In this document: in pieces, positions 1 to 64,000 of the stretch | Layout: the number at the start of each line of letters is the position of its first letter | Numbering within the stretch: the stretch's first letter is position 1 | Assembly (NCBI GenBank): GCA_033763315.1 | Contig: JANRKS010000021.1 | Coordinates: 64,001 to 128,000 of the forward strand | DNA from: Deltaproteobacteria bacterium | Lineage (GTDB): Bacteria > Myxococcota_A > Polyangia > Fen-1088 | Reading direction: 5' to 3' | Length of the DNA stretch: 64,000 nucleotides | Made by a program: the position numbers and the translations under genes | Notes under the pieces: generated by a model | What the model saw: only the letters and a program-made list of their open reading frames with translations | The model's database searches: none | What the model was told of the DNA's origin: nothing

Positions 1-574
1 CGGCCAGATAGCCCAAGGCACCTTCTCGCTCTTGCGAGATCGCGTTGAGCGTGACCCCTGACGCGGATGTCACCTGCTTATCAATCTCGGCAAAGTTGGG
101 AACCTTGCGCGCCCACTCGGTGGCAAACGCGCCGGCCAGCTGGCCCCCATCAGCCACGCACAGCTTCTGGTACAGCGCGATGAGCCCCGCCAACTCGATG
201 CGATGCTCTTCCTTCAAAGGCTGCGGCTCATGCGTGTTTGGGTTTTGCGTCTTTTCACCAAGCTGCAGCCTGGCGCGGCACGTGCGCACCGGGTGAAGAC
301 CGCGCGGATCAGCGCCGGGTGATTCGGCCACAAGCAACTTCACGTTGCGGCTGCCCACGTCAATCACACACGCACGCACCCCGGAGGGAACCCGCGGCAA
401 ATCCACTCCAACGCCGGGTCGGCATGAGGGCTCAACGGGTTTGACCACCACCACGGGAGGGGGCGTCACGGCGGGCGGCAAGGGTTTTGGTTGCGGTGCC
501 GTACGGCAGGCAGGCATCCAGAGGCACAAAGGCAGCGCGACCCCAACCCAACAACGCGCAAAAACCATCGTCAT
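1..574 (-). CDS. Ppx/GppA-family (ASKHA) phosphatase-like protein with N-terminal lipoprotein-like signal; runs off the left edge
   Basis: Manual translation from ATG 574: MTMVFARCWVGVALPLCLWMPAC, Pro-rich linker, then IDVGSRNVKLLVAE...RLQLGE...FATEWARKVPN...AISQEREGALGYLA, matching Ppx/GppA N-terminal motifs. Absent from the ORF track because no stop lies in the window. Confidence 0.75.
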   Translation of the reverse strand, partial: MTMVFARCWVGVALPLCLWMPACRTAPQPKPLPPAVTPPPVVVVKPVEPSCRPGVGVDLPRVPSGVRACVIDVGSRNVKLLVAESPGADPRGLHPVRTCRARLQLGEKTQNPNTHEPQPLKEEHRIELAGLIALYQKLCVADGGQLAGAFATEWARKVPNFAEIDKQVTSASGVTLNAISQEREGALGYLA

Positions 575-625
575 ATATAGCCGCGGTAAACTAACACGCG
601 CCGAATCGCTTATACTAGAGGCCTC

Positions 626-1309
626 ATGGTTAACTTCGTACGTGGCTTATCGGTTGTTGTTGTGAGCCTGGGTGTCGCGGCGGCCTTCGTGGCCTGCGAT
701 GACGACGACGGCAAGGGCACGAAAACCACAGGTGCGGATGCGGCGGCAGACGCAGCACCGGATGCCCCGCCCGACGCTGGTTTTGGCGGCACGTTTTCAA
801 CCAACGTCACACCAAGCAAGCCGCTGAACCAATTAACACCTCAAGAGGCACAGAAGGTGTGCGAAGCCACGACCACGTATGTTGGCAAGGGTCTGCAGGA
901 CGCCACCTTCACAGACCTTGTATGCCGCATTGCCGGTTTGGTGTCGGTGCTGAATGTGCCCGACGCCGAGGTGCAAGCCACGTGCACCAAGGCCTACAAC
1001 GCGTGCAAGGCCGCCCCCGCCCCGATGGAGCTGCCGACGGGTGCGTGTGGTGAAACACAGACCACACAGTGCACCGCCACCGTTGCCGAATACGAAGCGT
1101 GCGTCAATGAGTTGCCAAGCGATCTGAAGGCCATCAACGCCGTTGTGGCTTCCTGTGATCGAGCCACGAAGAACTCCGTTGTGGCCCTTGTGGCGATTCC
1201 AAGCTTACTTGGCCCGGCCTGCACAGCTTTGAACAAGAAGTGCCCCAGCGAGTTTAACGGGCTCACCAACCTGGGCGGCATGTTGCCCGGCGGCTTTGGC
1301 GGGCGCTGA
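626..1309 (+). CDS. Cys-rich hypothetical lipoprotein
   Basis: Hydrophobic signal ending FVAC-DDDD, DAAxDA linker, many spaced Cys. Confidence 0.75.
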   Translation: MVNFVRGLSVVVVSLGVAAAFVACDDDDGKGTKTTGADAAADAAPDAPPDAGFGGTFSTNVTPSKPLNQLTPQEAQKVCEATTTYVGKGLQDATFTDLVCRIAGLVSVLNVPDAEVQATCTKAYNACKAAPAPMELPTGACGETQTTQCTATVAEYEACVNELPSDLKAINAVVASCDRATKNSVVALVAIPSLLGPACTALNKKCPSEFNGLTNLGGMLPGGFGGR

Positions 1310-1314
1310 AGCGT

Positions 1315-3168
1315 TCACAGCGGGTGCTGCTTCATCAAGGCGATCAGATCGCTGCCGAAACGTTCGATGCGTGACGGCCCCAGGCCGGGGATGCGCGCCA
1401 ACGCTTGCAGCGTTGTGGGCCGCTGCTGTTCAAGGGCGGCTATCACCCGCTGTTGAAACACCATATAAGGCTTCCACTTGAGCTGGCGCGCCATGCGGCG
1501 TCGGTAGTTCTCAAGCACGCGCACACAGTCGTTGTATTTAGGAAATCGGCCCCGCGGCTTCGCTGTGCGAGGCGCGCCATCTGGCGGGGGCGCTGGTGCG
1601 CGAACCGCCCGCCCTGGCAGCCACACAGTGGGGTACTTGACGCCCTTTTTCGCCAACACGCCTTGCTCAAGCAACGCCTCAATGGCCGCCACGATGGACC
1701 GCTCTTCGTATTGCTTGAGCCTCCCGTGTTCGGGCAACTGCAACAGCGACAAGCGCGCCAACGGCCGCGCGCGGCTGCCACGCAGCGCGCGCGCCAAATT
1801 GGTTTTGCCCACGGGTTTGCGCAAATTTCCCACCGCATCGACAATCACCTGACGTAGTTCGTCCGGCAAAGGAGGGGCCGCCTCGCGCGTGATCGCTGTG
1901 AAAGTGCGGCTGGGCGCGGACGCCTGCACGGTGCCGAGACAAACGTCACAGCGGCCACAATCGGGCTGTTCAAAGCTGCCTGTAAAATGCGCGCACAACA
2001 CGGTTTGACGGCACGCTTGCCCACGCGCGTAGCTTTCAACTTGCGCCAACGCCTCTTCGCCCAGCAGGCCACCGCCGCCTTCCATCAAACGCCGCTGCGT
2101 CATCAAGTCTGCGGGGCCAAAGAACATCACACACGTGGCCGGCTCGCCATCGCGCCCCGCCCGGCCGGCTTCTTGGTAATAGGCCTCCAAACTTCCGGGC
2201 GCTTGAAAGTGCACAATCAAACGCACATCAGGGTAATCGATGCCCATACCGAAGGCGTTGGTGGCCACAAGCACACGCGTGCGGCCAACGCCGAACGCCG
2301 TTTGAGCGCGGTGCCGTGCCAGCTTCGTGCGGCCCGCATGATAATGCCCACACGAAAAGCCGGCGGCTTTGATGGCTTTGCTGACCGTCTCCGCCTTCTT
2401 GCGGGTGCTGCAGTAAACGATGGTGCGGCCTTTGCCCATATGCGCTTGCACCAACGCCACCAACGATTCAACACGCGCCGCATCGGTGCGCACGTGTTCC
2501 ACAGAGAAAGACAGGTTCGGGCGATCGAAGTTGCCGCGCACGACGAGCGGCTTCGTCATCGATAGCTGCGCGACGATTTCATCCATCACACGTGCGGTGG
2601 CGGTGGCGGTCAACGCAATGACGGGCGATTGCACCACCTGCCGAAGCTCACCGATGCGCAGATACTCAGGCCGAAAATCGTGCCCCCACTGGCTCAGGCA
2701 ATGCGCTTCATCAATGGCAAGCAATGCGATTGGCACACGTGTGAGCCAACGGCGAAAGCCGTCCAAAGCCGCACGCTCCGGCGAAACGTAAAGCAGATCC
2801 AACTCGCCACGCAAAAACCGCGACGCCACGTCTTTGCGTTGATCGTCGTCTTGATGGCTGTTCAGTGCGGCAGCCGCAACGCCCAACGCTTGCAAACTGG
2901 CCACCTGATCTTGCATCAATGCGATAAGCGGCGAGATCACGATCGTGGTGCCTTTACCCTGCTGGCGCAACACCATCGCCGGCACCTGGTAGCACAACGA
3001 TTTGCCACCACCTGTGGGCAACAAGACGGCCACGTCGCGGCCTTGCAGCACCGCTTGCACAGCGTCTTGCTGCCCGGGACGAAAGCCAGGAAGGCCAAAA
3101 ACGGAGCGCAGAATCGTGTGGGCGGCGGTGGGTGGGCTGGGGTGCAACGGAGCCAAGGTGCTCCGCAT
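1315..3168 (-). CDS. recQ: ATP-dependent DNA helicase RecQ
   Basis: PTGGGKSLCYQ, DEAHCLSQWGHDFRPEY, YYQEAGRAGRDG, Zn-binding C..CGRCDVC, C-terminal HRDC-like domain. Start at ATG 3168 chosen; ORF is open to 3207. Confidence 0.93.
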   Translation of the reverse strand: MRSTLAPLHPSPPTAAHTILRSVFGLPGFRPGQQDAVQAVLQGRDVAVLLPTGGGKSLCYQVPAMVLRQQGKGTTIVISPLIALMQDQVASLQALGVAAAALNSHQDDDQRKDVASRFLRGELDLLYVSPERAALDGFRRWLTRVPIALLAIDEAHCLSQWGHDFRPEYLRIGELRQVVQSPVIALTATATARVMDEIVAQLSMTKPLVVRGNFDRPNLSFSVEHVRTDAARVESLVALVQAHMGKGRTIVYCSTRKKAETVSKAIKAAGFSCGHYHAGRTKLARHRAQTAFGVGRTRVLVATNAFGMGIDYPDVRLIVHFQAPGSLEAYYQEAGRAGRDGEPATCVMFFGPADLMTQRRLMEGGGGLLGEEALAQVESYARGQACRQTVLCAHFTGSFEQPDCGRCDVCLGTVQASAPSRTFTAITREAAPPLPDELRQVIVDAVGNLRKPVGKTNLARALRGSRARPLARLSLLQLPEHGRLKQYEERSIVAAIEALLEQGVLAKKGVKYPTVWLPGRAVRAPAPPPDGAPRTAKPRGRFPKYNDCVRVLENYRRRMARQLKWKPYMVFQQRVIAALEQQRPTTLQALARIPGLGPSRIERFGSDLIALMKQHPL

Positions 3169-3229
3169 TTTAGGCAGAATTGCCAACGAATGCAGGAAAA
3201 CCCACAAGCAAGACTACAATAAGAGGGCC

Positions 3230-4183
3230 TTGCGGTTTCGCTTGCCCTGCCTCATCGCCTGTTTGTTGACGGCCCTTGCGGCGTGTGGCCGCGTGGGCTT
3301 CGAGACTGTGGTCCAGCACGGTGTTGATGCGGGACTCGACGCAGGCAGCTTTGGTGGCGTGGACGGTGGTATCTCGACGGGTGGAGGGGCGGCACAAGGC
3401 GGCAGTGGCGATGTGGTGGACGCCAACGAGAACGACAGCGGCGCGATGGGTTCTCCCGACGCGCCCGCCTTTGTGGATGGCCCCGCCGCGCAAGATGCAA
3501 ATCCCAAGTTGGATGCGGCCGTCAAGTTAGATGCAGCGGTGAAACTCGATGCCAACGCCCCGCCCGGATTGCCCGATTGCGTGCAAGTGCAAAAGGACTG
3601 GCGCACCAGCTTTGACAGCGATCCGACCAAAGCTGATCTCAACAAGGATGGAATCAAAGACTGGTCGGCCGCGCGCGGTTCGTTCGCTGCGAGCCAGATC
3701 AAAGACGGCCAATGGCAGCCTTCGGCCGAGGTCGCGCTCTTGGACACAGCGCCACTTTCGAATTTCTCAACGCGAACCCTGTTGTCTGTGAATATGCAAC
3801 ACGTGGCGTTTCTTTACCCGCAAACGAACGGTCTGGGTGGCGCCTTGGCTTGGATGAACCTCGACAATGAAACCAGCAACGGCATTGCTGTGTATGTGCG
3901 CTTGGTGCGCGTCAGCCCGACGCAGCAAACGCTCTACCTATCGGCAAATGGAACCAACGCGCCGCTGGCCACCTTTGACCTTGATGGCGGGATGCAGGAA
4001 ATGACGTTAGAGGCCAATCCGCGAACGTCGAAGGCGCGGCTTTGGGTAGGGAACACGTACAAGGGCGAGTGGACTTTGCCCCGCATCGGGTATGGTCCAA
4101 ACAGTGACGCCTACGCCACGTTCGGCACGTTCTTTGGCTCTGCGGTGATTGACGACGCCTATATCGAACAATGCGCCCCATAA
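3230..4183 (+). CDS. hypothetical lipoprotein, low-complexity linker plus beta-rich domain
   Basis: TTG start after AAGAGGG, lipobox LAAC-GRVGF, three KLDA(AV) repeats. Start uncertain. Confidence 0.65.
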
Positions 4184-4232
4184 AACCCTAAGTTCCTGTT
4201 GCGTTTCGCAGGAAACTGTGGGAGCCAAGCGT

Positions 4233-5555
4233 GTGTCTTTTGCGAACTTAGATCTGATATCTCCTCTTCTTAAAGCTGTTGATGACGCGGGGTATTCAAA
4301 CCCCACCCCGATTCAAGCCCAAGCGATCCCCCCCGCCCTCAAGGGCCAGGACGTTCTTGGCTGCGCCCAGACGGGCACCGGCAAAACCGCAGCGTTTGTG
4401 CTGCCCATTCTCCAACGAATTGACGCAGTGGCTGGCGATGCCCCGAAGATGCGTGCGTTGGTGTTGACCCCCACGCGGGAACTCGCCGCACAAATCGGCG
4501 ACAGCTTGGCCACCTACGGCAAGCACCTCGACCTTTATCACAGCGTGATCTTCGGCGGCGTCAGCGAAAAGGCGCAGATCGAAGAACTGCGCAAAGGCGT
4601 GGACATTCTTGTGGCAACGCCAGGCCGCTTGCTTGATCTGATGCAACGCAAGTTCGTGCGCCTATCCGATCTTGAGGTATTCGTCTTGGATGAAGCCGAT
4701 CGCATGCTGGACATGGGCTTTTTGCCCGACGTTCGCCGCATCATCGCGGCGTTGCCAAAGAAACGGCAAACGCTGTTCTTCTCGGCGACGATGCCACCTG
4801 AAATTGGACGTTTGGCCGCTGGCCTCTTGACCGATCCCGCGCAGGTCACGGTAACGCCCGTGTCTTCAACGGTTGAAACCGTGGGGCAGAAGGTGTTGTT
4901 CACCGACAAGCCAAACAAAACGCGTCTGTTGATTCACTTGTTGAACGATCCCTTGTTCAAACGCACGATCGTTTTTAGCCGCACAAAACATGGCGCCAAC
5001 CGCGTGGTGGGTTTCCTTGAAAAGGCGGGCATCAAGGCGGCTGCCATTCACGGCAACAAATCGCAGGGCGCGCGCACGCGTGCGCTTGAAGGTTTCCGCG
5101 CCGGCAGCATCTCCGTCTTGGTGGCCACCGACATCGCCGCGCGTGGCATCGATGTGGATGGCGTCTCGCACGTGGTGAATTTCGACATTCCAAATGAGCC
5201 CGAGACGTACGTTCACCGGATTGGCCGCACGGGCCGCGCCGGCGCTTCGGGCCAAGCGGTTTCATTGTGCGATGGCGAAGAGCGCGCGTTTCTGCGCGAC
5301 ATCGAACGCCTCATCAAGCTGAAGATCCCCGTGCATGAAGCGCATCCTTACCCGCCCAACACGCCCGCTCCGGCCGATGGCGATCTGGATCGCGATCGAG
5401 AGCCACGGCCACCTCGAGGGCCGGGCGGCGGACGCGGCGGACGGCCAGGCGGCTCACGCCACTCTCATGATCGGCCCCGCTCGCACGGACCGCGAACGTC
5501 ATCAGGTGGTCGCAGTGGCGCCAGCGGGCGTCCCGGCGGCGGCCCACGTCCTTAG
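4233..5555 (+). CDS. rhlE: DEAD-box RNA helicase (RhlE-like)
   Basis: Q motif [38 protein letters not shown]-rich tail; GTG start with GGAG RBS. Confidence 0.9.
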
Positions 5556-5592
5556 CGCCACACCACAGCGGTTGATGTAGTATCCGACCGCT

Positions 5593-7128
5593 GTGTGGCA
5601 GTGGAAAGAATTCTCGTTCGCGTTTGGAGCTAAGACCACCACAAGTGCCGTGCTGGCCCTGGCCGCCGGCACCGCTTTGCTGGTGGTGTTGCTGGTGGTG
5701 CGCATGCGCCAAGACGAAGAGGAGCGGCGGCGCTCTTTGGCGCAACTTGTGTTTGCCGTACTCGCCACGTCGCTGAGCCTCGTGCGCGTCATCATGTTGC
5801 CATTGGGCTTCGGCGATCGCTTTGTGCACCGAACCTTAGGTGTGGTGGACACGGTTTGTTTGGGCTTGGCGATCACACTCACGCTGATTCATCTGTTCCT
5901 TGATGTGATCCCCAGCCGCTTTCACAAGCGCGTTCCACCTATCATCGCCGAGGTGGTGGCTATGGTGGCGCTGGTCATCATCGTGCTTGGGGCCCTGGGC
6001 GATTCGGTGGCAAAGAACGTTTCGTCCCTGGTGGCCACGTCCGCCGTGCTTACGGCCGTTTTAGGCTTGGCGCTGCAAAGCACGCTGTCGAATTTGTTTG
6101 CGGGCTTGGCCCTGCAAATGGATCGCGCTTTTTCGTCTGGCGATTGGATCCAAGTGGGCAGCCGCGAGGGGCGCATCATGGAAGTGCGGTGGCGTTCAAC
6201 CGCGTTGCGCACGAAAGACGGCGACTTGGTGCTGCTGCCCAATTCCAAGATGGTGAACGAAGAAGTTCACAATTTTTCCCGCCCGCTAGAACGGCGGCGC
6301 GTGTGGCTCAAAGTTAGTTTTCATTACCGCCATCCGCCAAACGAAGTCAAAGCCATCATCACCGATTGCCTCCGTGGCGTTCCGGGCGTGATGAGCGACC
6401 CGGCGCCCGATTGCTTCCCCCGCGAGTTCGGCGAAAGCGCCATCACGTATGCCGTGCGCTTGTGGGTGGATAAGTTTGAGCGCACTTCGGAAATTGAAGG
6501 CGAGGCACTGACGCGCATCTGGTACGCCGCCAAGCGCGCCAACCTTGAGATCCCCTTCCCCACTCGCACGTTGTTGATGAGCAGCGACGATGGCAGCAAG
6601 CGCGACCTCGAAGCCAAAGCCGAGCGCGCGAGGCGCATCGAGGTGTTGTCACGGATGGATCTGTTTGAGTCATTGCAACCCAATGACAAAGAGCTGCTGG
6701 CCGATGGCATGCGCCACGCGACCTTTGCGGCAGGGCAAGCGATCATCGAGCAAGGCGCGCCAGGGGCCTCGATGTACATCGTGACCAAAGGCCAAGTGCG
6801 CGTGTCCCTGGCGCGTGGCAATGCCAGCCGCGATTTGGCGACGCTGGGCGTGGGCGATTTCTTCGGCGAGATGTCGATGCTTACGGGTGAGCCACGTGCC
6901 GCCACGTGCTGGGCGGTGGGCGATGTTGATTGTTACGTGGTGGATCACGACGCCATGGGCCGCGTGTTAAGCGCCAGCCCCAATATCGCGGATGAGTTGG
7001 CGGTGGTGTTGCTTGACCGGCAAACCGAGGTGAAGAAGGAAGCCGCTGATTTGTCGCGTGAAATGCGCCAAGAAGCCCGCGTGGGGCTGGTGACGCGCAT
7101 CCGGAACTTCTTCGACCTCAAGAGCTAG
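5593..7128 (+). CDS. MscS-family mechanosensitive channel with C-terminal cyclic-nucleotide-binding domain
   Basis: TM helices, GLALQSTLSNLFAG, GDWI..G; cNMP-binding motif FFGEMSMLTGEPRAAT. Confidence 0.9.
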   Translation: MWQWKEFSFAFGAKTTTSAVLALAAGTALLVVLLVVRMRQDEEERRRSLAQLVFAVLATSLSLVRVIMLPLGFGDRFVHRTLGVVDTVCLGLAITLTLIHLFLDVIPSRFHKRVPPIIAEVVAMVALVIIVLGALGDSVAKNVSSLVATSAVLTAVLGLALQSTLSNLFAGLALQMDRAFSSGDWIQVGSREGRIMEVRWRSTALRTKDGDLVLLPNSKMVNEEVHNFSRPLERRRVWLKVSFHYRHPPNEVKAIITDCLRGVPGVMSDPAPDCFPREFGESAITYAVRLWVDKFERTSEIEGEALTRIWYAAKRANLEIPFPTRTLLMSSDDGSKRDLEAKAERARRIEVLSRMDLFESLQPNDKELLADGMRHATFAAGQAIIEQGAPGASMYIVTKGQVRVSLARGNASRDLATLGVGDFFGEMSMLTGEPRAATCWAVGDVDCYVVDHDAMGRVLSASPNIADELAVVLLDRQTEVKKEAADLSREMRQEARVGLVTRIRNFFDLKS

Positions 7129-7202
7129 GGGCGCCCCGGACGCTTGGCTTTCGTGGCGATCTGTGGCAAACGTTGCCCTTCATCACTCCAAAGGATTGAA
7201 GC

Positions 7203-7886
7203 ATGTTTAAGAAAATCGCGATCGTTCTTGTGGTTCTGCTGGGTGGGTTCCTCGCGTTTGCCGCCACGCGGCCCGAGACGTATCACGTTGAGCGATCAGC
7301 CTCGATTGGCGCCCCCGCTGACGTTGTTTACAGCAACGTCGACAACTTCAAGACGTGGAGCGTCTGGTCGCCGTGGGAAAAGATGGATCCGCAAATGCAA
7401 AAGACCTTCTCGGGCCCTGAGCGCGGCGTGGGCGCGGCCTACGCGTGGCAGGGCAACAAGAAGGTGGGCAAAGGCAGCATGACCATCACCGCCGTTGAGC
7501 CCGCCAAGAGCGCCACGTATCGTTTGGAGTTCATTGAACCGTTTGCAGCCGTGGCCACAACTTTGTTCACCATTGCACCCGAAGGCGACAACGCAAGCAA
7601 GATCACGTGGGCCATGGACGGCCACAACAATTTCGCAGGCAAGATCTTCAGCGTGTTCATGAATATGGATCAAGCCATCGGCACCGACTTCGAGAAGGGC
7701 CTGGCGGCTTTGAAGATCCTCGCGGAAGACCAAGCCAAGCGCCAAGCCGAAGCGGCCGCGGCAGCGAAAGCCAAAGCCGAAGCGGAAGCCGCGGAGAAAG
7801 CCAAAGCCGAGGCCGACGCGGCCGAGAAGGCAAAGGCAGAGGAAGAAGCGGCGGCGGCAGCGGCGAAGGGCAAGCGCAAGCGCTAG
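7203..7886 (+). CDS. SRPBCC/START-like (polyketide cyclase/dehydrase family) protein with Ala/Glu/Lys-rich tail
   Basis: N-terminal anchor, VERSASI.AP, WSPWEKMDP, GVGA.YAWQGN, DFEKGLAALK. Confidence 0.85.
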   Translation: MFKKIAIVLVVLLGGFLAFAATRPETYHVERSASIGAPADVVYSNVDNFKTWSVWSPWEKMDPQMQKTFSGPERGVGAAYAWQGNKKVGKGSMTITAVEPAKSATYRLEFIEPFAAVATTLFTIAPEGDNASKITWAMDGHNNFAGKIFSVFMNMDQAIGTDFEKGLAALKILAEDQAKRQAEAAAAAKAKAEAEAAEKAKAEADAAEKAKAEEEAAAAAAKGKRKR

Positions 7887-10384
7887 GACGTCTTCCTCAC
7901 AAGCAGACTGCCCATGCGTGAAGTCGCCAGGCCTAGGACCGCCGGAAGCAGAAGCAAAGCGCCGATAAGGCAGGTGAACTCACCCACCACGGCCAGGCGT
8001 CCGAAGGACCGCAGAGCCTGGTTGTCCGACAGCAACAAGGAGCCGTAGCCGACGATCGTTGTGTAGCTGCACAGAGCTACGGCCCCGCCCGAACGTGCCA
8101 GGGCTTGCGCGATGTCGCCGCCCAACAGCCTCACGCGATCGTAGATATTGAACGGATACTCACAGCCAATGCCAAAGGTGATGGGCAACGCCACGAAGTT
8201 CAAAAAGTTGAGGCGTTCGTGCGTCCACGCGGAGACGCCCAACATCCACACCACGGCTGTCAGCAGCACGAACAACACTGACAAGGCGCCAACAAAGTTG
8301 TGCGTGGCCACCAGCAGCACAACCACCACGGCCGCCAACGAAACGAAGCTGGCCAACGGCCCGTCGCGACGCAACGACCGAAAGATCTCAGCGAACACGC
8401 CGGCGCGGCTGGCGGTTTGAACCGTCGTTCCGTCGGCAAGCCTTACATTGTTCGTGACGGCATCGATTCGAAGCAGGTTGCGTCCATCCGACAATGAAAC
8501 CTCGGGCCGCGTCTGCACGTAGAACACAGTTCCCAAAGTTCCATTGCGCTCGGTGAACAAGCGCAAAAGGTCAGGCGGAAGGTCCGCTTCTGCGACTGGC
8601 TTAAGGTCAGATGGTGGCATCATTGAACGGATCTCCGCCTGCAGCTCGGGAGGGAGGCCGTCCATGATGTGTGGCTTCAAACGCCGCTGCAAACGCTGCA
8701 ACACCCGCAACTTCTGAGCCTGTTCGGCAGGCGTGCCCGGGAGCACGTCGGCCAACGTGAACACACGGTCGATCATGTGAACGCCAGGCAGAGTGTTGTC
8801 TCTTTGCATGATGGCGTGTGCAATCGCTGGCACCTGCTCGCGGCTATCGGCCACCAACAACGCACCGGCCAAGCGCGCTTTGCCACCAAAGACCTGCTCG
8901 GCCAGCTGCGACCAATGCCCGGCACCCGCCGCTTTGTTGTGCCGTGAGCCGAGCCGGGCGAAATTGTATTCCCACGGATCCTGCAGCCAGTGAAAAAGCG
9001 GGAGCGCCAAGATGGCTGTCACCACCAGCGCCATCACCGCTACTGCTTTGGCATGAGCCCGCAACCACACGCCCATCGATGCGAACCGGGCCGAGCCAGG
9101 CAACGGCTGCGTCCGATCCAGCCACACGTGGCCCCATGCCACCAGCGCTGGCACCAAAGGGATCGACACCAACCACACGCTGATCATCCCCACAAAGCCA
9201 ATGGCGCCAAATTGGTTGAAGCCACGGAAGGCTGTGACGGTAAGGGAACCGTAGGCGATCGCGGCAACCGCCGCCCCCACAAGCTCTGCGCGGAAGGCGT
9301 TTTTTACCGCGAGCCGCAGTGCCTCGGCCACCGACATGTGACGGCTGCGAAAGTCTTGGTATCGGGCCAAGAGCACCATCGGGTAATTGATCCCGTTGCC
9401 CATGATGATCGCGCCCAAAAAGGCACCAGCCGTGTTCACATACCCGAAGACAGCGGTGGCGAACGCATAAGCCACTCCGGTGCCGAGTGCCACGGGCATC
9501 AAAACGATCACGACGGAAAACAGGGAACGGAAAAACAGCACAAGACCCAACAGAACCAAAAACACGGCGGTAGCCGTCGCCCAAATTGCGTCGTGCGAAA
9601 CGGAGTGTTTCTCCGCAATGGCGTTCGGAATGTCGCCAGCGAAGCCCACCGCAAGGTGGCCCACGGCAGCTCCTTGCACGTGCGCTGTGATCTGTTGCAC
9701 CTCGCGAAACAGGCTTTCACCACCATCGCCCACGCCACCAAAAGCGGTGATGATCCGCAGGCCCACAACGCGACCTCCGTCGCTTTCGTAGCGGCCGTTT
9801 GGGAACGGATCTAGCTTTGCTAGCGCGGCGTCCGCCTGCGCGCGACGCCGCCGCAATTCAGCGATGATCTCAGCGGTGCTCCTCGGCTTTGAATCATCCT
9901 TCGTTTGCAAATCCTCAACCAAGCCCGACTTGATGGCGATGGCGCGCCCGACCTCTGCGTCGGCGTCTTCAATCGTTGGCAACGGCGCGTACAGCCACTT
10001 GTGCTTGCCAAAGAACTCGTGCGCCGCCAAATTGTTGGCGTCGATTACCTGAATGCCACCCCGCAGATCTTTCTGTCGCTTGTGCAGCTCGGCAGCAAGG
10101 TCATCTATGAACTTGGCGTTGGCAACTGTGTCTTGTGAGCGGGCCAACACCAGGATCGTGGCGCCCGTTGGGGCGCGTGTGGCTTGCTTCTCATACGCTT
10201 GATATTCTGCGCTTTCGCGCGGCAACAGCTCTTTGAGGTCGGACCGCAGCCGCAGCTGCGTGGCGTAGCCCCACAACGCGGCCGTGGCGACCAGCGCCAG
10301 AAACACGGTGGTTCTGCAGCGGGTCCTGGTTACATTTACCAAAGCGTCAACGGCGCCAAAGAACCCGGAAGCGAGGGTAGGCAT
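7883..10384 (-). CDS. MMPL/RND-family lipid exporter (HpnN-like)
   Basis: Two repeats of periplasmic loop plus TM bundle; IIMGNGINY and PITFGIGCEY motifs. Confidence 0.88.
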   Translation of the reverse strand: MPTLASGFFGAVDALVNVTRTRCRTTVFLALVATAALWGYATQLRLRSDLKELLPRESAEYQAYEKQATRAPTGATILVLARSQDTVANAKFIDDLAAELHKRQKDLRGGIQVIDANNLAAHEFFGKHKWLYAPLPTIEDADAEVGRAIAIKSGLVEDLQTKDDSKPRSTAEIIAELRRRRAQADAALAKLDPFPNGRYESDGGRVVGLRIITAFGGVGDGGESLFREVQQITAHVQGAAVGHLAVGFAGDIPNAIAEKHSVSHDAIWATATAVFLVLLGLVLFFRSLFSVVIVLMPVALGTGVAYAFATAVFGYVNTAGAFLGAIIMGNGINYPMVLLARYQDFRSRHMSVAEALRLAVKNAFRAELVGAAVAAIAYGSLTVTAFRGFNQFGAIGFVGMISVWLVSIPLVPALVAWGHVWLDRTQPLPGSARFASMGVWLRAHAKAVAVMALVVTAILALPLFHWLQDPWEYNFARLGSRHNKAAGAGHWSQLAEQVFGGKARLAGALLVADSREQVPAIAHAIMQRDNTLPGVHMIDRVFTLADVLPGTPAEQAQKLRVLQRLQRRLKPHIMDGLPPELQAEIRSMMPPSDLKPVAEADLPPDLLRLFTERNGTLGTVFYVQTRPEVSLSDGRNLLRIDAVTNNVRLADGTTVQTASRAGVFAEIFRSLRRDGPLASFVSLAAVVVVLLVATHNFVGALSVLFVLLTAVVWMLGVSAWTHERLNFLNFVALPITFGIGCEYPFNIYDRVRLLGGDIAQALARSGGAVALCSYTTIVGYGSLLLSDNQALRSFGRLAVVGEFTCLIGALLLLPAVLGLATSRMGSLLVRKTS

Positions 10385-10518
10385 ACGTCTGCCCGTTTAT
10401 CGCGCGGGCTTTGGCCGTCAACCATTCACTTGGCAAACCTTGCGTGGCAAATGTGACGACTTTGCGGCAGCGCTTTGACATGCGCACGGGGCTCACAACG
10501 ATGTGCCAGGATGCGCGG

Positions 10519-11451
10519 ATGATCCCTGCCACGGCTCATTTCATCTGGTTGGGCCCCGCCTTTCCGTGGTTCAACGTCCTCGCGGTTCGCTCCGCACTTG
10601 ATCGCGGTGAATTCGATAAGGCTGTGATTCATCATGACCACCCACCACACGCCGGCAACTGGTCGGCGTTGCTGGTGGATGACCGCGTGCACGCGCGGCG
10701 AATCGACGTGAAACAAATGTGTGAGGCCGCGGGCGTTCCTGCGCATCCCATCACAAGCTTGCTCAGCGAACTTGTGGCGCCGGCCGCGCGATCAAACGTG
10801 CTGCGTTGTTTGGCGCTGGCAGGCGAAGGCGGCGTATACCTTGATACCGATACCGTAACCATTCGCACGCTCACCGATCTGCGACAAGCCAATGGCGTGT
10901 TTTGCGGCCAAGAGCGCGTGGCGGCACCTGCTCGCTGGCAGTCGCCGGGCTGGCGCCGGACATGGTCCTGGGCGTTGATGGGCGTGCGGCACGCGTTTCG
11001 GGCGTGGCCACGCGGTTATGTGCCGTTTCGTCGCATCGAGCGGCTTTATCCCTTGGCGGTAAACAACGCTGTGCTTGGAAGCGTCCCCCATCACCCGTTG
11101 CTGATGACGCTGTTGGCCGCGATGGTCAACATGTCACCCGAACGGCGAAAGCGCCGCTTTGCACTCGGCACGCACTTGCTTCAACAGCACATCGAGCGTG
11201 AGGCGCACGACGGGGTCCGCGTGTATCCGCCCGACTTTTTCTATCCCCTGCCCCCAGCCATCGCCGATCATTGGTTTCGCAGCCACAGCAAACACGACGT
11301 GGACCGCGTGGTTTCAGCAAACACCCGAGTTGTTCATTGGTATGGCTCTCACCATCGCAGGACCCACATGCAGCGGCTCGATCCCGCGTATGTGAAAGCC
11401 AACGCGAAACAGCAGATGCTAAGCCAGCTGGCGGCGCCCTTTTGTGGGTGA
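10519..11451 (+). CDS. GT32-like (DXD sugar-binding) glycosyltransferase
   Basis: MIP..AHFIWLG, ARSNVLR..AL..EGGVYLDTD, NNAVLGS.P.HP, FFYP. Confidence 0.85.
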   Translation: MIPATAHFIWLGPAFPWFNVLAVRSALDRGEFDKAVIHHDHPPHAGNWSALLVDDRVHARRIDVKQMCEAAGVPAHPITSLLSELVAPAARSNVLRCLALAGEGGVYLDTDTVTIRTLTDLRQANGVFCGQERVAAPARWQSPGWRRTWSWALMGVRHAFRAWPRGYVPFRRIERLYPLAVNNAVLGSVPHHPLLMTLLAAMVNMSPERRKRRFALGTHLLQQHIEREAHDGVRVYPPDFFYPLPPAIADHWFRSHSKHDVDRVVSANTRVVHWYGSHHRRTHMQRLDPAYVKANAKQQMLSQLAAPFCG

Positions 11452-13270
11452 GGTGATGAACCGCATCAGCGCCTGGCTGCGCAACGATCTGAGGGTGCTG
11501 CGCTTTGCCGCTGCCTATGCCTTGTTCCAGTTTGTCTTAAGCTTCTGGGACCTGCCTGGCAGCCACGGTTGGGACAACGATGGCGTCGCCCCACGCGACA
11601 TTTTCGGGGGCCTTGCGAACAACCTTACGCCGGGTCACGCGCACCGCTACCCGCTGTTCCATTACCTTGTCATCGCGATCTTGAGCTGCCCGGCTTGGTT
11701 GACCGCGGTGATCGCCTCACCCGATTGGCACATGGAATCCCTTAAAGCCAGCTTGCTGGCGGTCCCCGTCATGACGGCAGTCTCGATCGTTGCCAAGGCG
11801 CTCAGCGCAGTCATGTCAGGTGTGGCGCTGGTGGCCTTGGCCTCAATCTGTCGCGCTTGTTTTGATCAAGGCAGCGCCCGGTGGGCAGTGTTCGCGGCGG
11901 CGTTGAATTTCTCTTTCTCGTACTACGCCCGCAGCACAAATTTGGATGCGCCGTACCTTATGTGGGTTTGCCTGGCGGTCGATCGAGCCGTGGCGAACAA
12001 AGACGCTGGTCTCACACAAGTGCGCAGCCACTTGATCTGGATGGGTGTGTTTGCCGCGCTCGGCGTGGCCACAAAAGATCAGGCTTATGCGCCGTTGTTG
12101 CCGGTGCTGCTTTGGGCGTTGTTCACCCCGATGGCAGGCACGACCTTCCTTGCCCGCTGTCGGTGGCTGTGCCTGGCCGCTGCGCCCACGTATGCGCTCG
12201 CAAGCGGGGCGGCTTTGAACCCCACCGGCTTCTTGGCACGATCGAGGTTGTTGACGGGACCCAACAACGATCAATGGCAAACCTACGAAGCCACTTTGAC
12301 CGGACTGCAGGCAAACGTTGCGGACCTCGCAACCGCTTTGCCTTCGTTTTGGTGGCCGACGCCGGTGCTGGCGGTTGGCACGCTGGCAGCCGTTGTGTGC
12401 CTCGGCCGCCTTCGGCGCGACCGTCACTTGCCGCAAGCGCTCACCATCGTGCCTCTGATGGCGGGATTAGGAAACCTTGTCCTCTTTGCGTTGCTGGTGA
12501 GACGCAGCGATCATCGCTTCGTTCTGCCTTTTGGCTTTTTCATGGCCATCTACGTGGGGTATTCGGTTCGGCGCGCGCTCGCATGGGCACCAACGCAAAA
12601 TTGGATCGCACCGGTGGCCGCGTGCGCTTTGATGGCCCTTATGCTGCCATCGCCTTTGGCGCTCGTGATCACCCAATGGACAGACGCGCGGCACCCGTTG
12701 ACTGATTGGTTGGCGGCGCATGCCCGTGGCCGCGTGGTGGAGACCTATGGAGGCCTCGTCTATCAACCACACGTTGAGCGACTTACCGGCGTCACGGTCA
12801 ACCGGGTGGAGACATCACAGCCGCGTTTGCGAAACCCTTTGCTCGGTGCCAATGAAGTTTGGGGCGAGCCCTCCGGAGCCGCGGCCCGCGGCGCCGACAT
12901 CATCCTTATCTCGCAAGCGTATGCCGAGCGATTTATCGAGCATCCGTCCGCCCACGGCCGAAGGCGGCCCGCCTGGCAAGCAGAAGCACAAGCCTCTTCA
13001 CAGCGCACCGCCTTTTTCCGGGGCGCGTTGGCGGGCACGGTGCCAGGTTACCAGTTGGCTTGGCAAAGCCGCCTTTCGCCAGCCGTGTCGACGTTGCACG
13101 CGCAAGCACTGCGCGTGCACGGCAGCACAGGTTACGGCTGGCTGGTTTTCACGCGCGAAAAAGCCGGCAGCACGATCAACACCACCAGCACAGCCATAAA
13201 CTCGCCGACCACAGCCGACCATCCAAAACTACGAAGCGCCCCAGAGAACGCCATCAGCAGTGAGCCATAG
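11444..13270 (+). CDS. multi-TM GT-C (ArnT/PMT-like) glycosyltransferase
   Basis: Many TM segments, acidic WDND in first loop, TNLDAP, ATKDQ, HRFVLP; translationally coupled to the GT32 gene. Confidence 0.65.
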   Translation: MGEVMNRISAWLRNDLRVLRFAAAYALFQFVLSFWDLPGSHGWDNDGVAPRDIFGGLANNLTPGHAHRYPLFHYLVIAILSCPAWLTAVIASPDWHMESLKASLLAVPVMTAVSIVAKALSAVMSGVALVALASICRACFDQGSARWAVFAAALNFSFSYYARSTNLDAPYLMWVCLAVDRAVANKDAGLTQVRSHLIWMGVFAALGVATKDQAYAPLLPVLLWALFTPMAGTTFLARCRWLCLAAAPTYALASGAALNPTGFLARSRLLTGPNNDQWQTYEATLTGLQANVADLATALPSFWWPTPVLAVGTLAAVVCLGRLRRDRHLPQALTIVPLMAGLGNLVLFALLVRRSDHRFVLPFGFFMAIYVGYSVRRALAWAPTQNWIAPVAACALMALMLPSPLALVITQWTDARHPLTDWLAAHARGRVVETYGGLVYQPHVERLTGVTVNRVETSQPRLRNPLLGANEVWGEPSGAAARGADIILISQAYAERFIEHPSAHGRRRPAWQAEAQASSQRTAFFRGALAGTVPGYQLAWQSRLSPAVSTLHAQALRVHGSTGYGWLVFTREKAGSTINTTSTAINSPTTADHPKLRSAPENAISSEP

Positions 13271-15555
13271 CCCACAACCGTTGTCAGCGAACAAAGCAGA
13301 ATCGCGCCGCCCATGCGTGCGCACGCCGCACGCGCGTTCAAGCCCAAACCATCCATCGCTCCATACAAGTTCAGCAGATAGTCGGCACCCACGCCGATCG
13401 TAATGGGCACGGCGGCAAAATTGAGCATGTTTACGCGAATGCCAGCGCCCACCACCAGAATCTGCGCCACAAGCGCCACAGGACCAATGACCAACGCCGC
13501 AATCACCACTCGGCTAGGCTTTTGATAATAAAGCACGACAAGCAGCGAAAGCACGAGCAAGAAAACCACACACACCACGCGCGGGGCCTCCGCATGCACA
13601 AGTTTGAACAACGCGGCCATGAAAAGGAACGGCCCCCCTACCACCACCGAAGAAGGCTTCGGCGTGCTCTCGATCGCTTCGGCCAAGGTTATCATGTGGC
13701 GGCCATCGCCGTAGTCGATCGCGGTGGACGGATAGATCAAAACCGTCTTATCGCTGCTGCCATCGCGCTCGATCAGATTGCGCAACAGAGGAGGAGGAAC
13801 CTCGGCGCGCGTGACGAGCGACAAACCTGCATCGCTCCACCACAAGTCGAGGTGTTGTTTGATGTCCGTGGGCAGGTTCTCCTCGTCTGCCAGCGCCATT
13901 TGTGCTTGCAAACGTTTCAGTTTTGCGAAGCGCCGCTCTTGCTCGGCGGCTTTGGGCACGAACGTTTCAATGGTTTCGATGCGATCCACCAACGGTCGCG
14001 GCACATTCTTCAACGACGCCTCAAATGCACCGGCCATCGCTTCACGGTCGCTGGGGTTTGTTGCCAAACCGATGACCGGGTTCACCCACGATCCAAACAA
14101 GCGGTTCATTGTGGCGTCCCATGAGGCGCTGCCCGTCGCCAGGGAACGACGGTTGCGTAGCACCTCCAGGCGCATCTCGTAAAGGCCATGGCGGCGGACC
14201 TGCCAGAGGCCCACACCACACAAAGCCGCGGTCAGCGTGATCAGCGCCAAGGCCGTGCCTTTGGCCAGCCAGGGCGTGAAGAAAAACCTGCGCACCTGAC
14301 GTTCCACAGATGTGGCCTCGGCGCCGAGACGTTGTGGCCGCAACCAGGCAATCGCGATCGGCAAACAAAGGTATGTCATCAGCCACGTAGCGATCATGCC
14401 AAAGCCACCAAGGTAGCCGAACTGCGAAAAGCCTCGAAAGCCCGAGACCGCAAGCCCCCCGTAGGCCGCAGAGGCGGTGGCCGCCGCGCCTAACGTGCCC
14501 GGCAAAGCGGCGCGGGCGGCACCCACGATCGCGAATGGCAAACGTTCCTGCGTTTCCCGACGCCGATAGAACGACAAAAACAGAAGCGGATAGTTGATGC
14601 CGTTGCCCGCGATGATCGAACCTAAAAAGGCGGTATTGGAGTTCAGGTGTCCCACCATCAGGCGCCCCAGCCCAAACGCGAATAAGAGGCCGGGCAGCAA
14701 AGCCGCCAAAGCGGCGACGACGCTGGTTAGGGATCGGAAATAGAGTGCAACAAGCGCCGTCACTAACACGAGCACCACAATCGATGTGGAAGACAAGTCC
14801 GCGATGATCGCATCGTGTTCGTCGATAAAATTGGCCGCGTCGCCGGTGTAGGCCACGTTTACGCCCTGGGGAACGCCGGTGCGTTCAACTTGCTTCTGCA
14901 CATCCGCTTTGAGAAGCCGCGCGGTATCGATGTCAACGTCCGAACCGCGTAACCAAACGATGGCGATGACCGTATCGCCTTCCGGAGTTTCGAGGTACCC
15001 GTTGGGGAATCGATCCTTGGCCGCGACGTCCGCCTGAACCCGCCGCTGCAAGCTCAGCCAATCGTCGTCCTTGTCTCCGTCGTCGAGTGACACGAACAGC
15101 GGATTGGCCCTTGCCTTGCGCTTGTTGATGGCGACGGCTACGTCATCCACGAGCGAGTCGAATTGTTGGGTCGACATGAGCAGCGGTGCCCGCAGGCGCA
15201 ACCACCTGCGCTCAGCCCGCACATCCGCTTGCACCCAAGCAACGCGCGGGGCCCCTGACGCACGCAGATTGGTTGCCAAGGCTTCGATGAATGCACGGTT
15301 CTTCTCGGGGAACTTGCCGTGCGCCACCACCGTGATGTGTCCCTGGCTGGGGATACGGTCGTGGATGCTCTGCAGCGCCCGCGCGGCTTGCGAATCGGTC
15401 GGCAACAGCTCTTGCAGATCGGCTTTGACGCTCGTAAAAAGCTGCACCGTTTGCCAAGCTGGCCACGCGCACGCCAACATCACAAGTGCGGCCGCCACGC
15501 GTGGCGCGCGGCAAACCGCGCGCACGTATTGAGCGTACCAAGAGCTAAGCGACAT
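13132..15555 (-). CDS. MMPL/RND-family lipid exporter, paralog of 7883-10384
   Basis: DLQELLP, IIAGNGINYP, PITIGVGADY; ATG 15555 overlaps the upstream GT stop. Confidence 0.88.
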   Translation of the reverse strand: MSLSSWYAQYVRAVCRAPRVAAALVMLACAWPAWQTVQLFTSVKADLQELLPTDSQAARALQSIHDRIPSQGHITVVAHGKFPEKNRAFIEALATNLRASGAPRVAWVQADVRAERRWLRLRAPLLMSTQQFDSLVDDVAVAINKRKARANPLFVSLDDGDKDDDWLSLQRRVQADVAAKDRFPNGYLETPEGDTVIAIVWLRGSDVDIDTARLLKADVQKQVERTGVPQGVNVAYTGDAANFIDEHDAIIADLSSTSIVVLVLVTALVALYFRSLTSVVAALAALLPGLLFAFGLGRLMVGHLNSNTAFLGSIIAGNGINYPLLFLSFYRRRETQERLPFAIVGAARAALPGTLGAAATASAAYGGLAVSGFRGFSQFGYLGGFGMIATWLMTYLCLPIAIAWLRPQRLGAEATSVERQVRRFFFTPWLAKGTALALITLTAALCGVGLWQVRRHGLYEMRLEVLRNRRSLATGSASWDATMNRLFGSWVNPVIGLATNPSDREAMAGAFEASLKNVPRPLVDRIETIETFVPKAAEQERRFAKLKRLQAQMALADEENLPTDIKQHLDLWWSDAGLSLVTRAEVPPPLLRNLIERDGSSDKTVLIYPSTAIDYGDGRHMITLAEAIESTPKPSSVVVGGPFLFMAALFKLVHAEAPRVVCVVFLLVLSLLVVLYYQKPSRVVIAALVIGPVALVAQILVVGAGIRVNMLNFAAVPITIGVGADYLLNLYGAMDGLGLNARAACARMGGAILLCSLTTVVGYGSLLMAFSGALRSFGWSAVVGEFMAVLVVLIVLPAFSRVKTSQP

Positions 15556-17005
15556 ACGGCTCGTGCAGGGGCGCGGCTTGCAAAGGCAAGCCAAGATCGC
15601 GCAGGGCCTGTTCGGTCTCGTCCCACAAGGGAGCCAACCGCTTGTGGCGATTGACAACCGCGGGCGGCCGCATCAGACCAGCAAGGTATGCGAGCATATG
15701 CGTGACGCTCCACCGTCCCAGAGCACGGTTACGCGCCATGAATGTGGATGACGGTGCTTGAGAGCGGCAGTGTTCGCGGGCGAGCTCAAACGCCTCGTAG
15801 TGTTTCGCAATCGCCCTTTGCGGCGTACACAACGATTGGGCTCGGCGCCGCGCCGCCTCCGAAACAGCGCGGCGGCGAACCGGGTTCATAAGCAATGACA
15901 AGGTGGCCGCAGCGAACGCTAGATTGGCCTGCGTTTCGGGTTGCGGCTCAATCAACATGCCGGTCTCGTCATCTTCAATTTGGTGGCTTACCCCCATACC
16001 ATCGGCAAACGCGACAGCCGGCAAACCACACCACGCCGCTTCACTTATCACCTGCCCATACGTTTCTGACAGCGACGTGTAGACGAAGAGATCCGCGTGG
16101 CGGTACCAAACAGGCGCCATGCTCGCGGCGCATTCCCCAGGGAAGAAGGTGCGGTGGGCCACGCCCAGTTCATGCGCGAGGGCGCGAAACGCGTCGTGGT
16201 CGGGGCCGTCGCCCACCAACGTCAATGTGGCGTCGGGCGCATAGGGAGCGATTTGCTGCGCGAAAATACAGAGCAGCCGAGCGATGGCTTTTTCGCGTGT
16301 ATGGCGGCAGAGCACCAGCAAACGTCCGCCGCGTTTGGCTGTGGGATCGAAGGGATCGCTGTCGCCGGGGGCCTCGAACATTTGTACGTCGATGCTTCGG
16401 GGAATGACAGAGATGGGCACGTGAACGCCGCGGTCCTGCCAGTAGTGCTTCAGCCCCTCCGACAGCACGATCAGTCCGTCGCTGCGGTTGTAGGTTGCCG
16501 CCGCTTGCTTTTCCAACTTCGGAACCGCCCATTGCTCCAAGAACCGGCGCACGCGCGCGCTGCGGTTCAGCCAATCCGGAAGTACGACGTTGTAAACACT
16601 AGGGAGGTGAATGGTGTTCACGCAAAGAAACGGCACGCGCTTCGCCAAACGTAAGAACACGCCATACTCAGTGAACGCCGATCCTGTTTGGCCCAAGAGC
16701 ACATCGAAGTCGGCCTGCACGCCCGCACGCAGCGCCGCCCGCGACGGCAACGGCAGCTGAACACCGGGATGATTACGCAACGGAATGGCCGGCACCATGA
16801 GATGCCGCCGAGGCAACTCACGAGCGGTTGCCAACGGATCATGGGGCCCCACGACGGTCACTTGATGCCCGCGCCTCACAAACTCCCGATAGAGGCGCTG
16901 CGAAGCGAATGACGACCCGTTCGCGTAGGGAATCCTCACGTAGTCATTGAGGATACCGATGTGGTGCGGCCAAGCGGGCCCTTGTGCCTCTTGCATGGGT
17001 GCCAT
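15545..17005 (-). CDS. GT4-family glycosyltransferase
   Basis: NGSSF, EK, LVGDGPD, SLSETYGQVISEAAWCGLP (EX7E motif). Confidence 0.88.
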   Translation of the reverse strand: MAPMQEAQGPAWPHHIGILNDYVRIPYANGSSFASQRLYREFVRRGHQVTVVGPHDPLATARELPRRHLMVPAIPLRNHPGVQLPLPSRAALRAGVQADFDVLLGQTGSAFTEYGVFLRLAKRVPFLCVNTIHLPSVYNVVLPDWLNRSARVRRFLEQWAVPKLEKQAAATYNRSDGLIVLSEGLKHYWQDRGVHVPISVIPRSIDVQMFEAPGDSDPFDPTAKRGGRLLVLCRHTREKAIARLLCIFAQQIAPYAPDATLTLVGDGPDHDAFRALAHELGVAHRTFFPGECAASMAPVWYRHADLFVYTSLSETYGQVISEAAWCGLPAVAFADGMGVSHQIEDDETGMLIEPQPETQANLAFAAATLSLLMNPVRRRAVSEAARRRAQSLCTPQRAIAKHYEAFELAREHCRSQAPSSTFMARNRALGRWSVTHMLAYLAGLMRPPAVVNRHKRLAPLWDETEQALRDLGLPLQAAPLHEPYVA

Positions 17006-17092
17006 TGTTTACCCGAGGGGCACGCCCTCAACTGTGACAATATGGTTCATCAGTAACGGCCCCCGCCCCGTCAATGTCACACAGCTGGCAAA

Positions 17093-18298
17093 TCACGCCA
17101 CGGCGCCCGCGACAGGCTGAGTGGGTTCAAGGCGGCGCGTGCCCTTGTGGACCAACGCTTCGTGATAGGCGTAGCTCAAGCGGCGCAGCACGGCCGGCCA
17201 CGTGAGGTGCCTCAAGATGTACGCGCGGCCTCGCTCACCCATGACTTCGCGATCGGCGCGAGAATGTAGGAGCAGCATTTCCAGAGCGCCCGCAAGCGAG
17301 ATCGCGTTGGCAGCCGTAAAGGTGACCCCGCACCCACTCTTCTCTACGAGATCTTTCACAGCGCCAGCGTCAGCTCCCACAACCGGCGTGCCGCACGCCA
17401 TCGCTTCGGCCGTCACAAATGAAAAGGTTTCGGCGTGGCTCGGCACAACCACGGCCGTGCTTTGGCTGAGAAGCTCGGCCATCTCTTCTCGCCGGGTGAC
17501 CGGCTCGTGCACGCTTAGCCAGGGGCGGTCTTGAGCTGCCATCGTGAGCTTTTTGCGCAAGGGCCCCTCGCCCACGAGCCTCAGCCGCGCACCGGTGCGC
17601 GCGTGGACCGACGCAAACGCGTTAAGCAACAGCGGCAGTTCCTTGTCTCGTGTGAAACGTCCTGCGTAGGTCACGAAAAGTGCAGCACCTGAATCACGCC
17701 GCCGCGGCGCAAACGTATCCACATCCACACCCAAGCCGACGTTGTGTACCCGATGGATGTTGTGCTCGGCCGCCGCGTCTTGCATGTGCCCAGAGGCGAC
17801 CAGCGTGGCGTCGTAGTCTTCGTGCTGCCACGCCGCAAACCGCCACATGACTCCAGACAACACATCCGCACCGAGGTTCCACGGCAGCATCGCCGTGACA
17901 TTTTGGACCACCTGCCTTGGATGGCTGTGGAAGAACCCAACCAATGCCGGTGGAATTGGCAGCGACGCAACGGCGCGCTTAACCATGTACGGCAGATGGT
18001 AGTGACTGGCCAACTCCACAACGTCGGGCTCCAAATCACGAAGCTTTCGCTCAAGGCCGCCATTGAGCGCAAAGCGGCGATAAGAGTCGTTGCCTGCAAG
18101 CAGCGGTCCCTCAAGCTCATGCAGCCAGCCGTTGCCGAACGGCGTAACGCGGGTAACGGGGCCGGGCACAACAAAATGGCACTCCACGCGCTGGGGGTCG
18201 AGAAACCTTGCCTTCTCGGTGTAGTAGCGTTTGATACCGCCACATGAACTCGAGAAGAAGCTGCTGACGTCGACCACGCGAATGCTTTGCAAGGACAT
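17093..18298 (-). CDS. GT4-family glycosyltransferase
   Basis: GGIKRY, GLGVD..TF, YAGRF..DK, PSHAETFSFVTAEAMACGTPVV. Confidence 0.9.
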   Translation of the reverse strand: MSLQSIRVVDVSSFFSSSCGGIKRYYTEKARFLDPQRVECHFVVPGPVTRVTPFGNGWLHELEGPLLAGNDSYRRFALNGGLERKLRDLEPDVVELASHYHLPYMVKRAVASLPIPPALVGFFHSHPRQVVQNVTAMLPWNLGADVLSGVMWRFAAWQHEDYDATLVASGHMQDAAAEHNIHRVHNVGLGVDVDTFAPRRRDSGAALFVTYAGRFTRDKELPLLLNAFASVHARTGARLRLVGEGPLRKKLTMAAQDRPWLSVHEPVTRREEMAELLSQSTAVVVPSHAETFSFVTAEAMACGTPVVGADAGAVKDLVEKSGCGVTFTAANAISLAGALEMLLLHSRADREVMGERGRAYILRHLTWPAVLRRLSYAYHEALVHKGTRRLEPTQPVAGAVA

Positions 18299-18465
18299 CG
18301 TGCCACGACTGTTAGCGCAACGGACGCACATCATTGCGTGACAATTTGGAACACTCGCGCGACAAAATATTCACACGCAAGACGTCCGTCTCTCAACTTC
18401 GTCGCCAGCTCGTTGCTATGTGGTCATAAAAACGTCTTACGTGTGCTGCATCTTGGCCTGGCACC

Positions 18466-19524
18466 GTGAACGTTGAAGCCGGTCTTCAGAATCCAGCGCT
18501 GTCAGCACCGCCCACCATCCGTGGGTGGCGTGTGGTGGGCGTCGCCGCTGGCATCGCTGCAGCCACATACCTTGCGGCCCAAGCTGATTGGAGCAAAGCC
18601 CGGCTGCTGCTGAACCACATGGGCGCTTGGGCGCCTTTGGTGGTTCTTCCGTTTCTGCTAGCGATGTGCCTGGGAACCATCGCGTGGCGGCTCTGCCTGA
18701 TTCAGCTGGGCAGGCGCTTGCCACTTTCTGCATTGCTCCGCGTGCGCATCATGGCTGAGATGGTGATGACCGTGGTGCCTGGCGGCGCCGTGATCACCGA
18801 AACGCTGAAACCGGTGTGGCTGCGCCGACGTTTCGGCGTTGAACTGGGCGACGGCGCCGCAAGCGTCGTGCTAACCAAGGCGCTCATTCTGCAAACAGCC
18901 GGTGCCTATTGGCTGTTGGCGTTGCTCTTGGCGTACCCACGCTGGGCTTCTGCAGGCGTCAGCATCGCTGGGCCCCTGCGCTGGGTTTGGCAAGGCCTGC
19001 CGGCCCTTGCCCTTGTAATGTGCGGCCTCGGTTGGCTGTTGATGCGGACACTCAAAACAGGCAGCGCCATGAAGCTGCTGCACAGTCTGTTCCGCCGCGT
19101 ACCGATTCCACCGCTACAGCGCGCGCTGGCCAAACAAGATCACCTCATGGCCGCAACCCACGGAAGCTTCGTCCGCTTCTTCGGTGACGGCGCCAATGCG
19201 GTGTGGTTGTGGGGCTTTGTGTTCACCCTGGGGCAATGGTTCGCCGAAGCGGTCGAGACGTTCTTGATTCTCCGGCTGCTCGGCGTTCACATTTCACCGA
19301 CGGACGCCCTGCTGGTGGAAAGCCTCTTGTCCACCGTCCGCGCGTTGGTGTTCTTCCTTCCTGGCGGCCTTGGCGCGCAAGAAGTGGCCGCGTTCTTTCT
19401 CTTTCAATTGGTGGGCGTTCCAAACGCAGAAGCAAGCACCACGGCGTGGGCTTTCACCAAACGGTCAAAAGAAGTTTTCTGGATCGTCACCGCAATCGGT
19501 CTCGGCTTGGTGAAAAGAAGGTAG
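18466..19524 (+). CDS. lysylphosphatidylglycerol-synthase TM / flippase-like membrane protein (HpnL/UPF0104-like)
   Basis: Multi-TM, FFLPGGLGAQE motif. Confidence 0.8.
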   Translation: MNVEAGLQNPALSAPPTIRGWRVVGVAAGIAAATYLAAQADWSKARLLLNHMGAWAPLVVLPFLLAMCLGTIAWRLCLIQLGRRLPLSALLRVRIMAEMVMTVVPGGAVITETLKPVWLRRRFGVELGDGAASVVLTKALILQTAGAYWLLALLLAYPRWASAGVSIAGPLRWVWQGLPALALVMCGLGWLLMRTLKTGSAMKLLHSLFRRVPIPPLQRALAKQDHLMAATHGSFVRFFGDGANAVWLWGFVFTLGQWFAEAVETFLILRLLGVHISPTDALLVESLLSTVRALVFFLPGGLGAQEVAAFFLFQLVGVPNAEASTTAWAFTKRSKEVFWIVTAIGLGLVKRR

Positions 19525-19526
19525 TC

Positions 19527-20531
19527 ATGGCGCCAAGAGTTCTCTTTATCTGCGGCTCGCTCAACCAGACCCGACAAATGCACAAAATCGCGCAGCGCCT
19601 CCCTGGTTGCGAAGCCACCTTCTCTCCCTACTACTGCGACGGCCTCGTTGAACAGCTACGGCGCACCGGCATCCTTGAATTCACAATCTTGGGCTGGCGG
19701 CGACGCAAAGAGTGCCTCCGCTACCTGCGTCAGCATCGCTTGCCACTGGACCACGAGGGCAAGCGCGGCCCGTACGACCTCGTCGTCACGTGTTCGGACG
19801 TCATCATTCCTCGCAATATCAAGGCCTCGAGGGTGGTGGCGGTCCAAGAGGGGATCACCGATCCGGAACAGTTTTGGTATTGGGCGCGCCGGATCTTTCC
19901 CTTCATTCCACGGTGGACGTCTGGCACAGCGTGGACAGGCACTTCAAACGAATACGATCGCATGTGTGTCGCAAGCGAGGGCTACCGCCAGCTGTTCGCA
20001 AAGCGTGGTGGTGACGCCACAAAAATGGTGGTTACCGGCATTCCGAACTTCGACAACTGCCAGGAATACTTCATTAACGACTTCCCTCACCATGGCTACG
20101 TTTTGGTGTGCACGTCAGACGCACGTGAAACCCTAAAATTTGATAGCCGCGCGCGGTTCCTAAAGCGTGCGCTGCGGATCGCCGCTGGGCGCCGTCTCAT
20201 CTTCAAGCTTCACCCCAATGAGGATTGGAACCGCGCCACCCAAGAAATTAAAGCGGTGGCTCCCGAGGCACTCGTCTTCACCACGGGATGCGCCGAGGAA
20301 ATGGTGGCGAACTGCAATGTTTTGGTTTGCCAATACTCCACGCTTGCCTTTGTGGGTGTGGCGCTCGGCAAGGAAGTGCACAGCTATTACAAACTGGACG
20401 AGCTGCAGCGTTTGCTGCCCGAGCAGCATGGACGCGCGGCAGAAGAGATCGCCAAAGTGTGCCGCGGCGTGCTTGAGCTCTCACCGGATCATCTCGCAAA
20501 CCCCTTCACTTCAGTGGGAGTGACAGCATGA
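19527..20531 (+). CDS. GT-B fold protein, candidate CMP-nonulosonate (sialyl/KDN-like) transferase
   Basis: VQEG, VVTGIPNFD, FKLHPNE and YSTL resemble the D/E-D/E-G, HP and S-S/T motifs of bacterial sialyl/Kdo transferases; same operon as NeuB. Confidence 0.55.
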   Translation: MAPRVLFICGSLNQTRQMHKIAQRLPGCEATFSPYYCDGLVEQLRRTGILEFTILGWRRRKECLRYLRQHRLPLDHEGKRGPYDLVVTCSDVIIPRNIKASRVVAVQEGITDPEQFWYWARRIFPFIPRWTSGTAWTGTSNEYDRMCVASEGYRQLFAKRGGDATKMVVTGIPNFDNCQEYFINDFPHHGYVLVCTSDARETLKFDSRARFLKRALRIAAGRRLIFKLHPNEDWNRATQEIKAVAPEALVFTTGCAEEMVANCNVLVCQYSTLAFVGVALGKEVHSYYKLDELQRLLPEQHGRAAEEIAKVCRGVLELSPDHLANPFTSVGVTA

Positions 20532-21337
20532 AGATTGTGGGTGTCATTCAGGCTCGCATGGGTTCCTCTCGCTTGCCTGGCAAAGTTCTTATGCCTTTGG
20601 GCGGAGCGCCCATGCTTATGCGCATGTGGGAACGCGTGCGGGCCGCGCATGCCCTCGACGACGTCGTCATCGCCACAACCACTGACGACGCCGACAACGT
20701 CATACGCCAGTTGTGCCAGCAGAACGATGTGCCTTTCGTGGCGGGGCACCCCTTGGATCTTCTTGATCGCCACATGCAGGTTGCGCGGGTGCACAAGGCA
20801 GACGCCATCGTAAAGATTCCCTCGGATTGCCCCCTCATCGATCCGCGCATTATCGACAAGGTGGTCACTTTCTACGGCGACCACGCTGGCGCTTATGACT
20901 TCGTATCGAACCTTCACCCTGCCACTTATCCCGATGGCAATGATGTTGAGGTGGTTCCGGTTCATATCCTGGAACAAGCCCACGCGGAAGCCACAAGGCC
21001 ACACGAGCGTGAACACACGACGCCCTTTATCTGGGACCAACCCGAGCGTTTCAGGATCGGCAACGTGGTTTGGGAGACCGGCCTCGATTACTCCATGAGC
21101 CATCGCATGACCGTGGATTACGCCGAGGACTATGAACTTGTGCGCGCCGTGTTCGAAGCCCTGCACAGAGAGGGCGAGGCGCCGTTCTCGCTGGGCGACA
21201 TCCTGCAGTTCCTCTCGAAGAACCCTTCGGTATTTCAGCTCAACTCTCACTTTGCCGGCGTGAACTGGTATCGGAACCACCTGCCGCACCTGCGCACCGT
21301 CACGCGACGGCAAACCGTGGTGTTCGAAGACGATTAG
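20528..21337 (+). CDS. SpsF-like cytidylyltransferase (CMP-nonulosonate synthetase family)
   Basis: IQARMGSSRLPGKVL, DCPLIDP, YPDG.DVEV, REHTTP, RMTVDY.ED. Confidence 0.88.
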   Translation: MKIVGVIQARMGSSRLPGKVLMPLGGAPMLMRMWERVRAAHALDDVVIATTTDDADNVIRQLCQQNDVPFVAGHPLDLLDRHMQVARVHKADAIVKIPSDCPLIDPRIIDKVVTFYGDHAGAYDFVSNLHPATYPDGNDVEVVPVHILEQAHAEATRPHEREHTTPFIWDQPERFRIGNVVWETGLDYSMSHRMTVDYAEDYELVRAVFEALHREGEAPFSLGDILQFLSKNPSVFQLNSHFAGVNWYRNHLPHLRTVTRRQTVVFEDD

Positions 21338-21343
21338 GAGACT

Positions 21344-22192
21344 ATGGAACGCGACCACATTGATTTGGCAGCAACCGCACTTCGGGTGCGCGAGCACATT
21401 GTACGCATGTCTGGCGGCGGTGGGTGCTTCATTGGCGCCTCGCTGTCGTGTGCGGACTTACTGGTGCATCTATATTGCCGCGTGCTGAGGCAGGCAAGCG
21501 TCGATGACCCCGGGCGCGATTATCTGTTGCTATCCAAGGGGCACGACGTGCCGGCCCTGTATGGCACCTTCGCTGAGCTGGGCATAATTCCCAAGGAGCG
21601 CCTGCAGAACCACTTGAGCGTCGACGACAACCTCTACTGGCATCCAAACCGTGCCATACCGGGCGTTGAGTTTCACTCTGGCTCGCTTGGCCACTTGCTG
21701 TCCGTGGGCATTGGCGTAGCCATGGATTTCAAGCTTCGCGGCTCGGAGCAACGTGTGTTCGTGTTGCTTGGCGACGGAGAATTGAACGAAGGCTCCATTT
21801 GGGAAGCGCTGCTGGTGGCGCAGGCGCACAAGCTGGACAACCTAATCGCCATCGTGGATCGGAACCAGTTCCAGGCAAACATCGCGACTGAGGATCTGAT
21901 TCCACTTGAGCCGCTGGGCGCCAAGCTGCGTGCCTTCGGCTGCGACGTCATCGAAGCCGATGGCCACAACTTCTCTGCCTTGGACGAAGCTTTTGCCACG
22001 CTCAAGAAGCACAGTGCGCGCCCCGCCGTTGTGGTCGCTCACACGGTTCGCGGCAAGGGCTTGCCAAGCATTGAGCGGCGCGCCGATCGCTGGTTCGTGC
22101 GCTTTTCAGCAAATGAAGTCGAACAACTTCTTAACGAGCTGCATGGCCTGCACAACGCTGCGCTCACAGCAGAACCTTTGATGGTGCGATGA
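21344..22192 (+). CDS. transketolase, N-terminal (TPP-binding) subunit
   Basis: LSKGH, SGSLGH, GDGELNEGSIWEA..N, T.RGKG. Confidence 0.9.
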   Translation: MERDHIDLAATALRVREHIVRMSGGGGCFIGASLSCADLLVHLYCRVLRQASVDDPGRDYLLLSKGHDVPALYGTFAELGIIPKERLQNHLSVDDNLYWHPNRAIPGVEFHSGSLGHLLSVGIGVAMDFKLRGSEQRVFVLLGDGELNEGSIWEALLVAQAHKLDNLIAIVDRNQFQANIATEDLIPLEPLGAKLRAFGCDVIEADGHNFSALDEAFATLKKHSARPAVVVAHTVRGKGLPSIERRADRWFVRFSANEVEQLLNELHGLHNAALTAEPLMVR

Positions 22193-23157
22193 TGTCGAAT
22201 CTAACAACCCAGTCGTACGAAGATGTGCTCGGGCAAATCGCAGAAGCGGACGAGCGCGTGGTGGTGATGACCGCCGAGAACCGCGCGGCGATTCGGAATC
22301 TGCCCCAACGTTTGGGTGGCCGGTTCATCGACGTTGGCATCTGCGAACAAACGATGTTGGGTGCTGCTGCTGGCCTCGCCTTGCGTGGGCGTGTGCCAGT
22401 GGTGCACGCCTTGGCCGCCTTCTTAACGATGCGTGCGTTCGAGTTTATCCGCACGGACGTGGGCATCGCACACTTACCCGTCAAGATGGTCGGCGGCGTT
22501 CCCGGCGTTCTGTCGGAAGCGAATGGCCCCACCCATCAAGCGATCGAAGACGTGTCGCTCATGAGGGGCATTCCAGGCGTGCAGGTGGTTTGCCCCGCGG
22601 ATGCGCAAGAGCTGGCCGCCGCATTGCCGTCAATCATGGCCAGCCCCAACCCTTGCTATATCCGGCATAACAACCTTCCTGCGCGGGTGCCTCACCAGCC
22701 TTATGAGTTGGGGCACGCCGAACGGCTGACGGAGGGAAGCGACGCCGCCATCTTAACGTATGGAGCCTTGGTGGGCGAAGCGTTTGAGGCGGCGGCGCTG
22801 TTGCGTGTCCGAGGCATCAACGTGCGCGTGGTGAACCTGCGCTCACTTGTGCCACTTGACACAGCCGAGGTGGACGCGGCGGCGCGTGACTGCGCCATGC
22901 TCATCACTGTCGAAGACCACTTTCTCACAGGTGGCCTGTTTACGATCCTCGCAGAGCACTTCATTAAGCGAGGCCAATGCCCGCGCCTCACACCCATCGC
23001 CTTCGTCGAACGCTGGTTTCGACCCGCCCTGCTTCGCGACGTGCTCGAGTTCGAGCGCATGGACGCCACTGGGCTGGCCAACAGAGTCGCAAGTGCCCTT
23101 TCTGCAGTCGCTCCAGGGCGTCTCGTCAATCCAGGAGTCATCAATGCGCACGCTTAG
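22189..23157 (+). CDS. transketolase, C-terminal subunit
   Basis: DVGICEQ, GPTHQAIED, TVEDH..GG. Confidence 0.9.
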   Translation: MMSNLTTQSYEDVLGQIAEADERVVVMTAENRAAIRNLPQRLGGRFIDVGICEQTMLGAAAGLALRGRVPVVHALAAFLTMRAFEFIRTDVGIAHLPVKMVGGVPGVLSEANGPTHQAIEDVSLMRGIPGVQVVCPADAQELAAALPSIMASPNPCYIRHNNLPARVPHQPYELGHAERLTEGSDAAILTYGALVGEAFEAAALLRVRGINVRVVNLRSLVPLDTAEVDAAARDCAMLITVEDHFLTGGLFTILAEHFIKRGQCPRLTPIAFVERWFRPALLRDVLEFERMDATGLANRVASALSAVAPGRLVNPGVINAHA

Positions 23158-24520
23158 TGAAGAGTCTCGCTTACCCGACATCACGCGTTCCAATGAGCTT
23201 TGGGCGCGCGCACAACGGCTCATCCCTGCGGGAACCCAGACGTTGGCGAAGGGTCCCACCCAACACGTGAACGGCGTGGCCCCGAAGTATCTTGCCAAGG
23301 GGAGCGGCGCCACCGTGTGGGACGTCGACGGCAACCAATTCACGGATTTCACGATGGGCGTGGGGCCACTGATCCTGGGCTACACCCACCCGGAGGTGGA
23401 TGAAGCGATCAAACATCAGCTGGCGGACGGGATCACGTTCTCGCTCATGCACCCACTGGAAGTGGAGGTGGCCGAGCAGATCAAACGCTTGGTGCCGGGA
23501 GCCGAGAGCGTCCGCTTCTCAAAGACAGGATGCGATGTCACCACAGCGGCCGTTCGGCTGGCGCGTGCGTTTACAGGGCGCACCAAAGTCCTGTGCTGCG
23601 GCTACCACGGTTGGCACGATTGGTACATCGCCACCACCGATCGGTCGGCGGGCATCCCCGACGCCACAGCAGAGCTGACATACACGTTCGCCTACAACGA
23701 CCTCGCGTCGGTTGAGCGTTCGTTAGATGCCGACACGGCTTGCGTGATTTTGGAGCCCACCGTTTTCGAGGCGCCGGCGGCTGGATTTCTGCAAGGACTC
23801 GCGGACCTTTGCCACGAGCGCGGCGCCTTATTGATCTTCGATGAGATGTGGACAGGTTTTCGCCTGGCCCTAGGTGGCGCACAAGAGCGCTTCGGTGTCA
23901 CGGCTGACCTTGCGTGCTTCTCAAAGGCGGTCGCCAACGGTATGCCGCTGAGTGTTCTGACCGGACGAGCCGATGTTATGCAGCTGCTTGAGAAGGACGT
24001 GTTCTTCTTCACAACGTTCGGCGGCGAAGCTCTCTCATTGGCCGCAGCCCATGCCACGTTGCAGGTGCTGGAGCGGGATCGTGTGCCGCAACAACTCGAA
24101 AGCCTGGGTCTGCAGCTAAGTGAAAGGTTCGCGGGCGTCGCGCGGGAAATGGAAACACTCTTCGTGCGTTGCGTGGGATACGGCGCCCGCACCATGCTGA
24201 CCTTTGCGTCTGAAGGTGTTGCCGCCGGCGCGTCCCCCCTGCTGCAAAAGTCCTTCGTGCAGCAGGAGCTCATCCGTCAGGGCATCTTGTGGACTGGGTT
24301 TCACAACCTCTGCGCGGCGCACACACAAGAGGACGTTGAGCACCTTTTGGCGGCGTACCGTATCGCGCTTTATCGCCTTCGCAGCGCAATCGTGGCCAAC
24401 ACGCTCAGCTCGTCGCTGCTCGGCGCCCCGCTTGAGCCGGTTTTTCGGCGCACAAGCGGCTTTCATACCAAACCCAAACCCGCGTCGCCCCCGATGCCGG
24501 CGCCCAAGGAGACACGTTGA
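23144..24520 (+). CDS. class III PLP aminotransferase (GSA-aminomutase-like)
   Basis: WDVDGN, GYHGWHDW, LIFDEMWTGFR, FSKAVANG; ATG 23144 with AGGAG RBS. Confidence 0.9.
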   Translation: MRTLSEESRLPDITRSNELWARAQRLIPAGTQTLAKGPTQHVNGVAPKYLAKGSGATVWDVDGNQFTDFTMGVGPLILGYTHPEVDEAIKHQLADGITFSLMHPLEVEVAEQIKRLVPGAESVRFSKTGCDVTTAAVRLARAFTGRTKVLCCGYHGWHDWYIATTDRSAGIPDATAELTYTFAYNDLASVERSLDADTACVILEPTVFEAPAAGFLQGLADLCHERGALLIFDEMWTGFRLALGGAQERFGVTADLACFSKAVANGMPLSVLTGRADVMQLLEKDVFFFTTFGGEALSLAAAHATLQVLERDRVPQQLESLGLQLSERFAGVAREMETLFVRCVGYGARTMLTFASEGVAAGASPLLQKSFVQQELIRQGILWTGFHNLCAAHTQEDVEHLLAAYRIALYRLRSAIVANTLSSSLLGAPLEPVFRRTSGFHTKPKPASPPMPAPKETR

Positions 24521-25359
24521 CTATGGCAAAGGAAGTCTATGCGGGATCGGATCGATTCGCGCTTGAGGGACGCGTGGCGATCGTCACGGGCGCGTGCGGT
24601 CTTTTGGGTGAGCAGTTCTGCCAGGCCCTGCTTGAAGCCGGTGCACACGTCGTGGTGGCTGATATTGACGGCGATCGCGCTCAGGAGGCAGCCCGCGGTC
24701 TGGTGAAGCAAGGGATGGGCGCAGCGATCGGGGTGCAACTCGATGTTACGCGCAAAGACTCTCTGGAAGCCGTAAAAGACACATGCTTGCGAGAGTTTGA
24801 TCGCATCGATGTGCTTGTGAACAGCGCGGCCATCAACGATCGGTTTGACGAAGGTCAAGCGGCCGAGCAATCGCGCTTCGAGTCGTATTCGTTGCAGGCC
24901 TGGCAGCAGCAGATTGAGGTCAACCTCACGGGCTCATTCCTGTCGTGCCAGGTGTTCGGCGCGGCCATGGCGGCGCAAGGCCGCGGCAGCATCATCAACA
25001 TTGGTTCCACGTATGGACTGGTCGCGCCCGTGCAGGAGATTTACCGCCGGCCTGACGGCTCGCAGCTGTTCTTCAAGTCGGCGGGTTATGCGGCCAGCAA
25101 GGGCGGCGTGGTGATGCTGACCCGCTTTGTTGCCACATATTGGGCTCATCGAGGCGTGCGAGCCAACGTGTTGTGCCCGGGCGGCGTCGCACAAAACCAA
25201 GACGCACATTTTGTTGAACAGTATTCGTCACGTACGCCTATGGGACGCATGGCAGAGCCCCGTGAAATCGCGGGGGCTGCCGTATTTTTGGCGAGCGACG
25301 CTGCCTCATACGTCACGGGCGCAGTGTTCTCCGTGGATGGCGGATGGACCGCATGGTGA
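24517..25359 (+). CDS. SDR-family oxidoreductase
   Basis: TGACGLLG, NSAA, YAASK, VTG...VDGGW. Confidence 0.9.
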   Translation: MTMAKEVYAGSDRFALEGRVAIVTGACGLLGEQFCQALLEAGAHVVVADIDGDRAQEAARGLVKQGMGAAIGVQLDVTRKDSLEAVKDTCLREFDRIDVLVNSAAINDRFDEGQAAEQSRFESYSLQAWQQQIEVNLTGSFLSCQVFGAAMAAQGRGSIINIGSTYGLVAPVQEIYRRPDGSQLFFKSAGYAASKGGVVMLTRFVATYWAHRGVRANVLCPGGVAQNQDAHFVEQYSSRTPMGRMAEPREIAGAAVFLASDAASYVTGAVFSVDGGWTAW

Positions 25360-25883
25360 ATACGGCTATACCTCTCGATGAACTGCGTCGACGCGCGCGC
25401 ACCATCGCAGTTGTGTTTACGGATTGCGACGGCGTGTTGACCGATGGCAGCGTTTACTACGACCGGCAAGGTGAGAGCATGCTGCGGTTCTCCCGCCGTG
25501 ACGGCATGGGTGTCGAACGGCTGCGCGCGCAAAGCATCGAAGTCGCGATTTTGACGCGCGAGACGTCACCGATTGTTGAACATCGTGCGGCCAAGCTAAG
25601 CACCCGGCTGTTCGCTGGCGTCAAAGACAAGCGCGCTGCGTTTCCGGCCCTTTTGCGTGAGATGTATGCGCAGGTCGAAGCCTGCGCGTTCATAGGGGAC
25701 GACGTCAATGACCTGGACTTGCTTCGTTACGTAACGTCGATGGGCGGCCTAAGCGGTGCACCCGCAGACGCGCGACCCGAGGTTCGAGACGCCGTTCTGT
25801 TTGTGACCGAAGCGCCTGGAGGCGAAGGCGCGTTCCGAGAATTTGCTGAGTGGATACTTCAACTGCGAGGAGCAACATCATGA
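25353..25883 (+). CDS. KdsC-like HAD phosphatase (KDO-8-P/KDN-9-P phosphatase family)
   Basis: DCDGVLTDG, RDGMG, FIGDDVND, GGEGAFRE. Confidence 0.88.
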   Translation: MVNTAIPLDELRRRARTIAVVFTDCDGVLTDGSVYYDRQGESMLRFSRRDGMGVERLRAQSIEVAILTRETSPIVEHRAAKLSTRLFAGVKDKRAAFPALLREMYAQVEACAFIGDDVNDLDLLRYVTSMGGLSGAPADARPEVRDAVLFVTEAPGGEGAFREFAEWILQLRGATS

Positions 25884-26782
25884 GCGCAACGAACATCAAA
25901 GTGGCTGACCGGATGATTGGCGAAGGTATGCCCGTGTTTGTGATTGCCGAAATCGGCATCAATCACAACGGCGACATGGCGCTCGCAAAGCGTTTGATCG
26001 ACGGAGCGGTTTTGGCAGGCGCGGACGCTGTCAAGTTTCAAAAGCGCACGCCTGAGCTGTGTGTTCCCAAGGACCAATGGTTGCAAGAGCGCGACACGCC
26101 TTGGGGCCGCATGACATACATCGATTACCGCCGGCGCATTGAATTCGGCCAAGCGGAGTACGAACAAATCGACAAGCACTGCAAGGAACGCGGCATCTTG
26201 TGGTTCGCCTCGTGTTGGGATGAACCCTCTGTGGATTTCATCGATGCCTTTTCGCCCCCTTGCTATAAGGCCGCTTCGGCCTCTCTGACCGATCACCCGC
26301 TACTGGCTCGCATGAAGGCCACGGGTCGGCCGTTGATGATCTCCACGGGCATGTCAACCTTGGCAGAGATCGACGCAGCCGTGGGCGTGCTTGGCTTCGA
26401 CAATCTGATGATTGCGCATTCGACATCAGCCTATCCCTGCCCCGTCGATTCGCTCAACCTGCGCATGATTCACACCCTGCGGGCGCGCTATCCTGAGGCC
26501 TTGATCGGATACTCGGGCCACGAAACGGGGCTGGCCACCACGTGGGCTGCGGTTTCCATGGGAGCCACATTCGTCGAACGCCACATCACGCTTGACCGCG
26601 CCATGTGGGGAACGGATCAGGCGGCGTCGGTCGAAATCGGCGGGCTTATGCGCCTGGTTTCCAACATTCGCGACATTGAACGCTCTTTGGGCGATGGGGT
26701 CAAGCGTGTCTACGAGCCAGAGCTCGCGATGCGCCAGAAACTGCGGCGTGTGCAAAGCGTGGTCGAAGCGAGCGCCAACTGA
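25880..26782 (+). CDS. neuB: NeuB-family nonulosonate synthase, short form without C-terminal SAF domain
   Basis: IAEIGINHNG, AVKFQKR, ISTGMS, HSTSAYP, GYSGHE, ERHITLDR; ATG 25880 with GAGGAG RBS. Confidence 0.9.
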   Translation: MSATNIKVADRMIGEGMPVFVIAEIGINHNGDMALAKRLIDGAVLAGADAVKFQKRTPELCVPKDQWLQERDTPWGRMTYIDYRRRIEFGQAEYEQIDKHCKERGILWFASCWDEPSVDFIDAFSPPCYKAASASLTDHPLLARMKATGRPLMISTGMSTLAEIDAAVGVLGFDNLMIAHSTSAYPCPVDSLNLRMIHTLRARYPEALIGYSGHETGLATTWAAVSMGATFVERHITLDRAMWGTDQAASVEIGGLMRLVSNIRDIERSLGDGVKRVYEPELAMRQKLRRVQSVVEASAN

Positions 26783-26784
26783 TC

Positions 26785-27591
26785 GTGAACGCCCAGCTGC
26801 TGTCCACGGCCGTCATCGTCGGCTCTGCTCTTGTGTTTATCTTGCTTGAACGCTGGCGTCCCTATGATGAACGCCAGCGCTTCTTGCGCGATGAGTTCTG
26901 GAGCGACTTACTGCTTTATACCTTGGCGCAAAGCTATGTGTTGGGGTTCGCGATCCCTTGGATCAGCTCGGCATTGGACAAAGCCCTTGGCGTTTCGAGC
27001 TGGGGCTTGCTCGCAGGGTGGCCGGTTGCAGCACAGTTCGCGCTGTTTTTCGTGACCCACGATCTCTACATCTATCTGTTTCACCGGGCACAACACCGCT
27101 GGAAGTGGCTATGGCGCTTGCATGAGGCACATCACAGCACCAAAGATGTAGATTGGCTCTCGGGATCCCGTTCACACGCACTTGAGATCTTGATCAATCA
27201 AACCATCGAGTTCGCGCCGCTTGTGTTGTTGCGCGCGCACCCGTCGGTCGCCCTCTTGAAGCTGACCGTGGATGCGGTGTGGGGCATGTACATCCACACC
27301 AACATCGACGTTCGTTCGGGTTGGTTGCAGTACGTCATCAATGGTCCCCAGATGCACCGTTGGCACCACGCCAAAGAAGTGACCGATGGACACCTCAACT
27401 ACAGCACGAAGCTTGCGGTGTGGGATTGGCTATTTGGGACAGCATACTTGCCTCACAGACACAAACCACAAGCCTACGGGATGTTTGGCTATGATGTTCC
27501 GCGAGGGTTTTGGGCGCAGTTCTGGTTTGCCTTTCGATCGCCGCAGCCACCCGAAACTCAGGTAAGCTCGGCAAAGAGCCTTTCGTACTGA
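26785..27591 (+). CDS. sterol desaturase / fatty acid hydroxylase family protein
   Basis: His boxes HRAQH, HEAHHS, HRWHH; WDWLFGT. Confidence 0.9.
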   Translation: MNAQLLSTAVIVGSALVFILLERWRPYDERQRFLRDEFWSDLLLYTLAQSYVLGFAIPWISSALDKALGVSSWGLLAGWPVAAQFALFFVTHDLYIYLFHRAQHRWKWLWRLHEAHHSTKDVDWLSGSRSHALEILINQTIEFAPLVLLRAHPSVALLKLTVDAVWGMYIHTNIDVRSGWLQYVINGPQMHRWHHAKEVTDGHLNYSTKLAVWDWLFGTAYLPHRHKPQAYGMFGYDVPRGFWAQFWFAFRSPQPPETQVSSAKSLSY

Positions 27592-28397
27592 GCAACAGAG
27601 GCCGCCAAAGACAGACGCTGTTGTTGGGCGATGACTCTTGCGCGCGCTTCGTGCCACAGGGGCGAGCCAAAGGATGCATTATAGCGGTCTAAACAACACT
27701 GAACGTCTTGCGGCTGCAGCGATGTCAAGAAATAGGGATAGTCATCCCCCAAAAGCTCAACCGCGCCTGGCTCCTTGCCGCCTATGAACACCGCGTGTGA
27801 CGCTGAACAATTGGCAAGCTTCACAACCGACTTCGTCACATCAAGCCGGCCCGAAAAGTGCGCGTTGTAGGCGCGGAGCCGTTCCCGCCAATCCGCCTTC
27901 TTGAAATCCAAGAGCGCAACGCCGCGCAGCCCACCTTTGCTGCCGATGGAATTAACCGTTTCGCCCACGTAGACAAGTTTTGCCTGCATCACAGGGTGGT
28001 GCGGCAGAATGTGGGGATCGGCGTGGTGGTAGAACACGAATGCCCGCCCCGCAGGGTATTGCGCGAGGTACACATCTCTTGTTGCCTCGCTGCCAAAAAG
28101 AACCGCCGCACAGGCGCCTTCACAGTCGCGCAACAGGCGCGGATCATGGTCCAGGGCATCGAGGATCAAGATGTTTCGCTTCGCATGCAGAGCGTGATGC
28201 CTATGTGGCTGGCTTTTGACGCACACAATGATGCTGTCGCGCACGCCCCGCAACGCCCACAGCGAGGGCCCTGCGACGGCCACACAGTTCCAGCCTCGGC
28301 AGCGCAGGGCTTCCGCCACCTGCATGCCCCTCATCGTGAACGATGGTCTGCGGCGGTGTGACCAAAAGATGACCGGCCTAGACCGCAACGTGGACAC
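27558..28397 (-). CDS. hypothetical protein, possibly a degenerate GT-B glycosyltransferase
   Basis: Open frame coupled to the upstream flippase (GTG 28397 after GGGAG); KLAN...FIG.KEPG..E weakly resembles a GT-B C-terminal motif. Confidence 0.45.
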   Translation of the reverse strand: MSTLRSRPVIFWSHRRRPSFTMRGMQVAEALRCRGWNCVAVAGPSLWALRGVRDSIIVCVKSQPHRHHALHAKRNILILDALDHDPRLLRDCEGACAAVLFGSEATRDVYLAQYPAGRAFVFYHHADPHILPHHPVMQAKLVYVGETVNSIGSKGGLRGVALLDFKKADWRERLRAYNAHFSGRLDVTKSVVKLANCSASHAVFIGGKEPGAVELLGDDYPYFLTSLQPQDVQCCLDRYNASFGSPLWHEARARVIAQQQRLSLAASVAQYERLFAELT

Positions 28398-29877
28398 GTC
28401 GACCCACTCCCAGAAACGGCCACAAGACCAGCAGATACCCAACAATGAAGACCGCAACCGGCAGCCACACCGAATGCGAAAGGCTAGCCGAAACAAAGGC
28501 CGACATGGCAGCGATGCTCACAGGAATCGTGGCAGCCAACAGTGGTCGAGCTGAAAACCGAACATTGAGCAACACGCGCACTTGCGCAAGCTGCAGGATC
28601 TGCTGCACGCACGTGCCTGTGGCCACGGCAATGGCGGCTCCCAAAAGCTGAAGCCGAGGCACCAAAAGCAGGTTCAATGAAACGTTCACGGCTGTGGCTA
28701 TCACCGCGTTGACAAGGTTGAGAGCGGGGCGGCCGCTCATCCCTAACACGTTTCCCGACAGTCCAAACGTGCAGCTGACAACCGCGCTTAACAGCAACAC
28801 AACGAAAAAGGAGGTTTGCCCCGTGGGCGCCTTGGCGACCTCGAGAATGCCATGGCGTAACAGAATGCAAAGGCCAGCCACCGGTGCCGCCAGCCACAAA
28901 CACCAACCACTAACTTTGCCGATGCTTTGGGAGAGCAGGCTCGTTCTTCCCTCGCGAGCCAAGCGCGCCACGAGGCTCGCGTAAACGCCCGCGAACGCCA
29001 CACGGATCGTGAAGATCTGTCGAGCGATCTCGGAACCTACCCGGTAGGCCGTAATTAGTCTGTCAGGCAGTGATGCCATTCCCAAGAGCAACAGGTCGAC
29101 GTCAAACGTGGCTTGATAAAAGGCCATGTTTAAGGACTGGGGCAGAGCGAACCTCAAAACCGCGCGGTGAGGAGCGGCGCCCCAGGCGCTCCGCAACCCA
29201 TGAGGCTTAAAACGCCTACAATAGAGGAAGAGCGCGACCGCCGCGGCCGTCACTTGTGAAATGGTGAAGGCCCAGCAGATGGCGATGGAGGTTGGCGTTG
29301 CTTGGCGCAACAAGGCAAGCGAGGCGAAGAGAACAAGCGGCAGCACAAGGCTCTTGACGATCACGTCGCTTCCCATGCGCATCGAAGATCGCATCACTGC
29401 CGTGGTGATCGAGGCGAGTGACATGAAGGGAAGGCTGGCCGCCACCACCAAGAAGGCCGGTCCCAACCCCGGACGTGAAAACAGCAGACTTCCCAGGGTC
29501 TCGCCGGTCGCCCCAAGGACAATGGCACACAACGTGGAGACGCCTATCGCGTAGGCGGCGGCAGCAAGCACGACGCCATGGATGCGCTCGATGTCCTTTC
29601 TCTTCAGCTCCGTGTCGAAGGGATGGGCGCACAAGAACTGGGCGGCGTCTGAGAAGCCTGCGGAGCACAGAAACGAACAGATACCAACGCTTGCCATCAC
29701 GAGAGCCACGCCTGAGAAACCGGGGCCGTACAGGCGCGACGCGACCAGAGGCAACAACCCGAGCGACAGTCGACCCAACGTTCCGAGAAGATTCACGAAG
29801 GCCCCGCGCTTAAGCAACGTATAGTCAGCGGCGCCAGCCAACGCGCCCCCCACGGACAGGCAAGGGAACTCTTGCAC
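28378..29877 (-). CDS. Wzx/MATE-like oligosaccharide flippase
   Basis: About 12-14 TM segments, LRFALP, NVSLNLLLVPRLQLLGAAIA C-terminal signature. Confidence 0.85.
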   Translation of the reverse strand: MQEFPCLSVGGALAGAADYTLLKRGAFVNLLGTLGRLSLGLLPLVASRLYGPGFSGVALVMASVGICSFLCSAGFSDAAQFLCAHPFDTELKRKDIERIHGVVLAAAAYAIGVSTLCAIVLGATGETLGSLLFSRPGLGPAFLVVAASLPFMSLASITTAVMRSSMRMGSDVIVKSLVLPLVLFASLALLRQATPTSIAICWAFTISQVTAAAVALFLYCRRFKPHGLRSAWGAAPHRAVLRFALPQSLNMAFYQATFDVDLLLLGMASLPDRLITAYRVGSEIARQIFTIRVAFAGVYASLVARLAREGRTSLLSQSIGKVSGWCLWLAAPVAGLCILLRHGILEVAKAPTGQTSFFVVLLLSAVVSCTFGLSGNVLGMSGRPALNLVNAVIATAVNVSLNLLLVPRLQLLGAAIAVATGTCVQQILQLAQVRVLLNVRFSARPLLAATIPVSIAAMSAFVSASLSHSVWLPVAVFIVGYLLVLWPFLGVGRRVHVAV

Positions 29878-30075
29878 GCGTCCTCCGCTGTATCCGAAAA
29901 CCGTTCATTCGCCCGCAGCCTTACCACTCGCGCCGGACATCGCACGAAACGAAACGGCGACAGCGCGCGCCGGCCTTCACCGCGGCCACGTGAATTGAGC
30001 GTAACGTGAGATTTTCGTTCTCGTCGTCAACCCGCTACGACGTTGCCACGGAAGCCCATTACCATCGAGCCACAG

Positions 30076-31299
30076 ATGCATCGCAAAGGGCGTCATTGCT
30101 CGCTGGGGTTTTCACGCCGCACCGTCGTTGCCGGGTTGTTGTCGGCGGGTGCGGCGACCCGGTTCGATGGGGACGCGCCCTGCTCGAGGAGTCCCTTGCT
30201 GTCGACGTTTTGGTGTCCCTCAGCTTTGACCGTGGAGCAGCACACAGATCCCGCCATCGCTAAGCTGGCTGCCCTGCACAGTCCGGCCCTTGCCTTTACG
30301 AACCCAAACATGTGGCCCGTTGACGTGTCGTATAGCTGGCACGACGGCAGCGACCTGTACTTCGAGGACGTAGGCGGCAAACAGCGAACCGTTCTCACCA
30401 ATCGGCTGCTTCGCGAACCGGCAGCCTTCTTTGCACCCAGCGCCGATCACCGCCGCAAGCACTACATCAACAGCCCAGGCGATGGCCCACAGCAAGACGC
30501 GTGGGCGACGGCGTGGCTACGCATTCAAGGACACACGCCCGCAACGGCACTTTATCCACCCACGCAATACGTTCACGCATTTTGGTTGAACCGCCACCTG
30601 GGCCTCTTGGCGATCCAGTATTGGTTCTTCTACCCATTTAATGACTGGGTGAATCGCCACGAAGGCGATTGGGAGCACGTGGCCACGGTGTTCAAAGGCC
30701 CAACCGCGCTGGAGAATCCCGGCGCCTTCACGCCGGTGGCCACGTTCTTCTATTTTCATGAATGGGTACATGAGGCAAAACAGGTACTGCACCTCAGAGG
30801 TGGTTCTGCCGCTGCAAAGCATCCCGTTGTTTTCGTGGGGGGTCAGGGCGACATGTGGAACCTGTGGCACTGTTCACATCGACAAAGCGGCGGCAGCTAC
30901 CCTTGCGCTGGTAGGTTTGCGAACGCAGGTGCCGACAGGGGTTGGCTGGTGTCACCGTCCGAACAGGTCCAGCCTCCCGCGAGGATCATCCTGCCCGAGG
31001 ACTTTAGATTGGTCATGCTGCCTGAGCCTGACCACGTGTCCGAACGGCAGTGGCCTCAACTTTGGTGGCTGCGTTGGAACCTGTTCTTTGGGCAACGCCG
31101 GATCGACGGCAATTTGCCATTGATGGGTGCGCTCGCGCTGGACCATCCGCCACATCACCCCGGGCAACACGTCGACTGGAATATGCGTACCAAGCGTCGG
31201 CTGTGGCCCGGCATTGCGCCGCCAACTAACCCGCTAGTCTTGCCGGCAGCGGTTCGGGATCGCCTCGTAACAATAGACGACCGTGCAAAGCTCACGTGA
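30076..31299 (+). CDS. Vps62/NPP1-like domain protein, possible Tat substrate
   Basis: IQYWFFYPFNDW...HEGDWEHV, HPVVFVG; SRRTVVAGLLSAG near the N-terminus. Confidence 0.6.
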   Translation: MHRKGRHCSLGFSRRTVVAGLLSAGAATRFDGDAPCSRSPLLSTFWCPSALTVEQHTDPAIAKLAALHSPALAFTNPNMWPVDVSYSWHDGSDLYFEDVGGKQRTVLTNRLLREPAAFFAPSADHRRKHYINSPGDGPQQDAWATAWLRIQGHTPATALYPPTQYVHAFWLNRHLGLLAIQYWFFYPFNDWVNRHEGDWEHVATVFKGPTALENPGAFTPVATFFYFHEWVHEAKQVLHLRGGSAAAKHPVVFVGGQGDMWNLWHCSHRQSGGSYPCAGRFANAGADRGWLVSPSEQVQPPARIILPEDFRLVMLPEPDHVSERQWPQLWWLRWNLFFGQRRIDGNLPLMGALALDHPPHHPGQHVDWNMRTKRRLWPGIAPPTNPLVLPAAVRDRLVTIDDRAKLT

Positions 31300-31499
31300 A
31301 AATTCTTTTCCCAATTGAAAGAGATTCGCCGCAGCCTTGCAACAACATGCGACCTGACCGCCGACGAGTTGTCACCAGGTTGTAAGCCCAAACGCCCTTA
31401 CGGGCGCCATGTTGTCCTTGCGATGGTTCCCACACTACCAATTGCGTTCGCAACGGCACCCGCCCTGTCAGCCCATGAAACTGCGAGACGCGTTTGACG

Positions 31500-32474
31500 A
31501 TGCGCGAATACAGAAGGGTTTTGGTCACCGGCGGAAACGGATTCATCGGTTCACGCGTTGTGCGCGCTTTGGTATCGCGTGGCATCACGGTCCGCTGTCT
31601 TCTGCGAACCACGTCCAATACGTCACGGATCGATGGTCTGCCGTTTGAGCGCGCGATGGGCGACGTGCGCGACGCGGAATCCGTTCGCCAAGCCTTCAAC
31701 GGCTGCGACGCGGCCGTTCATCTCGCCAGCCTCTCAAATTGGAATGACATTGATTCCCCCTTAATGACGGAGGTGGTGATGGGCGGCACGCGCAACGTGT
31801 TGGACGCGGCCAAGCAATGTGGGAACAAGTTGGTGGTGTTCGTTTCATCGGCGGCGGCGGTCAATGGCTCCGAAACGCCGGAGGTCTTTGCTGAGAATGC
31901 GGAGTTCACGCTGAACCACGCGAAATTGTCTTATGCGCAACACAAGCGCGACGCCGAGGCCTTGTGTGCGCAAAGCGGCGTCCCAGTGGTGGTGGTGAAC
32001 CCCACAGAGGTGTATGGCCCGGAAGACATTGGTTTGATCACCGCAGGTAACCTCGTTGATTTTGCGCGTAGCTCACCAGTGATGGTATGCGACGGTGGCA
32101 CCAGCATCGTCCACGTTGACGACGTGGCCGACGGGATCGTCCAGGCGTTGCACCGGGGCCGTCCTCACGAGCGTTACATCCTTGGCGGCGACAATCTGAC
32201 CGTGACGGAACTGGCGCAGATGACGTTGAGTCTGGTGGGACGCAAAGCACGCGTGGTAAAATTGCCGAAGACGGCCATAAGGGCCTTGGCCTCCGTGGGG
32301 CGCGCCACGAAATTGCCGTTGCCCTTTAACCCGCGGGTTATCCCTTACGCCACCCGCTATTGGTTTACCGACAACAAGAAAGCCCGCACGGAACTCGGCG
32401 TTGACTTTCGCTCCGCCGAGGCAACGCTGCGCCCCACCTTGCAGTGGCTGCAACAAACGGGACACATCTCATGA
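31500..32474 (+). CDS. NAD-dependent epimerase/dehydratase (extended SDR, HpnA/DFR-like); candidate 3-keto-sphingoid reductase
   Basis: TGGNGFIG, YAQHK, VNPTEVYGP, VHVDDVA, ERYILGG; stop overlaps the PKS start (ATGA). Confidence 0.85.
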   Translation: MREYRRVLVTGGNGFIGSRVVRALVSRGITVRCLLRTTSNTSRIDGLPFERAMGDVRDAESVRQAFNGCDAAVHLASLSNWNDIDSPLMTEVVMGGTRNVLDAAKQCGNKLVVFVSSAAAVNGSETPEVFAENAEFTLNHAKLSYAQHKRDAEALCAQSGVPVVVVNPTEVYGPEDIGLITAGNLVDFARSSPVMVCDGGTSIVHVDDVADGIVQALHRGRPHERYILGGDNLTVTELAQMTLSLVGRKARVVKLPKTAIRALASVGRATKLPLPFNPRVIPYATRYWFTDNKKARTELGVDFRSAEATLRPTLQWLQQTGHIS

Positions 32475-35400
32475 GCAGGCTCCCCTCGCCCATCGCGATT
32501 GTAGGGATGGGCTGCCGCTTCCCAGGCTCCCCGAACATTCCAGCTTACTGGCGCACGATCAGGGATGGCAAAGTGTGGCTCGCGCCTGTGCCGCGATCGC
32601 GCTGGAACCACGACCTGTTCTATAGCCGCGACAGGGGCTTTCGTGACGCCAACAAGACCTATGTGGATCGCGTCTCACTCATCGATGGGCCTGAACTATT
32701 CGCGCCTGAGGCATTCGGGATCGCCCCCAAGCGCGCGCGTATCATGGACCCCCAGCAGCGCTTGTTCTTGGACGTCGTGCGCGCCGCCCTTGAGGACGCC
32801 GGCTATGCGAAGCGAGAGCTGAAGCGGGATCGCGTTGGCACGTTTGTGGGCGCCTGTGTTTCCGACTTCATGGATCTGGTCACCGTACGTATGCGGGCAA
32901 CGCTGTTGGCCGGCGGCGAATTCGGAGCTCCCTTGCAGGGCGACGAGATCCACAACGAGCTCACAAAGAACGTTGTGCCTCTCGCCGCACATACAGTGGT
33001 TGGGTCACTGCTCAACATGGTGGCGGCGAACGTGAATCAGGCCTATGACTTCGGCGGTCCTGCGTTCAGCACGGACGCTGCCTGCTCATCGGCCTTGGTG
33101 GCCCTTCATGAAGCCATGCTGCATCTGCGACATGGCACCTGCGACACGGCCATCGTCGGCGGTGTGTACATGGTGCTTTCACCCGACAACGTGCTCGGAT
33201 TTTCGCGTATAGGGGCTGTGTCTGAGGCCAACATTTGCCGGCCGTTCGATCAGCGCGCCGACGGCTTCGTGGTGGGCGAAGGCATTGGCGCGGTGGTCTG
33301 CAAACGCCTTGAAACCGCGCTCGCCGACAAAGATCGAATTTATGCCGTCATCCCAGGGATGGGCATGAACAACGATGGGCGCGGCGACGGTCCGATGACG
33401 CCTCGTAAAGAAGGTCAGCTCGCCGTTCTGGAGCGGGCCCATCAGGACAGTGGCATCGCGCCTTCGCGGGTTGAAGTTGTGGAGGCGCATGGCACCGCCA
33501 CACCGGTGGGAGACGCCACCGAGGTTGCCGCGTTGGCCGAGTTCCGCGGCGATACATCGGGCCGGCCCTGTGCCCTCTCATCAGCGAAGGCCAACATCGG
33601 GCACTCCATGAGTGCGGCCGGCATCGCCGGCTTGATCAGGGCAACGCTGGCGGTTCATCACGCAACGATTCCGATGCACGCTTCATACGAGCAGCCCCGC
33701 GCAGACCTTCGGCTGCATGAGAGAGGCCTATACATCCCCAACCGCAGCATCCCCTGGCAGCGCCAGGACGCGCTTCCTCGCACGGTAGGTGTCAGCTCTT
33801 TCGGCTTTGGTGGCACCAACTGCCACGTCATCGTGCAAGAGCCATCCACCTCATCTGCAAGCACAACTCGTGTATTCATGAGCCATTCGATCGAGTCGCC
33901 GCCGCCGCGGCCCGAACTGTTTTTGCTTTCAGCACCAACGGCCGACTTGCTCTGTGAGACAGCCGTTGACCTTCTGGAAGCCTTCGTCGAACAAAACGAT
34001 GTGTCGTTGGCAGGCATCGCCGCGAGCCTCGCATCGCGCACCGCTTCGCCTCACCGTGCCGCCTTCATCGCCAGCTCTCATCAACAATTCATCGCGGCGC
34101 TGCGTTGGCTGGCAGCGCCCTCGTCGGAAGAGCCTTCACACATCCACTTAAATCGCGAACCAGTGGGCTCTGATGTGCCAAAGCTCGCCATGCTCTTCCC
34201 TGGGCAGGGCGCCCAAAAGCCCGACATGGCGCGGCCGCTCTACGAACGCTTCGGTGTCTTTCGTGAAGCGCTGGATGCTCTCACAGCAGACTGCGCGATC
34301 GATGGGCGTGCGTTGTTGTCTTATCTTTACCCAACCAACGGCGCACGAGAGAAGGCGCGTGCCACGCTATCGCGCACAGAGATCTGTCAGCCCCTCATGG
34401 CCTCACTGGGCCTTGCAAGCGCTGCGTTCTTTGATGCCCTGGGTGTCCGTGCGCACGCGGTCGCAGGCCACTCCTTGGGTGAATTTGCAGCCGCTGCGGC
34501 CGCGGGCATTCTGCCGGCACACGAGGCGGTGCAGCTCGTCGCTCGCAGAGGTGCACTCATGGCGTCTATGGCTTTGCCTGATTCAGGAGCCATGCTTGCT
34601 TTGTCCACCGATGCGGCCACCGCGCAAAGAGGTGTGTCACAGCATGATGGATGGGTTGTAGCCAACATCAACCACGCCCGGCAAACAGTGATAGCGGGAC
34701 CGCGCGCCTCATGTGAAGCGGTGGCCACTCACTTTCGTGAGCTCTCCATCAAGGCCGTTGCCCTTGACGTATCACATGCCTTTCATTCGCCGTTGATGGA
34801 CGGCATCACGCAGCCCTTCACCTGCTTGGTCAAGCAACTACCGCTGGGGCCAGCAAAGATACCCTTTGTCAGCGCTGTGGAGCCGTCGCTCAGCCCGCTT
34901 GCGCCAGAGCAACTGCGCGCGGCCTGGACGAGGCACGCCACCGCGCCCGTAGATTTCATTGAAACAGTGAGGTCGCTGCACGAGCAAGGATGCCGCGTGT
35001 TCCTGCAAGTGACGGGCGGCCATAGCTTATTAAACATGGCGCGACACACGCTGGCCCACACAGATCCAAGCTGCTCGTACTTGGCCATCACTCAGGATGA
35101 GGGGGACGACGGCACCACATGCCTGCAGACCCTCGCGCGGCTCTTTACGCTTGGCTTCTCCGTGGATGCGCGAGGCCTTGAGGATCCAGCCGCAGACAGA
35201 ACCGCCGTCTCGCTGCCGCCATCGCGCCTGCAAACACGAGCGCTGTGGCCCGTCAAACGCGAAACCGTTGCCGCCACCCCACACACCGTCAGCATGCCCA
35301 ACAACGACACCACACCGATGATGCAGCCCAAGCCTCAAGAACCGGCCGCCGGCGGCATGGCCACCGAATCCCCCGCAACGAGACTGAGGGCCCTGTTTGC

Positions 35401-38400
35401 GCAACAGATGGCGCTGATGGATGCGCATGTGGAGATCATCCGCAAACAAAACGAACTGCTTGCGCAAGCCGCTCAAAGCCCGGCTGCAGAGTTGGCGCCC
35501 TTGAGGCCAGCCGCGCCGGCGACGTCGGCCCCCCCCGTCGTTCAAGCCGCGGCCGTCGCTGCCAGCGTATTTGAGCAACTTCGAGGTGTGGTGAGCCGCA
35601 TCGCTGTCACTCCAATTGAAGGGCTGCATTCGCGCACGCGCCTCGGAGCGGATCTTGGGTTCGACTCGTTGATGATCACAGAGCTTTCGGCAGCCCTCAC
35701 AGAGGCGTTCAACGGGCTGACCTTGCCTCGCCGCTTGTTTGAAACGGATCTAACGTTGGGGACGTTGGAAAAGGAGATCCGCGACCGCGTCCAAGCGCCC
35801 GAACCAGCGACGAAGGTGGCCCAAGAGATACGCCTGTTTGAACCAAAGTGGGTGGCGCGTCCGCTCCGCCGCAACGCAAGCACACCATCTGAGAATGGCG
35901 CGGTCGTTCTCCTCAGTGCTGGTGATGATTGGGCTCCCGCACTGGCGAAGGCACTAGAACAGCGTGGACGCACCGTGAGAGCGACAAGCAGCGTACAAGA
36001 CCCGTCGCTGCTCAGCGCCCATGTGATCGATCTGCGTCTACTTTCCATCCATGGCACGAACGATGCCGTAAACCTTCTGCAAAGCCTGCGACAAGTGGCG
36101 CAGCGGCGGCCAAGCACATGGCATGTTCTTGCTCACACGCAGAACGCCGCACCCGTGGGTGGTTTTCTTCGCTCGCTTAGCCACGAGGCCTATGGAGCTC
36201 AGTTGGGTTCCGTCGCGTTGGACGATGACGTGACGCCGTCACCAGAGTTTATAGAGGCACTGGTGCAGACCCTGCTGTCTGGCAAGTTTGACGAGGAGGT
36301 GCGTTTCACAGTGGCGGGCGGCCTCGGCCCCTTGTCAACGCAGTTTCATGCCCACGCCTTGCCTTCAACGTTCCCCTCCGCTGCAGGTGTGTTGCTGATT
36401 TCGGGCGCCACGGGTTCCATCGGCGGCAAGCTCGCGCGGCACTACGCCTGCAGCCAGGCGTCGTTGGCACTGCTTGGCCGCAAACCTGCGGACGCGCCAG
36501 ACGTCTCAACGTGGCTTGCTGAATTGCGTTCACTTGGTGCAAAGGTTCACTACGCGAGCTGCGACATAACGGATGCGTCAGCTGTGAACAAAGCGGTTCT
36601 TGACGCGCGGGCGGCTTTGGGTCCGATCACGGCCTGCCTTCACGCCGCGGGCGAGACAGACGATCACCCGGTTCACGCACCCTTTACGGACGCAACAGCC
36701 GCCGTGGTAGCAACCAAAGTGGACGGCGCAGAGAACCTTTGGAACGCACTTCAGAACCAACCGCTGATCACCTTCGTTGCACTTGGTTCGTGGGCGGCAC
36801 GCTTTGGCAACCGGCACCAAACAACGTACGCGTTTGCGAACGCTTTGCTCGCGTCCGTAATGTCACGCTTTGAAAGCACACGCCCACAGGTACGCTGCTG
36901 CGTGCTGGAGCTGCCTGCTTGGCGGGGCACGGGGATGGTAACAAAGTTACCTGTCGCCGCGCGCGTGCAGCTTGAAAGCCAGGTGGAGACACTGGCGGAT
37001 TCGGAAGGTGTCAACGTTATTGCAGCAGCCCTTTCTGGTGCGCTGGCGAGCGGCACCTACGTGGTGGCGCGACGCCTGCCTCCGATCGAAGAGACCTTCG
37101 GTTGGACACAGACGCTGGCTCCTGATGCCCCTGGCTATCTTTCCTCGCACGTCATCGCCGCACGCCCTGTCCTTCCGTTGGCCGGCGCGATCGATCTCAT
37201 GTTGCCCGCCCTCGCCCACCAAGGCATCAAGCTGCCCCTGGCACTGCGAGACGTGGAGGTCGTGCAGGGCGTTGTTCTCGAAGGCGACTCGGCAACGGTG
37301 CTCACCCGCGTGCGCAATGGTGAAGCCGGCACAATCGTCGAGACGATTAGGCTTGATGATCGAAACCAGATCGGGTTTCGGGCCACCTTGAGCGTCATAG
37401 ACGATCTTCAACCTGTGCAGCTTGGTGACTTGCGAGAGGCTACGTTCGGCGTTGAGCACTTCTATCAACACGCCACATTTCACGGCCCGGCCTTGCGGCC
37501 ACTGTTGCAAGTCCGTGGCGTAAGTCAGCACGCGATCTCCGCGCTATGCGAAGCGTCCAGTGTCGAGGGCGGCACGACGCTTGTCAGTGGGCTCGATGGC
37601 GTCCTGCAGGTCTTTGCCTTCTGGTCCGCACATACGTTGGGGCGCGCAGGCTTGCCGTTGGCGATCGACGCGATCCACATCCTCCGCCAACCCGTGGCGC
37701 ACGAGGTTCTGTATATTGAAGCCACCGTTGCCACCAACGAGGACGGAACGATGCGCGGCGACGCCGATGTGCGCGACGAACACAACCAACTGGTGTTCAG
37801 GCTCCGGGGTTTCAAAGGCGAACCTCGCGATCTCACCCGACTCGCGGCCGGCCGTAGCCTCGCGTCCGCACGTGTCTTGCCGGAGCGCGAGACGGTATTC
37901 GATGCGCCGCTTGAACACACCAGCGTGCAACACTTTCCAGAGGTGCAAGAGCTGGCGCGCAGAATCACCGCTGCGAAGACCGCGGGAATGCAGATTCCCT
38001 ATTTTCGCGCCCACGATGGCATAAACGGAGCCACCGCATCACTGCACGGACGATCGCTGCTGAACTTCTCTTCGTACAACTACCTCGGCTTTTCAGGTCA
38101 TCCCGAGGTCACGCGCGCCGCCCAGCGTGCGATTGAAAAGTTCGGCTCTTCGGTGTCTGCCAGCCGGATTGCTTCAGGCGAACGACCGCTTCACCAGCAA
38201 CTGGAGCGCGCCCTGGCAAAGCTTCTCGGCAGTGACGATGCCCTTGTGATGGTCGGCGGCCACGCAACCAACGTGTCCATCATCGGTCACCTGCTTGGCC
38301 CCGCAGACCTGGTGATCCATGACAGCCTCGCGCACGATAGCATTCTCGGTGGGGCGCGCTTGTCAGGCGCACGACGACGTCCGTTCCCACACAACAATGT

Positions 38401-39166
38401 GGATGCCTTGAGGCGGATGTTGCGGGAAAGCCGCACCCAAGCGCGGCGCGTTCTGCTCGCCGTGGAGGGCGTGTACAGCATGGATGGCGACCTGGCACCG
38501 CTTGACAAGCTCATCGAGCTCAAGCGTCAGTACGGCTGTCTGCTGCTCGTGGACGAGGCCCATTCATTGGGCGTCATCGGACCAACCGGCGCCGGCGTTG
38601 GAGAGCACTTCGGCGTCAATCGCGGCGACGTAGATCTGTGGATGGGCACGCTCTCGAAGTCGCTCGCCAGTTGCGGTGGTTACGTCGCTGGCGTGCGGCA
38701 CCTCATCGAATACCTGCGTTACAGCTTGCCGGGCTTCATCTACAGCGTTGGCATATCACCGGCCAACGCGGCCGCCGCATTGGCGGCACTCGATCTGATG
38801 GAAAGGCAGCCTGAAACGGTGGCGCGCCTGCAAGAGCGCTGCCGATACTTCCTGACTCTTTGCGAAGGCTTAGGCATTAACACCGGCCCCTCGCGAGGGT
38901 CAGCGATCGTGCCTTGCATCGTGGGCAATTCCGCCCTCTGCATGCAACTTTCGCAGGCTCTCCTCGCGCGTGGCATCAACGTGCAGCCCATCGTGTACCC
39001 GGCCGTGGAAGAGGATCAAGCGCGTCTTCGCTTCTTCATCTGTGCCACCCACACCGAAGAACAGCTCCGGCAAACCGCCAGCGCGTTGGCGCAAGAGTTG
39101 TTTCGGTTGCAGCCGCCTCACATGATCGATGCGATTGACCGCCACACCGTGGCCAACGGAGGATAG
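32471..39166 (+). CDS. type I PKS (KS-AT-ACP-KR-DH) fused to a C-terminal alpha-oxoamine synthase / serine palmitoyltransferase-like domain
   Basis: KS DAACSS, HGTAT, NIGH; AT GHSLG and HAFH; ACP LGFDSL; KR GATGSIG..Y..AN; DH H.IAARPVLP; AOS NFSSYNYLG, DEAHS, GTLSKS. Confidence 0.92.
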   Translation: MSRLPSPIAIVGMGCRFPGSPNIPAYWRTIRDGKVWLAPVPRSRWNHDLFYSRDRGFRDANKTYVDRVSLIDGPELFAPEAFGIAPKRARIMDPQQRLFLDVVRAALEDAGYAKRELKRDRVGTFVGACVSDFMDLVTVRMRATLLAGGEFGAPLQGDEIHNELTKNVVPLAAHTVVGSLLNMVAANVNQAYDFGGPAFSTDAACSSALVALHEAMLHLRHGTCDTAIVGGVYMVLSPDNVLGFSRIGAVSEANICRPFDQRADGFVVGEGIGAVVCKRLETALADKDRIYAVIPGMGMNNDGRGDGPMTPRKEGQLAVLERAHQDSGIAPSRVEVVEAHGTATPVGDATEVAALAEFRGDTSGRPCALSSAKANIGHSMSAAGIAGLIRATLAVHHATIPMHASYEQPRADLRLHERGLYIPNRSIPWQRQDALPRTVGVSSFGFGGTNCHVIVQEPSTSSASTTRVFMSHSIESPPPRPELFLLSAPTADLLCETAVDLLEAFVEQNDVSLAGIAASLASRTASPHRAAFIASSHQQFIAALRWLAAPSSEEPSHIHLNREPVGSDVPKLAMLFPGQGAQKPDMARPLYERFGVFREALDALTADCAIDGRALLSYLYPTNGAREKARATLSRTEICQPLMASLGLASAAFFDALGVRAHAVAGHSLGEFAAAAAAGILPAHEAVQLVARRGALMASMALPDSGAMLALSTDAATAQRGVSQHDGWVVANINHARQTVIAGPRASCEAVATHFRELSIKAVALDVSHAFHSPLMDGITQPFTCLVKQLPLGPAKIPFVSAVEPSLSPLAPEQLRAAWTRHATAPVDFIETVRSLHEQGCRVFLQVTGGHSLLNMARHTLAHTDPSCSYLAITQDEGDDGTTCLQTLARLFTLGFSVDARGLEDPAADRTAVSLPPSRLQTRALWPVKRETVAATPHTVSMPNNDTTPMMQPKPQEPAAGGMATESPATRLRALFAQQMALMDAHVEIIRKQNELLAQAAQSPAAELAPLRPAAPATSAPPVVQAAAVAASVFEQLRGVVSRIAVTPIEGLHSRTRLGADLGFDSLMITELSAALTEAFNGLTLPRRLFETDLTLGTLEKEIRDRVQAPEPATKVAQEIRLFEPKWVARPLRRNASTPSENGAVVLLSAGDDWAPALAKALEQRGRTVRATSSVQDPSLLSAHVIDLRLLSIHGTNDAVNLLQSLRQVAQRRPSTWHVLAHTQNAAPVGGFLRSLSHEAYGAQLGSVALDDDVTPSPEFIEALVQTLLSGKFDEEVRFTVAGGLGPLSTQFHAHALPSTFPSAAGVLLISGATGSIGGKLARHYACSQASLALLGRKPADAPDVSTWLAELRSLGAKVHYASCDITDASAVNKAVLDARAALGPITACLHAAGETDDHPVHAPFTDATAAVVATKVDGAENLWNALQNQPLITFVALGSWAARFGNRHQTTYAFANALLASVMSRFESTRPQVRCCVLELPAWRGTGMVTKLPVAARVQLESQVETLADSEGVNVIAAALSGALASGTYVVARRLPPIEETFGWTQTLAPDAPGYLSSHVIAARPVLPLAGAIDLMLPALAHQGIKLPLALRDVEVVQGVVLEGDSATVLTRVRNGEAGTIVETIRLDDRNQIGFRATLSVIDDLQPVQLGDLREATFGVEHFYQHATFHGPALRPLLQVRGVSQHAISALCEASSVEGGTTLVSGLDGVLQVFAFWSAHTLGRAGLPLAIDAIHILRQPVAHEVLYIEATVATNEDGTMRGDADVRDEHNQLVFRLRGFKGEPRDLTRLAAGRSLASARVLPERETVFDAPLEHTSVQHFPEVQELARRITAAKTAGMQIPYFRAHDGINGATASLHGRSLLNFSSYNYLGFSGHPEVTRAAQRAIEKFGSSVSASRIASGERPLHQQLERALAKLLGSDDALVMVGGHATNVSIIGHLLGPADLVIHDSLAHDSILGGARLSGARRRPFPHNNVDALRRMLRESRTQARRVLLAVEGVYSMDGDLAPLDKLIELKRQYGCLLLVDEAHSLGVIGPTGAGVGEHFGVNRGDVDLWMGTLSKSLASCGGYVAGVRHLIEYLRYSLPGFIYSVGISPANAAAALAALDLMERQPETVARLQERCRYFLTLCEGLGINTGPSRGSAIVPCIVGNSALCMQLSQALLARGINVQPIVYPAVEEDQARLRFFICATHTEEQLRQTASALAQELFRLQPPHMIDAIDRHTVANGG

Positions 39167-39168
39167 CG

Positions 39169-40056
39169 ATGCCACTATTTGCACGCTCAGACGGAGAGTT
39201 GGTGCACACCGAAACACCCGTACGAAGCATTTTGCCGTACGTGATGCGGGGCCGAAACGAAAGCGCGATCTATCATCAGGAAACGTACGACATCACGCGC
39301 ACACGTTCGTGGCTGCGTCAGTTCAATCGGGCCCGCGGTAACAAGCTGCCAGCCAGCTTGTTTCATCTGTTCTTATTTGCATGCGCCCAGGGCCTACACC
39401 GCCGCCCCGAACTAAACCGGTTTGTCTCAGGCGGTCGCCTCTACCGACGCAAAGGTGTTTTTATTTCGTTCGCGGCCAAGAAGGCGTTCAAAGACGACGC
39501 GCCCTTGGTGACCATCAAGCTGTCGTTTCCAGAGATTGAATCATTCGAGCACGCGGTCGATCGCATAAACGAAGCGATTATGCAGGGCCGTGGCGACCGG
39601 AGCACCACCGTGGATAAAGAGCTGGCTTTGGCGATGGCGCTGCCACGTTGGTTGCTGCGCGCGGTGATGGCGCTGCTGCGGTGGCTCGATGGTATGAATC
39701 TTAAGCCGCGCTTCATGATTGAAAGTGATCCTCTCTACACAAGTTTGTTTGTGGCGAACCTGGGCTCCGTGGGGTTGGATCGTGTGTTCCATCACCTTTA
39801 CGAAGACGGCACGGCCAGCGTTTTTGGCGCGCTTGGCGTGCCACGCAAGGCAACCGCGTTAGATCGTCACGGACGCGTCCAGACGCACGACGAGGTTGAG
39901 GTGAGGTGGACGCTCGACGAACGAGTGGCCGACGCCTTCTATTGCGCAGCCAGCTTGAAGATCGCCAGGCGCATCATTGAGGATCCGGCGCGTCACTTCG
40001 GCGCGGAGAACATGACGCTTCCGGCTGTAGAAGAAGCGGCCCTGGTTTCAGGTTGA
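39169..40056 (+). CDS. stand-alone 2-oxoacid dehydrogenase E2 / CAT-like acyltransferase domain protein
   Basis: LNRFV.G.RLY.R, FVANLGSVG, TLDERVADA (DHR to DER variant); no lipoyl domain; starts 2 nt after the PKS stop. Confidence 0.75.
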   Translation: MPLFARSDGELVHTETPVRSILPYVMRGRNESAIYHQETYDITRTRSWLRQFNRARGNKLPASLFHLFLFACAQGLHRRPELNRFVSGGRLYRRKGVFISFAAKKAFKDDAPLVTIKLSFPEIESFEHAVDRINEAIMQGRGDRSTTVDKELALAMALPRWLLRAVMALLRWLDGMNLKPRFMIESDPLYTSLFVANLGSVGLDRVFHHLYEDGTASVFGALGVPRKATALDRHGRVQTHDEVEVRWTLDERVADAFYCAASLKIARRIIEDPARHFGAENMTLPAVEEAALVSG

Positions 40057-40137
40057 GACGCAAGGCCTCACTGCGTTCGGGTGCGCGCGGTGCCCACATC
40101 GCAACCACGCCAGCTTTGGCGTTAAACTCACTGCTTC

Positions 40138-41709
40138 ATGAAGGTGAACACGTTTCTCTCGTTAGGTATTTTCGCAAGCTTGTTCCTGATCGGCTGCACA
40201 AGCTCAGACGATAACAATGGCGTCATCGATGATCAGCAAGTGCTTCCTGATATGGCCGCGCCGCAAACAGTTCGGCTAGGCAAACGGTCGACCGTCGAGA
40301 TCGATATCCCTGCGAATGCCTTGCCCAGCCGCCAACCATTGACCGTCAACGTGCGGACAGATGTTGTTCGTAAGGGGGCCATTCCGGTTGGTCAATCCGT
40401 TGAGTTCTCGCCGGGGGGCCTAACCTTCACGTCGCCCGTGCGGGTGCGGCAGGCGTTGCCGGCCCCCTCCCCAATGCGTCGCTACGCCGCCTTCGCATCC
40501 AGCACCACTACAGACGTTTGGGTTCGTCGCGGCCGTGGCCGCAAGCTAGGCCCCGGAGCGAGCCCGCAAACGGAAGTGTGGGAAGTGGAAGCTGACACAA
40601 CAGGCTTGTGGGCCTTCGTTGAAGAAGCCGATGAAGTGACAGTGGTGGATGCAGGCGTTCCGGCCGACGCCGAAGCGCCTGTGGATGTCATGCCCTTGCC
40701 GGCTCCTGCTGCGCTCGTGACCGATGCGCCGGCGATCAATTTCGGCGACGTGGTTTTGGGCTCACAATCTCCGTCGCAAACGATCGTGGTGACGAACACG
40801 GGCGCCATGAATACGGGGGCCATCTCCGTATCTTTGACAGCTGATGTATCGGGCACGTTTGCCGTAAAAGCCGGCTCAACCTGCCAAGGCGCGGATCTCG
40901 CTGGCGCACAGACTTGCGCCATCCAGGTGTTCGCGCTGCCGGGTCAGGGTGTGCCGATCGGAGGGACCATGCTGATCATGTCTTCCTCCGGTGCGCAGGC
41001 GATGGTTACGTTGACTGTTAAAGGCGTAAAGCCTCCTTTGCTGGGGGCCAGCACCGCGAATCTCAGTTTTCTGCCGGCGCCCATCAATGCCACGGGCGAA
41101 AGCAAACTCGTGACCATCACGAACACGGGTGATCTGCCCACCGGTCCCATCGCCATTGAGCTCAAAGGCACCGACGCCACCAGTTTCTCCGTCACAGCCA
41201 ACACGTGCACGGGTGCCTTGATGGCAGGGAAAACCTGCATGGCGACGATCACCTTCACGCCAGCAAAAGTAGGCAACGCCGTCGCAAGCCTGGTTGCCAG
41301 CGGCAGCCCCGGCGGCGCCGCGGTGACGAACCTGGGCGGCACGGGACAAGCTTCCGATCAGGGCGCCAGACTCGTGTTCACGAACCCTGCGGCCGGAGGC
41401 AATCAAGTGAACTTCAACGAGTCAGCAACCAACACGTGTTCAGATCCTATCGTCTTCACCGTCACGAACCAGGGCGCCTACATAAGCGAAGCCATCACCT
41501 TTGCCTTCACGGGCGCGGATGCAGACGATTTCGTGGTGTTGCCCACAGGCGATGGCTGTTCAGGCAAGCGCCTGCCCGCCGCTAGCTCATGCATGACGAC
41601 TTTCAACATCTGCGCCAACAATTTCGGGCTGCACTATGCAACAGTCACCGTGAGCGCGAAGGCTGCGGCCGCATCGTCTAGCCTCGATCTCTACGGCTAT
41701 TCCTATTAG
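40138..41709 (+). CDS. surface lipoprotein with a ZU5-like domain and three Ig-like (ASH/choice-of-anchor D) repeats
   Basis: Lipobox LIGC; IPANAL...VEFSPGGLTF..PV; repeated F...TVTNxG...C...L....C. Confidence 0.75.
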   Translation: MKVNTFLSLGIFASLFLIGCTSSDDNNGVIDDQQVLPDMAAPQTVRLGKRSTVEIDIPANALPSRQPLTVNVRTDVVRKGAIPVGQSVEFSPGGLTFTSPVRVRQALPAPSPMRRYAAFASSTTTDVWVRRGRGRKLGPGASPQTEVWEVEADTTGLWAFVEEADEVTVVDAGVPADAEAPVDVMPLPAPAALVTDAPAINFGDVVLGSQSPSQTIVVTNTGAMNTGAISVSLTADVSGTFAVKAGSTCQGADLAGAQTCAIQVFALPGQGVPIGGTMLIMSSSGAQAMVTLTVKGVKPPLLGASTANLSFLPAPINATGESKLVTITNTGDLPTGPIAIELKGTDATSFSVTANTCTGALMAGKTCMATITFTPAKVGNAVASLVASGSPGGAAVTNLGGTGQASDQGARLVFTNPAAGGNQVNFNESATNTCSDPIVFTVTNQGAYISEAITFAFTGADADDFVVLPTGDGCSGKRLPAASSCMTTFNICANNFGLHYATVTVSAKAAAASSSLDLYGYSY

Positions 41710-41721
41710 CCACCAAAACAA

Positions 41722-41752
41722 ACGGGGAGCCGACATCGCTGTCGCTCCCCGT
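41722..41752. terminator. probable intrinsic (possibly bidirectional) terminator between convergent genes
   Basis: ACGGGGAG(C)CGACA-TCGC-TGTCGCTCCCCGT hairpin; T-rich run follows on the minus strand. Confidence 0.65.
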
Positions 41753-41801
41753 GTTGTTAGCCGCAGGTCTGCAACCTGCCTGCGTGAGCTAATGCTTTTC
41801 G

Positions 41802-43328
41802 TTATTGCTCTTCGTGGTAGCCAGCTTCGCCGTGCTCCACCAAGTCCAACCCTTGGTCTTCGATCTCGCTGGTTGGGCGCAGGCCGATCACAGCCTTGAT
41901 GATGTACGCCAACACCGCGGTGGCACCAACCGACCACACAATGGTGAGGCCCATCGCCTTGAGTTGTTCCATCCACAACGTCTTGCCAACAATGGCGGCG
42001 AGGTTTGTGCTGAGGTTCGCGTTGACGTCTGGCGTGGCGAAGATGCCGGTGAGGAAGGCGCCCAAGGTGCCGCCCACGCCGTGGATGCCGAAGGTGTCCA
42101 AAGCGTCGTCGTACTTAAGCCAGCCCTTGAGCTTGGTGCAAGCGAAGTAAGGCACAACCGCAGCCAACACGCCGATCGCCACCGCACCGGAAGGAGTCAC
42201 GAAGCCCGCACCTGGCGTGATAACAACCAAGCCGGCCACGATACCCGAGCAGAAGCCCAGGACTGTGGGCTTGCCACGCGTCACCCACTCAATCAAAGGC
42301 CACACGAAACCGGCAACCGCGGCCGCCAACGTGGTGGTGGTGAAAGCGTTCGCAGACACGCCGTCGGCAGCCACAGCGCTACCAGCGTTAAAGCCGTACC
42401 AGCCGACCCACAACATACCCGTACCAACCATGGTCAACACCATGCTGTGAGGAAGCATCGCGCGGGTGCCGAAGCCATTGCGCTTGCCCAAGATCAAGCA
42501 CAACACAAGCGCCGACCAACCAGAGGTCATGTGCACAACCGTGCCGCCTGCAAAGTCGATCGCCTTGATGCCAGCAGATGCGTTCCATACGCCGTTCATC
42601 AAGCCGTCAGCGCCCCACACCATGTGAGCGAAGGGGAAGTAAACCACAACCATCCACAAGCCGATGAACAGCATGATGGCCGAGTACTTCATGCGTTCTG
42701 CGATCGCGCCGACGATGAGGCCCGGCGTGATGATTGCGAACATCAGTTGGTACATCGAGAACACGTTTTGCGATACCCAGTAGGAGTAATCAGTGTTAGG
42801 CGCTGATGTGACGCCTGAAAGCATCGCCATCTTGAAGTCACCCACGATCGATGAACCGTGCGAGAAGGCCATGCTGTAGCCGAAGGCCCACCACAGAACG
42901 GCAACGAGGGTCGCGCATCCCAGACATTGGGCAAGCACCGAAAGAATGTTCTTCTTGCGCACCAAGCCGCCGTAGAAGAGTGCCAAACCTGGCAAGGTCA
43001 TGAACAAGACCAAAGCCGCACACACCATCATCCAGCCGTTGTGGCCTGGACCCGAGCTGCCCGTCAGTGGCGCGCCCTTGGGAGCGCCGTTCGTGACATA
43101 CGCTTCCAAGTCTGCAATTCGTTGCAACACCTCGGGAGGCACTTCCACGGTCGTTGCGGCTGGCGCAGCGGCGGGAGCAGGAGCGGCTGCAGGAGCGGGC
43201 TCGGCAGCGGCGGGAGCGGCGGGAGCTTCTTCAGCAAAAGCGTTAGAGGCGAGGCCAACAAACGCTGTAAGGGTCAGAAGTCCGATCCGAATTAAACTTG
43301 ATGCGTGCGGTGGGTGGTTCGTTGTCAT
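41802..43328 (-). CDS. amt: ammonium transporter
   Basis: PGLALFYGGLVR.KN, FAIITP, DFAGGTVVH, WYGFNAGS, DDALDTFGIHG; N-terminal signal peptide. Confidence 0.96.
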   Translation of the reverse strand: MTTNHPPHASSLIRIGLLTLTAFVGLASNAFAEEAPAAPAAAEPAPAAAPAPAAAPAATTVEVPPEVLQRIADLEAYVTNGAPKGAPLTGSSGPGHNGWMMVCAALVLFMTLPGLALFYGGLVRKKNILSVLAQCLGCATLVAVLWWAFGYSMAFSHGSSIVGDFKMAMLSGVTSAPNTDYSYWVSQNVFSMYQLMFAIITPGLIVGAIAERMKYSAIMLFIGLWMVVVYFPFAHMVWGADGLMNGVWNASAGIKAIDFAGGTVVHMTSGWSALVLCLILGKRNGFGTRAMLPHSMVLTMVGTGMLWVGWYGFNAGSAVAADGVSANAFTTTTLAAAVAGFVWPLIEWVTRGKPTVLGFCSGIVAGLVVITPGAGFVTPSGAVAIGVLAAVVPYFACTKLKGWLKYDDALDTFGIHGVGGTLGAFLTGIFATPDVNANLSTNLAAIVGKTLWMEQLKAMGLTIVWSVGATAVLAYIIKAVIGLRPTSEIEDQGLDLVEHGEAGYHEEQ

Positions 43329-43647
43329 ACCCAACACAAGTGCCTTGTCTGCGAACACTCTTCCAGCGCAAAGAAACAAGTCGCGAATGATTTAGCCCTC
43401 GCGATACCAACTAGAAATAAACCGGAAACTTAAGGCGCAATTTTTGGCCCAAAGCGCGTACTCTTGCGCAGGGCGGCCACAGTTCTTCAGCCAGGGAAGC
43501 GTCATCCTCGCGCATTTACGCGCGCTTCGCGGCGACTTTCAAAGTCGACACAAAGGCCGAAACACACAGCATTTCTATTAACAATTCAGAAACAACAGCT
43601 TCTTTCGGGCGAAACACCGCAAGAGCGTTCGCCACCGAACGACGGCG

Positions 43648-44562
43648 CTAAACAGGGTTCTGCGACGGCGCCGGGGAGGGCGGCGTTTCGGGTGTTTCGG
43701 TGGCGACCGAGGACGATCGTGGCAACCAAATCGACCAAGCCGTCGCCGCGCCGGCCAAAACCAGGATGCTAGCCGCCAACGTCACTGTGCCAGCATTGAG
43801 CAGCTTCATCGAAGACGAGGTCAGCACCAACACGAGAATCGGTCGAATCACCCGATCGGGCGCTCGCGAGGAATAGCGAGCCGCAAGGAACACGCCCGGG
43901 ATCGCACCGATCACGATCGACGTCATGAGTTGGAAATTAAACGAGCCAAACAACAAGTGTCCGATGGCTGCCGACGCCACCAACGGAATGGCTTGGATGA
44001 GATCCGTGCCCACGAGCTGCTTCATGTGAAGGCGCGGGTAAAGCAACAAAAGTAAGATCATCATCAGCGAACCAGAGCCCACCGATGTGATGCCCACAAC
44101 CAAGCCCCCGGCGATCCCGATGAGAACTGTGGGAATCGGCCGAATGATCAAAGGCGCGTTGGGGTTGAGGCCGGCGCGCTTGCGCATCAAAAGCGGGCGA
44201 ATCACCAAGCCAACAGCCACAACCAACAGGGCCACACCCAAGGAAAACTTCACCGTCCCTTGCAGGTGCGCGCCCTCACCCAACCCGCGCAGCAACAAAA
44301 CACCCAAGAACGCCGCGGGAACGGAGCCCATCACAAGCCAACGGACCAAGCGCCAATTGACCGTGCCCCGCTTCCAATGCACCCCGCCGCCCACAGGCTT
44401 CATCACCAAAGAGGCCACGATGTCACTTGAAACTGCCGAGAGCGGATCGATGCCAAAACCCAAGACAAGAATGGGGGTCATCAAGGCCCCGCCGCCCATG
44501 CCGGTCAAGCCCACGACAATGCCCACGAGAAAGCCAGCAAGGATGATGGGGATGTTGAACAT
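43648..44562 (-). CDS. TauE/SafE sulfite exporter family protein
   Basis: GLTGMGGGALMTP, TSVGSGS, LVGTD. Confidence 0.9.
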   Translation of the reverse strand: MFNIPIILAGFLVGIVVGLTGMGGGALMTPILVLGFGIDPLSAVSSDIVASLVMKPVGGGVHWKRGTVNWRLVRWLVMGSVPAAFLGVLLLRGLGEGAHLQGTVKFSLGVALLVVAVGLVIRPLLMRKRAGLNPNAPLIIRPIPTVLIGIAGGLVVGITSVGSGSLMMILLLLLYPRLHMKQLVGTDLIQAIPLVASAAIGHLLFGSFNFQLMTSIVIGAIPGVFLAARYSSRAPDRVIRPILVLVLTSSSMKLLNAGTVTLAASILVLAGAATAWSIWLPRSSSVATETPETPPSPAPSQNPV

Positions 44563-44617
44563 GGCGGAATCTAGGTCGGTTAAACGGAGGGCCGCCTAAA
44601 CTAGCGCCGGTCGCGGC

Positions 44618-45376
44618 TTGTTGCCACTTTGGAACGCCGCGGCGACTGAATGCCCGGCCATCCTGCCGGCGGAAGCCTCGTACGTGACCACCGGGTCCCC
44701 CGAATTTCGCTATAGATGGCGGTTGTTGCCAGAGCCTCTTTCACTTTTCGCCCCACTGTGGCGGTCGTTCACCAGCGCCCCAACCACAGCCACCGAAACG
44801 CCGGGGATCCGCGCCGACTGGCACAAAGGCCGCCCCCGCTACGCCGTTTGGGTGGTGCGCGTCAGTCACCCCGCCGTAAACGAACGCGTGGCCGCCCTGG
44901 GACAGGCCTTGAAGCCCTGGCTCATCCCGCAGCCCGATCTGCACGTGACATTGGGCATCGCGGGCTTTCCGCGCCGCCAGTGCGTGGAAGACGACGACGT
45001 TTCGGAGAACGTGCTGGCCGCCCAGGCGGACGCCGTGGCTGCGTGGGCGCGTGCCACTTTATTTCGCGTGCACGGCGCGTGCGCCTTCTTGGCGGCGCCT
45101 TTTCTGTGTGTAACGGACGACCATCACAGCCTGCGCGACCTGCGGGCGCTGCTTGATCCGCCAGGCCGTGCGTTGAGCATCGAAGCTTACGTGCCACACG
45201 TGACTGTGGGGCGTTGGAATGGCGCTCACGCCACGGCCGCTGTGGCCCTGCGAATGGAGCCTTTTCGCAACGGCGACCCCATCGACGTGAAGGCCGATGC
45301 CGTGGAATTGGTGGACTACGACGCGGCCGATCCGCAGGCCCGGCTCGTCACGAAAGTGCGCGTTCCGATGCCTTAG
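44618..45376 (+). CDS. 2H phosphoesterase (2'-5' RNA ligase family)
   Basis: Two HxT motifs, LHVTL and PHVTV. Start uncertain. Confidence 0.75.
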   Translation: MLPLWNAAATECPAILPAEASYVTTGSPEFRYRWRLLPEPLSLFAPLWRSFTSAPTTATETPGIRADWHKGRPRYAVWVVRVSHPAVNERVAALGQALKPWLIPQPDLHVTLGIAGFPRRQCVEDDDVSENVLAAQADAVAAWARATLFRVHGACAFLAAPFLCVTDDHHSLRDLRALLDPPGRALSIEAYVPHVTVGRWNGAHATAAVALRMEPFRNGDPIDVKADAVELVDYDAADPQARLVTKVRVPMP

Positions 45377-47481
45377 CGGTGTGCGATCAGCACGAGCGCT
45401 TCAGGCCGCCCCAGCAGCGCTTGCAGCACGCGCAGGCTTGTTTCGGGATCAAGCGCCGCCAGCGATTCATCAAACACGCGCACGTCCACACGCTGCAACA
45501 GCGAGCGCGCCACGAACACGCGGCTCCGTTCACCGTGCGAAAGCTGCCACCCCGAATCACCAACGGTTTGATTTAAGCCCGCAGGCATGCGATCCAAAAG
45601 TGGGCCAAGGCCTAATTCACGACATACGGCATCGGCGGCGGCGATGTCTTCTTGCCGCGGTGGCCAGCGCCGGCCCAACAACAAGTTGAACAACAACGGC
45701 CCCGCGAAAATGTGGTTGTCATGAAATTGCGGCACGCCTCCAGATCGCTGGCGCCATCGCTGCGGCCCCACAGCGTGGTGATCAAAGCCGCCCAGCAGCA
45801 GCACACCCGAAGTGGGCACGCGCAAGCCCGAAAGAATTGCACCCAAAGTTGATTTTCCGCCTCCCGAGCCGCCTTCCAACAACACGCGTTCGTGACGACG
45901 AATCGAAAAATTGCACCCGCGCAACACGGCCTCGGGTCGGCCTTCGTAACGAAACACGACGTCGCGCCCCACCATCAAACCACGCCGCCCCACGGCGGCC
46001 TCGTCGGGAGACGCCGCCAACACGTCCGCCGAACTGGCGACGCCGCGCTGGGCGGCTGAAAACAAGAAGCGCAAGTTTCGCCACGCCACAAACGCCGCGG
46101 TCAACGCGGGGCTCGCTTCAGCCAGGTGGCGAAACGCACCCCAGATCAGCACCACGCCACCCAAAGCCGTTGCCAATGCCGCCGACGATGTGCCGCGATC
46201 AACGAACGCTGGAACGAGCCCCAATAAGCCCAGCACCACCCAGCCGCGCGGCAAAATCGCCGTGAGCTTTGTGGCCGCTTGATCCAATAGCCATGAGCGT
46301 TCTTGGTATTCGTCAAGCGAGGCATGCAGATGGCCGAGATGCAACCCTTGGTCTTGCGCCACCAAAGTGCGGTGGCCCACCATGGCTTCCACAAGCTCGT
46401 GTGTGACCGTCAGGCGAGCGTCGGTCCACGCCGTGAGCCGACGTTGCAGGCCGCGCAGCCACCACGCGAGCAACACAAGCCACAGCACCAACAACACAAA
46501 ATGGATCACGCCCCCCGCGCCCAGGGCAAGCAGCGAGGCACCCAACACCAGATCCAACACAACCCAAATCAAAGTGGGACCGCCGCCGCGCGCGAGAAGT
46601 TCAAGCGAATCAACTTCAAGCACAGTGCCAAGCAATTGTCCCACGCCGCGCGCGCGGATCTCGCCACCATCAAGGCGCAGGATGCCTTCCAACAAACGCT
46701 CGCGGGCCAAACCCGAAAGCAGCACCACGGCGCGCCCCAAAGCTGAGCCCGCCACCGCGCGCACTCCAACCATCGTGGCCAGCAGCAAACCAAACGCCCA
46801 TAAAGTGCCCGACTCCAAACGCCCTTGCAGCGCGCCGTTGGCCACCATGCCCCACGCGCCGCTGAACAACGCCAACTGCCCGATGAACCCCGCCAAGCCC
46901 GTTAGCAACAAACGTGCGGCGCCCAGGCGTCGAGCGCGTTGCCAAAACGTGGGCGCGGCGTCTTCGATCACCCACGCTTCGGCCAAAGCGCCGCCGCCTA
47001 AGGCCGCACGCATCGCACGCTCGGCGGCGAGGCGTTGCTTGCGCGGCAAGCCGAGTTCTGCAACCACCTGTGTGGCGTTTGCCGCGAACAACGCGTGCTC
47101 AAGCTGTGAGACATCGACGTAGACAGCGCCGTTGGGCGTAAGCACGCGCGCTGTGTGAGATGTGGCGGGCAAAGGCCCAACCACAACGAGGTATGCACCT
47201 TCTTCGGTCTCGGCGCTTAGGCAGCGCGCGATGATCGCGGATGCCTCTGGCAAAAGATCGGATAAGCCGCGCGCCCGCTGATCAGGTGCATCGACGGCGA
47301 GGCCCAAGCGGTGCACCCCCGCTTGCACCCAGCGATCAAGCGGAGGCCCAGCGATCACATCGGGCGCAGGGTTGGCCAGCGTGCGGAGTTCATCCACGCC
47401 GCGCAACTCTGTGTTGATCGCGGTCATCGCTTCGCCCAAGCGCGCGCGCGGCCAAGTCAATGATGCGGCCGCAACGCTCAT
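45373..47481 (-). CDS. ABC exporter (TMD+NBD) without a peptidase motif; partner of the C39 transporter
   Basis: Walker A GGSGGGKST, LSHGERSR, VFDES, IAHR; start overlaps the upstream stop. Confidence 0.88.
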   Translation of the reverse strand: MSVAAASLTWPRARLGEAMTAINTELRGVDELRTLANPAPDVIAGPPLDRWVQAGVHRLGLAVDAPDQRARGLSDLLPEASAIIARCLSAETEEGAYLVVVGPLPATSHTARVLTPNGAVYVDVSQLEHALFAANATQVVAELGLPRKQRLAAERAMRAALGGGALAEAWVIEDAAPTFWQRARRLGAARLLLTGLAGFIGQLALFSGAWGMVANGALQGRLESGTLWAFGLLLATMVGVRAVAGSALGRAVVLLSGLARERLLEGILRLDGGEIRARGVGQLLGTVLEVDSLELLARGGGPTLIWVVLDLVLGASLLALGAGGVIHFVLLVLWLVLLAWWLRGLQRRLTAWTDARLTVTHELVEAMVGHRTLVAQDQGLHLGHLHASLDEYQERSWLLDQAATKLTAILPRGWVVLGLLGLVPAFVDRGTSSAALATALGGVVLIWGAFRHLAEASPALTAAFVAWRNLRFLFSAAQRGVASSADVLAASPDEAAVGRRGLMVGRDVVFRYEGRPEAVLRGCNFSIRRHERVLLEGGSGGGKSTLGAILSGLRVPTSGVLLLGGFDHHAVGPQRWRQRSGGVPQFHDNHIFAGPLLFNLLLGRRWPPRQEDIAAADAVCRELGLGPLLDRMPAGLNQTVGDSGWQLSHGERSRVFVARSLLQRVDVRVFDESLAALDPETSLRVLQALLGRPEALVLIAHR

Positions 47482-50210
47482 CGCGCCCCCTCGGACGCGG
47501 TTGGCGGCGCGGTCTCTTGCACTTGCCCCGCCACCAATTGCCAGCGGCGCCAGTGAGGTTCGGCGAACGCCGATTGCAAGCGCTCTTCAACCGCCAAGAA
47601 TTTCGCAAATAGAGATTCAGGGTCTGCGGCCAACGCGCGCGGTGGGCCATCTTCGGCCACCCGGCCATTGGCAATCACCAACACGCGATCGAACACCATC
47701 GCGTCGGCCACGTCGTGCGTGGCGCATAAGAATGTGGCGCTGGCCCAGCGCTCCCTCGCGCGCGCCAAGAGCCGCTGCCGGCGGGGGCGTTCCAAGCCGC
47801 GGAACGCTTCATCCAACAACACAAGCCTTGCCTGTTCCTTGTGAATGTTGCGTGCAAAACGCACGCGTTGGCCTTCACCGCCTGACAGCAACCCGCCACT
47901 TTCGCCTAACGACGATTCAAGGCCTGTGGGCAAGCGCGCCAAGACTTCATCAAGCTCGGCGTCTTCGATAGAAGCACCCACCGGAGAGTCGGGGCGCGAA
48001 GAGCCATAGCGCAGGTTTTCAAGCAAGCTGCGGTTCCACAACTGCACCGATGGATCCACCCACACAGTGTGGCGCCGCAAAGCTTCAACGAGAGCCGGGC
48101 AAGAGGCCTCTCCATCTAAGTTCACCTGCCCGCGCGCGGGCTCGTGCCACCCCATCACCAAACCCAACAGACTGCTTTTGCCGCTGCCTGAAGCCCCCAC
48201 CATGGCCACGTGGCCACCCGCGGGCAAGTGAAGTGACTCGATCACGAGAACTTCATGGCCGCCCGCCTCCACGCGCACATCATCAAAGCGCAGGTCCACA
48301 CCCGTCGAAGCCTGTGAGGGCACCTCGGCGGGCCGTTCGGCATCGGCGGCGCCCAAAGGCTCGACGAGGCGCGCGGCAAGGTTCTTTTGCCGCGGAATTT
48401 GTTGCAACAAGAACGCAAACTCTTGCCCGAGCGCCGGCAGCGACAAACACCAATACACAAGCAGCAAGGCCCATCCAGAGCCCGGCGCGCGCGTCAGGTG
48501 ATCGAACAGCAGCGCCAAGGCAAAGCCATAGCCCACCAAGGTAACGGTGGCTTCCGAACGCACGGCGTATCGTGCCGCTTGCCACGCGGAACGGGCCCAT
48601 TCTTCGAGGCGCGTGGAATGCTCACGCATCAACGCCGTTTCGCCCGCGTGGGCACGCACGGCTTGCAAACCCAAAAGCGCATCCAGATAAAACACCGACA
48701 ACGCGCCCGCATGCGCCCGCACGCGCATGTCGCGCTCTTCGTGCCCCGATTGCATAAGCAAGGGAAAGCCCACAAGCGCCGCAAGCGAAAGCAAAGCCAA
48801 GGGCGTGCCACGCGGGTGCAACCAAATTACACCCGCGGTGGTCACCATCAATTCGCAGGTCACACGGAAGATCTGGCCTGCGTAAAACGGCAGCGATCGG
48901 ATCTGGTGGATCTGGTGCGCCCGCGTGGCCATGTCTGAAACAGGACGGCTTTGAAAATACGCGTCTTGCAAGCGCGGCAGCTTGTTTAAAAAGGCACGCC
49001 GCAAACCGCCTTCCAAGCGACGTCCAAGCGATGCCAGGCCCAAGGCGGTGGGCCACTCAAGCAACAGCAATGACGTGGCGAACAAGGCCACCATCGCCAC
49101 AGCGGCAACCCGGTGTGAAAACAGGGGCAAGCGTCGGCCGATGTCGAAGAAGGCACGGAACAACACCGCTTCCACCAGCGAACCCGCCGCCGCCAAACCA
49201 AGCCCTGCCCCGAGTAACCAAGGGGCGCGTTTCCCCGCCGTTGCCACCAGCCGCAGCAGCACCTTCGCCACAGGCTCTTCTGCGCCCGCCAAAGCGCGCG
49301 TGGTGGCCGTGGCCGGCGCGTTTGTTTGTGCAGAACCCGCGGGCTTAACACCATCCAATGCGATGGCCACAGCGCCGCGCATTTTCACCATCTTCACTGT
49401 TGTGTGCGTCGGGCCACCGGGCTCGCGATGTTCAGGCGGAACTTCCTCTTGCACATCCGCAGCGGGCTTGGCCAGCCGCAGGGCCTCGGGGATGGCGTTG
49501 GGGTTGTTGGCAGACGCGGCCACCAAACCATCGATCACGCGCGCGGCTTGTGCGGCGGAAAACCCGGCGTGGCCTTGCAGCCCTTCGGCCAAGCGCAAAG
49601 CACCTTCCAAGCGGCAAAACGCTTCCCAGCCTTGCGCCACAGCTTCATCAAAGCGTGCGGCTGCACGTGTGCACCCCGCGGCTTGCAGGCGCGCCACCAC
49701 CACACGCCGCAAGCCCGGATCGTGAACGAAATCTAAAAACGCTTCGAGCGGCACGGGCACATCCACCATGGCCACTTGCCGCATGAATTCACGGTGGTGC
49801 ACCCAATGCCGCCCGCGCGCCGGATCCATCACTTGCAGGTATGGGCCCACGCGCCGCCACACCACCACGAAGTGCAAGATGCCCGAAGGCATCGCCGTCA
49901 CCACGATCGCGGGCATGAGATCTGCGCGGTTCATCAATAGATGTTCCACGGGCATCACAGACTCGGCCGCGTCCAAACCCAACTCCTGCAGCACGGCCTC
50001 CAGCGCGGACACGGCGGTGCCATCCACGCTGGTGTGGCAGGCCTCGCGCAGACGCCCGTAGCTGACGGCGACGCCGTAACCTTCAAGCACGCTCTTTAAA
50101 CACGCAGGCCCGCAGTCCATCGCTGAGGTTTGAATCGCCTCAGGCACGAAGAACCGACGCCGCGCGCGCCGCCGGCTGGCCGCTTTGGAATCCGCGTCTT
50201 CTTGGCTCAT
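47478..50210 (-). CDS. peptidase C39-containing ABC transporter (PCAT)
   Basis: QTSAMDCGPACL, HFVVV, VMDPARG (Cys/His/Asp intact); GASGSGKS, LSGGEGQR, LLDEA. Confidence 0.93.
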   Translation of the reverse strand: MSQEDADSKAASRRRARRRFFVPEAIQTSAMDCGPACLKSVLEGYGVAVSYGRLREACHTSVDGTAVSALEAVLQELGLDAAESVMPVEHLLMNRADLMPAIVVTAMPSGILHFVVVWRRVGPYLQVMDPARGRHWVHHREFMRQVAMVDVPVPLEAFLDFVHDPGLRRVVVARLQAAGCTRAAARFDEAVAQGWEAFCRLEGALRLAEGLQGHAGFSAAQAARVIDGLVAASANNPNAIPEALRLAKPAADVQEEVPPEHREPGGPTHTTVKMVKMRGAVAIALDGVKPAGSAQTNAPATATTRALAGAEEPVAKVLLRLVATAGKRAPWLLGAGLGLAAAGSLVEAVLFRAFFDIGRRLPLFSHRVAAVAMVALFATSLLLLEWPTALGLASLGRRLEGGLRRAFLNKLPRLQDAYFQSRPVSDMATRAHQIHQIRSLPFYAGQIFRVTCELMVTTAGVIWLHPRGTPLALLSLAALVGFPLLMQSGHEERDMRVRAHAGALSVFYLDALLGLQAVRAHAGETALMREHSTRLEEWARSAWQAARYAVRSEATVTLVGYGFALALLFDHLTRAPGSGWALLLVYWCLSLPALGQEFAFLLQQIPRQKNLAARLVEPLGAADAERPAEVPSQASTGVDLRFDDVRVEAGGHEVLVIESLHLPAGGHVAMVGASGSGKSSLLGLVMGWHEPARGQVNLDGEASCPALVEALRRHTVWVDPSVQLWNRSLLENLRYGSSRPDSPVGASIEDAELDEVLARLPTGLESSLGESGGLLSGGEGQRVRFARNIHKEQARLVLLDEAFRGLERPRRQRLLARARERWASATFLCATHDVADAMVFDRVLVIANGRVAEDGPPRALAADPESLFAKFLAVEERLQSAFAEPHWRRWQLVAGQVQETAPPTASEGAR

Positions 50211-51397
50211 GGGGCCGCCTTGCCTTCGGCGTGGTTTGTGCCAGCCGCTTGCGCATCGATGCCTGTGACGAAGCGACCAGCGGCATCGAGCACCATCGTC
50301 AGCGGCGACGTTTGTTCCACCTTCACTTCCACAAGCCCCGGCAAACCGTGTTCAAGCGGCGCCGTGTTGCCAGCTGTGCGTGAGACGTCGAGCTCCACGC
50401 GTATCAAGCCGTCATTGGGCTCGGAGCCGACGTTCGTCACACGCACAGCGAGCGCGCCGTATTTTGTCCAAGGAAAGCCAAGCAAACGCACGCGCCCCGT
50501 TTGCCCGCGTTTGATGCGGCCCACCGCCGCTTGCGGATCGAAGAACGCCACCACGCGCAAGCCGCCTTGGGGCACCACCACCGCCAAGCGCGTGCCTTCC
50601 TCCACCACCGCCCCCGCGCGCAACGCACGCACGTCGCCCAAACGCCCGGATACGGGCGCGCGTATCGTGCGCAGCTCCACCTCACGCCCGAGCGTGCGCA
50701 GATGCGCCTGGCTTTCGGCCCGCATCGCTTCAAGTTGTGCGATCTCAAGTTCGATGCGCGCCAAACGCGCGCGGCGATCGCTGCGTTTCGCGATGACTTC
50801 GCCACCCAGCCGTTTGACGCCGGTGCGTGCGGCCTCGGCCTCGGCCACGCGTTGTTCTGCCTCGGACTTCATGCGTGAGGATTCAAGTTCCGCCACGATG
50901 CGCTGCTGCCGCAGCCGTTCCAGTTGCGACGTTTCGCTGGTTTTCAGTGTTGCCACAGCTTCACTGGCCCGGCGCATGGCTTCGGCCTCTTCGTGGGCCG
51001 CCACCGCCGCGACGCCCTCGCCCACCGCGGCCCGCTCATCGGCCGTCATCTCTTTGCGAAGGGCGTTGATCTGCGGTTCAAGCGCGGCCAGATGTGCCGC
51101 TTCCTTCGCCAACGCCAAGGAGAAGGCCTCGGCGTCCAATTGCACCAGCACGTCTCCCTGTTTCACCATGGCACCCAAAACCAAGTCGCTGCGCAACACG
51201 CGCCCCGACACAGGGGCATCCACGGGGTTAGAAGCGGTGTCCACTTCAAGCCGGGCGCTGTGCGAAGCGGCGTAAACAGACAGCTTCGCGAACAAGAACC
51301 ACGCGGTCCAAGCAAACAAAAGCAAGCCACCCGCCAGCGCCGACCAAGCGGGGGCGTTCTGGAAGGGGGCCAAAGCAGAGGCAAACTTTCGCGGCAT
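50207..51397 (-). CDS. HlyD-family membrane fusion protein
   Basis: One TM, APVSGRV...GDVLVQLD, long coiled coil, IRAPVSG, GFPWTKYG. Confidence 0.92.
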   Translation of the reverse strand: MPRKFASALAPFQNAPAWSALAGGLLLFAWTAWFLFAKLSVYAASHSARLEVDTASNPVDAPVSGRVLRSDLVLGAMVKQGDVLVQLDAEAFSLALAKEAAHLAALEPQINALRKEMTADERAAVGEGVAAVAAHEEAEAMRRASEAVATLKTSETSQLERLRQQRIVAELESSRMKSEAEQRVAEAEAARTGVKRLGGEVIAKRSDRRARLARIELEIAQLEAMRAESQAHLRTLGREVELRTIRAPVSGRLGDVRALRAGAVVEEGTRLAVVVPQGGLRVVAFFDPQAAVGRIKRGQTGRVRLLGFPWTKYGALAVRVTNVGSEPNDGLIRVELDVSRTAGNTAPLEHGLPGLVEVKVEQTSPLTMVLDAAGRFVTGIDAQAAGTNHAEGKAAP

Positions 51398-51531
51398 GAG
51401 CGGGCGCTAGAGTACCGCAGAACCTCACCGAAGCAGGTCCAAAGACCGGGTGTGTGACGCAAGCCGCTCTGCGCTCGGGGAACCTGCAATCCGCTTGACG
51501 GAACGTTCTCTTTCGAGAACACTTGCTTCCG

Positions 51532-53094
51532 ATGAAGGCTATCGTTTTGGTGATTTTGGCGCTGGCTTGCGCAGCCCGTGAGGCGAACGCCAAAACGCCC
51601 CTCCATCGCACGCGCCCGTTGAGCTATGCGTCGCTTGGCTTTTGGTGGGGCACAGGCTGCCCTGACAACGGCCGCTGCGCGTGCAGCCCCACCGCCACGA
51701 CGATGCAGGAGGAGGCCAGCTGCCAACTTGACGCCCTGGCCAAGCACGACTTTCCCGTCGATGTGTTTTTGTTTGACGGCAATGCGTGGTCAAAAGCCAA
51801 CTCGTTCAAAGACAACCAATGCCGTGGCGAAGACTGCTGCGAATGGAAGTTAGGCGATGGCTTGATCGACCGGATGAAAGCCCAGGGCGTTCGAGCCGTG
51901 CTGCACTTTTGGGGTGGATGCCACCAGGACGAACAATATGAACGCGCCCATCGGCGCTTGGGCAAAGTGCTGCTGGGATTTTATCTCGACGACGGATCGT
52001 CGGACGCCGAAGCATCCCGCGCCAGTGCGTTCTTGGCCCGCGTGGCGCCTGGCGATTCAGACGTTGTGTGCAAAGCCATTCAAGGCCGGGACGACAAAAC
52101 CAGCGAAGCGTTTCTTTCGTCCACCGCGAACGTAAGCTACGTCGGCGACACCCACTATGACTGGCAGGGCCTCAAAGACGGCATCAAGCGGTTCTTCACA
52201 AAGGGGCCACTGCTTCCGGCCGCGTTCAACGAACTGACGGGGTACTGGTATCCGAAGGAAGGCACGCCCGACGAAGAGACGGTGTATCGACGTTTACACT
52301 GGGGCGCCGTGCAACCAATCATGGCGCACACGCCGTTCGCAAACATGGATCCTTGGCAACACGGCTATTCCGCGGAGCTGCTCGCCGCCTATCGCCGATG
52401 GGCCTGGTGGCACAAAGAGCTCACGCCCTACATCTACAGCCTGTCGATCGCGATGCACGAGAACCCCGCCGAACCGGTCATTCGCAATGCTTCTTTGCCA
52501 AACGAATCAATGCAACTGGGGCCCAACATTTTTGCGGCATTCGTCAGCGATCCGAAGGTGAGCGCACGTGACGTGCAGTTGCCGCCGGGACGATGGATCG
52601 ACGTTTGGAATGAAGACAACGTGCTATCGGGCCGCGTGAAGCAGCACCCAGCCAAGCCGGGATTCGAACCTGTGTTCGTTAAAGAAGGCGCGTTGCTGCC
52701 GCTACAGGTGGCGCGCCCTTATGCAGATCACGGCACGCGCGCTTCGGCAGACAGCTTAACGTTGCTGGCATACCCAGCCGGAAAATCTACTTTTAGGTAC
52801 CGGGATCACGTTCGCAACCAATGGCACGTGTTCACGTTGAAGCAGCAAGGCCCGGCGCTGTCGTTGGACGCCGCACCACGGTTTCGACGCCTGCCGGTGT
52901 TGCTGCGGCTGGGTCGACAAAAGCAGCCACCGCAATCCGTTGGCATCAAAGGAGGCCGGCTGTTGGTGAATGCCACCGATCGTATCGCCGCCTTGCCACA
53001 AGTCGCAACAGAAGACGCCGTCAACGCCGCGGGCGCTTCGTGCTGGTTCTTCGACGCGCAGAAAAGGCGATTGATCGTTAAGTGGGTCCCCTAG
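51532..53094 (+). CDS. secreted glycoside hydrolase family 31-like protein
   Basis: Signal peptide, FPVDVFLFD, YRRLHWGA, LTPYIYS, VQLPPGRWID.W, PVFVKEGALLP. Confidence 0.7.
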   Translation: MKAIVLVILALACAAREANAKTPLHRTRPLSYASLGFWWGTGCPDNGRCACSPTATTMQEEASCQLDALAKHDFPVDVFLFDGNAWSKANSFKDNQCRGEDCCEWKLGDGLIDRMKAQGVRAVLHFWGGCHQDEQYERAHRRLGKVLLGFYLDDGSSDAEASRASAFLARVAPGDSDVVCKAIQGRDDKTSEAFLSSTANVSYVGDTHYDWQGLKDGIKRFFTKGPLLPAAFNELTGYWYPKEGTPDEETVYRRLHWGAVQPIMAHTPFANMDPWQHGYSAELLAAYRRWAWWHKELTPYIYSLSIAMHENPAEPVIRNASLPNESMQLGPNIFAAFVSDPKVSARDVQLPPGRWIDVWNEDNVLSGRVKQHPAKPGFEPVFVKEGALLPLQVARPYADHGTRASADSLTLLAYPAGKSTFRYRDHVRNQWHVFTLKQQGPALSLDAAPRFRRLPVLLRLGRQKQPPQSVGIKGGRLLVNATDRIAALPQVATEDAVNAAGASCWFFDAQKRRLIVKWVP

Positions 53095-53107
53095 CCTTTA
53101 GGAGTTT

Positions 53108-53860
53108 ATGAACATGAGTCGATTTGATGGGCAGGTTGTTGCCGTCACGGGCGCGGCTTCCGGGATTGGTTTGGCGATCGCCAAACGGCTCACCAAAGAA
53201 GGCGCACACGTGGTGGCCTGGGACCGTGACCGACGCGCCCTTGAAGTGGCCTTCGGCACGTCATCGTCGGCTGTGGCCGCCGCCCGGGCCGTGGACATCG
53301 CCGACGATGGATCGGTGGCCGCCGCCACAGAAGAAATCGTCACGCGGTTCGAGAAGCTCGACGGTGTCATCCACTGTGCCGGCGTTGTGGGGCCCAACGG
53401 CAAAACCATCGTCGACGTTTCCACCGAGGAGTTCGAAAATGTGTGCCGCGTGAACTTGGTGGGTTCGTTCGTGGTCACCCGACACGCGCTTAAGGCCATG
53501 CTGCCGCGTCAGTATGGCCGGATCTTGCTGTTTGCCTCCATCGCAGGCAAAGAAGGCAACGCGGGTATGTGTGCGTATTCGGCGAGCAAAGCCGGTGTCA
53601 TCGCGCTGGCCAAAAGCGCTGGCAAAGAGATGGCCACAAAGGGGATCACGGTGAACGCGATTGCCCCGGGGGTGATCAACACGCCGCTGGTTCAGGCGAT
53701 GGAGCCAGCACAGGTTGCGTACATGACGGAAAAGATCCCCATGCAGCGCACGGGTTCGCTTGATGAAGTGGCGAGCCTGGCGTGTTGGATCATCTCGCGC
53801 GAGGCCAGCTTCACCACAGGCTTTACCTTCGATCTGTCGGGCGGCCGGGCCACTTACTAG
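53108..53860 (+). CDS. SDR-family oxidoreductase (FabG-like)
   Basis: TGAASGIG, YSASK, FDLSGGRATY; AGGAG RBS. Confidence 0.9.
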   Translation: MNMSRFDGQVVAVTGAASGIGLAIAKRLTKEGAHVVAWDRDRRALEVAFGTSSSAVAAARAVDIADDGSVAAATEEIVTRFEKLDGVIHCAGVVGPNGKTIVDVSTEEFENVCRVNLVGSFVVTRHALKAMLPRQYGRILLFASIAGKEGNAGMCAYSASKAGVIALAKSAGKEMATKGITVNAIAPGVINTPLVQAMEPAQVAYMTEKIPMQRTGSLDEVASLACWIISREASFTTGFTFDLSGGRATY

Positions 53861-53940
53861 CCGCGGCGGCCGCGCCGGGGAACCCCGTCAGGATTTGGAG
53901 GTTGCATCTGCCATGCCGGCGCGCCACTGTAGCAGCCCTC

Positions 53941-54999
53941 ATGGTTCACCTTCCCACCGATAAAGCCGCCGCCTTGGCTGAAAAGGCTCACTTGGCATTC
54001 GTTGCCGAGCAGTTCGAGCAAGCCGAAGCTCTGTTCACAGAGTCATCAACGTTGCTGCGTTCGCATGTTGTCAAATCCAAAGCGCCTGACGAAGACGCGG
54101 CCCGCACATGGGTGGCCGCCCATTGCGGCGCCGCTTCGGCCGCGCGGGCCCAAGGCGGGTACGCCCGCGCCGAAAAGCGTTTGAACGAAGCTGAAGCCTT
54201 CGTGCTGCGCACCTACGGGGCCAAGGACGCCGTTTACGCCAACGTGCTGAATGAGCGCGGCATCTTGCGCAAGTACCAAGGCCGCTTCAAAGAAGCGGAG
54301 GCCGAATACAAGAAGTGCAAGCCACTCATAGCCAAAGGCTTCGGCAAAGACAGCGAGTCTATGTCGGTGCTGTTGCACAACTTGGGCGGCATTGCGCACG
54401 CGCAAGGGCACTGGAAGCGCGCCGAAGCGTATGCGCGCGAAGGGCTGCGCTTGCGCCAAAGCTTGCCGAAGCCAGATGCTGTGGCCGTGGCCGCCGATCA
54501 AAGCGCCCTCGCCGCCATCTTGGATGTGGCTGGCAACCACGACGAAGCGGCCACGCTGTTGGCAGAGGCTTTGGCGACGTTCAAGAAGAAGCTGGGCCCA
54601 CGCAGCTTCGAGGTGGGTGTTACGATGGAGACGCTGGGCAACCTGCACTACCGCATTCACGATTTGCCCAAAGCCGACAAGCTGCTAACCGCGGCGCTTG
54701 AGATTCAACAAGAGCGCTTGGGCGCCGGCCACCCAGAACTCGCGTTCGCGTTGCATAACCTCGCCGTGGTGCGCATTGATCGTGGGCAACCCGAAGACGC
54801 CCGCCCGTTACTACAAGAAGCGTTGGCCACGTTTAAGAAAACCTTTGGCCCGAAGCACGCGAACACGCTTGTGGTCAAAGATCGGCTCGAATCACTGGGC
54901 AAGGCGGCCGCGCCCCTCAAAAAAGCGGCGCCGATCCCCACAAAGAAGCCGCAACGCAAAACCACAAAGACGGCTGCGAAGTCCAAAAAAGCTCGCTAA
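53941..54999 (+). CDS. tetratricopeptide repeat protein with Lys-rich tail
   Basis: About 42-aa kinesin-light-chain-type TPRs (LHNLG/LHNLA, G..HP). Confidence 0.85.
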   Translation: MVHLPTDKAAALAEKAHLAFVAEQFEQAEALFTESSTLLRSHVVKSKAPDEDAARTWVAAHCGAASAARAQGGYARAEKRLNEAEAFVLRTYGAKDAVYANVLNERGILRKYQGRFKEAEAEYKKCKPLIAKGFGKDSESMSVLLHNLGGIAHAQGHWKRAEAYAREGLRLRQSLPKPDAVAVAADQSALAAILDVAGNHDEAATLLAEALATFKKKLGPRSFEVGVTMETLGNLHYRIHDLPKADKLLTAALEIQQERLGAGHPELAFALHNLAVVRIDRGQPEDARPLLQEALATFKKTFGPKHANTLVVKDRLESLGKAAAPLKKAAPIPTKKPQRKTTKTAAKSKKAR

Positions 55000-56468
55000 G
55001 CGCGAAACTTTTCCACGTCAATGCCGTGGCGGTCCACCGCGCGCTTGATCACCTTCCAATGGCGATCAAGTTCGCGGGCCACTTCGCTCACATTGCCTTG
55101 GTGCTTGCGCAGAAGCGCTTCTAACTCTTCCTTTGTTGGAATGCGCCGTGGTGAGCGACGACGCGACGGCCCGCCTTCATCGTCATCTTCCTCTTCGGGG
55201 GCACTCGCCACCAACACGGGTGCGGATGGGCGGTTGCCGGTGCTTGTGCCTGTGGGGCCAAACCCATCAACGACGGTGCCGTTTTCGCCAACGAGGCCCG
55301 CGATCTCTTCGGGCACGTGCGCCAACCCCAACTCAGCCGCGCCTTCACCCAAGAGCGCCGCCGTTTCGATCACCTTCTTGAGCTCGCGCACATTGCGCAG
55401 CCAAGGGTGAAGGCACAACGCCAAAAACAGCACAGGATCCAGCGGCTTCGAAGGCCCGCGCCCGCCATTCGTGAGGAAGAAGTGAATCAACACACCCAGA
55501 TCCTCACGACGCGCGCGCAACGGCGGCAACGTGAAGGCGGCGGCACCCATGCGTCCCACGAGATCTTCGCGCAAACCGGGCGACCCGTTGCCACCACCGG
55601 GGCGGCTGGTGGCGGCCAACACGCGCGTTTCCACGTGACGCGAACGCGTGGCCCCCAACGGCACGATCTCGCGGCTTTGCAGAAACCGCAGCAACTTGGC
55701 CTGCGCGGTTTGTGGCATGTCGCCGATCTCATCCAGAAACAATGTGCCGCCCTCAGCCTCTTCAATCAGTCCACGCTTTGATTGCATGGCTTGCGAGTGA
55801 GCGCCGCGCACATAGCCAAACAGTTCGCTTTCAACCAAGTCGCCGGGCAACGCCGCGCAGTTCACGGCCACAAGCGGGCCACCGCGGCCGCTGGCCTTGT
55901 GAATCGCCTCCGCATAAACCTCTTTGCCAACCCCGGTTTCCCCCACCAGCAAGATCTCATGCTCGGAGCGCGCCATCTTGCGCAGCTTCACTTCGCCGGC
56001 GGCGGTGGCGGGCGACGCGGTGACGATGGGGCCCAAAGGGTTGCGTGCAGAGTCGCTAAGGCATGCTTGATCGTCGGCGGACAGCCACCGGAAGACTGCC
56101 GCGTGGCCGCCGAAGAACAACAGATCACCATCGGCCAGGGGCACCGGGCCGCGCACCAAAGCGCCGTTGCGAAGCGTGCCGTTCGTGCTGCCTAGGTCTT
56201 CCAGCACGCACAAGCTGCCTTGGCGCTGGATGAAGGCGTGTTTGCCCGAGGCACGCCGGTGGGTGAGGCGCCAGGCGGGCAACGAATCTGTGGATTCGGC
56301 GTTGCGACCGATCTGCAAACCGCCCGGGCCGATCAACAGGACGCGCGCGGCGCCCGCAGGTGCGGCGCCCCCCAAAGCGGCATCTCCCACGACGATGAGG
56401 GACGGCGTGCGCGTCGACGACGCCACCGGAGATTGAATTTCCGTGCTGGGACCTGGCATGACGCTCAT
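54996..56468 (-). CDS. FHA-domain sigma54-type enhancer-binding protein (FHA-AAA+-HTH)
   Basis: FHA IGR..SGKHA..DLGSTNGT; GETGVGKE, VNCAAL, ESELFG, LFLDEIGD, W.RNVREL; C-terminal GNVSEVAREL. GAFTGA position reads GAHSQA. Start placed at ATG 56468. Confidence 0.92.
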   Translation of the reverse strand: MSVMPGPSTEIQSPVASSTRTPSLIVVGDAALGGAAPAGAARVLLIGPGGLQIGRNAESTDSLPAWRLTHRRASGKHAFIQRQGSLCVLEDLGSTNGTLRNGALVRGPVPLADGDLLFFGGHAAVFRWLSADDQACLSDSARNPLGPIVTASPATAAGEVKLRKMARSEHEILLVGETGVGKEVYAEAIHKASGRGGPLVAVNCAALPGDLVESELFGYVRGAHSQAMQSKRGLIEEAEGGTLFLDEIGDMPQTAQAKLLRFLQSREIVPLGATRSRHVETRVLAATSRPGGGNGSPGLREDLVGRMGAAAFTLPPLRARREDLGVLIHFFLTNGGRGPSKPLDPVLFLALCLHPWLRNVRELKKVIETAALLGEGAAELGLAHVPEEIAGLVGENGTVVDGFGPTGTSTGNRPSAPVLVASAPEEEDDDEGGPSRRRSPRRIPTKEELEALLRKHQGNVSEVARELDRHWKVIKRAVDRHGIDVEKFRA

Positions 56469-56518
56469 GTGGTGCCCATCGACCATACAACGGCCCGCGC
56501 GCGGCTCGAAGGCCCGGC

Positions 56519-56577
56519 GTGGGACTGCGGTTGGGACTCGTTGGGACTCGTTGGGACTCGCGTGGGTGCAGTCCCAA
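56519..56577. repeat. 10-bp tandem direct repeats (TTGGGACTCG x3, one imperfect copy, one inverted GTCCCAA); candidate activator binding sites
   Basis: gtgggactgcgg-ttgggactcg-ttgggactcg-ttgggactcg-cgtgggtgca-gtcccaa, about 85-140 bp upstream of the -24 element. Confidence 0.75.
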
Positions 56578-56660
56578 GGAGATGGCGCGGAATCATGCGT
56601 TTTCGGCCGAAAGAGCGGGGATTTTGGCGGGGCACGCGTTTTTTCAGAAGGGCTGGAACG

Positions 56661-56677
56661 TTGGCACGAAGGTTGAA
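56661..56677 (+). promoter_or_regulatory. sigma54-like -24/-12 promoter for the repeat peptide gene
   Basis: TTGGCACGAAGGTTGAA against consensus TGGCACG-N4-TTGC(A/T); GA instead of GC at -12. Confidence 0.7.
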
Positions 56678-56752
56678 GTAGTCCCTCTCGTCCGAACGGC
56701 AGCAAGCCGCAAGACACCCACCAACCCCAACTTCCAACGAAAGAGATTCCCC

Positions 56753-57157
56753 ATGAAAACCTCCAAGATGATCGTTCGCACCTCCACTGGCATCAAAGCT
56801 GGCGGCCTCGTCTCCACCAACCACAACCGCGCTCTCATCAAAGCCGCTTCGGGCGCCAAGGCGGGCGGTCTCGTCTCCACCAACCACAACCGCGCTCTCG
56901 TCAAAGCTGCTTCGGGCGCCAAGGCGGGCGGTCTCACCAGCATGAACCACAACCGCGCTCTCGTTAAGGCTGCTTCGGGCGCCAAGGCGGGCGGTCTCAC
57001 CAGCATGAACCACAACCGCGCTCTCGTTAAGGCTGCTTCGGGCGCCAAGGCGGGCGGTCTCACCAGCATGAATCACAACCGCGCTCTCGTTAAGGCTGCT
57101 TCGGGCGCCAAGGCGGGCGGTCTCACCAGCATGAACCACAACCGCGGATTGATCTAA
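56753..57157 (+). CDS. 134-aa multi-cassette peptide precursor with six KAGG-Lxxx-NHNR units
   Basis: ATG 56753 after GAAAGAGA; MKTSKMIVRTSTGIKAGG, then LVSTNHNR x2 and LTSMNHNR x4 joined by AL(I/V)KAASGAKAGG; several differences between units are synonymous in this frame. Confidence 0.85.
   Translation: MKTSKMIVRTSTGIKAGGLVSTNHNRALIKAASGAKAGGLVSTNHNRALVKAASGAKAGGLTSMNHNRALVKAASGAKAGGLTSMNHNRALVKAASGAKAGGLTSMNHNRALVKAASGAKAGGLTSMNHNRGLI
56795..57145 (+). repeat. 63-bp coding tandem repeat, about 5.6 copies
   Basis: Unit aaggcgggcggtctcaccagcatgaaccacaaccgcgctctcgttaaggctgcttcgggcgcc. Confidence 0.95.
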
Positions 57158-57162
57158 CTCGC

Positions 57163-60100
57163 TCATGATTCGCCACGGATCCAATCGGTTCCCGTTTTGA
57201 GATGAACGTGCGGGGACCGTGGTTCGGGAATGGCGGGAAACTTCAAGCCGAGCGAGTGTGCCTGTCGCGCCAGCAGACCAACATCTGGCAGTGACGCCAA
57301 CACACGCTCTCGATCGTCCTGGCTTTGCAAAACGCTCAAACGCTTCTCCAAAGCCACCAACGCTTCCGCAGCCACTTCGCGCGCCTGTGCCATATCTCCC
57401 TCAGCGCGAAGGCATTCAACCCCTGCAAGCCACACGAGAAACTCTGCGTGTTCAGCGCCACCCAAACGACGAAGCGTGGCCACAGCAGATTCGGCATAGA
57501 TGCGCGCGTCCTTACCACGGCCCACCATCAGTAAGGCGCGCGCCAATGCAGCCTCGGCGGTGAACAGCAACGACGGTGTTTTGGCCAGATGGGACACGGC
57601 CTCCTCAGCCCGCGCCAGCGCCAGGTCGCCGCGCTCCTCCGCCAAAGCGGCTTGTGCCAACAAGATCGAGCAGAAGCCAACAACCCGTGGGTCGTTCTGC
57701 CCGTCGCCGCCCGCGAGAGCTTCTTCGACCATCTGGCGCGCCTCCGCGTTTTGTCGCCGGCACAGCAAGGTCGCTGCCAGATTCACCTGGCCCATAAGAA
57801 GCGTGTAGTGGCCGCCTAATCGACGCGACAATGCGATGAGGTCGCGTGCGGCCTTCTCAGCTTCTTGCAGTTGCCCGACGTCGGTCAGCGTGCACACAAG
57901 GTTGTTAAGCACCCCGCACGACTCGCGCAAATCTCCCACGATGTGGAACAGCTCAAGCGCGCGCCTTGCATCGTCGATGGATTGTTGCGCTTTTCCGAGA
58001 ATGAGATGCAAATGCGTGCGCAGCGAATACCACATCGCGCGCAGACGAAGATCCCCACCAAGGGCCACTTCACGCACGTTCTCGAGAACGGAAATCACAA
58101 CCAGCGGCTCGTTCAGGAACAAGAAGAATCCTGAGGCCTGAAGCACGGCATACGTCCACTGATGGGACGCGCCATCATCGCTCTGGCAATCGAGCAGCTG
58201 CTGGTGCGACTGCCTCATCAGGTCGAACTTCTGCTGATGACCAAGCGAGATCGTCAACTCGCGCAAAGCCTCCAGATGCAGATCGCCCCGCAACCACTCC
58301 AGAGCCTTACGCGCCGCCTCCTCACCTGCGGGCCAATCGCCCCGGTACATGTGCGCGCGGCATGCCACCAGATGCAAGCGCCCCAGCTCCTCGTCTTGCG
58401 GCCCTAAGGCGTGCGCGCGGGCGCAGCGGTCAAACACACCCTCAAAATCGCTGGCATCCAACGCTTGTTCGGCGGCCACGCGCCACTGAACCAAGGCCGC
58501 CTGCGTTTCGCCCGCGCGCTCGAAATGCGACGCCAACACAACACCATCACGTTCACCGCAGTCTTGCAGGTAAAACGCCGCAAGCTTGTGGCCCACGCGG
58601 CGATCAACGTCCGTCAGCGTGTCGTAGGCCGCGTCTTTCACAAGGGCGTGGCGAAACTGCCAGCGCTCGTCGTAAGGGTTGACCTCGCCCGTGCTTGTGC
58701 GCACGTCGGGCGACATGATGAGCTCGGCGTTCGACAACACGTCCAGCCACTCCACCACGTCCGCGCGCAGTTCCGCGGGCAACAAGGCCGCCACACCGCC
58801 CGCGACAAAGCCTTCGCCAAACACAGAAGCCGCACGCAGCACACGTTTGCCGGCGTCACCCACTTGATCCAATCGCCCCTGCACAGCGGCCAAAACCGTG
58901 GGTGGCGTGGCGTGCCCCGCTCCACCGCCGTGAACCGCTTCCACGCGCACCAGTTCTTCGAGAAAGAACGGATTGCCATCGGCACGTTCGATCAAGGCCT
59001 GCGCGCGTTCGTCTGAAAGCTCAGGCAAAACCGCTTTGATCAACTCACGCGCCGCGCGTGCACGCAAAGGCGAAAGCGTGATGCGATCGGCGGTGTCGCG
59101 CCACAGGTTGGGAAAGCGCGCGTTCACCTCGGGCCGCGCAAACGCCATCACAACGAGGGGCATGGTGCGATATGCCTTCATCGCGGCGTCCACCAGAGCG
59201 ATCGAAGGTGCGTCGCCCCAGTGCAAATCCTCAAGCACCAGCAACACACGCGAATTCATCAGCGCGGCGGCCAACCAATCAAGCCAGGCCACGCGCACCT
59301 GATCTGCCATCGTGCGCGGATCTTGCCGCGCCGCCAACACCAGTGGGATAAGATGAGACGGTGTTTCAAGGCCCGCAATTTCGCCGAGAAACGCCCACAC
59401 ACGCGCGCGATCAGGGCCGGCCAACGTGGGCGCCGAAAGCGCCAAAAAGTCCTCAAGCTTCGCACTTTGCTGCCCGGGCGAATCCGTTGCCACCACCTGT
59501 GCCGCTTGTTTAAACGCCGCGCCCAAGATCTCGTATGGCGCCCCCGCCCTGAATGCATCGGCCACTCCCACCAACGGCAGCAGCACGTCGTCTTCCTCTT
59601 GCAACCGCCGCAACAACTCACGCCGCAATCGTGATTTGCCAGCGCCCGCGGGCGCCAAGATCAAAGCGGCACCGCAGCGGGGCTCATCGAAGCATTCAGT
59701 CACCAAGGCTTCAAGCGAGCGCAGTTCGCGTTCACGCCCCACGAAAGGAACCTGCCGGCCCATCACCAAACGTGATGAAGCGTTGGCACCGATCTCACCC
59801 ACCAGTTGGTATGCCGCGCCGGCTTCCGTTTGTTGCAGCAGCACGGAGAATTGCTCGCTCAGCAGTTCGGCTGTGTCTGCATCCACATAAACGGCCACCG
59901 CCTCGCCCATCGCTGACGATGCGGCCGCGGGCGACAACGCCACCAAGCGCGTGGTCTCGTCGATCGCTGCACCCACCAAAACGCGCCCCTCCACTGTGGC
60001 CCGCCCCAGCGCCAAGGCCATCGCTCGCCCTGCCAAGACCGAACGCAACTCCAACGCCGCGCGCGCCGCACGCACCGCAAGTTCACGCGCGCCGCCCACG

Positions 60101-61221
60101 CCGAACGTCACCAAAGAAGACCCTGACAGCAACACCTGCGCCTCGCCGCCCCACCGGGCCACCACCTCTTGCAAACGTTTGGCTTCATCGGGCCGGGTGT
60201 CAGCCTGTGGCCCGGGGCCCACCATCAACACCATCACAGGGCGCGCTTCACGCGCACCCAACGACTTGGATGCAACCGGCTGCGCAGGCAACGTCCCCAC
60301 AGATTCAGCCACGGCGCGCAGTTGCGCTGCCAACGCCAGAGCGTCGGCCGGCCGATCCTCTGGCGCGCGCGACAACATGCGCGACACCACAGGCGGTAGG
60401 CCCGAGGGCAATACGTCCAACACGTCGGCGGGCACCACCGAATCAGCCAAAGCCAGTTTCGCCAAGCCCGCTGAACCTGCCCCCGCAAACACGGGGCGAC
60501 CGGTGATGCACTCAACGAGCACACACCCCACGGCGAACACATCGGCGCGACCGTCGAGCTCCTTCTGCCCCAACGCTTGTTCGGGCGCCATATAAAGCGG
60601 CGTGCCCATCACCTGCCCCGTCAACGTGCGCATCCACCCGTGAACTTCACGTGCCACGCCGAAATCCAACAACTTTGCCTGCGCAAGATCGCCACCCGGC
60701 AGGAACACGTTCGAGGGCTTAAAGTCGCGGTGAACCACGCCTCGTGCGTGCGCGGAGCCGAGCGCATCCAACATGCGCGCCATCACCAGGCATGCGTGCG
60801 CAGGCTCAAGTGGCCCGTGGTTCAAACGTTCGCGCAGGTTTTCACCCGCCAGCAGTTCCATCACCAAGTACGGCGCGCCCGCTGCTGTAAGCCCATGGTC
60901 CAGATACTTCACGATGGCGGCGTGCCGCAGCGATGCCAGCACACGCGCTTCACGTTCAAACATCTGCGACGTATGAACGTCCACTTGGGCCGCCGTCTTC
61001 ACCGCGACCAAAGCGCCCGACACACGATCGCGCGCACGGAACACCACGCCGCCCCCGCCAGAGCCGATCACAGCGAGGATCTGGTAGCGATCACCCAAGA
61101 CATCACCCCGCGTCGATGCAGCATCGACGTCGCGGCGAAGCTCGGCGACCGGCCCGACCTGCGTGGTGTCGTCCGGCTCGGAAGCGGTGGGAGGTGGGGG
61201 AGGGTGCCCCATGTGTGGCAT
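57163..61221 (-). CDS. Ser/Thr protein kinase - degenerate cyclase-like domain - STAND/AAA ATPase - TPR protein
   Basis: GSGGGGVV, VAVK, HRDFKPSN, DFG, GTPLYMAPEQ; FVGRERE, Walker A APAGAGKS, Walker B LEDLHW, GNPFFLEE, FRHALV; helical repeats. ORF is open to 61257. Confidence 0.92.
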   Translation of the reverse strand: MPHMGHPPPPPTASEPDDTTQVGPVAELRRDVDAASTRGDVLGDRYQILAVIGSGGGGVVFRARDRVSGALVAVKTAAQVDVHTSQMFEREARVLASLRHAAIVKYLDHGLTAAGAPYLVMELLAGENLRERLNHGPLEPAHACLVMARMLDALGSAHARGVVHRDFKPSNVFLPGGDLAQAKLLDFGVAREVHGWMRTLTGQVMGTPLYMAPEQALGQKELDGRADVFAVGCVLVECITGRPVFAGAGSAGLAKLALADSVVPADVLDVLPSGLPPVVSRMLSRAPEDRPADALALAAQLRAVAESVGTLPAQPVASKSLGAREARPVMVLMVGPGPQADTRPDEAKRLQEVVARWGGEAQVLLSGSSLVTFGVGGARELAVRAARAALELRSVLAGRAMALALGRATVEGRVLVGAAIDETTRLVALSPAAASSAMGEAVAVYVDADTAELLSEQFSVLLQQTEAGAAYQLVGEIGANASSRLVMGRQVPFVGRERELRSLEALVTECFDEPRCGAALILAPAGAGKSRLRRELLRRLQEEDDVLLPLVGVADAFRAGAPYEILGAAFKQAAQVVATDSPGQQSAKLEDFLALSAPTLAGPDRARVWAFLGEIAGLETPSHLIPLVLAARQDPRTMADQVRVAWLDWLAAALMNSRVLLVLEDLHWGDAPSIALVDAAMKAYRTMPLVVMAFARPEVNARFPNLWRDTADRITLSPLRARAARELIKAVLPELSDERAQALIERADGNPFFLEELVRVEAVHGGGAGHATPPTVLAAVQGRLDQVGDAGKRVLRAASVFGEGFVAGGVAALLPAELRADVVEWLDVLSNAELIMSPDVRTSTGEVNPYDERWQFRHALVKDAAYDTLTDVDRRVGHKLAAFYLQDCGERDGVVLASHFERAGETQAALVQWRVAAEQALDASDFEGVFDRCARAHALGPQDEELGRLHLVACRAHMYRGDWPAGEEAARKALEWLRGDLHLEALRELTISLGHQQKFDLMRQSHQQLLDCQSDDGASHQWTYAVLQASGFFLFLNEPLVVISVLENVREVALGGDLRLRAMWYSLRTHLHLILGKAQQSIDDARRALELFHIVGDLRESCGVLNNLVCTLTDVGQLQEAEKAARDLIALSRRLGGHYTLLMGQVNLAATLLCRRQNAEARQMVEEALAGGDGQNDPRVVGFCSILLAQAALAEERGDLALARAEEAVSHLAKTPSLLFTAEAALARALLMVGRGKDARIYAESAVATLRRLGGAEHAEFLVWLAGVECLRAEGDMAQAREVAAEALVALEKRLSVLQSQDDRERVLASLPDVGLLARQAHSLGLKFPAIPEPRSPHVHLKTGTDWIRGES

Positions 61222-61428
61222 CGGGTTACCACAAGCAAGGCCAGAACGCCTGTTCATTCTTGCTCCAAAGCGTCACCGTCCTTACGACGGCTATCAGCGC
61301 GCATCGCCCAGAGCACACCGCGTCATGAGCGAAGCCAGGTCCAAATTTGCCCGAAGTCCCCATAACCGTTCGGTTTCTACGCGGATGCGCGCCAAACCTC
61401 ACGCGAGTCGTGGCACACTGGCGACATC

Positions 61429-61806
61429 GTGAGCGCTCAGCTTGACATCGAACGCCTGCGGGCGGATTTGCACAAACTGCGGGACGCCCTGCTGGCTGAG
61501 GGGGACCTGCCCATCGAACCAGCCACGGACAAAACCGACGACGACGAAGCGCCTCTGGCCGAGATGAACCAGGTCATCGCTTCCAAGCGGAACGCTGAAC
61601 GTGCCGCCACCCTCAAGCGGATCGCGGCGGCATTGACCAGGCTCGAAAATGACCCTGACGACTTCGGTAACTGCGTGGAATGCGGCGATCCCATCGGCAA
61701 GCGCCTCCTGGCCCTGCCCTACGTCGACCTTTGCCTGCAATGCCAAGAAGAACAAGACGGCTCACCCAAAGCCGGTCGGCGGCGCCACTTGATGGACTTT
61801 CGCTAA
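61429..61806 (+). CDS. TraR/DksA C4-type zinc finger protein
   Basis: Coiled coil, then FGNCVECGDPI..RL.ALP...LCLQCQ. Confidence 0.88.
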   Translation: MSAQLDIERLRADLHKLRDALLAEGDLPIEPATDKTDDDEAPLAEMNQVIASKRNAERAATLKRIAAALTRLENDPDDFGNCVECGDPIGKRLLALPYVDLCLQCQEEQDGSPKAGRRRHLMDFR

Positions 61807-61812
61807 ACGCTC

Positions 61813-63117
61813 ATGCCCGCGTCCCAAGAGTTCGACCCGCTGGCGGGACGCAGTTCATTGCGCGCCGGCTTGAACTTGCTGGGCATCGAACGGCTGGCGT
61901 TGACGATCTACAACACCGCTTTTCCATCACTGTCCGAAGAAGAGCTGGGTTGTGGCTCGCCCTATAGCCACGGTGGCCACGCCTTCATGCGTTTCGCCCA
62001 TGAGCTCGGCTTTGATACTTTGATCTTGGGCCCTCAAGGCCAAACACACGCCACGCAGCGTTCGCCTTACGCGGGATGCGCCTTCTTCCGCAACCTGCTG
62101 GCGGTGGCGCCGTTGCCGTTGACCTCGCCGCGGCTCAACCTGCTGTCGCAGACGCACCTGCAACGTTTGGTGCGCGGCGCCCCGGTGAGCCAGGGCGGCG
62201 CGGCGCTTGATCGCGTCGACTTTGCGTATGCGTGGAACAGCGCCCGCGGTCTGCTCGACGGTGCGGTTGCTGGTTTGTCGCAAGCGAGCGAAGCCTTGGT
62301 CCCCATGCAAGCTGCCTTTCGTACTTACGTGCAGGAACAGCTAACGACGGGCTCGTGGCTGGAACGCGGCTGTTTGTTTTCAGCCTTGGCGGAAACACGC
62401 GGCACCGACGACTGGGCACGATGGCCAGAAGCCGATCGTCATCTGTATCGTGACGTCGAAGCTTCGAGAGGCGGAAAACGCATTTCAGGTCTGCTGCAAA
62501 GCCTGAAGAAACCCGTTGAACAAGCTGCTTTGGGGCAATTTCTGCTGCAGTGGCAGCACAGCGATCTGGAGCGAGAAGCGCGCTCGCTGGGATTGGCGCT
62601 ATGGACGGAGGTGAACGCAAGCCTTTTGCCGCAAAGCCTGCAGGACGCGTGGGCGTACGGTGAACATTTGCCCTCTTTACAAAGCCGGATTCAGCATTGG
62701 CAGGATCACTTCGACGGCGTGCAGGTCGTGGACGTGGAAAACAGCGGCACGGCGAAGTTCGTAAGCACCACGGCCGTGGATGAACCGCCTGTGTGGTCGC
62801 GCGCGGCAAGCGCACAAAGCGCCGAGGAAGAAGCGGCGAAAACATTCGCTGCAGGCCACACCCACGTCGCCGTTCTGTTCACGGATCTGTTTGGCCTCAA
62901 GGATTCCTATGCCGGATCGACAGCGCCGGCCGAAGCGCGCTTCGCGCTGCGCGTTCCCGCCGACTACGCGCGCACTTATCCCGCCAACGCGCGTGCAACA
63001 GCCGCACTCGATCTGAGACGTGTGGTTGCACTGGCCTTGCGCTCAAAGGTTCATAACAACGCCTCATCGGCCCTCGCCACGGCCCTCATGGCCGAAGCCG
63101 CACACGCACCGTTTTAG
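61813..63117 (+). CDS. 4-alpha-glucanotransferase (GH77/MalQ)-like protein, shortened and degenerate
   Basis: LGPQG...SPY....F.N, DW..WP, QFL...Q, FTDLFG; canonical RIDH nucleophile motif not seen. Confidence 0.6.
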   Translation: MPASQEFDPLAGRSSLRAGLNLLGIERLALTIYNTAFPSLSEEELGCGSPYSHGGHAFMRFAHELGFDTLILGPQGQTHATQRSPYAGCAFFRNLLAVAPLPLTSPRLNLLSQTHLQRLVRGAPVSQGGAALDRVDFAYAWNSARGLLDGAVAGLSQASEALVPMQAAFRTYVQEQLTTGSWLERGCLFSALAETRGTDDWARWPEADRHLYRDVEASRGGKRISGLLQSLKKPVEQAALGQFLLQWQHSDLEREARSLGLALWTEVNASLLPQSLQDAWAYGEHLPSLQSRIQHWQDHFDGVQVVDVENSGTAKFVSTTAVDEPPVWSRAASAQSAEEEAAKTFAAGHTHVAVLFTDLFGLKDSYAGSTAPAEARFALRVPADYARTYPANARATAALDLRRVVALALRSKVHNNASSALATALMAEAAHAPF

Positions 63118-63161
63118 CCACACCCCTGGTGCGGCCCATGGCCTTGTGACACAACTGCCGC

Positions 63162-64000
63162 ATGAAGATTGTGTTGCTTGATGCCTTCACAGCTGATCAA
63201 GGGCGCTCGCCGTGGCCGGGTTTGCAGAACCTCGGTACCGTTGCCAACCACCCGCGCGTGGGCAACGCCGACATCGCTTCGCTTTGTGCGGGCGCAGAAG
63301 CGATCATCACAAATAAGGCGGTGATCACAGCCGATGTCATGCAGCGTTTGCAGCCCACGTTGCGCTACGTGGGCGTCAGCGCCACAGGCACCAACATCGT
63401 GGACGTGGCAGCGGCACGCAAACTCAACATCGCGGTCACAAACGTGCCGGGCTATTCGTCGCCCTCGGTGGCACAGCTCACGATCGCGCTCATGCTCTCG
63501 CTGTCGCTCGATGTGGCCGGTCACGCCAGCGCCGTCAAAGGCGGCGCGTGGGCCAGCAGCCCCGACTTCTGCTTCTTTTTGCGGCCCCTCCCCGAGTGGT
63601 CAGGCAAAACGATCATGATTGTTGGCCTGGGTGCCATCGGACAAGCTGTGGCCACCGTGGCGGAGGCGCTAGGCATGCGTGTCTTGGCCGCCGCCGTGCC
63701 AGGCGCCCCCGAGAAATCTGGGCGCGTGCCGTTGCTGGAGAACCTTCGGCATGCGGATGTGGTGAGCCTGCATTGCCCATTGACCCCCGCCACAGATCGC
63801 TTGGTCAATAAAGCCTTTCTCAACGCGATGAAGCCGGGCGCTTTATTGCTGAACACCAGCCGCGGCGGCTTGGTGGATGAAGCCGCGCTGTTGGACGCCC
63901 TCGACGAAGGGCACTTGGGCGGCGTTGGCCTCGATGTGCTTGGCACCGAACCACCAGCCCCCGATCATCCGCTGCTCAACAGCCACGCCCCCTGGGCGCC
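63162..64000 (+). CDS. D-2-hydroxyacid dehydrogenase (glycerate dehydrogenase/HprA-like); runs off the right edge
   Basis: Manual translation from ATG 63162: MKIVLLD..ITNK..ATGTNIVD..NVPGYS..GLGAIG..SLHCPLT..NTSRGGLVDE..LDVL..EPP. Confidence 0.9.
   Translation, partial: MKIVLLDAFTADQGRSPWPGLQNLGTVANHPRVGNADIASLCAGAEAIITNKAVITADVMQRLQPTLRYVGVSATGTNIVDVAAARKLNIAVTNVPGYSSPSVAQLTIALMLSLSLDVAGHASAVKGGAWASSPDFCFFLRPLPEWSGKTIMIVGLGAIGQAVATVAEALGMRVLAAAVPGAPEKSGRVPLLENLRHADVVSLHCPLTPATDRLVNKAFLNAMKPGALLLNTSRGGLVDEAALLDALDEGHLGGVGLDVLGTEPPAPDHPLLNSHAPWA

Follow-up and report, generated by a model that had tools for sequence, protein, structure and literature searches.

A polyketide synthase gene ending in an alpha-oxoamine synthase domain: a candidate route to sphingoid-type bases in Myxococcota

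Introduction

Bacterial sphingolipids have long been tied to a free-standing SPT, which in Caulobacter belongs to a canonical set with an ACP, an acyl-ACP synthetase, CerR and bCerS, the last having a GNAT fold. The locus studied here raises the question of what is made by a type I polyketide synthase (PKS) gene whose own C-terminus is an alpha-oxoamine synthase (AOS) domain, and whether the product could be a sphingoid-type base. The gene lies in the middle of the window, by which we mean the whole stretch of 64,000 nucleotides that was analysed. The first PKS-based sphingolipid route dates from 2025, comes from Pseudomonas and is the only such route shown so far. The PKS-AOS gene probably represents a second PKS route, built differently from SgaAB, the Pseudomonas system. 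With moderate confidence we propose a one-module type I PKS joined to an SgaB-type AOS, which would extend a fatty acyl starter once with malonyl, convert it to an enoyl chain and join this to serine, forming a 3-keto-4-ene sphingoid base.

Results

The PKS-AOS gene occupies 32471..39166 on the forward strand and encodes 2231 residues counted from the ATG. Its reading frame could start at GTG 32444 or at the in-frame ATG 32471 and ends at 39166 (+). The ATG shares bases with the stop of the upstream SDR gene in an ATGA overlap, and two bases beyond the stop codon (TAG, 39164-39166) the next gene begins with ATG at 39169. A Pfam scan found in this one intact frame the KS-AT-ACP-KR-DH order fused to an oxoamine synthase domain that an earlier note on this DNA had described, with E-values from 3.7e-06 (ACP) to 6.4e-70 (KS). 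Numbered from the GTG, the spans are KS 15-415, KS-AT linker 418-555, AT 584-897, ACP 1045-1109, KR 1315-1480, DH 1550-1791 and Aminotran_1_2 (AOS) 1872-2215. The scan reported neither an ER nor a thioesterase family in the protein, again in agreement with the earlier note.

Each of the six domains is intact and conserved: when 51 full-length orthologues were aligned, the basis of the PKS-AOS conservation counts below, at least 50 of them retained any given catalytic residue. The ketosynthase (32486..33688, +; PF00109 6.4e-70, PF02801 1.9e-33) has its Cys (in DAACSS) and two His, all three present in 50 of the 51 orthologues. The acyltransferase domain (34193..35134, +; PF00698 5.8e-39) carries GHSLGE, invariant in all 51, and HAFH, whose residues H, A, F and H are kept in 50, 42, 51 and 51 sequences; by the motif rule HAFH marks a malonyl-specific AT. 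A single ACP (35576..35770, +; PF00550 3.7e-06 in one stretch) stands ahead of the KR and DH with the serine of a DSL motif that is conserved throughout (51/51). The ketoreductase (36386..36883, +; PF08659 4.1e-34) has a Gly-rich site, its catalytic Tyr and, at the 'LDD' position, the final Asp; Tyr and Asp are present in 51/51 orthologues, and the motif rule suggests B-type stereochemistry. The dehydratase (37091..37816, +; PF21089 2e-07, PF14765 5.1e-07) has HxxxAxxxxP and DxxxQ, with His, Pro, Asp and Gln kept in 51/51. In the PLP-dependent AOS, or release, domain (38057..39088, +; PF00155 9.1e-54) the His, Asp/His, Lys and Arg positions are filled, the Lys lies in the GTLSKS noted before, and His, Asp, His, Lys and Arg are each found in 51/51.

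When the domains of the window protein were compared piecewise by blastp with the 120 best database relatives, 82 of these showed the complete six-domain order. The relatives come from many independent assemblies, and the contigs that carry the fusion include some of 1.3 and 4.1 Mb. The remaining relatives are mostly cut forms or shorter variants, among them eight KS-ACP-DH-AOS and five KS-DH-AOS proteins that keep the DH-AOS pair. An assembly chimera, for which the earlier note had allowed, is ruled out by this recurrence. At least 1735 database relatives carry an AOS of the PKS-AOS type on long proteins, centred on Myxococcota, and sister layouts were found in Planctomycetota, Verrucomicrobiota, Actinomycetota and Cyanobacteriota. 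Layouts within the carrier-linked AOS clade described below include FAAL-ACP-AOS in Planctomycetota, KS-ACP-DH-AOS in Verrucomicrobiota, FAAL-ACP-KS-AT-ACP-AOS-SDR in Streptomyces and KS-AT-DH-ER-KR-ACP-AOS in a cyanobacterium. Since AOS domains of this type are so widespread, surveys that count only standalone SPT would misjudge which bacteria can make sphingoid lipids.

The C-terminal domain is a genuine AOS, and its place in the protein suits it to release the chain held on the ACP. The release function claimed for it agrees with its PF00155 match, its invariant catalytic residues and its position in a clade of carrier-linked AOS domains. It is matched by 54 AOS-family sequences of solved structure at E<=1e-20. 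The clade comprises 78 of 104 tree rows with 100% SH-aLRT support, and 22 of 39 rows (100%) under a mixture model; every member is fused to, or lies beside, a carrier-protein line, and the trees place the clade apart from BioF, KBL, ALAS and canonical SPT. Burkholderia and Bordetella contribute to it standalone AOS genes, which follow PKS genes of the order KS-AT-DH-ER-KR-ACP. The SPT clade (14 rows, 98%; 7 rows, 95%) does not contain the window clade, and the two are neighbours only over a near-zero branch (80-87%). As a canonical SPT the domain fails on both counts: it lies outside that clade and below all SPT equivalog cut-offs in NCBIfam (NF047600, 319.4 against 640; NF047599, 273.6 against 500; NF047603, 214.8 against 670). 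It passes no curated NCBIfam cut-off at all, and a domain below every cut-off and outside the SPT clade counts against our preferred explanation.

The highest NCBIfam score of the window AOS is on the bioF model TIGR00858, and a tree uniting the carrier-linked clade with BioF as sister group stays acceptable in the AU test (lnL difference 9.39, p 0.166). Both results would suit a BioF-type enzyme of biotin synthesis. That score, however, is 351.3 bits against a cut-off of 426.45, and the host's own KBL reaches 371.5 on the same model. The host genome already carries its own BioF (427.5 against 426.45) as well as the KBL (636.6 against 493), and the free trees group BioF with ALAS and KBL, parting BioF from the window clade by a long, fully supported branch. 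The grouping with BioF contemplated in the earlier note is thus not borne out in the trees, and it is very improbable that the PLP domain is of BioF type or that the fusion is a chimera.

The proposed likeness to PfaA and enediyne synthases stands for domain order and fails on other points. KS-AT-ACP-KR-DH, with the ACP ahead of the reducing domains, is the order of both of these iterative synthases. On the PfaA model TIGR02813 the window protein scores 524.3 against a cut-off of 1010.1, with partial matches of 524 bits in the KS-AT part and 80 bits in the KR-DH part (PfaA positions 2081-2365). PfaA has a tandem ACP array and PfaB, PfaC and PfaD partners, whereas the window protein has one ACP, and no gene like these partners was found among the 34 window ORFs scanned; the protein does not belong to the PUFA synthases of PfaA type. 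Nor does it belong to the enediyne PKSE, in which the C-terminus is a PPTase rather than an AOS. The solved structures nearest to its KS-AT are modular PKSs (7zma, CurL), the trans-AT PKS 7zma being nearest for the KS with 547.6 bits, and no enediyne synthase occurs in the best 60 of 66 solved KS-AT matches.

These comparisons bear on how much of the chain the protein makes. An iterative PKS-AOS would build much or all of it from malonate, as a conjugated polyene without an ER or a saturated chain with a trans-acting ER, before release by the AOS. The shared domain order, the two PfaA-model matches and the lack of a loader gene in the window speak for such a mechanism, and SgaA of the sister system is called iterative in PMC12134224. 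On the other side, a FAAL lies directly upstream of PKS-AOS in 8/8 distant loci of the phylum sample, with an ACP match too in five of the eight, and a Pfam scan found one in 3/8 closer loci (L027, L030 and L037) and in 3/4 of the FAAL-type loci so scanned. Further genes in the closer loci are an ACP (L027), a CMAS methyltransferase (L032, L037) and an acyl-ACP desaturase (L030, L037); no conserved ER-type gene adjoins PKS-AOS. The modular affinities of the KS-AT also argue against iteration, as does the KS score of 315 bits on the model of Pks13, a long-chain acyl condensing enzyme, which almost equals the 338 bits of the best model. A FAAL beside PKS-AOS in relatives points to a ready-made fatty acid starter extended by one unit. 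We regard iterative synthesis as unlikely, and only part of the chain is probably built by this protein, whereas the earlier note had one polypeptide make the acyl chain. For the preferred single extension, priming in the window organism is a point of difficulty: no FAAL or free ACP gene was found near the PKS in the window, and nothing in the host genome is closely orthologous to the FAAL of the relatives (at most 28% identity over substantial alignments, none on the window's contig), which counts against our explanation.

The genes on either side of PKS-AOS encode candidate tailoring enzymes. The upstream gene (31494..32474, +) encodes an extended SDR of the NAD-dependent epimerase / 3-beta-HSD family (PF01370 8.6e-31, PF01073 1.1e-23), with best NCBIfam matches to HpnA (222 bits), SdmB and OleD, all below cut-offs; it is likely the reductase of the 3-keto group. 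Orthologues lie upstream in nine of ten complete close loci at 58-62% identity, and short end fragments in L030 and L037 show 72% and 69%. An SDR-type domain is fused behind the AOS in a Streptomyces locus (L031) and, by Pfam lists, in P0055, P0106 and P0110, and SDR homologues adjoin standalone SPT-like genes in two loci (L131, L132). The downstream gene (39169..40056, +) encodes a 295-residue protein with a weak PF00198 match and the motif HHLYEDG, of which H208, H209, E212 and G214 (HH..E.G) are invariant in 25/25 sequences. Its AF2 model (pLDDT 85.7) has E2 catalytic cores as best Foldseek matches (E 5.2e-14, TM 0.81 on target), and predicted fold and catalytic His motif together place it among the E2/CAT-fold acyltransferases. 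Lacking lipoyl and subunit-binding domains, it does not count as a true E2 subunit; it would likely acylate the base. Among 80 related loci, 12 have the acyltransferase gene downstream of the AOS, and the gene also adjoins standalone SPT-like genes in two loci (L129, L130). Of the more distant PKS-AOS loci, just 1/8 has the SDR alongside and 0/8 the acyltransferase, which counts against our explanation.

In the host genome (90.85% complete) no standalone SPT was found, its only other AOS genes being BioF and KBL. Across 151 sampled genomes of the phylum, PKS-AOS occurs in 16, a standalone SPT-like gene in 38 and both in none, while acyltransferase orthologues are present in 37/54 genomes with either AOS type as against 20/97 without; as kin among the sampled genomes are not independent, these co-occurrence figures are overstated. 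The 20 genomes that have the acyltransferase and neither AOS type count against our explanation, as do 34 of the 38 genomes with a standalone SPT-like gene, in which the family does not occur within 6 kb of that gene. With canonical bacterial SPT the window AOS shares its type of reaction, a decarboxylative, PLP-dependent joining of acyl thioester and amino acid, as well as the retained PLP Lys, His, Asp and Arg; compared by description, both sets combine a condensing enzyme with an extended SDR and an acyltransferase. They differ in that the window substrate would be made on a fused PKS module and in that the window acyltransferase has an E2/CAT fold in place of the GNAT fold of bCerS.

Discussion

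The coupling of SDR and acyltransferase genes to PKS-AOS and the separation of the AOS from BioF make a sphingoid-type 3-keto base, as the earlier note had suggested, the best reading of these sequences. We infer the following starter unit, number of extensions, amino acid, order of tailoring and product, a FAAL and ACP upstream in most relatives making this the likely chemistry. The KS would accept a long-chain fatty acyl group, supplied in most relatives by the adjacent FAAL and ACP and in the window organism presumably by acyl-ACP or acyl-CoA. The AT would place malonate on the internal ACP, a single Claisen extension would yield 3-ketoacyl-ACP, and the KR and DH would convert this to trans-2-enoyl-ACP. 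Without an ER or TE, the PLP domain would release the chain by a decarboxylating condensation, L-serine being the most likely amino acid, to give a 2-amino-3-keto-4-ene long-chain base of 3-ketosphingosine type. The translationally coupled extended SDR would then reduce the ketone, the E2-fold acyltransferase would acylate the base, and the product may be glycosylated and exported by an MMPL transporter encoded upstream. Retention of the DH-AOS pair in the shorter variants points to a dehydrated chain as the AOS substrate. To our knowledge no AOS has been shown to act on a 2-enoyl thioester, which counts against this explanation.

The earlier note named fumonisin, sphingofungin, prodigiosin and SxtA chemistry as known cases of release by an oxoamine synthase. 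Off-loading by an AOS is indeed common to all. Fungal Fum8 (fumonisin) and SphA (sphingofungin) release a polyketide chain as a sphingoid-like amino lipid; these are separate enzymes, whereas the window AOS is fused, and SphA (9pep) matches it weakly, with 108.9 bits against 234-249 for bacterial SPT and Thermus AOS. RedL, PigH and SxtA are assembly lines with a terminal AOS, likened here to the window protein by description. Together with the embedded PLP domains of PMC3870968, they share with it a C-terminal AOS that releases the chain of a carrier-protein line. Table 2 of that paper gives seven non-redundant AOS layouts, including A-CP-PLP, CP-PLP, A-CP-KS-AT-PLP, CP-CP-PLP, KR-CP-PLP and A-CP-Luc-PLP, and KS-AT-CP-KR-DH-PLP is absent from it.

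The nearest published system is instead one that the earlier note did not name, SgaAB(C) of Pseudomonas fluorescens MYb115, a PKS-derived sphingolipid pathway (PMC12134224). Common to the two, as proposed for the window genes, are a type I PKS from whose ACP an AOS takes over the chain and forms the long-chain base, and a ketone-reducing SDR. The Burkholderia and Bordetella AOS loci match the SgaAB clusters of PMC12134224 in layout and genus range, and their AOS genes and the window AOS fall in one 100% clade, the tie to SgaB itself being by layout and genus range. SgaA-like PKS genes encode a fully reducing KS-AT-DH-ER-KR-ACP order and leave the AOS to a gene of its own, whereas the window protein is KS-AT-ACP-KR-DH without an ER and with the AOS fused. 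SgaC is a KDSR-type classical SDR, in contrast to the extended epimerase / 3-beta-HSD-type SDR of the window, and the window, unlike SgaAB, has a coupled E2-fold acyltransferase. The genus table of SgaAB homologues in PMC12134224 includes no named myxobacterial genus.

By analogy with SgaB, L-serine is the most likely amino acid. Otherwise identical chemistry with glycine or alanine would lead to a 1-deoxy-type amino-enone or amino alcohol, or to a cyclised alkaloid. The position of the window AOS outside the SPT clade and below the SPT cut-offs would fit this, and its clade holds Streptomyces FAAL-ACP-KS-AT-ACP-AOS proteins with the layout of RedL, which uses glycine. PMC11334938 describes 1-deoxyceramides as abundant in nature, which points the same way. 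Yet PfSgaB, the sole biochemically tested enzyme tied, if indirectly, to the clade, is a serine-specific SPT: once purified, it yielded 3-ketosphinganines and took L-serine in strong preference to alanine or glycine (PMC12134224). In addition, the Lys-loop GTLSKSLASCGGYVAG aligns closely with GTFSKSLASLGGFVAG of the Sphingobacterium SPT 3a2b, and the nearby glycosyltransferases would require a hydroxyl group. Use of glycine or alanine is accordingly a doubtful alternative to the serine-derived base.

Should the AOS indeed receive an enoyl chain from the DH, neither oxygen nor a desaturase would be needed for unsaturated sphingosine-like bases, and the E2-fold partner would be a new candidate ceramide synthase. 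A bolder joint proposal is tentative and, taken whole, improbable: that the DH-AOS pair makes the sphingosine 4,5-double bond on-line, independently of O2 and with no desaturase; that the E2-fold enzyme is a third, unrelated ceramide synthase; and that the lipid is glycosylated, possibly with an acidic nonulosonic sugar by way of NeuB/CMP-transferase, and exported by the MMPL protein to serve in the outer leaflet of a diderm whose genome yielded no lipid A pathway. None of five LPS marker families was found in the host (0/5), and Omp85 is present. The MMPL-family transporter (13132..15657, -; PF03176) is a possible exporter of the lipid, its orthologues (49-51% identity) adjoining the SDR-PKS-AOS genes in two loci (L014, L021). 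A GT4 glycosyltransferase (15545..17005, -; PF00534, PF13439) possibly belongs to the same pathway; a homologue with 37.5% identity directly precedes SDR-FAAL-PKS-AOS in L137, and thus in 1/8 loci examined. NeuB/CMP-transferase genes also lie upstream of PKS-AOS.

An intact and widespread PKS-AOS fusion

The PKS-AOS gene forms one uninterrupted frame on the forward strand (window positions 32444/32471-39166), coding for 2240 aa from a GTG start or 2231 aa from an ATG. Pfam places the KS at residues 15-415, the KS-AT linker at 418-555, the AT at 584-897, a single ACP at 1045-1109, the KR at 1315-1480, the DH at 1550-1791 and the PLP-dependent alpha-oxoamine synthase (AOS) domain, as Aminotran_1_2, at 1872-2215, and finds neither an ER nor a thioesterase in the protein. 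The domain order KS-AT-ACP-KR-DH-AOS without ER or TE, as read in the earlier note, is thereby borne out, and the HAFH and GTLSKS motifs named there are both present. In an alignment of 51 orthologues (the window protein, 10 sequences of related loci and 40 retrieved by the protein search) each catalytic residue checked is conserved in 50 or 51 of the sequences: the KS Cys and two His, GHSLGE and HAFH of the AT, DSL of the ACP, the Tyr and the last Asp of LDD in the KR, the His, Pro and DxxxQ of the DH, and the His, Asp/His, Lys and Arg of the AOS domain.

The earlier note had raised the case that the fusion is an assembly chimera. Against this, probing with the domain pieces of the window protein shows the same six-domain order in 82 of the 120 best relatives, and the contigs of some relatives are as long as 1.3 and 4.1 Mb. 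Most of the remaining relatives among the best 120 are truncated by a contig end or belong to shorter variants, including eight KS-ACP-DH-AOS and five KS-DH-AOS proteins. At the PKS-AOS gene the G+C content is unbroken. Named sources of relatives are Kofleriaceae, Myxococcales, Archangium, Myxococcaceae and Opitutaceae, and the search of long proteins with the AOS part as query (8000 candidates scored, E<=0.001) returned at least 1735 matches. PKS-AOS is genuine and intact, and it is widespread rather than rare. Literature searches returned no report of this particular fusion, the related matches being fumonisin and saxitoxin, and none of the seven AOS layouts in Table 2 of a 2013 survey of assembly-line PLP domains is KS-AT-ACP-KR-DH-AOS (PMC3870968).

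The ATG of PKS-AOS shares bases with the stop codon of the gene before it (ATGA), and the downstream gene starts two bases past the PKS stop and is preceded by GGAGGA. With this overlap and two-base gap, the genes for the short-chain dehydrogenase/reductase-type protein (SDR, 31494-32474, +), PKS-AOS and the acyltransferase (39169-40056, +) look like one operon.

The AOS domain belongs to a carrier-linked clade

The AOS domain falls below every curated NCBIfam cut-off, scoring 351 on the bioF model (cut-off 426), 319 on SPT-CFB (640), 309 on KBL (460) and 274 on SPT-BetaP (500), where SPT is serine palmitoyltransferase. The closest solved structures score nearly alike, with 249 bits for a Thermus AOS and 235 bits for the Sphingobacterium SPT, followed by plant LCB2a and KBL (224 bits each), E. 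coli BioF (168 bits) and CqsA (112 bits). Trees were built from the AOS pieces of 80 related loci together with references labelled by the NCBIfam cut-offs, namely one SPT over its cut-off, 12 same-phylum SPT-like sequences, four ALAS, three KBL and two BioF. Removal of hits shorter than 300 aa and of identical rows reduced 118 hits to 104 rows including the window, and both trees were quick runs, under LG+G4 with 104 rows and under the C20 mixture with 39. Reference SPTs were sought in nine genomes reached via the loci, and none exceeded a curated cut-off in the genome searches; the sole equivalog-grade SPT in the trees is that of the Caulobacteraceae locus L097, which passes NF047599 on direct scan (579 vs 500).

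In both trees the window AOS falls in a long-branched, fully supported clade (78 of 104 rows under LG+G4, 22 of 39 under C20), separate from the SPT clade (98% and 95%) and from BioF, ALAS and KBL together (80% and 87%). The grouping with BioF that the earlier note had set against a sphingoid-type product thus does not appear in the free trees; a tree joining the whole carrier-linked clade with BioF is not rejected by the AU test (p 0.166), and the deep branching order of the AOS subfamilies is only tentative.

All members of the window clade are fused to, or adjoin, carrier-protein lines. Their layouts include FAAL-ACP-AOS of about 1170 aa in Planctomycetota (FAAL, fatty acyl-AMP ligase), KS-ACP-DH-AOS in Verrucomicrobiota, FAAL-ACP-KS-AT-ACP-AOS-SDR in Streptomyces, KS-AT-DH-ER-KR-ACP-AOS in a cyanobacterium, KS-AT-ACP-KR-DH-AOS in myxobacteria and, in Burkholderia, Paraburkholderia and Bordetella, a standalone AOS directly behind a KS-AT-DH-ER-KR-ACP PKS gene. 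The Rhodopirellula baltica locus L063 has an internal in-frame stop and was left out of the Pfam scan in favour of locus L047. A Pirellulaceae-typical FAAL-ACP-AOS gene also occurs in a metagenome-assembled genome labelled Nitrosopumilus (L080), where it nests among Rubripirellula in the tree and is likely a binning error.

Peters et al. 2025 (PMC12134224) describe a P. fluorescens pathway in which the iterative monomodular PKS SgaA and the AOS SgaB give C24-C28 sphinganines; purified SgaB makes 3-ketosphinganines with a strong preference for L-serine. Homologous clusters are reported there mainly from Burkholderia (3452 of 6101), then Bordetella (319), and the genus table names no myxobacterial genus; its main text makes no mention of domains, fusion or myxobacteria. 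The layout of the standalone AOS genes in the window clade, and the genus range of their close relatives, fit the SgaAB clusters, an indirect tie to the P. fluorescens SgaB. SgaAB-type loci have a separate AOS behind a PKS with an ER, whereas in the window the AOS is fused and the PKS is ER-less. On the best reading, PKS-AOS is an ER-less, fused form of this recently described route from a PKS to sphingolipids, equipped with its own reductase and with a candidate acylase of a new type. In the SgaAB-type locus of Burkholderia sp. Bp8963, a gene for an LpxC-family deacetylase (L034:8812-9723; PF03331, 1.5e-66) lies between the SgaA-like PKS and the SgaB-like AOS, an arrangement of which no discussion was found in the passages of PMC12134224 consulted.

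Partner enzymes

The upstream gene encodes an extended SDR of the epimerase/3-beta-HSD family, whose best curated models, all under their cut-offs, are the lipid 3-keto or 3-hydroxy enzymes HpnA, SdmB and OleD. Orthologues with 58-62% identity stand upstream in nine of 10 complete close loci, and identity reaches 72% (L030) and 69% (L037) over short end fragments. An SDR-type domain is fused behind the AOS in a Streptomyces locus (L031) and in three long proteins (P0055, P0106 and P0110), and in two further loci (L131, L132) a standalone SPT-like gene has an SDR homologue as its neighbour.

The downstream protein of 295 aa carries an invariant HH..E.G motif and is placed among 'E2 family' clusters of a protein atlas; its predicted model is confident (pLDDT 85.7) and finds its best structural matches in E2 catalytic cores (E 5e-14). 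As a lipoyl domain is missing, the protein is a free-standing CAT/E2-fold acyltransferase. In 12 of 80 loci this acyltransferase comes after the AOS, and in two (L129, L130) it abuts standalone SPT-like genes. In eight distant PKS-AOS loci the SDR is adjacent in one and the acyltransferase in none, which argues against a universal link, and 14 acyltransferase contexts from genomes without PKS-AOS (L083-L096) hold neither an AOS nor an SDR up to about 9 kb away.

Starter unit and proposed route

A FAAL gene lies directly upstream of PKS-AOS in all eight of the more distant loci taken from a 151-genome sample of the window organism's phylum, with an ACP match in five of them. Among eight closer loci scanned by Pfam, FAAL occurs in L027, L030 and L037 (with an ACP in L027), a CMAS-type methyltransferase in L032 and L037, an acyl-ACP desaturase before the PKS in L030 and L037, and an AurF-like di-iron protein behind it in L027 and L030; the tailoring genes of these four loci suggest bases that are branched or cyclopropanated and further oxidised. 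Neighbours of these kinds are the pattern expected if the KS receives a preformed fatty acid that has already been tailored. Together with the good score of the KS on the Pks13 model (315 bits), they favour a single extension over de novo iterative synthesis. FAAL is absent from the window locus and from its nearest relatives (L014, L017-L019 and L021), and the relatives' FAAL has no close orthologue in the window's genome.

In the proposed route, a fatty acyl starter would undergo a single malonyl extension, followed by reduction by the KR. A KR with the kept Asp of LDD gives, as a rule, a B-type, D-hydroxy product, and the kept Asp suggests the same here. The DH would then form a trans-2-enoyl-ACP, and the AOS would join this putative enoyl chain to serine with loss of CO2, yielding a 3-keto-4-ene base whose ketone may be reduced by the SDR before the base is acylated by the E2-fold enzyme. 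Among the best 120 relatives the DH-AOS pair persists where AT and KR are lost, which suggests that the double bond is important.

Distribution of PKS-AOS, SPT-like genes and LPS markers

The window's genome (7.63 Mb, 90.85% complete) contains only three AOS-family genes: PKS-AOS, BioF and KBL. Within the phylum sample PKS-AOS is found in 16 of 151 genomes, the window's own included, and a standalone SPT-like gene in 38; the domain pieces of the latter have SPT-CFB as best model (528-555 bits, cut-off 640). The two occur together in none of the 151, for which the chance would be 0.007 if the genomes were independent, which they are not. This distribution fits PKS-AOS standing in for SPT, and lineage may equally explain it. 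Acyltransferase orthologues are present in 57 of the 151 genomes: 11 of the 16 that have PKS-AOS, 26 of the 38 that have an SPT-like gene and 20 of the other 97.

LpxC, KdtA (Glycos_transf_N), LpxB, the LpxA C-domain and LptD are all undetectable in the window's genome at its 90.85% completeness, and six Omp85/BamA-family matches are present; the organism may be a diderm without lipid A. An LpxC match is missing from 75 of the 151 phylum-sample genomes. It is missing from 10 of 16 PKS-AOS genomes versus 58 of 97 with neither AOS type, and 31 of the 38 genomes with an SPT-like gene have it. A link between PKS-AOS and loss of LPS is not supported, and since LpxC absence shows no clear excess among PKS-AOS genomes, a role of the PKS-AOS lipid as an LPS substitute is only a bold possibility.

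The wider locus

The region upstream of the operon encodes two MMPL transporters and, as glycosyltransferases, one GT32-like, one GT-C and two GT4 proteins, besides a NeuB block and a fatty acid hydroxylase. Only two of all these are linked to PKS-AOS elsewhere: the MMPL transporter at 13132-15657, whose orthologues (49-51%) adjoin the SDR in L014 and L021, and the GT4 glycosyltransferase at 15545-17005, with a 37.5% homologue before SDR-FAAL-PKS-AOS in L137. The glycosyltransferase at 10411-11451 (+) matches PF04488 (DXD sugar-binding region) and, weakly, PF04572 (Gb3-synthase conserved region), families whose characterised members include eukaryotic glycosphingolipid glycosyltransferases.

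The forward-strand block at 20528-26782 encodes a CTP_transf_3 CMP-sugar cytidylyltransferase, a transketolase split into N and C halves, a class-III aminotransferase, an SDR, a HAD phosphatase and a NeuB-family synthase. This content suggests synthesis of an activated nonulosonic or ulosonic acid; the genes of the block have no match in the 80 related loci. The fatty acid hydroxylase family protein that follows (26785-27591, +), with the ornithine-lipid hydroxylase OlsE as best curated match (128 bits, cut-off 475), may act on the lipid of the operon or on another lipid. On the reverse strand, two ABC transporter genes, one of which includes a C39 peptidase domain, and an HlyD-family adaptor (45373-51397) form a bacteriocin- or peptide-type export set that is unrelated to PKS-AOS. 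Four ORFs without a Pfam family, at 27558-29877 (-), 30043-31299 (+) and 19203-20531 (+), have no match in the related loci; the one at 28378-29877 (-) bears a weak resemblance to SpoVB/MOP-type flippases (33.8 bits).

Follow-up and report, generated by a model that had tools for sequence, protein, structure and literature searches.

It is textbook knowledge for Gram-positive bacteria that PCATs export peptide pheromones, as in the circuit of ComC with ComAB and ComDE and in the inducing-peptide three-component systems; to our knowledge, nothing comparable has been described for myxobacteria or acidobacteria. In the RRNPP systems (Rap, NprR, PlcR, PrgX), peptides leave through Sec or PptAB and are re-imported by Opp, and the receptors are phosphatases or HTH regulators. 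Myxococcus xanthus has FHA-domain enhancer-binding proteins, and FHA domains require phospho-threonine. ECF groups that go together with Ser/Thr kinases have been described (PMC7826278), and C39-cut leaders are described as carrying hydrophobic residues at -4, -7 and -12, with a helix docking in the C39 groove (PMC6363468).

Like ComC/ComAB/ComDE, the locus described here combines a small Gly-Gly precursor with a C39-ABC exporter and an accessory protein, and has a sensor kinase and a transcription factor beside the peptide gene, itself their likely regulatory target. It differs in that the sensor is a Hanks-type Ser/Thr kinase with TPR rather than a histidine kinase, the transcriptional output would pass through an FHA/AAA+ activator and a sigma54-type promoter or else through an ECF sigma factor, the precursor is multi-cassette with a basic, beta-strand-like leader lacking hydrophobic -4/-7/-12 residues, and the hosts are diderm Myxococcota and Acidobacteriota. 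The exporter shares its three-gene architecture and x-A-G-G-type cut site with the NHLP/Nif11 trio (TIGR03794 HlyD, TIGR03796 C39-ABC, TIGR03797 ABC), which provides its best NCBIfam architecture matches. However, the scores fall far under the curated cut-offs (168.7 vs 853.3, 92.7 vs 709.4 for TIGR03797, and 44.3 vs 156.2 bits), the PCAT has about 200 aa extra, and no NHLP or Nif11 leader domain or modifying enzyme accompanies it.

A cytoplasmic TPR receptor next to a small secreted-peptide gene is the RRNPP arrangement and fits the non-membrane kinase-STAND-TPR protein found here, although this putative receptor is a kinase-STAND fusion and no import system was seen. As in yeast alpha-factor and cyanobactin PatE-type precursors, tandem short cores are each flanked by a conserved processing signal, and, as in other multi-copy pheromone or multi-core precursors, copy number varies in close relatives (six here, four in the same-genus relative G001); the protease and export route differ, and there is no macrocyclase or other tailoring enzyme. 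The Hanks kinase paired in the neighbourhood recalls kinase-associated ECF groups (PMC7826278) and the FHA activators of M. xanthus, systems for which the searchable literature, as far as its accessible parts go, mentions no peptide precursor family or PCAT link; moreover, the activators here carry GAHS[QT]A, not GAFTGA.

The locus and its peptide family

The window (the whole stretch of 64,000 nucleotides that was analysed) contains the following features:

45373-47481, minus strand: ABC permease/ATPase, second subunit of the exporter (Pfam ABC_tran at 520-674, no C39)
47478-50210, minus strand: PCAT, 910 aa (Pfam Peptidase_C39, 68.9 bits, with ABC_membrane and ABC_tran)
50207-51397, minus strand: HlyD-type membrane fusion protein, first gene of the operon (Pfam HlyD_3, 58.3 bits)
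51523-53094, plus strand: GH31 C-terminal parts (Pfam)
53108-53860, plus strand: SDR (Pfam)
53941-54999, plus strand: TPR protein, about 352 aa (Pfam TPR_12, 172.7 bits)
54996-56486 (ORF to 56717), minus strand: FHA and AAA+ activator (Pfam FHA, 45.5 bits; Sigma54_activat, 164.6 bits)
56520-56577, unstranded: direct repeats TGGGACTCGT, 3.9 copies, then inverted GTCCCAA (Tandem Repeats Finder), a candidate activator-binding site
56662-56677, plus strand: sigma54-type -24/-12 promoter TGGCACGAAGGTTGAA (pattern match), 76 nt before the ATG
56753-57157, plus strand: six-cassette precursor, 134 aa (translation, Tandem Repeats Finder, alignment, family search, cassette statistics)
57163-61257, minus strand: Hanks-type Ser/Thr kinase with STAND NTPase and TPR, 1364 aa (Pfam Pkinase, 143.8 bits; AAA_16, 53.7 bits; TPR)

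The first-pass annotation had proposed a six-cassette Gly-Gly precursor at 56753-57157, between an FHA/sigma54-type activator and a kinase-STAND-TPR gene, with an exporter operon 5.4 kb away; the translation (134 aa, six cassettes) and the gene order bear this out. Its genes are present at or near the positions it gave, with three starts corrected. The activator most likely begins at 56486 (MVDGHH..., 496 aa; 495 aa in a paralogue), which leaves a 266-bp intergenic region, and the TPR protein most likely begins at 53941 in a frame open from 53782. The kinase ORF reaches 61257; the end given earlier, 61221, is its second in-frame Met.

The precursor consists of a 14-aa head followed by six copies of K-A-G-G, four residues, N-H-N-R and a spacer of about 10 residues. 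Tandem Repeats Finder reports a 63-nt period at 56819-57146 (5.2 copies, 95% matches, score 565), and chance cannot account for the cassette repeat. A 17-sequence family alignment shows no variation in K-A-G-G or N-H; the family consensus is G-L-K-V-K-S/T-x-V-K-A-G-G, 3-4 variable residues and N-H-N-(Q/R/E). The Gly-Gly cut site of C39-cut leader peptides occurs six times in the ORF, each time within K-A-G-G. Across 515 cassettes in 214 peptides, the leader has Lys at -4 (91%), Ser or Thr at -7 (92%; Ser 55%, Thr 37%), Lys or Arg at -8 and Gly at -12 (60%), with hydrophobic residues at -5, -9 and -11; the hydrophobic -4/-7/-12 pattern is absent from these cassettes. The 3-4 residues after Gly-Gly are variable in the same set, the head preceding the first Gly-Gly is short (11-18 aa), and the 214 peptides are strongly basic (K 10.2%, R 6.9%, D+E 2.8%; Cys 0.5%). 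The Ser/Thr at -7 was considered as a phospho-site for the FHA domain and dropped, because Ser predominates there.

An AlphaFold2 model of the precursor has one strand per cassette, with confidence so low (pLDDT 50, pTM 0.37) that it is uninformative on structure, for or against. A protein atlas returned unnamed clusters and beta-solenoid look-alikes (SufBD, ice-nucleation protein), with a model pLDDT of 0.66.

A library of 1.84 billion proteins contains 1651 cluster representatives of the precursor family at E<=0.001, of which 234 remain at E<=1e-10. Its members are named only "hypothetical protein", and 10 of them scanned against Pfam and NCBIfam at E up to 1 gave noise only, with no model for the family. 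They are small basic precursors of 1 to 14 cassettes; one-cassette genes (24-25 aa) account for 56 and two-cassette genes for 73 of the 214 peptides. A DNA pattern found 72 real loci in named genomes, nearly all Myxococcota and Acidobacteriota, a count that is too low because the pattern requires an AAG Lys codon and two cassettes; four of its 76 matches (L070, L071, L107, L114) were due to chance. Copies are many and diverse per genome, with 10 loci in one Acidobacteriia MAG, for example. The host genome has three peptide modules, namely the six-cassette gene of the window, a second six-cassette gene and a one-cassette gene.

As a hint of transcription, RNA libraries of three studies contain short contigs with 87-95% likeness to the gene's 5' portion; these contigs belong to relatives, and the libraries may include DNA. 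Parts of the stretch left uncovered by the runs compared carry no weight. No sequencing run contained half of the sequence words; since the best DNA run reached only 0.21, we claim no habitat. The literature, mainly its open part and supplements aside, contains no description of the cassette motif, the GAHSxA loop or the gene set, and the accessible parts of PMC6213207 and PMC3482391 hold nothing relevant to the peptide system. The supplementary neighbourhood tables of the ECF classification (PMC7826278) could mention such neighbours.

Exporter and regulators in the window and in relatives

The PCAT is the only C39+ABC gene found in the host genome. A PDB search with the whole protein matched ABC parts only, and the N-terminal 180 aa were searched separately for C39; in this domain Gln, Cys, His and Asp align with those of PCAT1 (4ry2), and a PCAT that keeps its catalytic Cys and His is therefore encoded with the peptide. 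No Pfam family covers the roughly 200 aa that separate C39 from the TMD. The HlyD and PCAT genes overlap by start/stop codons; the HlyD protein has one N-terminal hydrophobic segment and the ABC subunit has five, its best NCBIfam architecture match being TIGR03797 NHLM_micro_ABC2 (the 92.7-bit score given above). A second sigma54-type site, sought before the exporter operon, was not found.

The first-pass annotation regarded the link between peptide and exporter as unproven and proposed a co-occurrence check, which we ran: an exporter gene (PCAT, ABC or HlyD), a kinase and an FHA activator lie within 8 kb in 18, 38 and five of the 72 peptide loci, respectively. The exporter linkage spans two phyla, in genomes that carry only about one such exporter apiece (one in the host genome). 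Orthologues of the C39-less ABC subunit adjoin NHN peptides in 11 of 72 loci. Locus L080 reads peptide-HlyD-PCAT-ABC-peptide, all on one strand, and in L031 (genome G012) two peptide genes abut ABC and PCAT, followed by TPR and an FHA activator. Among 40 relatives, 11 have peptide and PCAT, two peptide only, four PCAT only and 23 neither, so that PCAT is present in 11/13 peptide-positive vs 4/27 peptide-negative genomes. One of the relatives, G009 (96% complete), has the peptide and no PCAT match at E<=1e-60. The 5.4-kb proximity is not conserved within the genus: contigs C5 and C12 of G001 carry the peptide gene and the exporter, respectively. The DNA pattern found no peptide gene in nine PCAT loci of relatives (12-20 kb each).

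The TPR protein, counted earlier as an intervening gene together with GH31 and SDR, is instead a conserved part of the system, being present in 18/72 peptide loci and in 5/9 PCAT loci of relatives, where it and the FHA activator adjoin the exporter; GH31 and SDR are indeed absent from the recurring gene clusters. It is single-copy in the host genome, and a hydrophobicity scan showed no hydrophobic segment. A predicted complex with the precursor scored 0.36 vs 0.02 for the best control, which is graded as weak support. The mark it passes is reached by 58/80 solved complexes and 2/110 mismatched pairs, and at scores <=0.60 by just seven of the 80 solved complexes plus both passing mismatches. 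The runs agree in >=50% of contacts, with partner pLDDT >=29.

Kinase paralogues flank both other peptide genes of the host genome. The 38 of 72 loci with a kinase compare with about 125 kinase domains in the 7.6 Mb of that genome. The trio of kinase, peptide and FHA activator occurs three times in this genome and also in Sorangium sp. So ce1000 (L062). Acidobacterial loci have an ECF sigma factor (PF07638) instead of the activator (22/72 loci); before their peptide genes, k-mer and dyad searches for an ECF-type promoter gave only a Shine-Dalgarno signal (17/31) and a post-hoc motif. The window's kinase has the motifs VAVK, HRDFKPSN, DFG and APE, and the FHA part of the activator (PF00498) has G-R, S-x-x-H and N-G; the residues expected of a Hanks kinase and of a phospho-threonine-binding FHA domain are intact, and the two are a candidate pair. 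A hydrophobicity scan found no convincing membrane helix in the window's kinase, and none between kinase and TPR in it or its C35 paralogue. It is therefore predicted to be cytoplasmic and unable to read a periplasmic peptide directly. Elsewhere, nine of 10 peptide-adjacent kinases are Pkinase plus TPR with one hydrophobic segment between, and the other is Pkinase plus PD40/WD40.

The activator matches the AAA+ sigma54-interaction domain PF00158 (164.6 bits vs a cut-off of 20.2), with GETGVGKE as Walker A, but its L1 loop is GAHSQA rather than the sigma54-contacting GAFTGA. PspF is reported to be inactivated by changes of the GAFTGA Phe other than to Tyr. GAHS[QT]A occurs in six NHN- or exporter-linked activators of the family, while L026, L048 and L066 have canonical GAFTGA. 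In the host genome, six of 38 loops are GAHSxA, and the three other activators of this kind (contigs C1, C2 and C5) have no NHN peptide nearby. The -24/-12 site, TGGCACG-N4-TTGA with TTGA rather than TTGC as the -12 element, is the sole exact pattern match in the 64-kb window, and both orthologue and paralogue retain it. Such sites precede 21/81 peptide genes vs 24/2000 random stretches; 20 of the 21 lie in Myxococcota-type records. The host genome has rpoN (contig C6), so both a promoter at the target gene and its sigma factor are encoded. The direct repeats at 56520-56577, kept in the same-genus orthologue and substituted by a different G-rich repeat at the same place in the paralogue, may be the binding site of the activator.

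A possible peptide circuit and its alternatives

We propose that the FHA/AAA+ activator, switched on via phospho-threonine from a TPR-bearing Hanks kinase, would drive the sigma54-type promoter of the precursor gene. The C39 domain of the single PCAT may then cut every cassette of the precursor behind its Gly-Gly, and the PCAT/ABC heterodimer with its HlyD adaptor would export the pieces as 21-mers, or as 11-mers (x4-NHNR-x-L-I/V) if the spacer is trimmed too. A likely role for the conserved cytoplasmic TPR protein is to handle the precursor en route to the exporter. The exported peptide would most likely be an unmodified signal read by TPR-domain kinases, which in most relatives would be receptor kinases anchored in the membrane, their TPR domain facing outward; in the host genome, the cytoplasmic STAND kinases would require re-import of the peptide or would read unexported precursor.

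Comparative genomics partly supports this model, the outline of which, from kinase through FHA activator and precursor to PCAT, was already present in the first-pass annotation; each biochemical step is one that we infer from sequence. Gene context, promoter and C39 residues agree with it, whereas the leader, the GAHSQA loop, the cytoplasmic kinase and the cases of unlinked genes do not. We put the probability of the whole peptide-export-and-signalling explanation at about one in two. It is quite probable that the NHN peptides are PCAT substrates, and nearly as probable that the kinase/activator pair controls their transcription; given export, we lean toward a signal rather than a toxin.

Unmodified cationic toxins of the class II bacteriocin or microcin type would use the same export machinery, with kinases that sense competitors or stress and merely induce them, and the strongly basic composition, the many diverse copies per genome and the variable residues after Gly-Gly would suit this role. 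However, no conserved immunity gene emerged when 593 ORFs from 84 loci were clustered without bias, the predicted 11-21 aa products have no hydrophobic or amphipathic stretch or Cys pairs, and the tightest partner of the peptide gene is a sensor kinase, as in pheromone/receptor pairs, not an exporter or immunity gene; we consider toxins rather unlikely. The same clustering found no conserved modifying gene, which argues against a true RiPP whose invariant Asn-His-Asn is modified before export by an enzyme encoded elsewhere. The statement that the window lacks a modification enzyme holds for the ORFs between 24517 and 63998, the part scanned, in which lanthipeptide, YcaO, radical-SAM and ATP-grasp families have no match. 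Some RiPP classes typically have multi-core precursors, and a nearly invariant N-H-N in an otherwise variable core is what modification sites often look like, but the peptide genes are scattered over several loci per genome with only regulators beside each, and a RiPP appears quite improbable.

Only slightly less improbable is a repeat protein that stays in the cell, as a beta-solenoid-like scaffold or a multivalent kinase substrate or regulator of the STAND kinase, TPR protein or FHA activator. The cytoplasmic kinase and TPR protein of the window, the solenoid resemblance of the atlas model, the single strand per cassette, the Ser/Thr at -7 and the weakly supported TPR-precursor complex all point this way. 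Yet the common one- and two-cassette peptides are too short to form a solenoid by themselves, AlphaFold2 models the precursor with low confidence, Ser is commoner than Thr at -7 although FHA domains need phospho-threonine, and this reading would leave unexplained the conserved adjacency to a PCAT predicted to be catalytically intact and to kinases whose TPR domain lies outside. We give very little credence to exporter and peptide module being unrelated neighbours, with the PCAT serving another substrate. GH31 and SDR do lie between them, the two are on different contigs in G001, and none of the nine PCAT loci of relatives holds a peptide gene; nevertheless, adjacency recurs in two phyla, presence of peptide and PCAT is correlated at genome level, the TPR protein and FHA activator adjoin the exporter in relatives, and the host genome has no other PCAT for its three peptide loci.

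Meaning for Myxococcota and Acidobacteriota

A large unnamed precursor family lying by a transporter and kinases suggests a secreted peptide signal system that is not yet described. Both groups are among the most abundant and socially complex of soil, with huge kinase repertoires that mostly lack known ligands. With its fixed processing motif and short variable core, the family of 1651 or more sequence clusters offers concrete candidate ligands, and because each peptide lies beside its own TPR-kinase, ligands could be matched to orphan Hanks kinases; the peptide gene's own sigma54 or ECF promoter would give a testable output. The locus also raises the questions of how C39 recognizes a basic, strand-like leader, whether a GAHSxA activator can still drive sigma54, and whether the conserved TPR protein is a new kind of precursor escort.

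More tentatively, the peptides and kinases could form a peptide-ligand/receptor-Ser/Thr-kinase system of eukaryote-like logic in soil Myxococcota and Acidobacteriota, in which PCAT-exported tandem-copy pheromones would be read by a TPR-kinase for each core, with FHA (GAHSxA) or ECF output closing an autoinduction loop and several private channels per genome. If this reading is correct, it would be the first peptide quorum-sensing family in both phyla and the first with Hanks-kinase receptors; if the peptides are toxins, they would be a new class of unmodified bacteriocins in phyla that have been little mined.

The precursor gene and the genes beside it

The gene neighbours that the first-pass annotation assigned to the precursor were borne out by Pfam, and two gene starts were corrected: the start of the activator most likely lies at 56486 and that of the TPR protein at 53941.

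Features of the gene set (domains from Pfam)
45373–47481 (−): second ABC subunit, without a peptidase domain
47478–50210 (−): C39 peptidase and ABC transporter (PCAT), 910 aa
50207–51397 (−): HlyD
Plus strand: GH31 fragment-like gene, SDR, and TPR protein
Minus strand: activator with FHA and sigma54-interaction domains
56753–57157 (+): precursor ORF, 134 aa; a 14-residue head, then six cassettes
Convergent with the peptide gene: Pkinase + AAA_16 + TPR protein, 1364 aa

In translation, each cassette of the precursor consists of K-A-G-G, four residues, N-H-N-R, and a spacer of about 10 residues; the underlying DNA repeat has a 63-nt unit in 5.2 copies with a 95% match. A 239-aa ORF antisense to the peptide gene (56465–57184, minus strand) and a weak reverse-strand self-match in the genome search were rejected as a gene and are read as by-products of the G+C-rich repeat. 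The HlyD, PCAT, and second ABC genes overlap at their stops and starts. The set is flanked by unrelated genes: those for a 2'-5' RNA ligase superfamily protein, TauE, and Amt at one end, and those for GH77 and a 2-hydroxyacid dehydrogenase at the other. Also unrelated to the peptide finding is a region encoding a 2240-aa single-module PKS (KS-AT-ACP-KR-DH) fused to a class I/II aminotransferase (32444–39166, plus strand), adjoined by NeuB-like, fatty-acid hydroxylase, and epimerase genes.

Judged by their motifs, the C39 domain, the kinase, and the FHA/AAA+ parts look functional. The C39 domain takes up about residues 1–160 of the PCAT, and its Gln, Cys, His, and Asp all align with those of PCAT1; the kinase contains VAVK, HRDFKPSN, DFG, and APE, and the activator contains G-R, S-x-x-H, and N-G in its FHA domain and a Walker A motif in its AAA+ domain. 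The exporter resembles the NHLP/Nif11 export trio in its three-gene architecture but falls outside the NHLP/Nif11 equivalogs. Two of its segments match no Pfam family: about 200 aa between the C39 and membrane domains (49104–49778, minus strand; PCAT residues ~145–369) and the N-terminal 250 aa of the second ABC subunit.

The NHN peptide family and its genomic neighbourhood

Two further peptide genes occur in the window's own genome: another six-cassette gene, 68% identical and with an 18-aa unit, and a 24-aa one-cassette gene. A word-indexed search returned seven metagenome relatives of the peptide, and a profile search of 1.84 billion cluster representatives returned 1651 matches at E ≤ 0.001, 234 of them at E ≤ 1e-10. 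The family has no match among Pfam or NCBIfam models, and its members are named "hypothetical protein" or not at all in their sources. Of 41 genomes, counting the window's, 14 match the peptide query P0001, and only one of these lies outside the window's own family. When one genome per species was scanned with a two-cassette DNA pattern, 76 stretches came out, four by chance and 72 being real family members. By record title, the latter are 26 in Myxococcota-type records (Polyangia, Sorangium, Labilithrix, Nannocystales, and others), 36 in Acidobacteriota, eight in "uncultured proteobacterium" MAGs, and one each in a Singulisphaera and an Acidimicrobiia MAG. Going by the named sources of its closest peptide relatives, the window most likely belongs to a myxobacterium of the class Polyangia. 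A single Acidobacteriia MAG has 10 pattern-positive loci on nine contigs (L050, L056, L057, L064, L068, L091, L100, L108, L112, L118), and most of these loci have a kinase of their own; peptide/kinase modules have expanded greatly in this one genome.

Residue preferences in 515 cassettes of 214 peptides (positions counted from the cut after Gly-Gly; A-G-G and N-H-N/S were demanded by the selection pattern and are therefore fixed by construction)
−4: Lys 91%
−5: Val/Ile 88%
−6: variable
−7: Ser/Thr 92%
−8: Lys/Arg 87%
−9: Val/Ile 85%
−11: Leu/Met/Val/Ile 97%
−12: Gly 60%

Between Gly-Gly and N-H-N lie three variable residues in 253 cassettes and four in 241; the repeat period is most often 20–21 aa, and peptides contain 1 to 14 cassettes. 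K-A-G-G and N-H are also invariant in A1, a 17-sequence alignment independent of this set. The known recognition rule for C39 domains, as given in PMC6363468, is a leader hydrophobic at −4, −7, and −12. The NHN leader breaks this rule, being basic with alternating hydrophobic residues across the 515 cassettes, and the precursor falls outside the canonical Gly-Gly leaders; recognition by the C39 domain would have to work differently.

The neighbours of the peptide genes were counted in two ways: by tblastn of the window's proteins against the 72 named 8-kb loci, where counts are lower bounds because the peptide is off-centre, and by probe-free clustering of the ORFs in 84 loci that reach 110 aa (593 in all), after removal of four chance loci and seven duplicates. 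The recurring groups were the same.

Genes recurring beside NHN peptide genes
tblastn, 72 loci: kinase domain, at least 38; ECF sigma, at least 22; PCAT, ABC, or HlyD, at least 18; TPR protein, at least 18; FHA activator, at least 5; none of these found, 16
ORF clustering, 84 loci: receptor-type kinase, 39; ECF sigma PF07638, 14; TPR protein, 10; PCAT, 8; second ABC subunit, 7; DUF5916/CBM9 proteins, 6; HlyD, 5; FHA activator, 5; STAND kinase, 5

As background, about 125 kinase domains are encoded in the window's 7.6-Mb genome, along with a single PCAT and a single TPR protein of this kind. The DUF5916 + CBM9 proteins are about 850 aa long (L038:15716-18838, L051:4608-7181, L088:3532-6057, and three more peptide loci). 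No tailoring or immunity candidate was found among the recurring groups of the 593 ORFs.

The association of the peptide with the exporter trio, which the first-pass annotation had proposed, holds across two phyla. Exporter genes occur in at least 18 of the 72 loci, and two arrangements are operon-like: locus L080 encodes peptide, HlyD, PCAT, ABC, and peptide on one strand, and on contig C151 of a relative two peptide genes abut ABC and PCAT, followed by TPR and the FHA activator. Among 40 relatives, which are not independent and so provide a pattern rather than a test, 11 have both peptide and PCAT, two the peptide alone (one a doubtful match), four PCAT alone, and 23 neither. Counting against tight linkage, the pattern found no peptide gene in nine PCAT loci of relatives (12–20 kb each), in which the TPR protein (5/9), kinase (5/9), and FHA activator (3/9) do occur; likewise, a same-genus relative has the kinase, activator, TPR protein, and exporter on one contig and the peptide gene with its promoter on another. 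The window's genome contains three peptide/kinase modules and one PCAT. The picture is of a single exporter in each genome, shared by several scattered peptide/kinase modules.

Promoters, activators, and kinases

Two features mark the 266-bp intergenic region (after start correction): successive TGGGACTCGT repeats accompanied by an inverted copy, and, at 56662–56677, 76 nt upstream of the ATG, a stretch that alone in the window matches the sigma54-type −24/−12 pattern exactly. Both are kept in the same-genus orthologue, and the promoter is also kept in a paralogue. Sites of this type (TGGCACG-N4-CTGCA) precede 21 of 81 distinct peptide genes versus 24 of 2000 random stretches, lie 10–76 nt from the ATG in all but one case, and belong to Myxococcota-type records in 20 of the 21; the window's genome has rpoN. 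Counting against the sigma54 reading, the −12 element in the window is TTGA, not TTGC.

The sigma54-contact (L1) loop of the activator is GAHSQA (55830–55850 region), which places it outside the canonical GAFTGA activators. All six family activators seen beside NHN peptide genes or the exporter have GAHS[QT]A, while three other activators of the loci have GAFTGA. In the window's genome, six of 38 L1-type loops are GAHSxA (GAHS[QTA]A), three of them by NHN peptides; this clade of FHA/AAA+ activators comprises C1:142920, C2:432717, C5:68087, C32:338425, C35:82965, and the window's own. No paper naming the loop variant was found in the literature searched.

In acidobacterial loci, by contrast, an ECF sigma is encoded beside the kinase, and ECF groups associated with Ser/Thr kinases are described in PMC7826278. 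A two-box motif (TGATCG or TGGTAC, ~15 nt, TGCGCC or TGCACC) lies 46–71 nt before the peptide ATG in L054, L057, L064, L065, and L115 and could be an ECF promoter; it occurs in 6 of 31 acidobacterial upstream regions versus 21 of 3000 random stretches, a count that is circular because the motif was derived from the same sequences. The one-cassette genes of the genus (L004, L016, L024) have an upstream TTTTTTGACTTGCC element in common and no sigma54-type site upstream, and so may be expressed otherwise than the six-cassette genes. Expression evidence is limited: RNA libraries of three studies, which may contain DNA, yielded short contigs from relatives that match the gene at 87–95% identity within its first 140 nt or, for one contig, in a later cassette.

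In ten peptide-adjacent kinases from other loci, nine Pkinase + TPR (750–1009 aa) and one Pkinase + PD40/WD40, the kinase domain is followed by a single hydrophobic segment, which would place the repeat domain outside the cytoplasm. Two of these receptor kinases (L032:10240-12939, L035:10223-13018) have an N-terminal zf-HC2 (anti-sigma-type) zinc finger ahead of the kinase domain, which hints at direct binding of an ECF sigma. The window kinase and its C35 paralogue instead contain a STAND module; they lack the hydrophobic segment and are therefore cytoplasmic. Re-import would be needed for a cytoplasmic STAND kinase to see a periplasmic peptide, and no importer is apparent. The cytoplasmic kinase, the GAHSQA loop, and the TTGA element speak against the regulatory reading or are unexplained by it.

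A putative peptide signal circuit

Based on the recurrence together of a Ser/Thr-kinase-dependent transcription factor (FHA activator or ECF sigma), TPR-sensor kinases, a Gly-Gly precursor, and a catalytically intact PCAT, we read the window as a peptide signal circuit. Along the lines proposed in the first-pass annotation, the kinase would switch on the FHA activator, which would open the sigma54-type promoter of the precursor gene, and the PCAT would cut after each K-A-G-G and export the pieces; TPR kinases would then sense the exported peptide. The last cassette and the one-cassette products have similar C-terminal ends (N-H-N-R-G/T-L-L/I/V), suggesting a mature 10- or 11-mer from which the K-A-A-S-G-A-K-A-G-G spacer is also removed, although this second cut is purely conjectural.

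The TPR protein, conserved and cytoplasmic, may act as the precursor's escort. Their predicted complex scored 0.36 versus 0.02 for the best control, graded as weak support: 58 of 80 solved complexes reached the mark, as did 2 of 110 mismatched pairs; at 0.60 or under, only seven of the 80 did so, together with both passing mismatches. The runs agree in at least 50% of contacts, with partner pLDDT of at least 29. The predicted structure of the precursor itself (pLDDT 50) is uninformative.

The ComC/ComAB/ComDE and inducing-peptide circuits follow the same logic as this recurring set, with every regulatory part replaced in the NHN system. As judged from its genes, the system would work like double-glycine pheromone or bacteriocin systems. 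The peptides fall outside the RiPPs because no tailoring enzyme recurs in the 84 loci. We found no description of the system in the literature searched, which excluded subscription journals and supplements, and rate it as a known export principle combined with a new precursor family and new regulatory wiring. Among cultured organisms, Sorangium sp. So ce1000 (L062) is a carrier, with its kinase-STAND, FHA activator, peptide, and TPR genes side by side. For the orphan Hanks kinases of two dominant soil phyla, the NHN peptides are candidate ligands.
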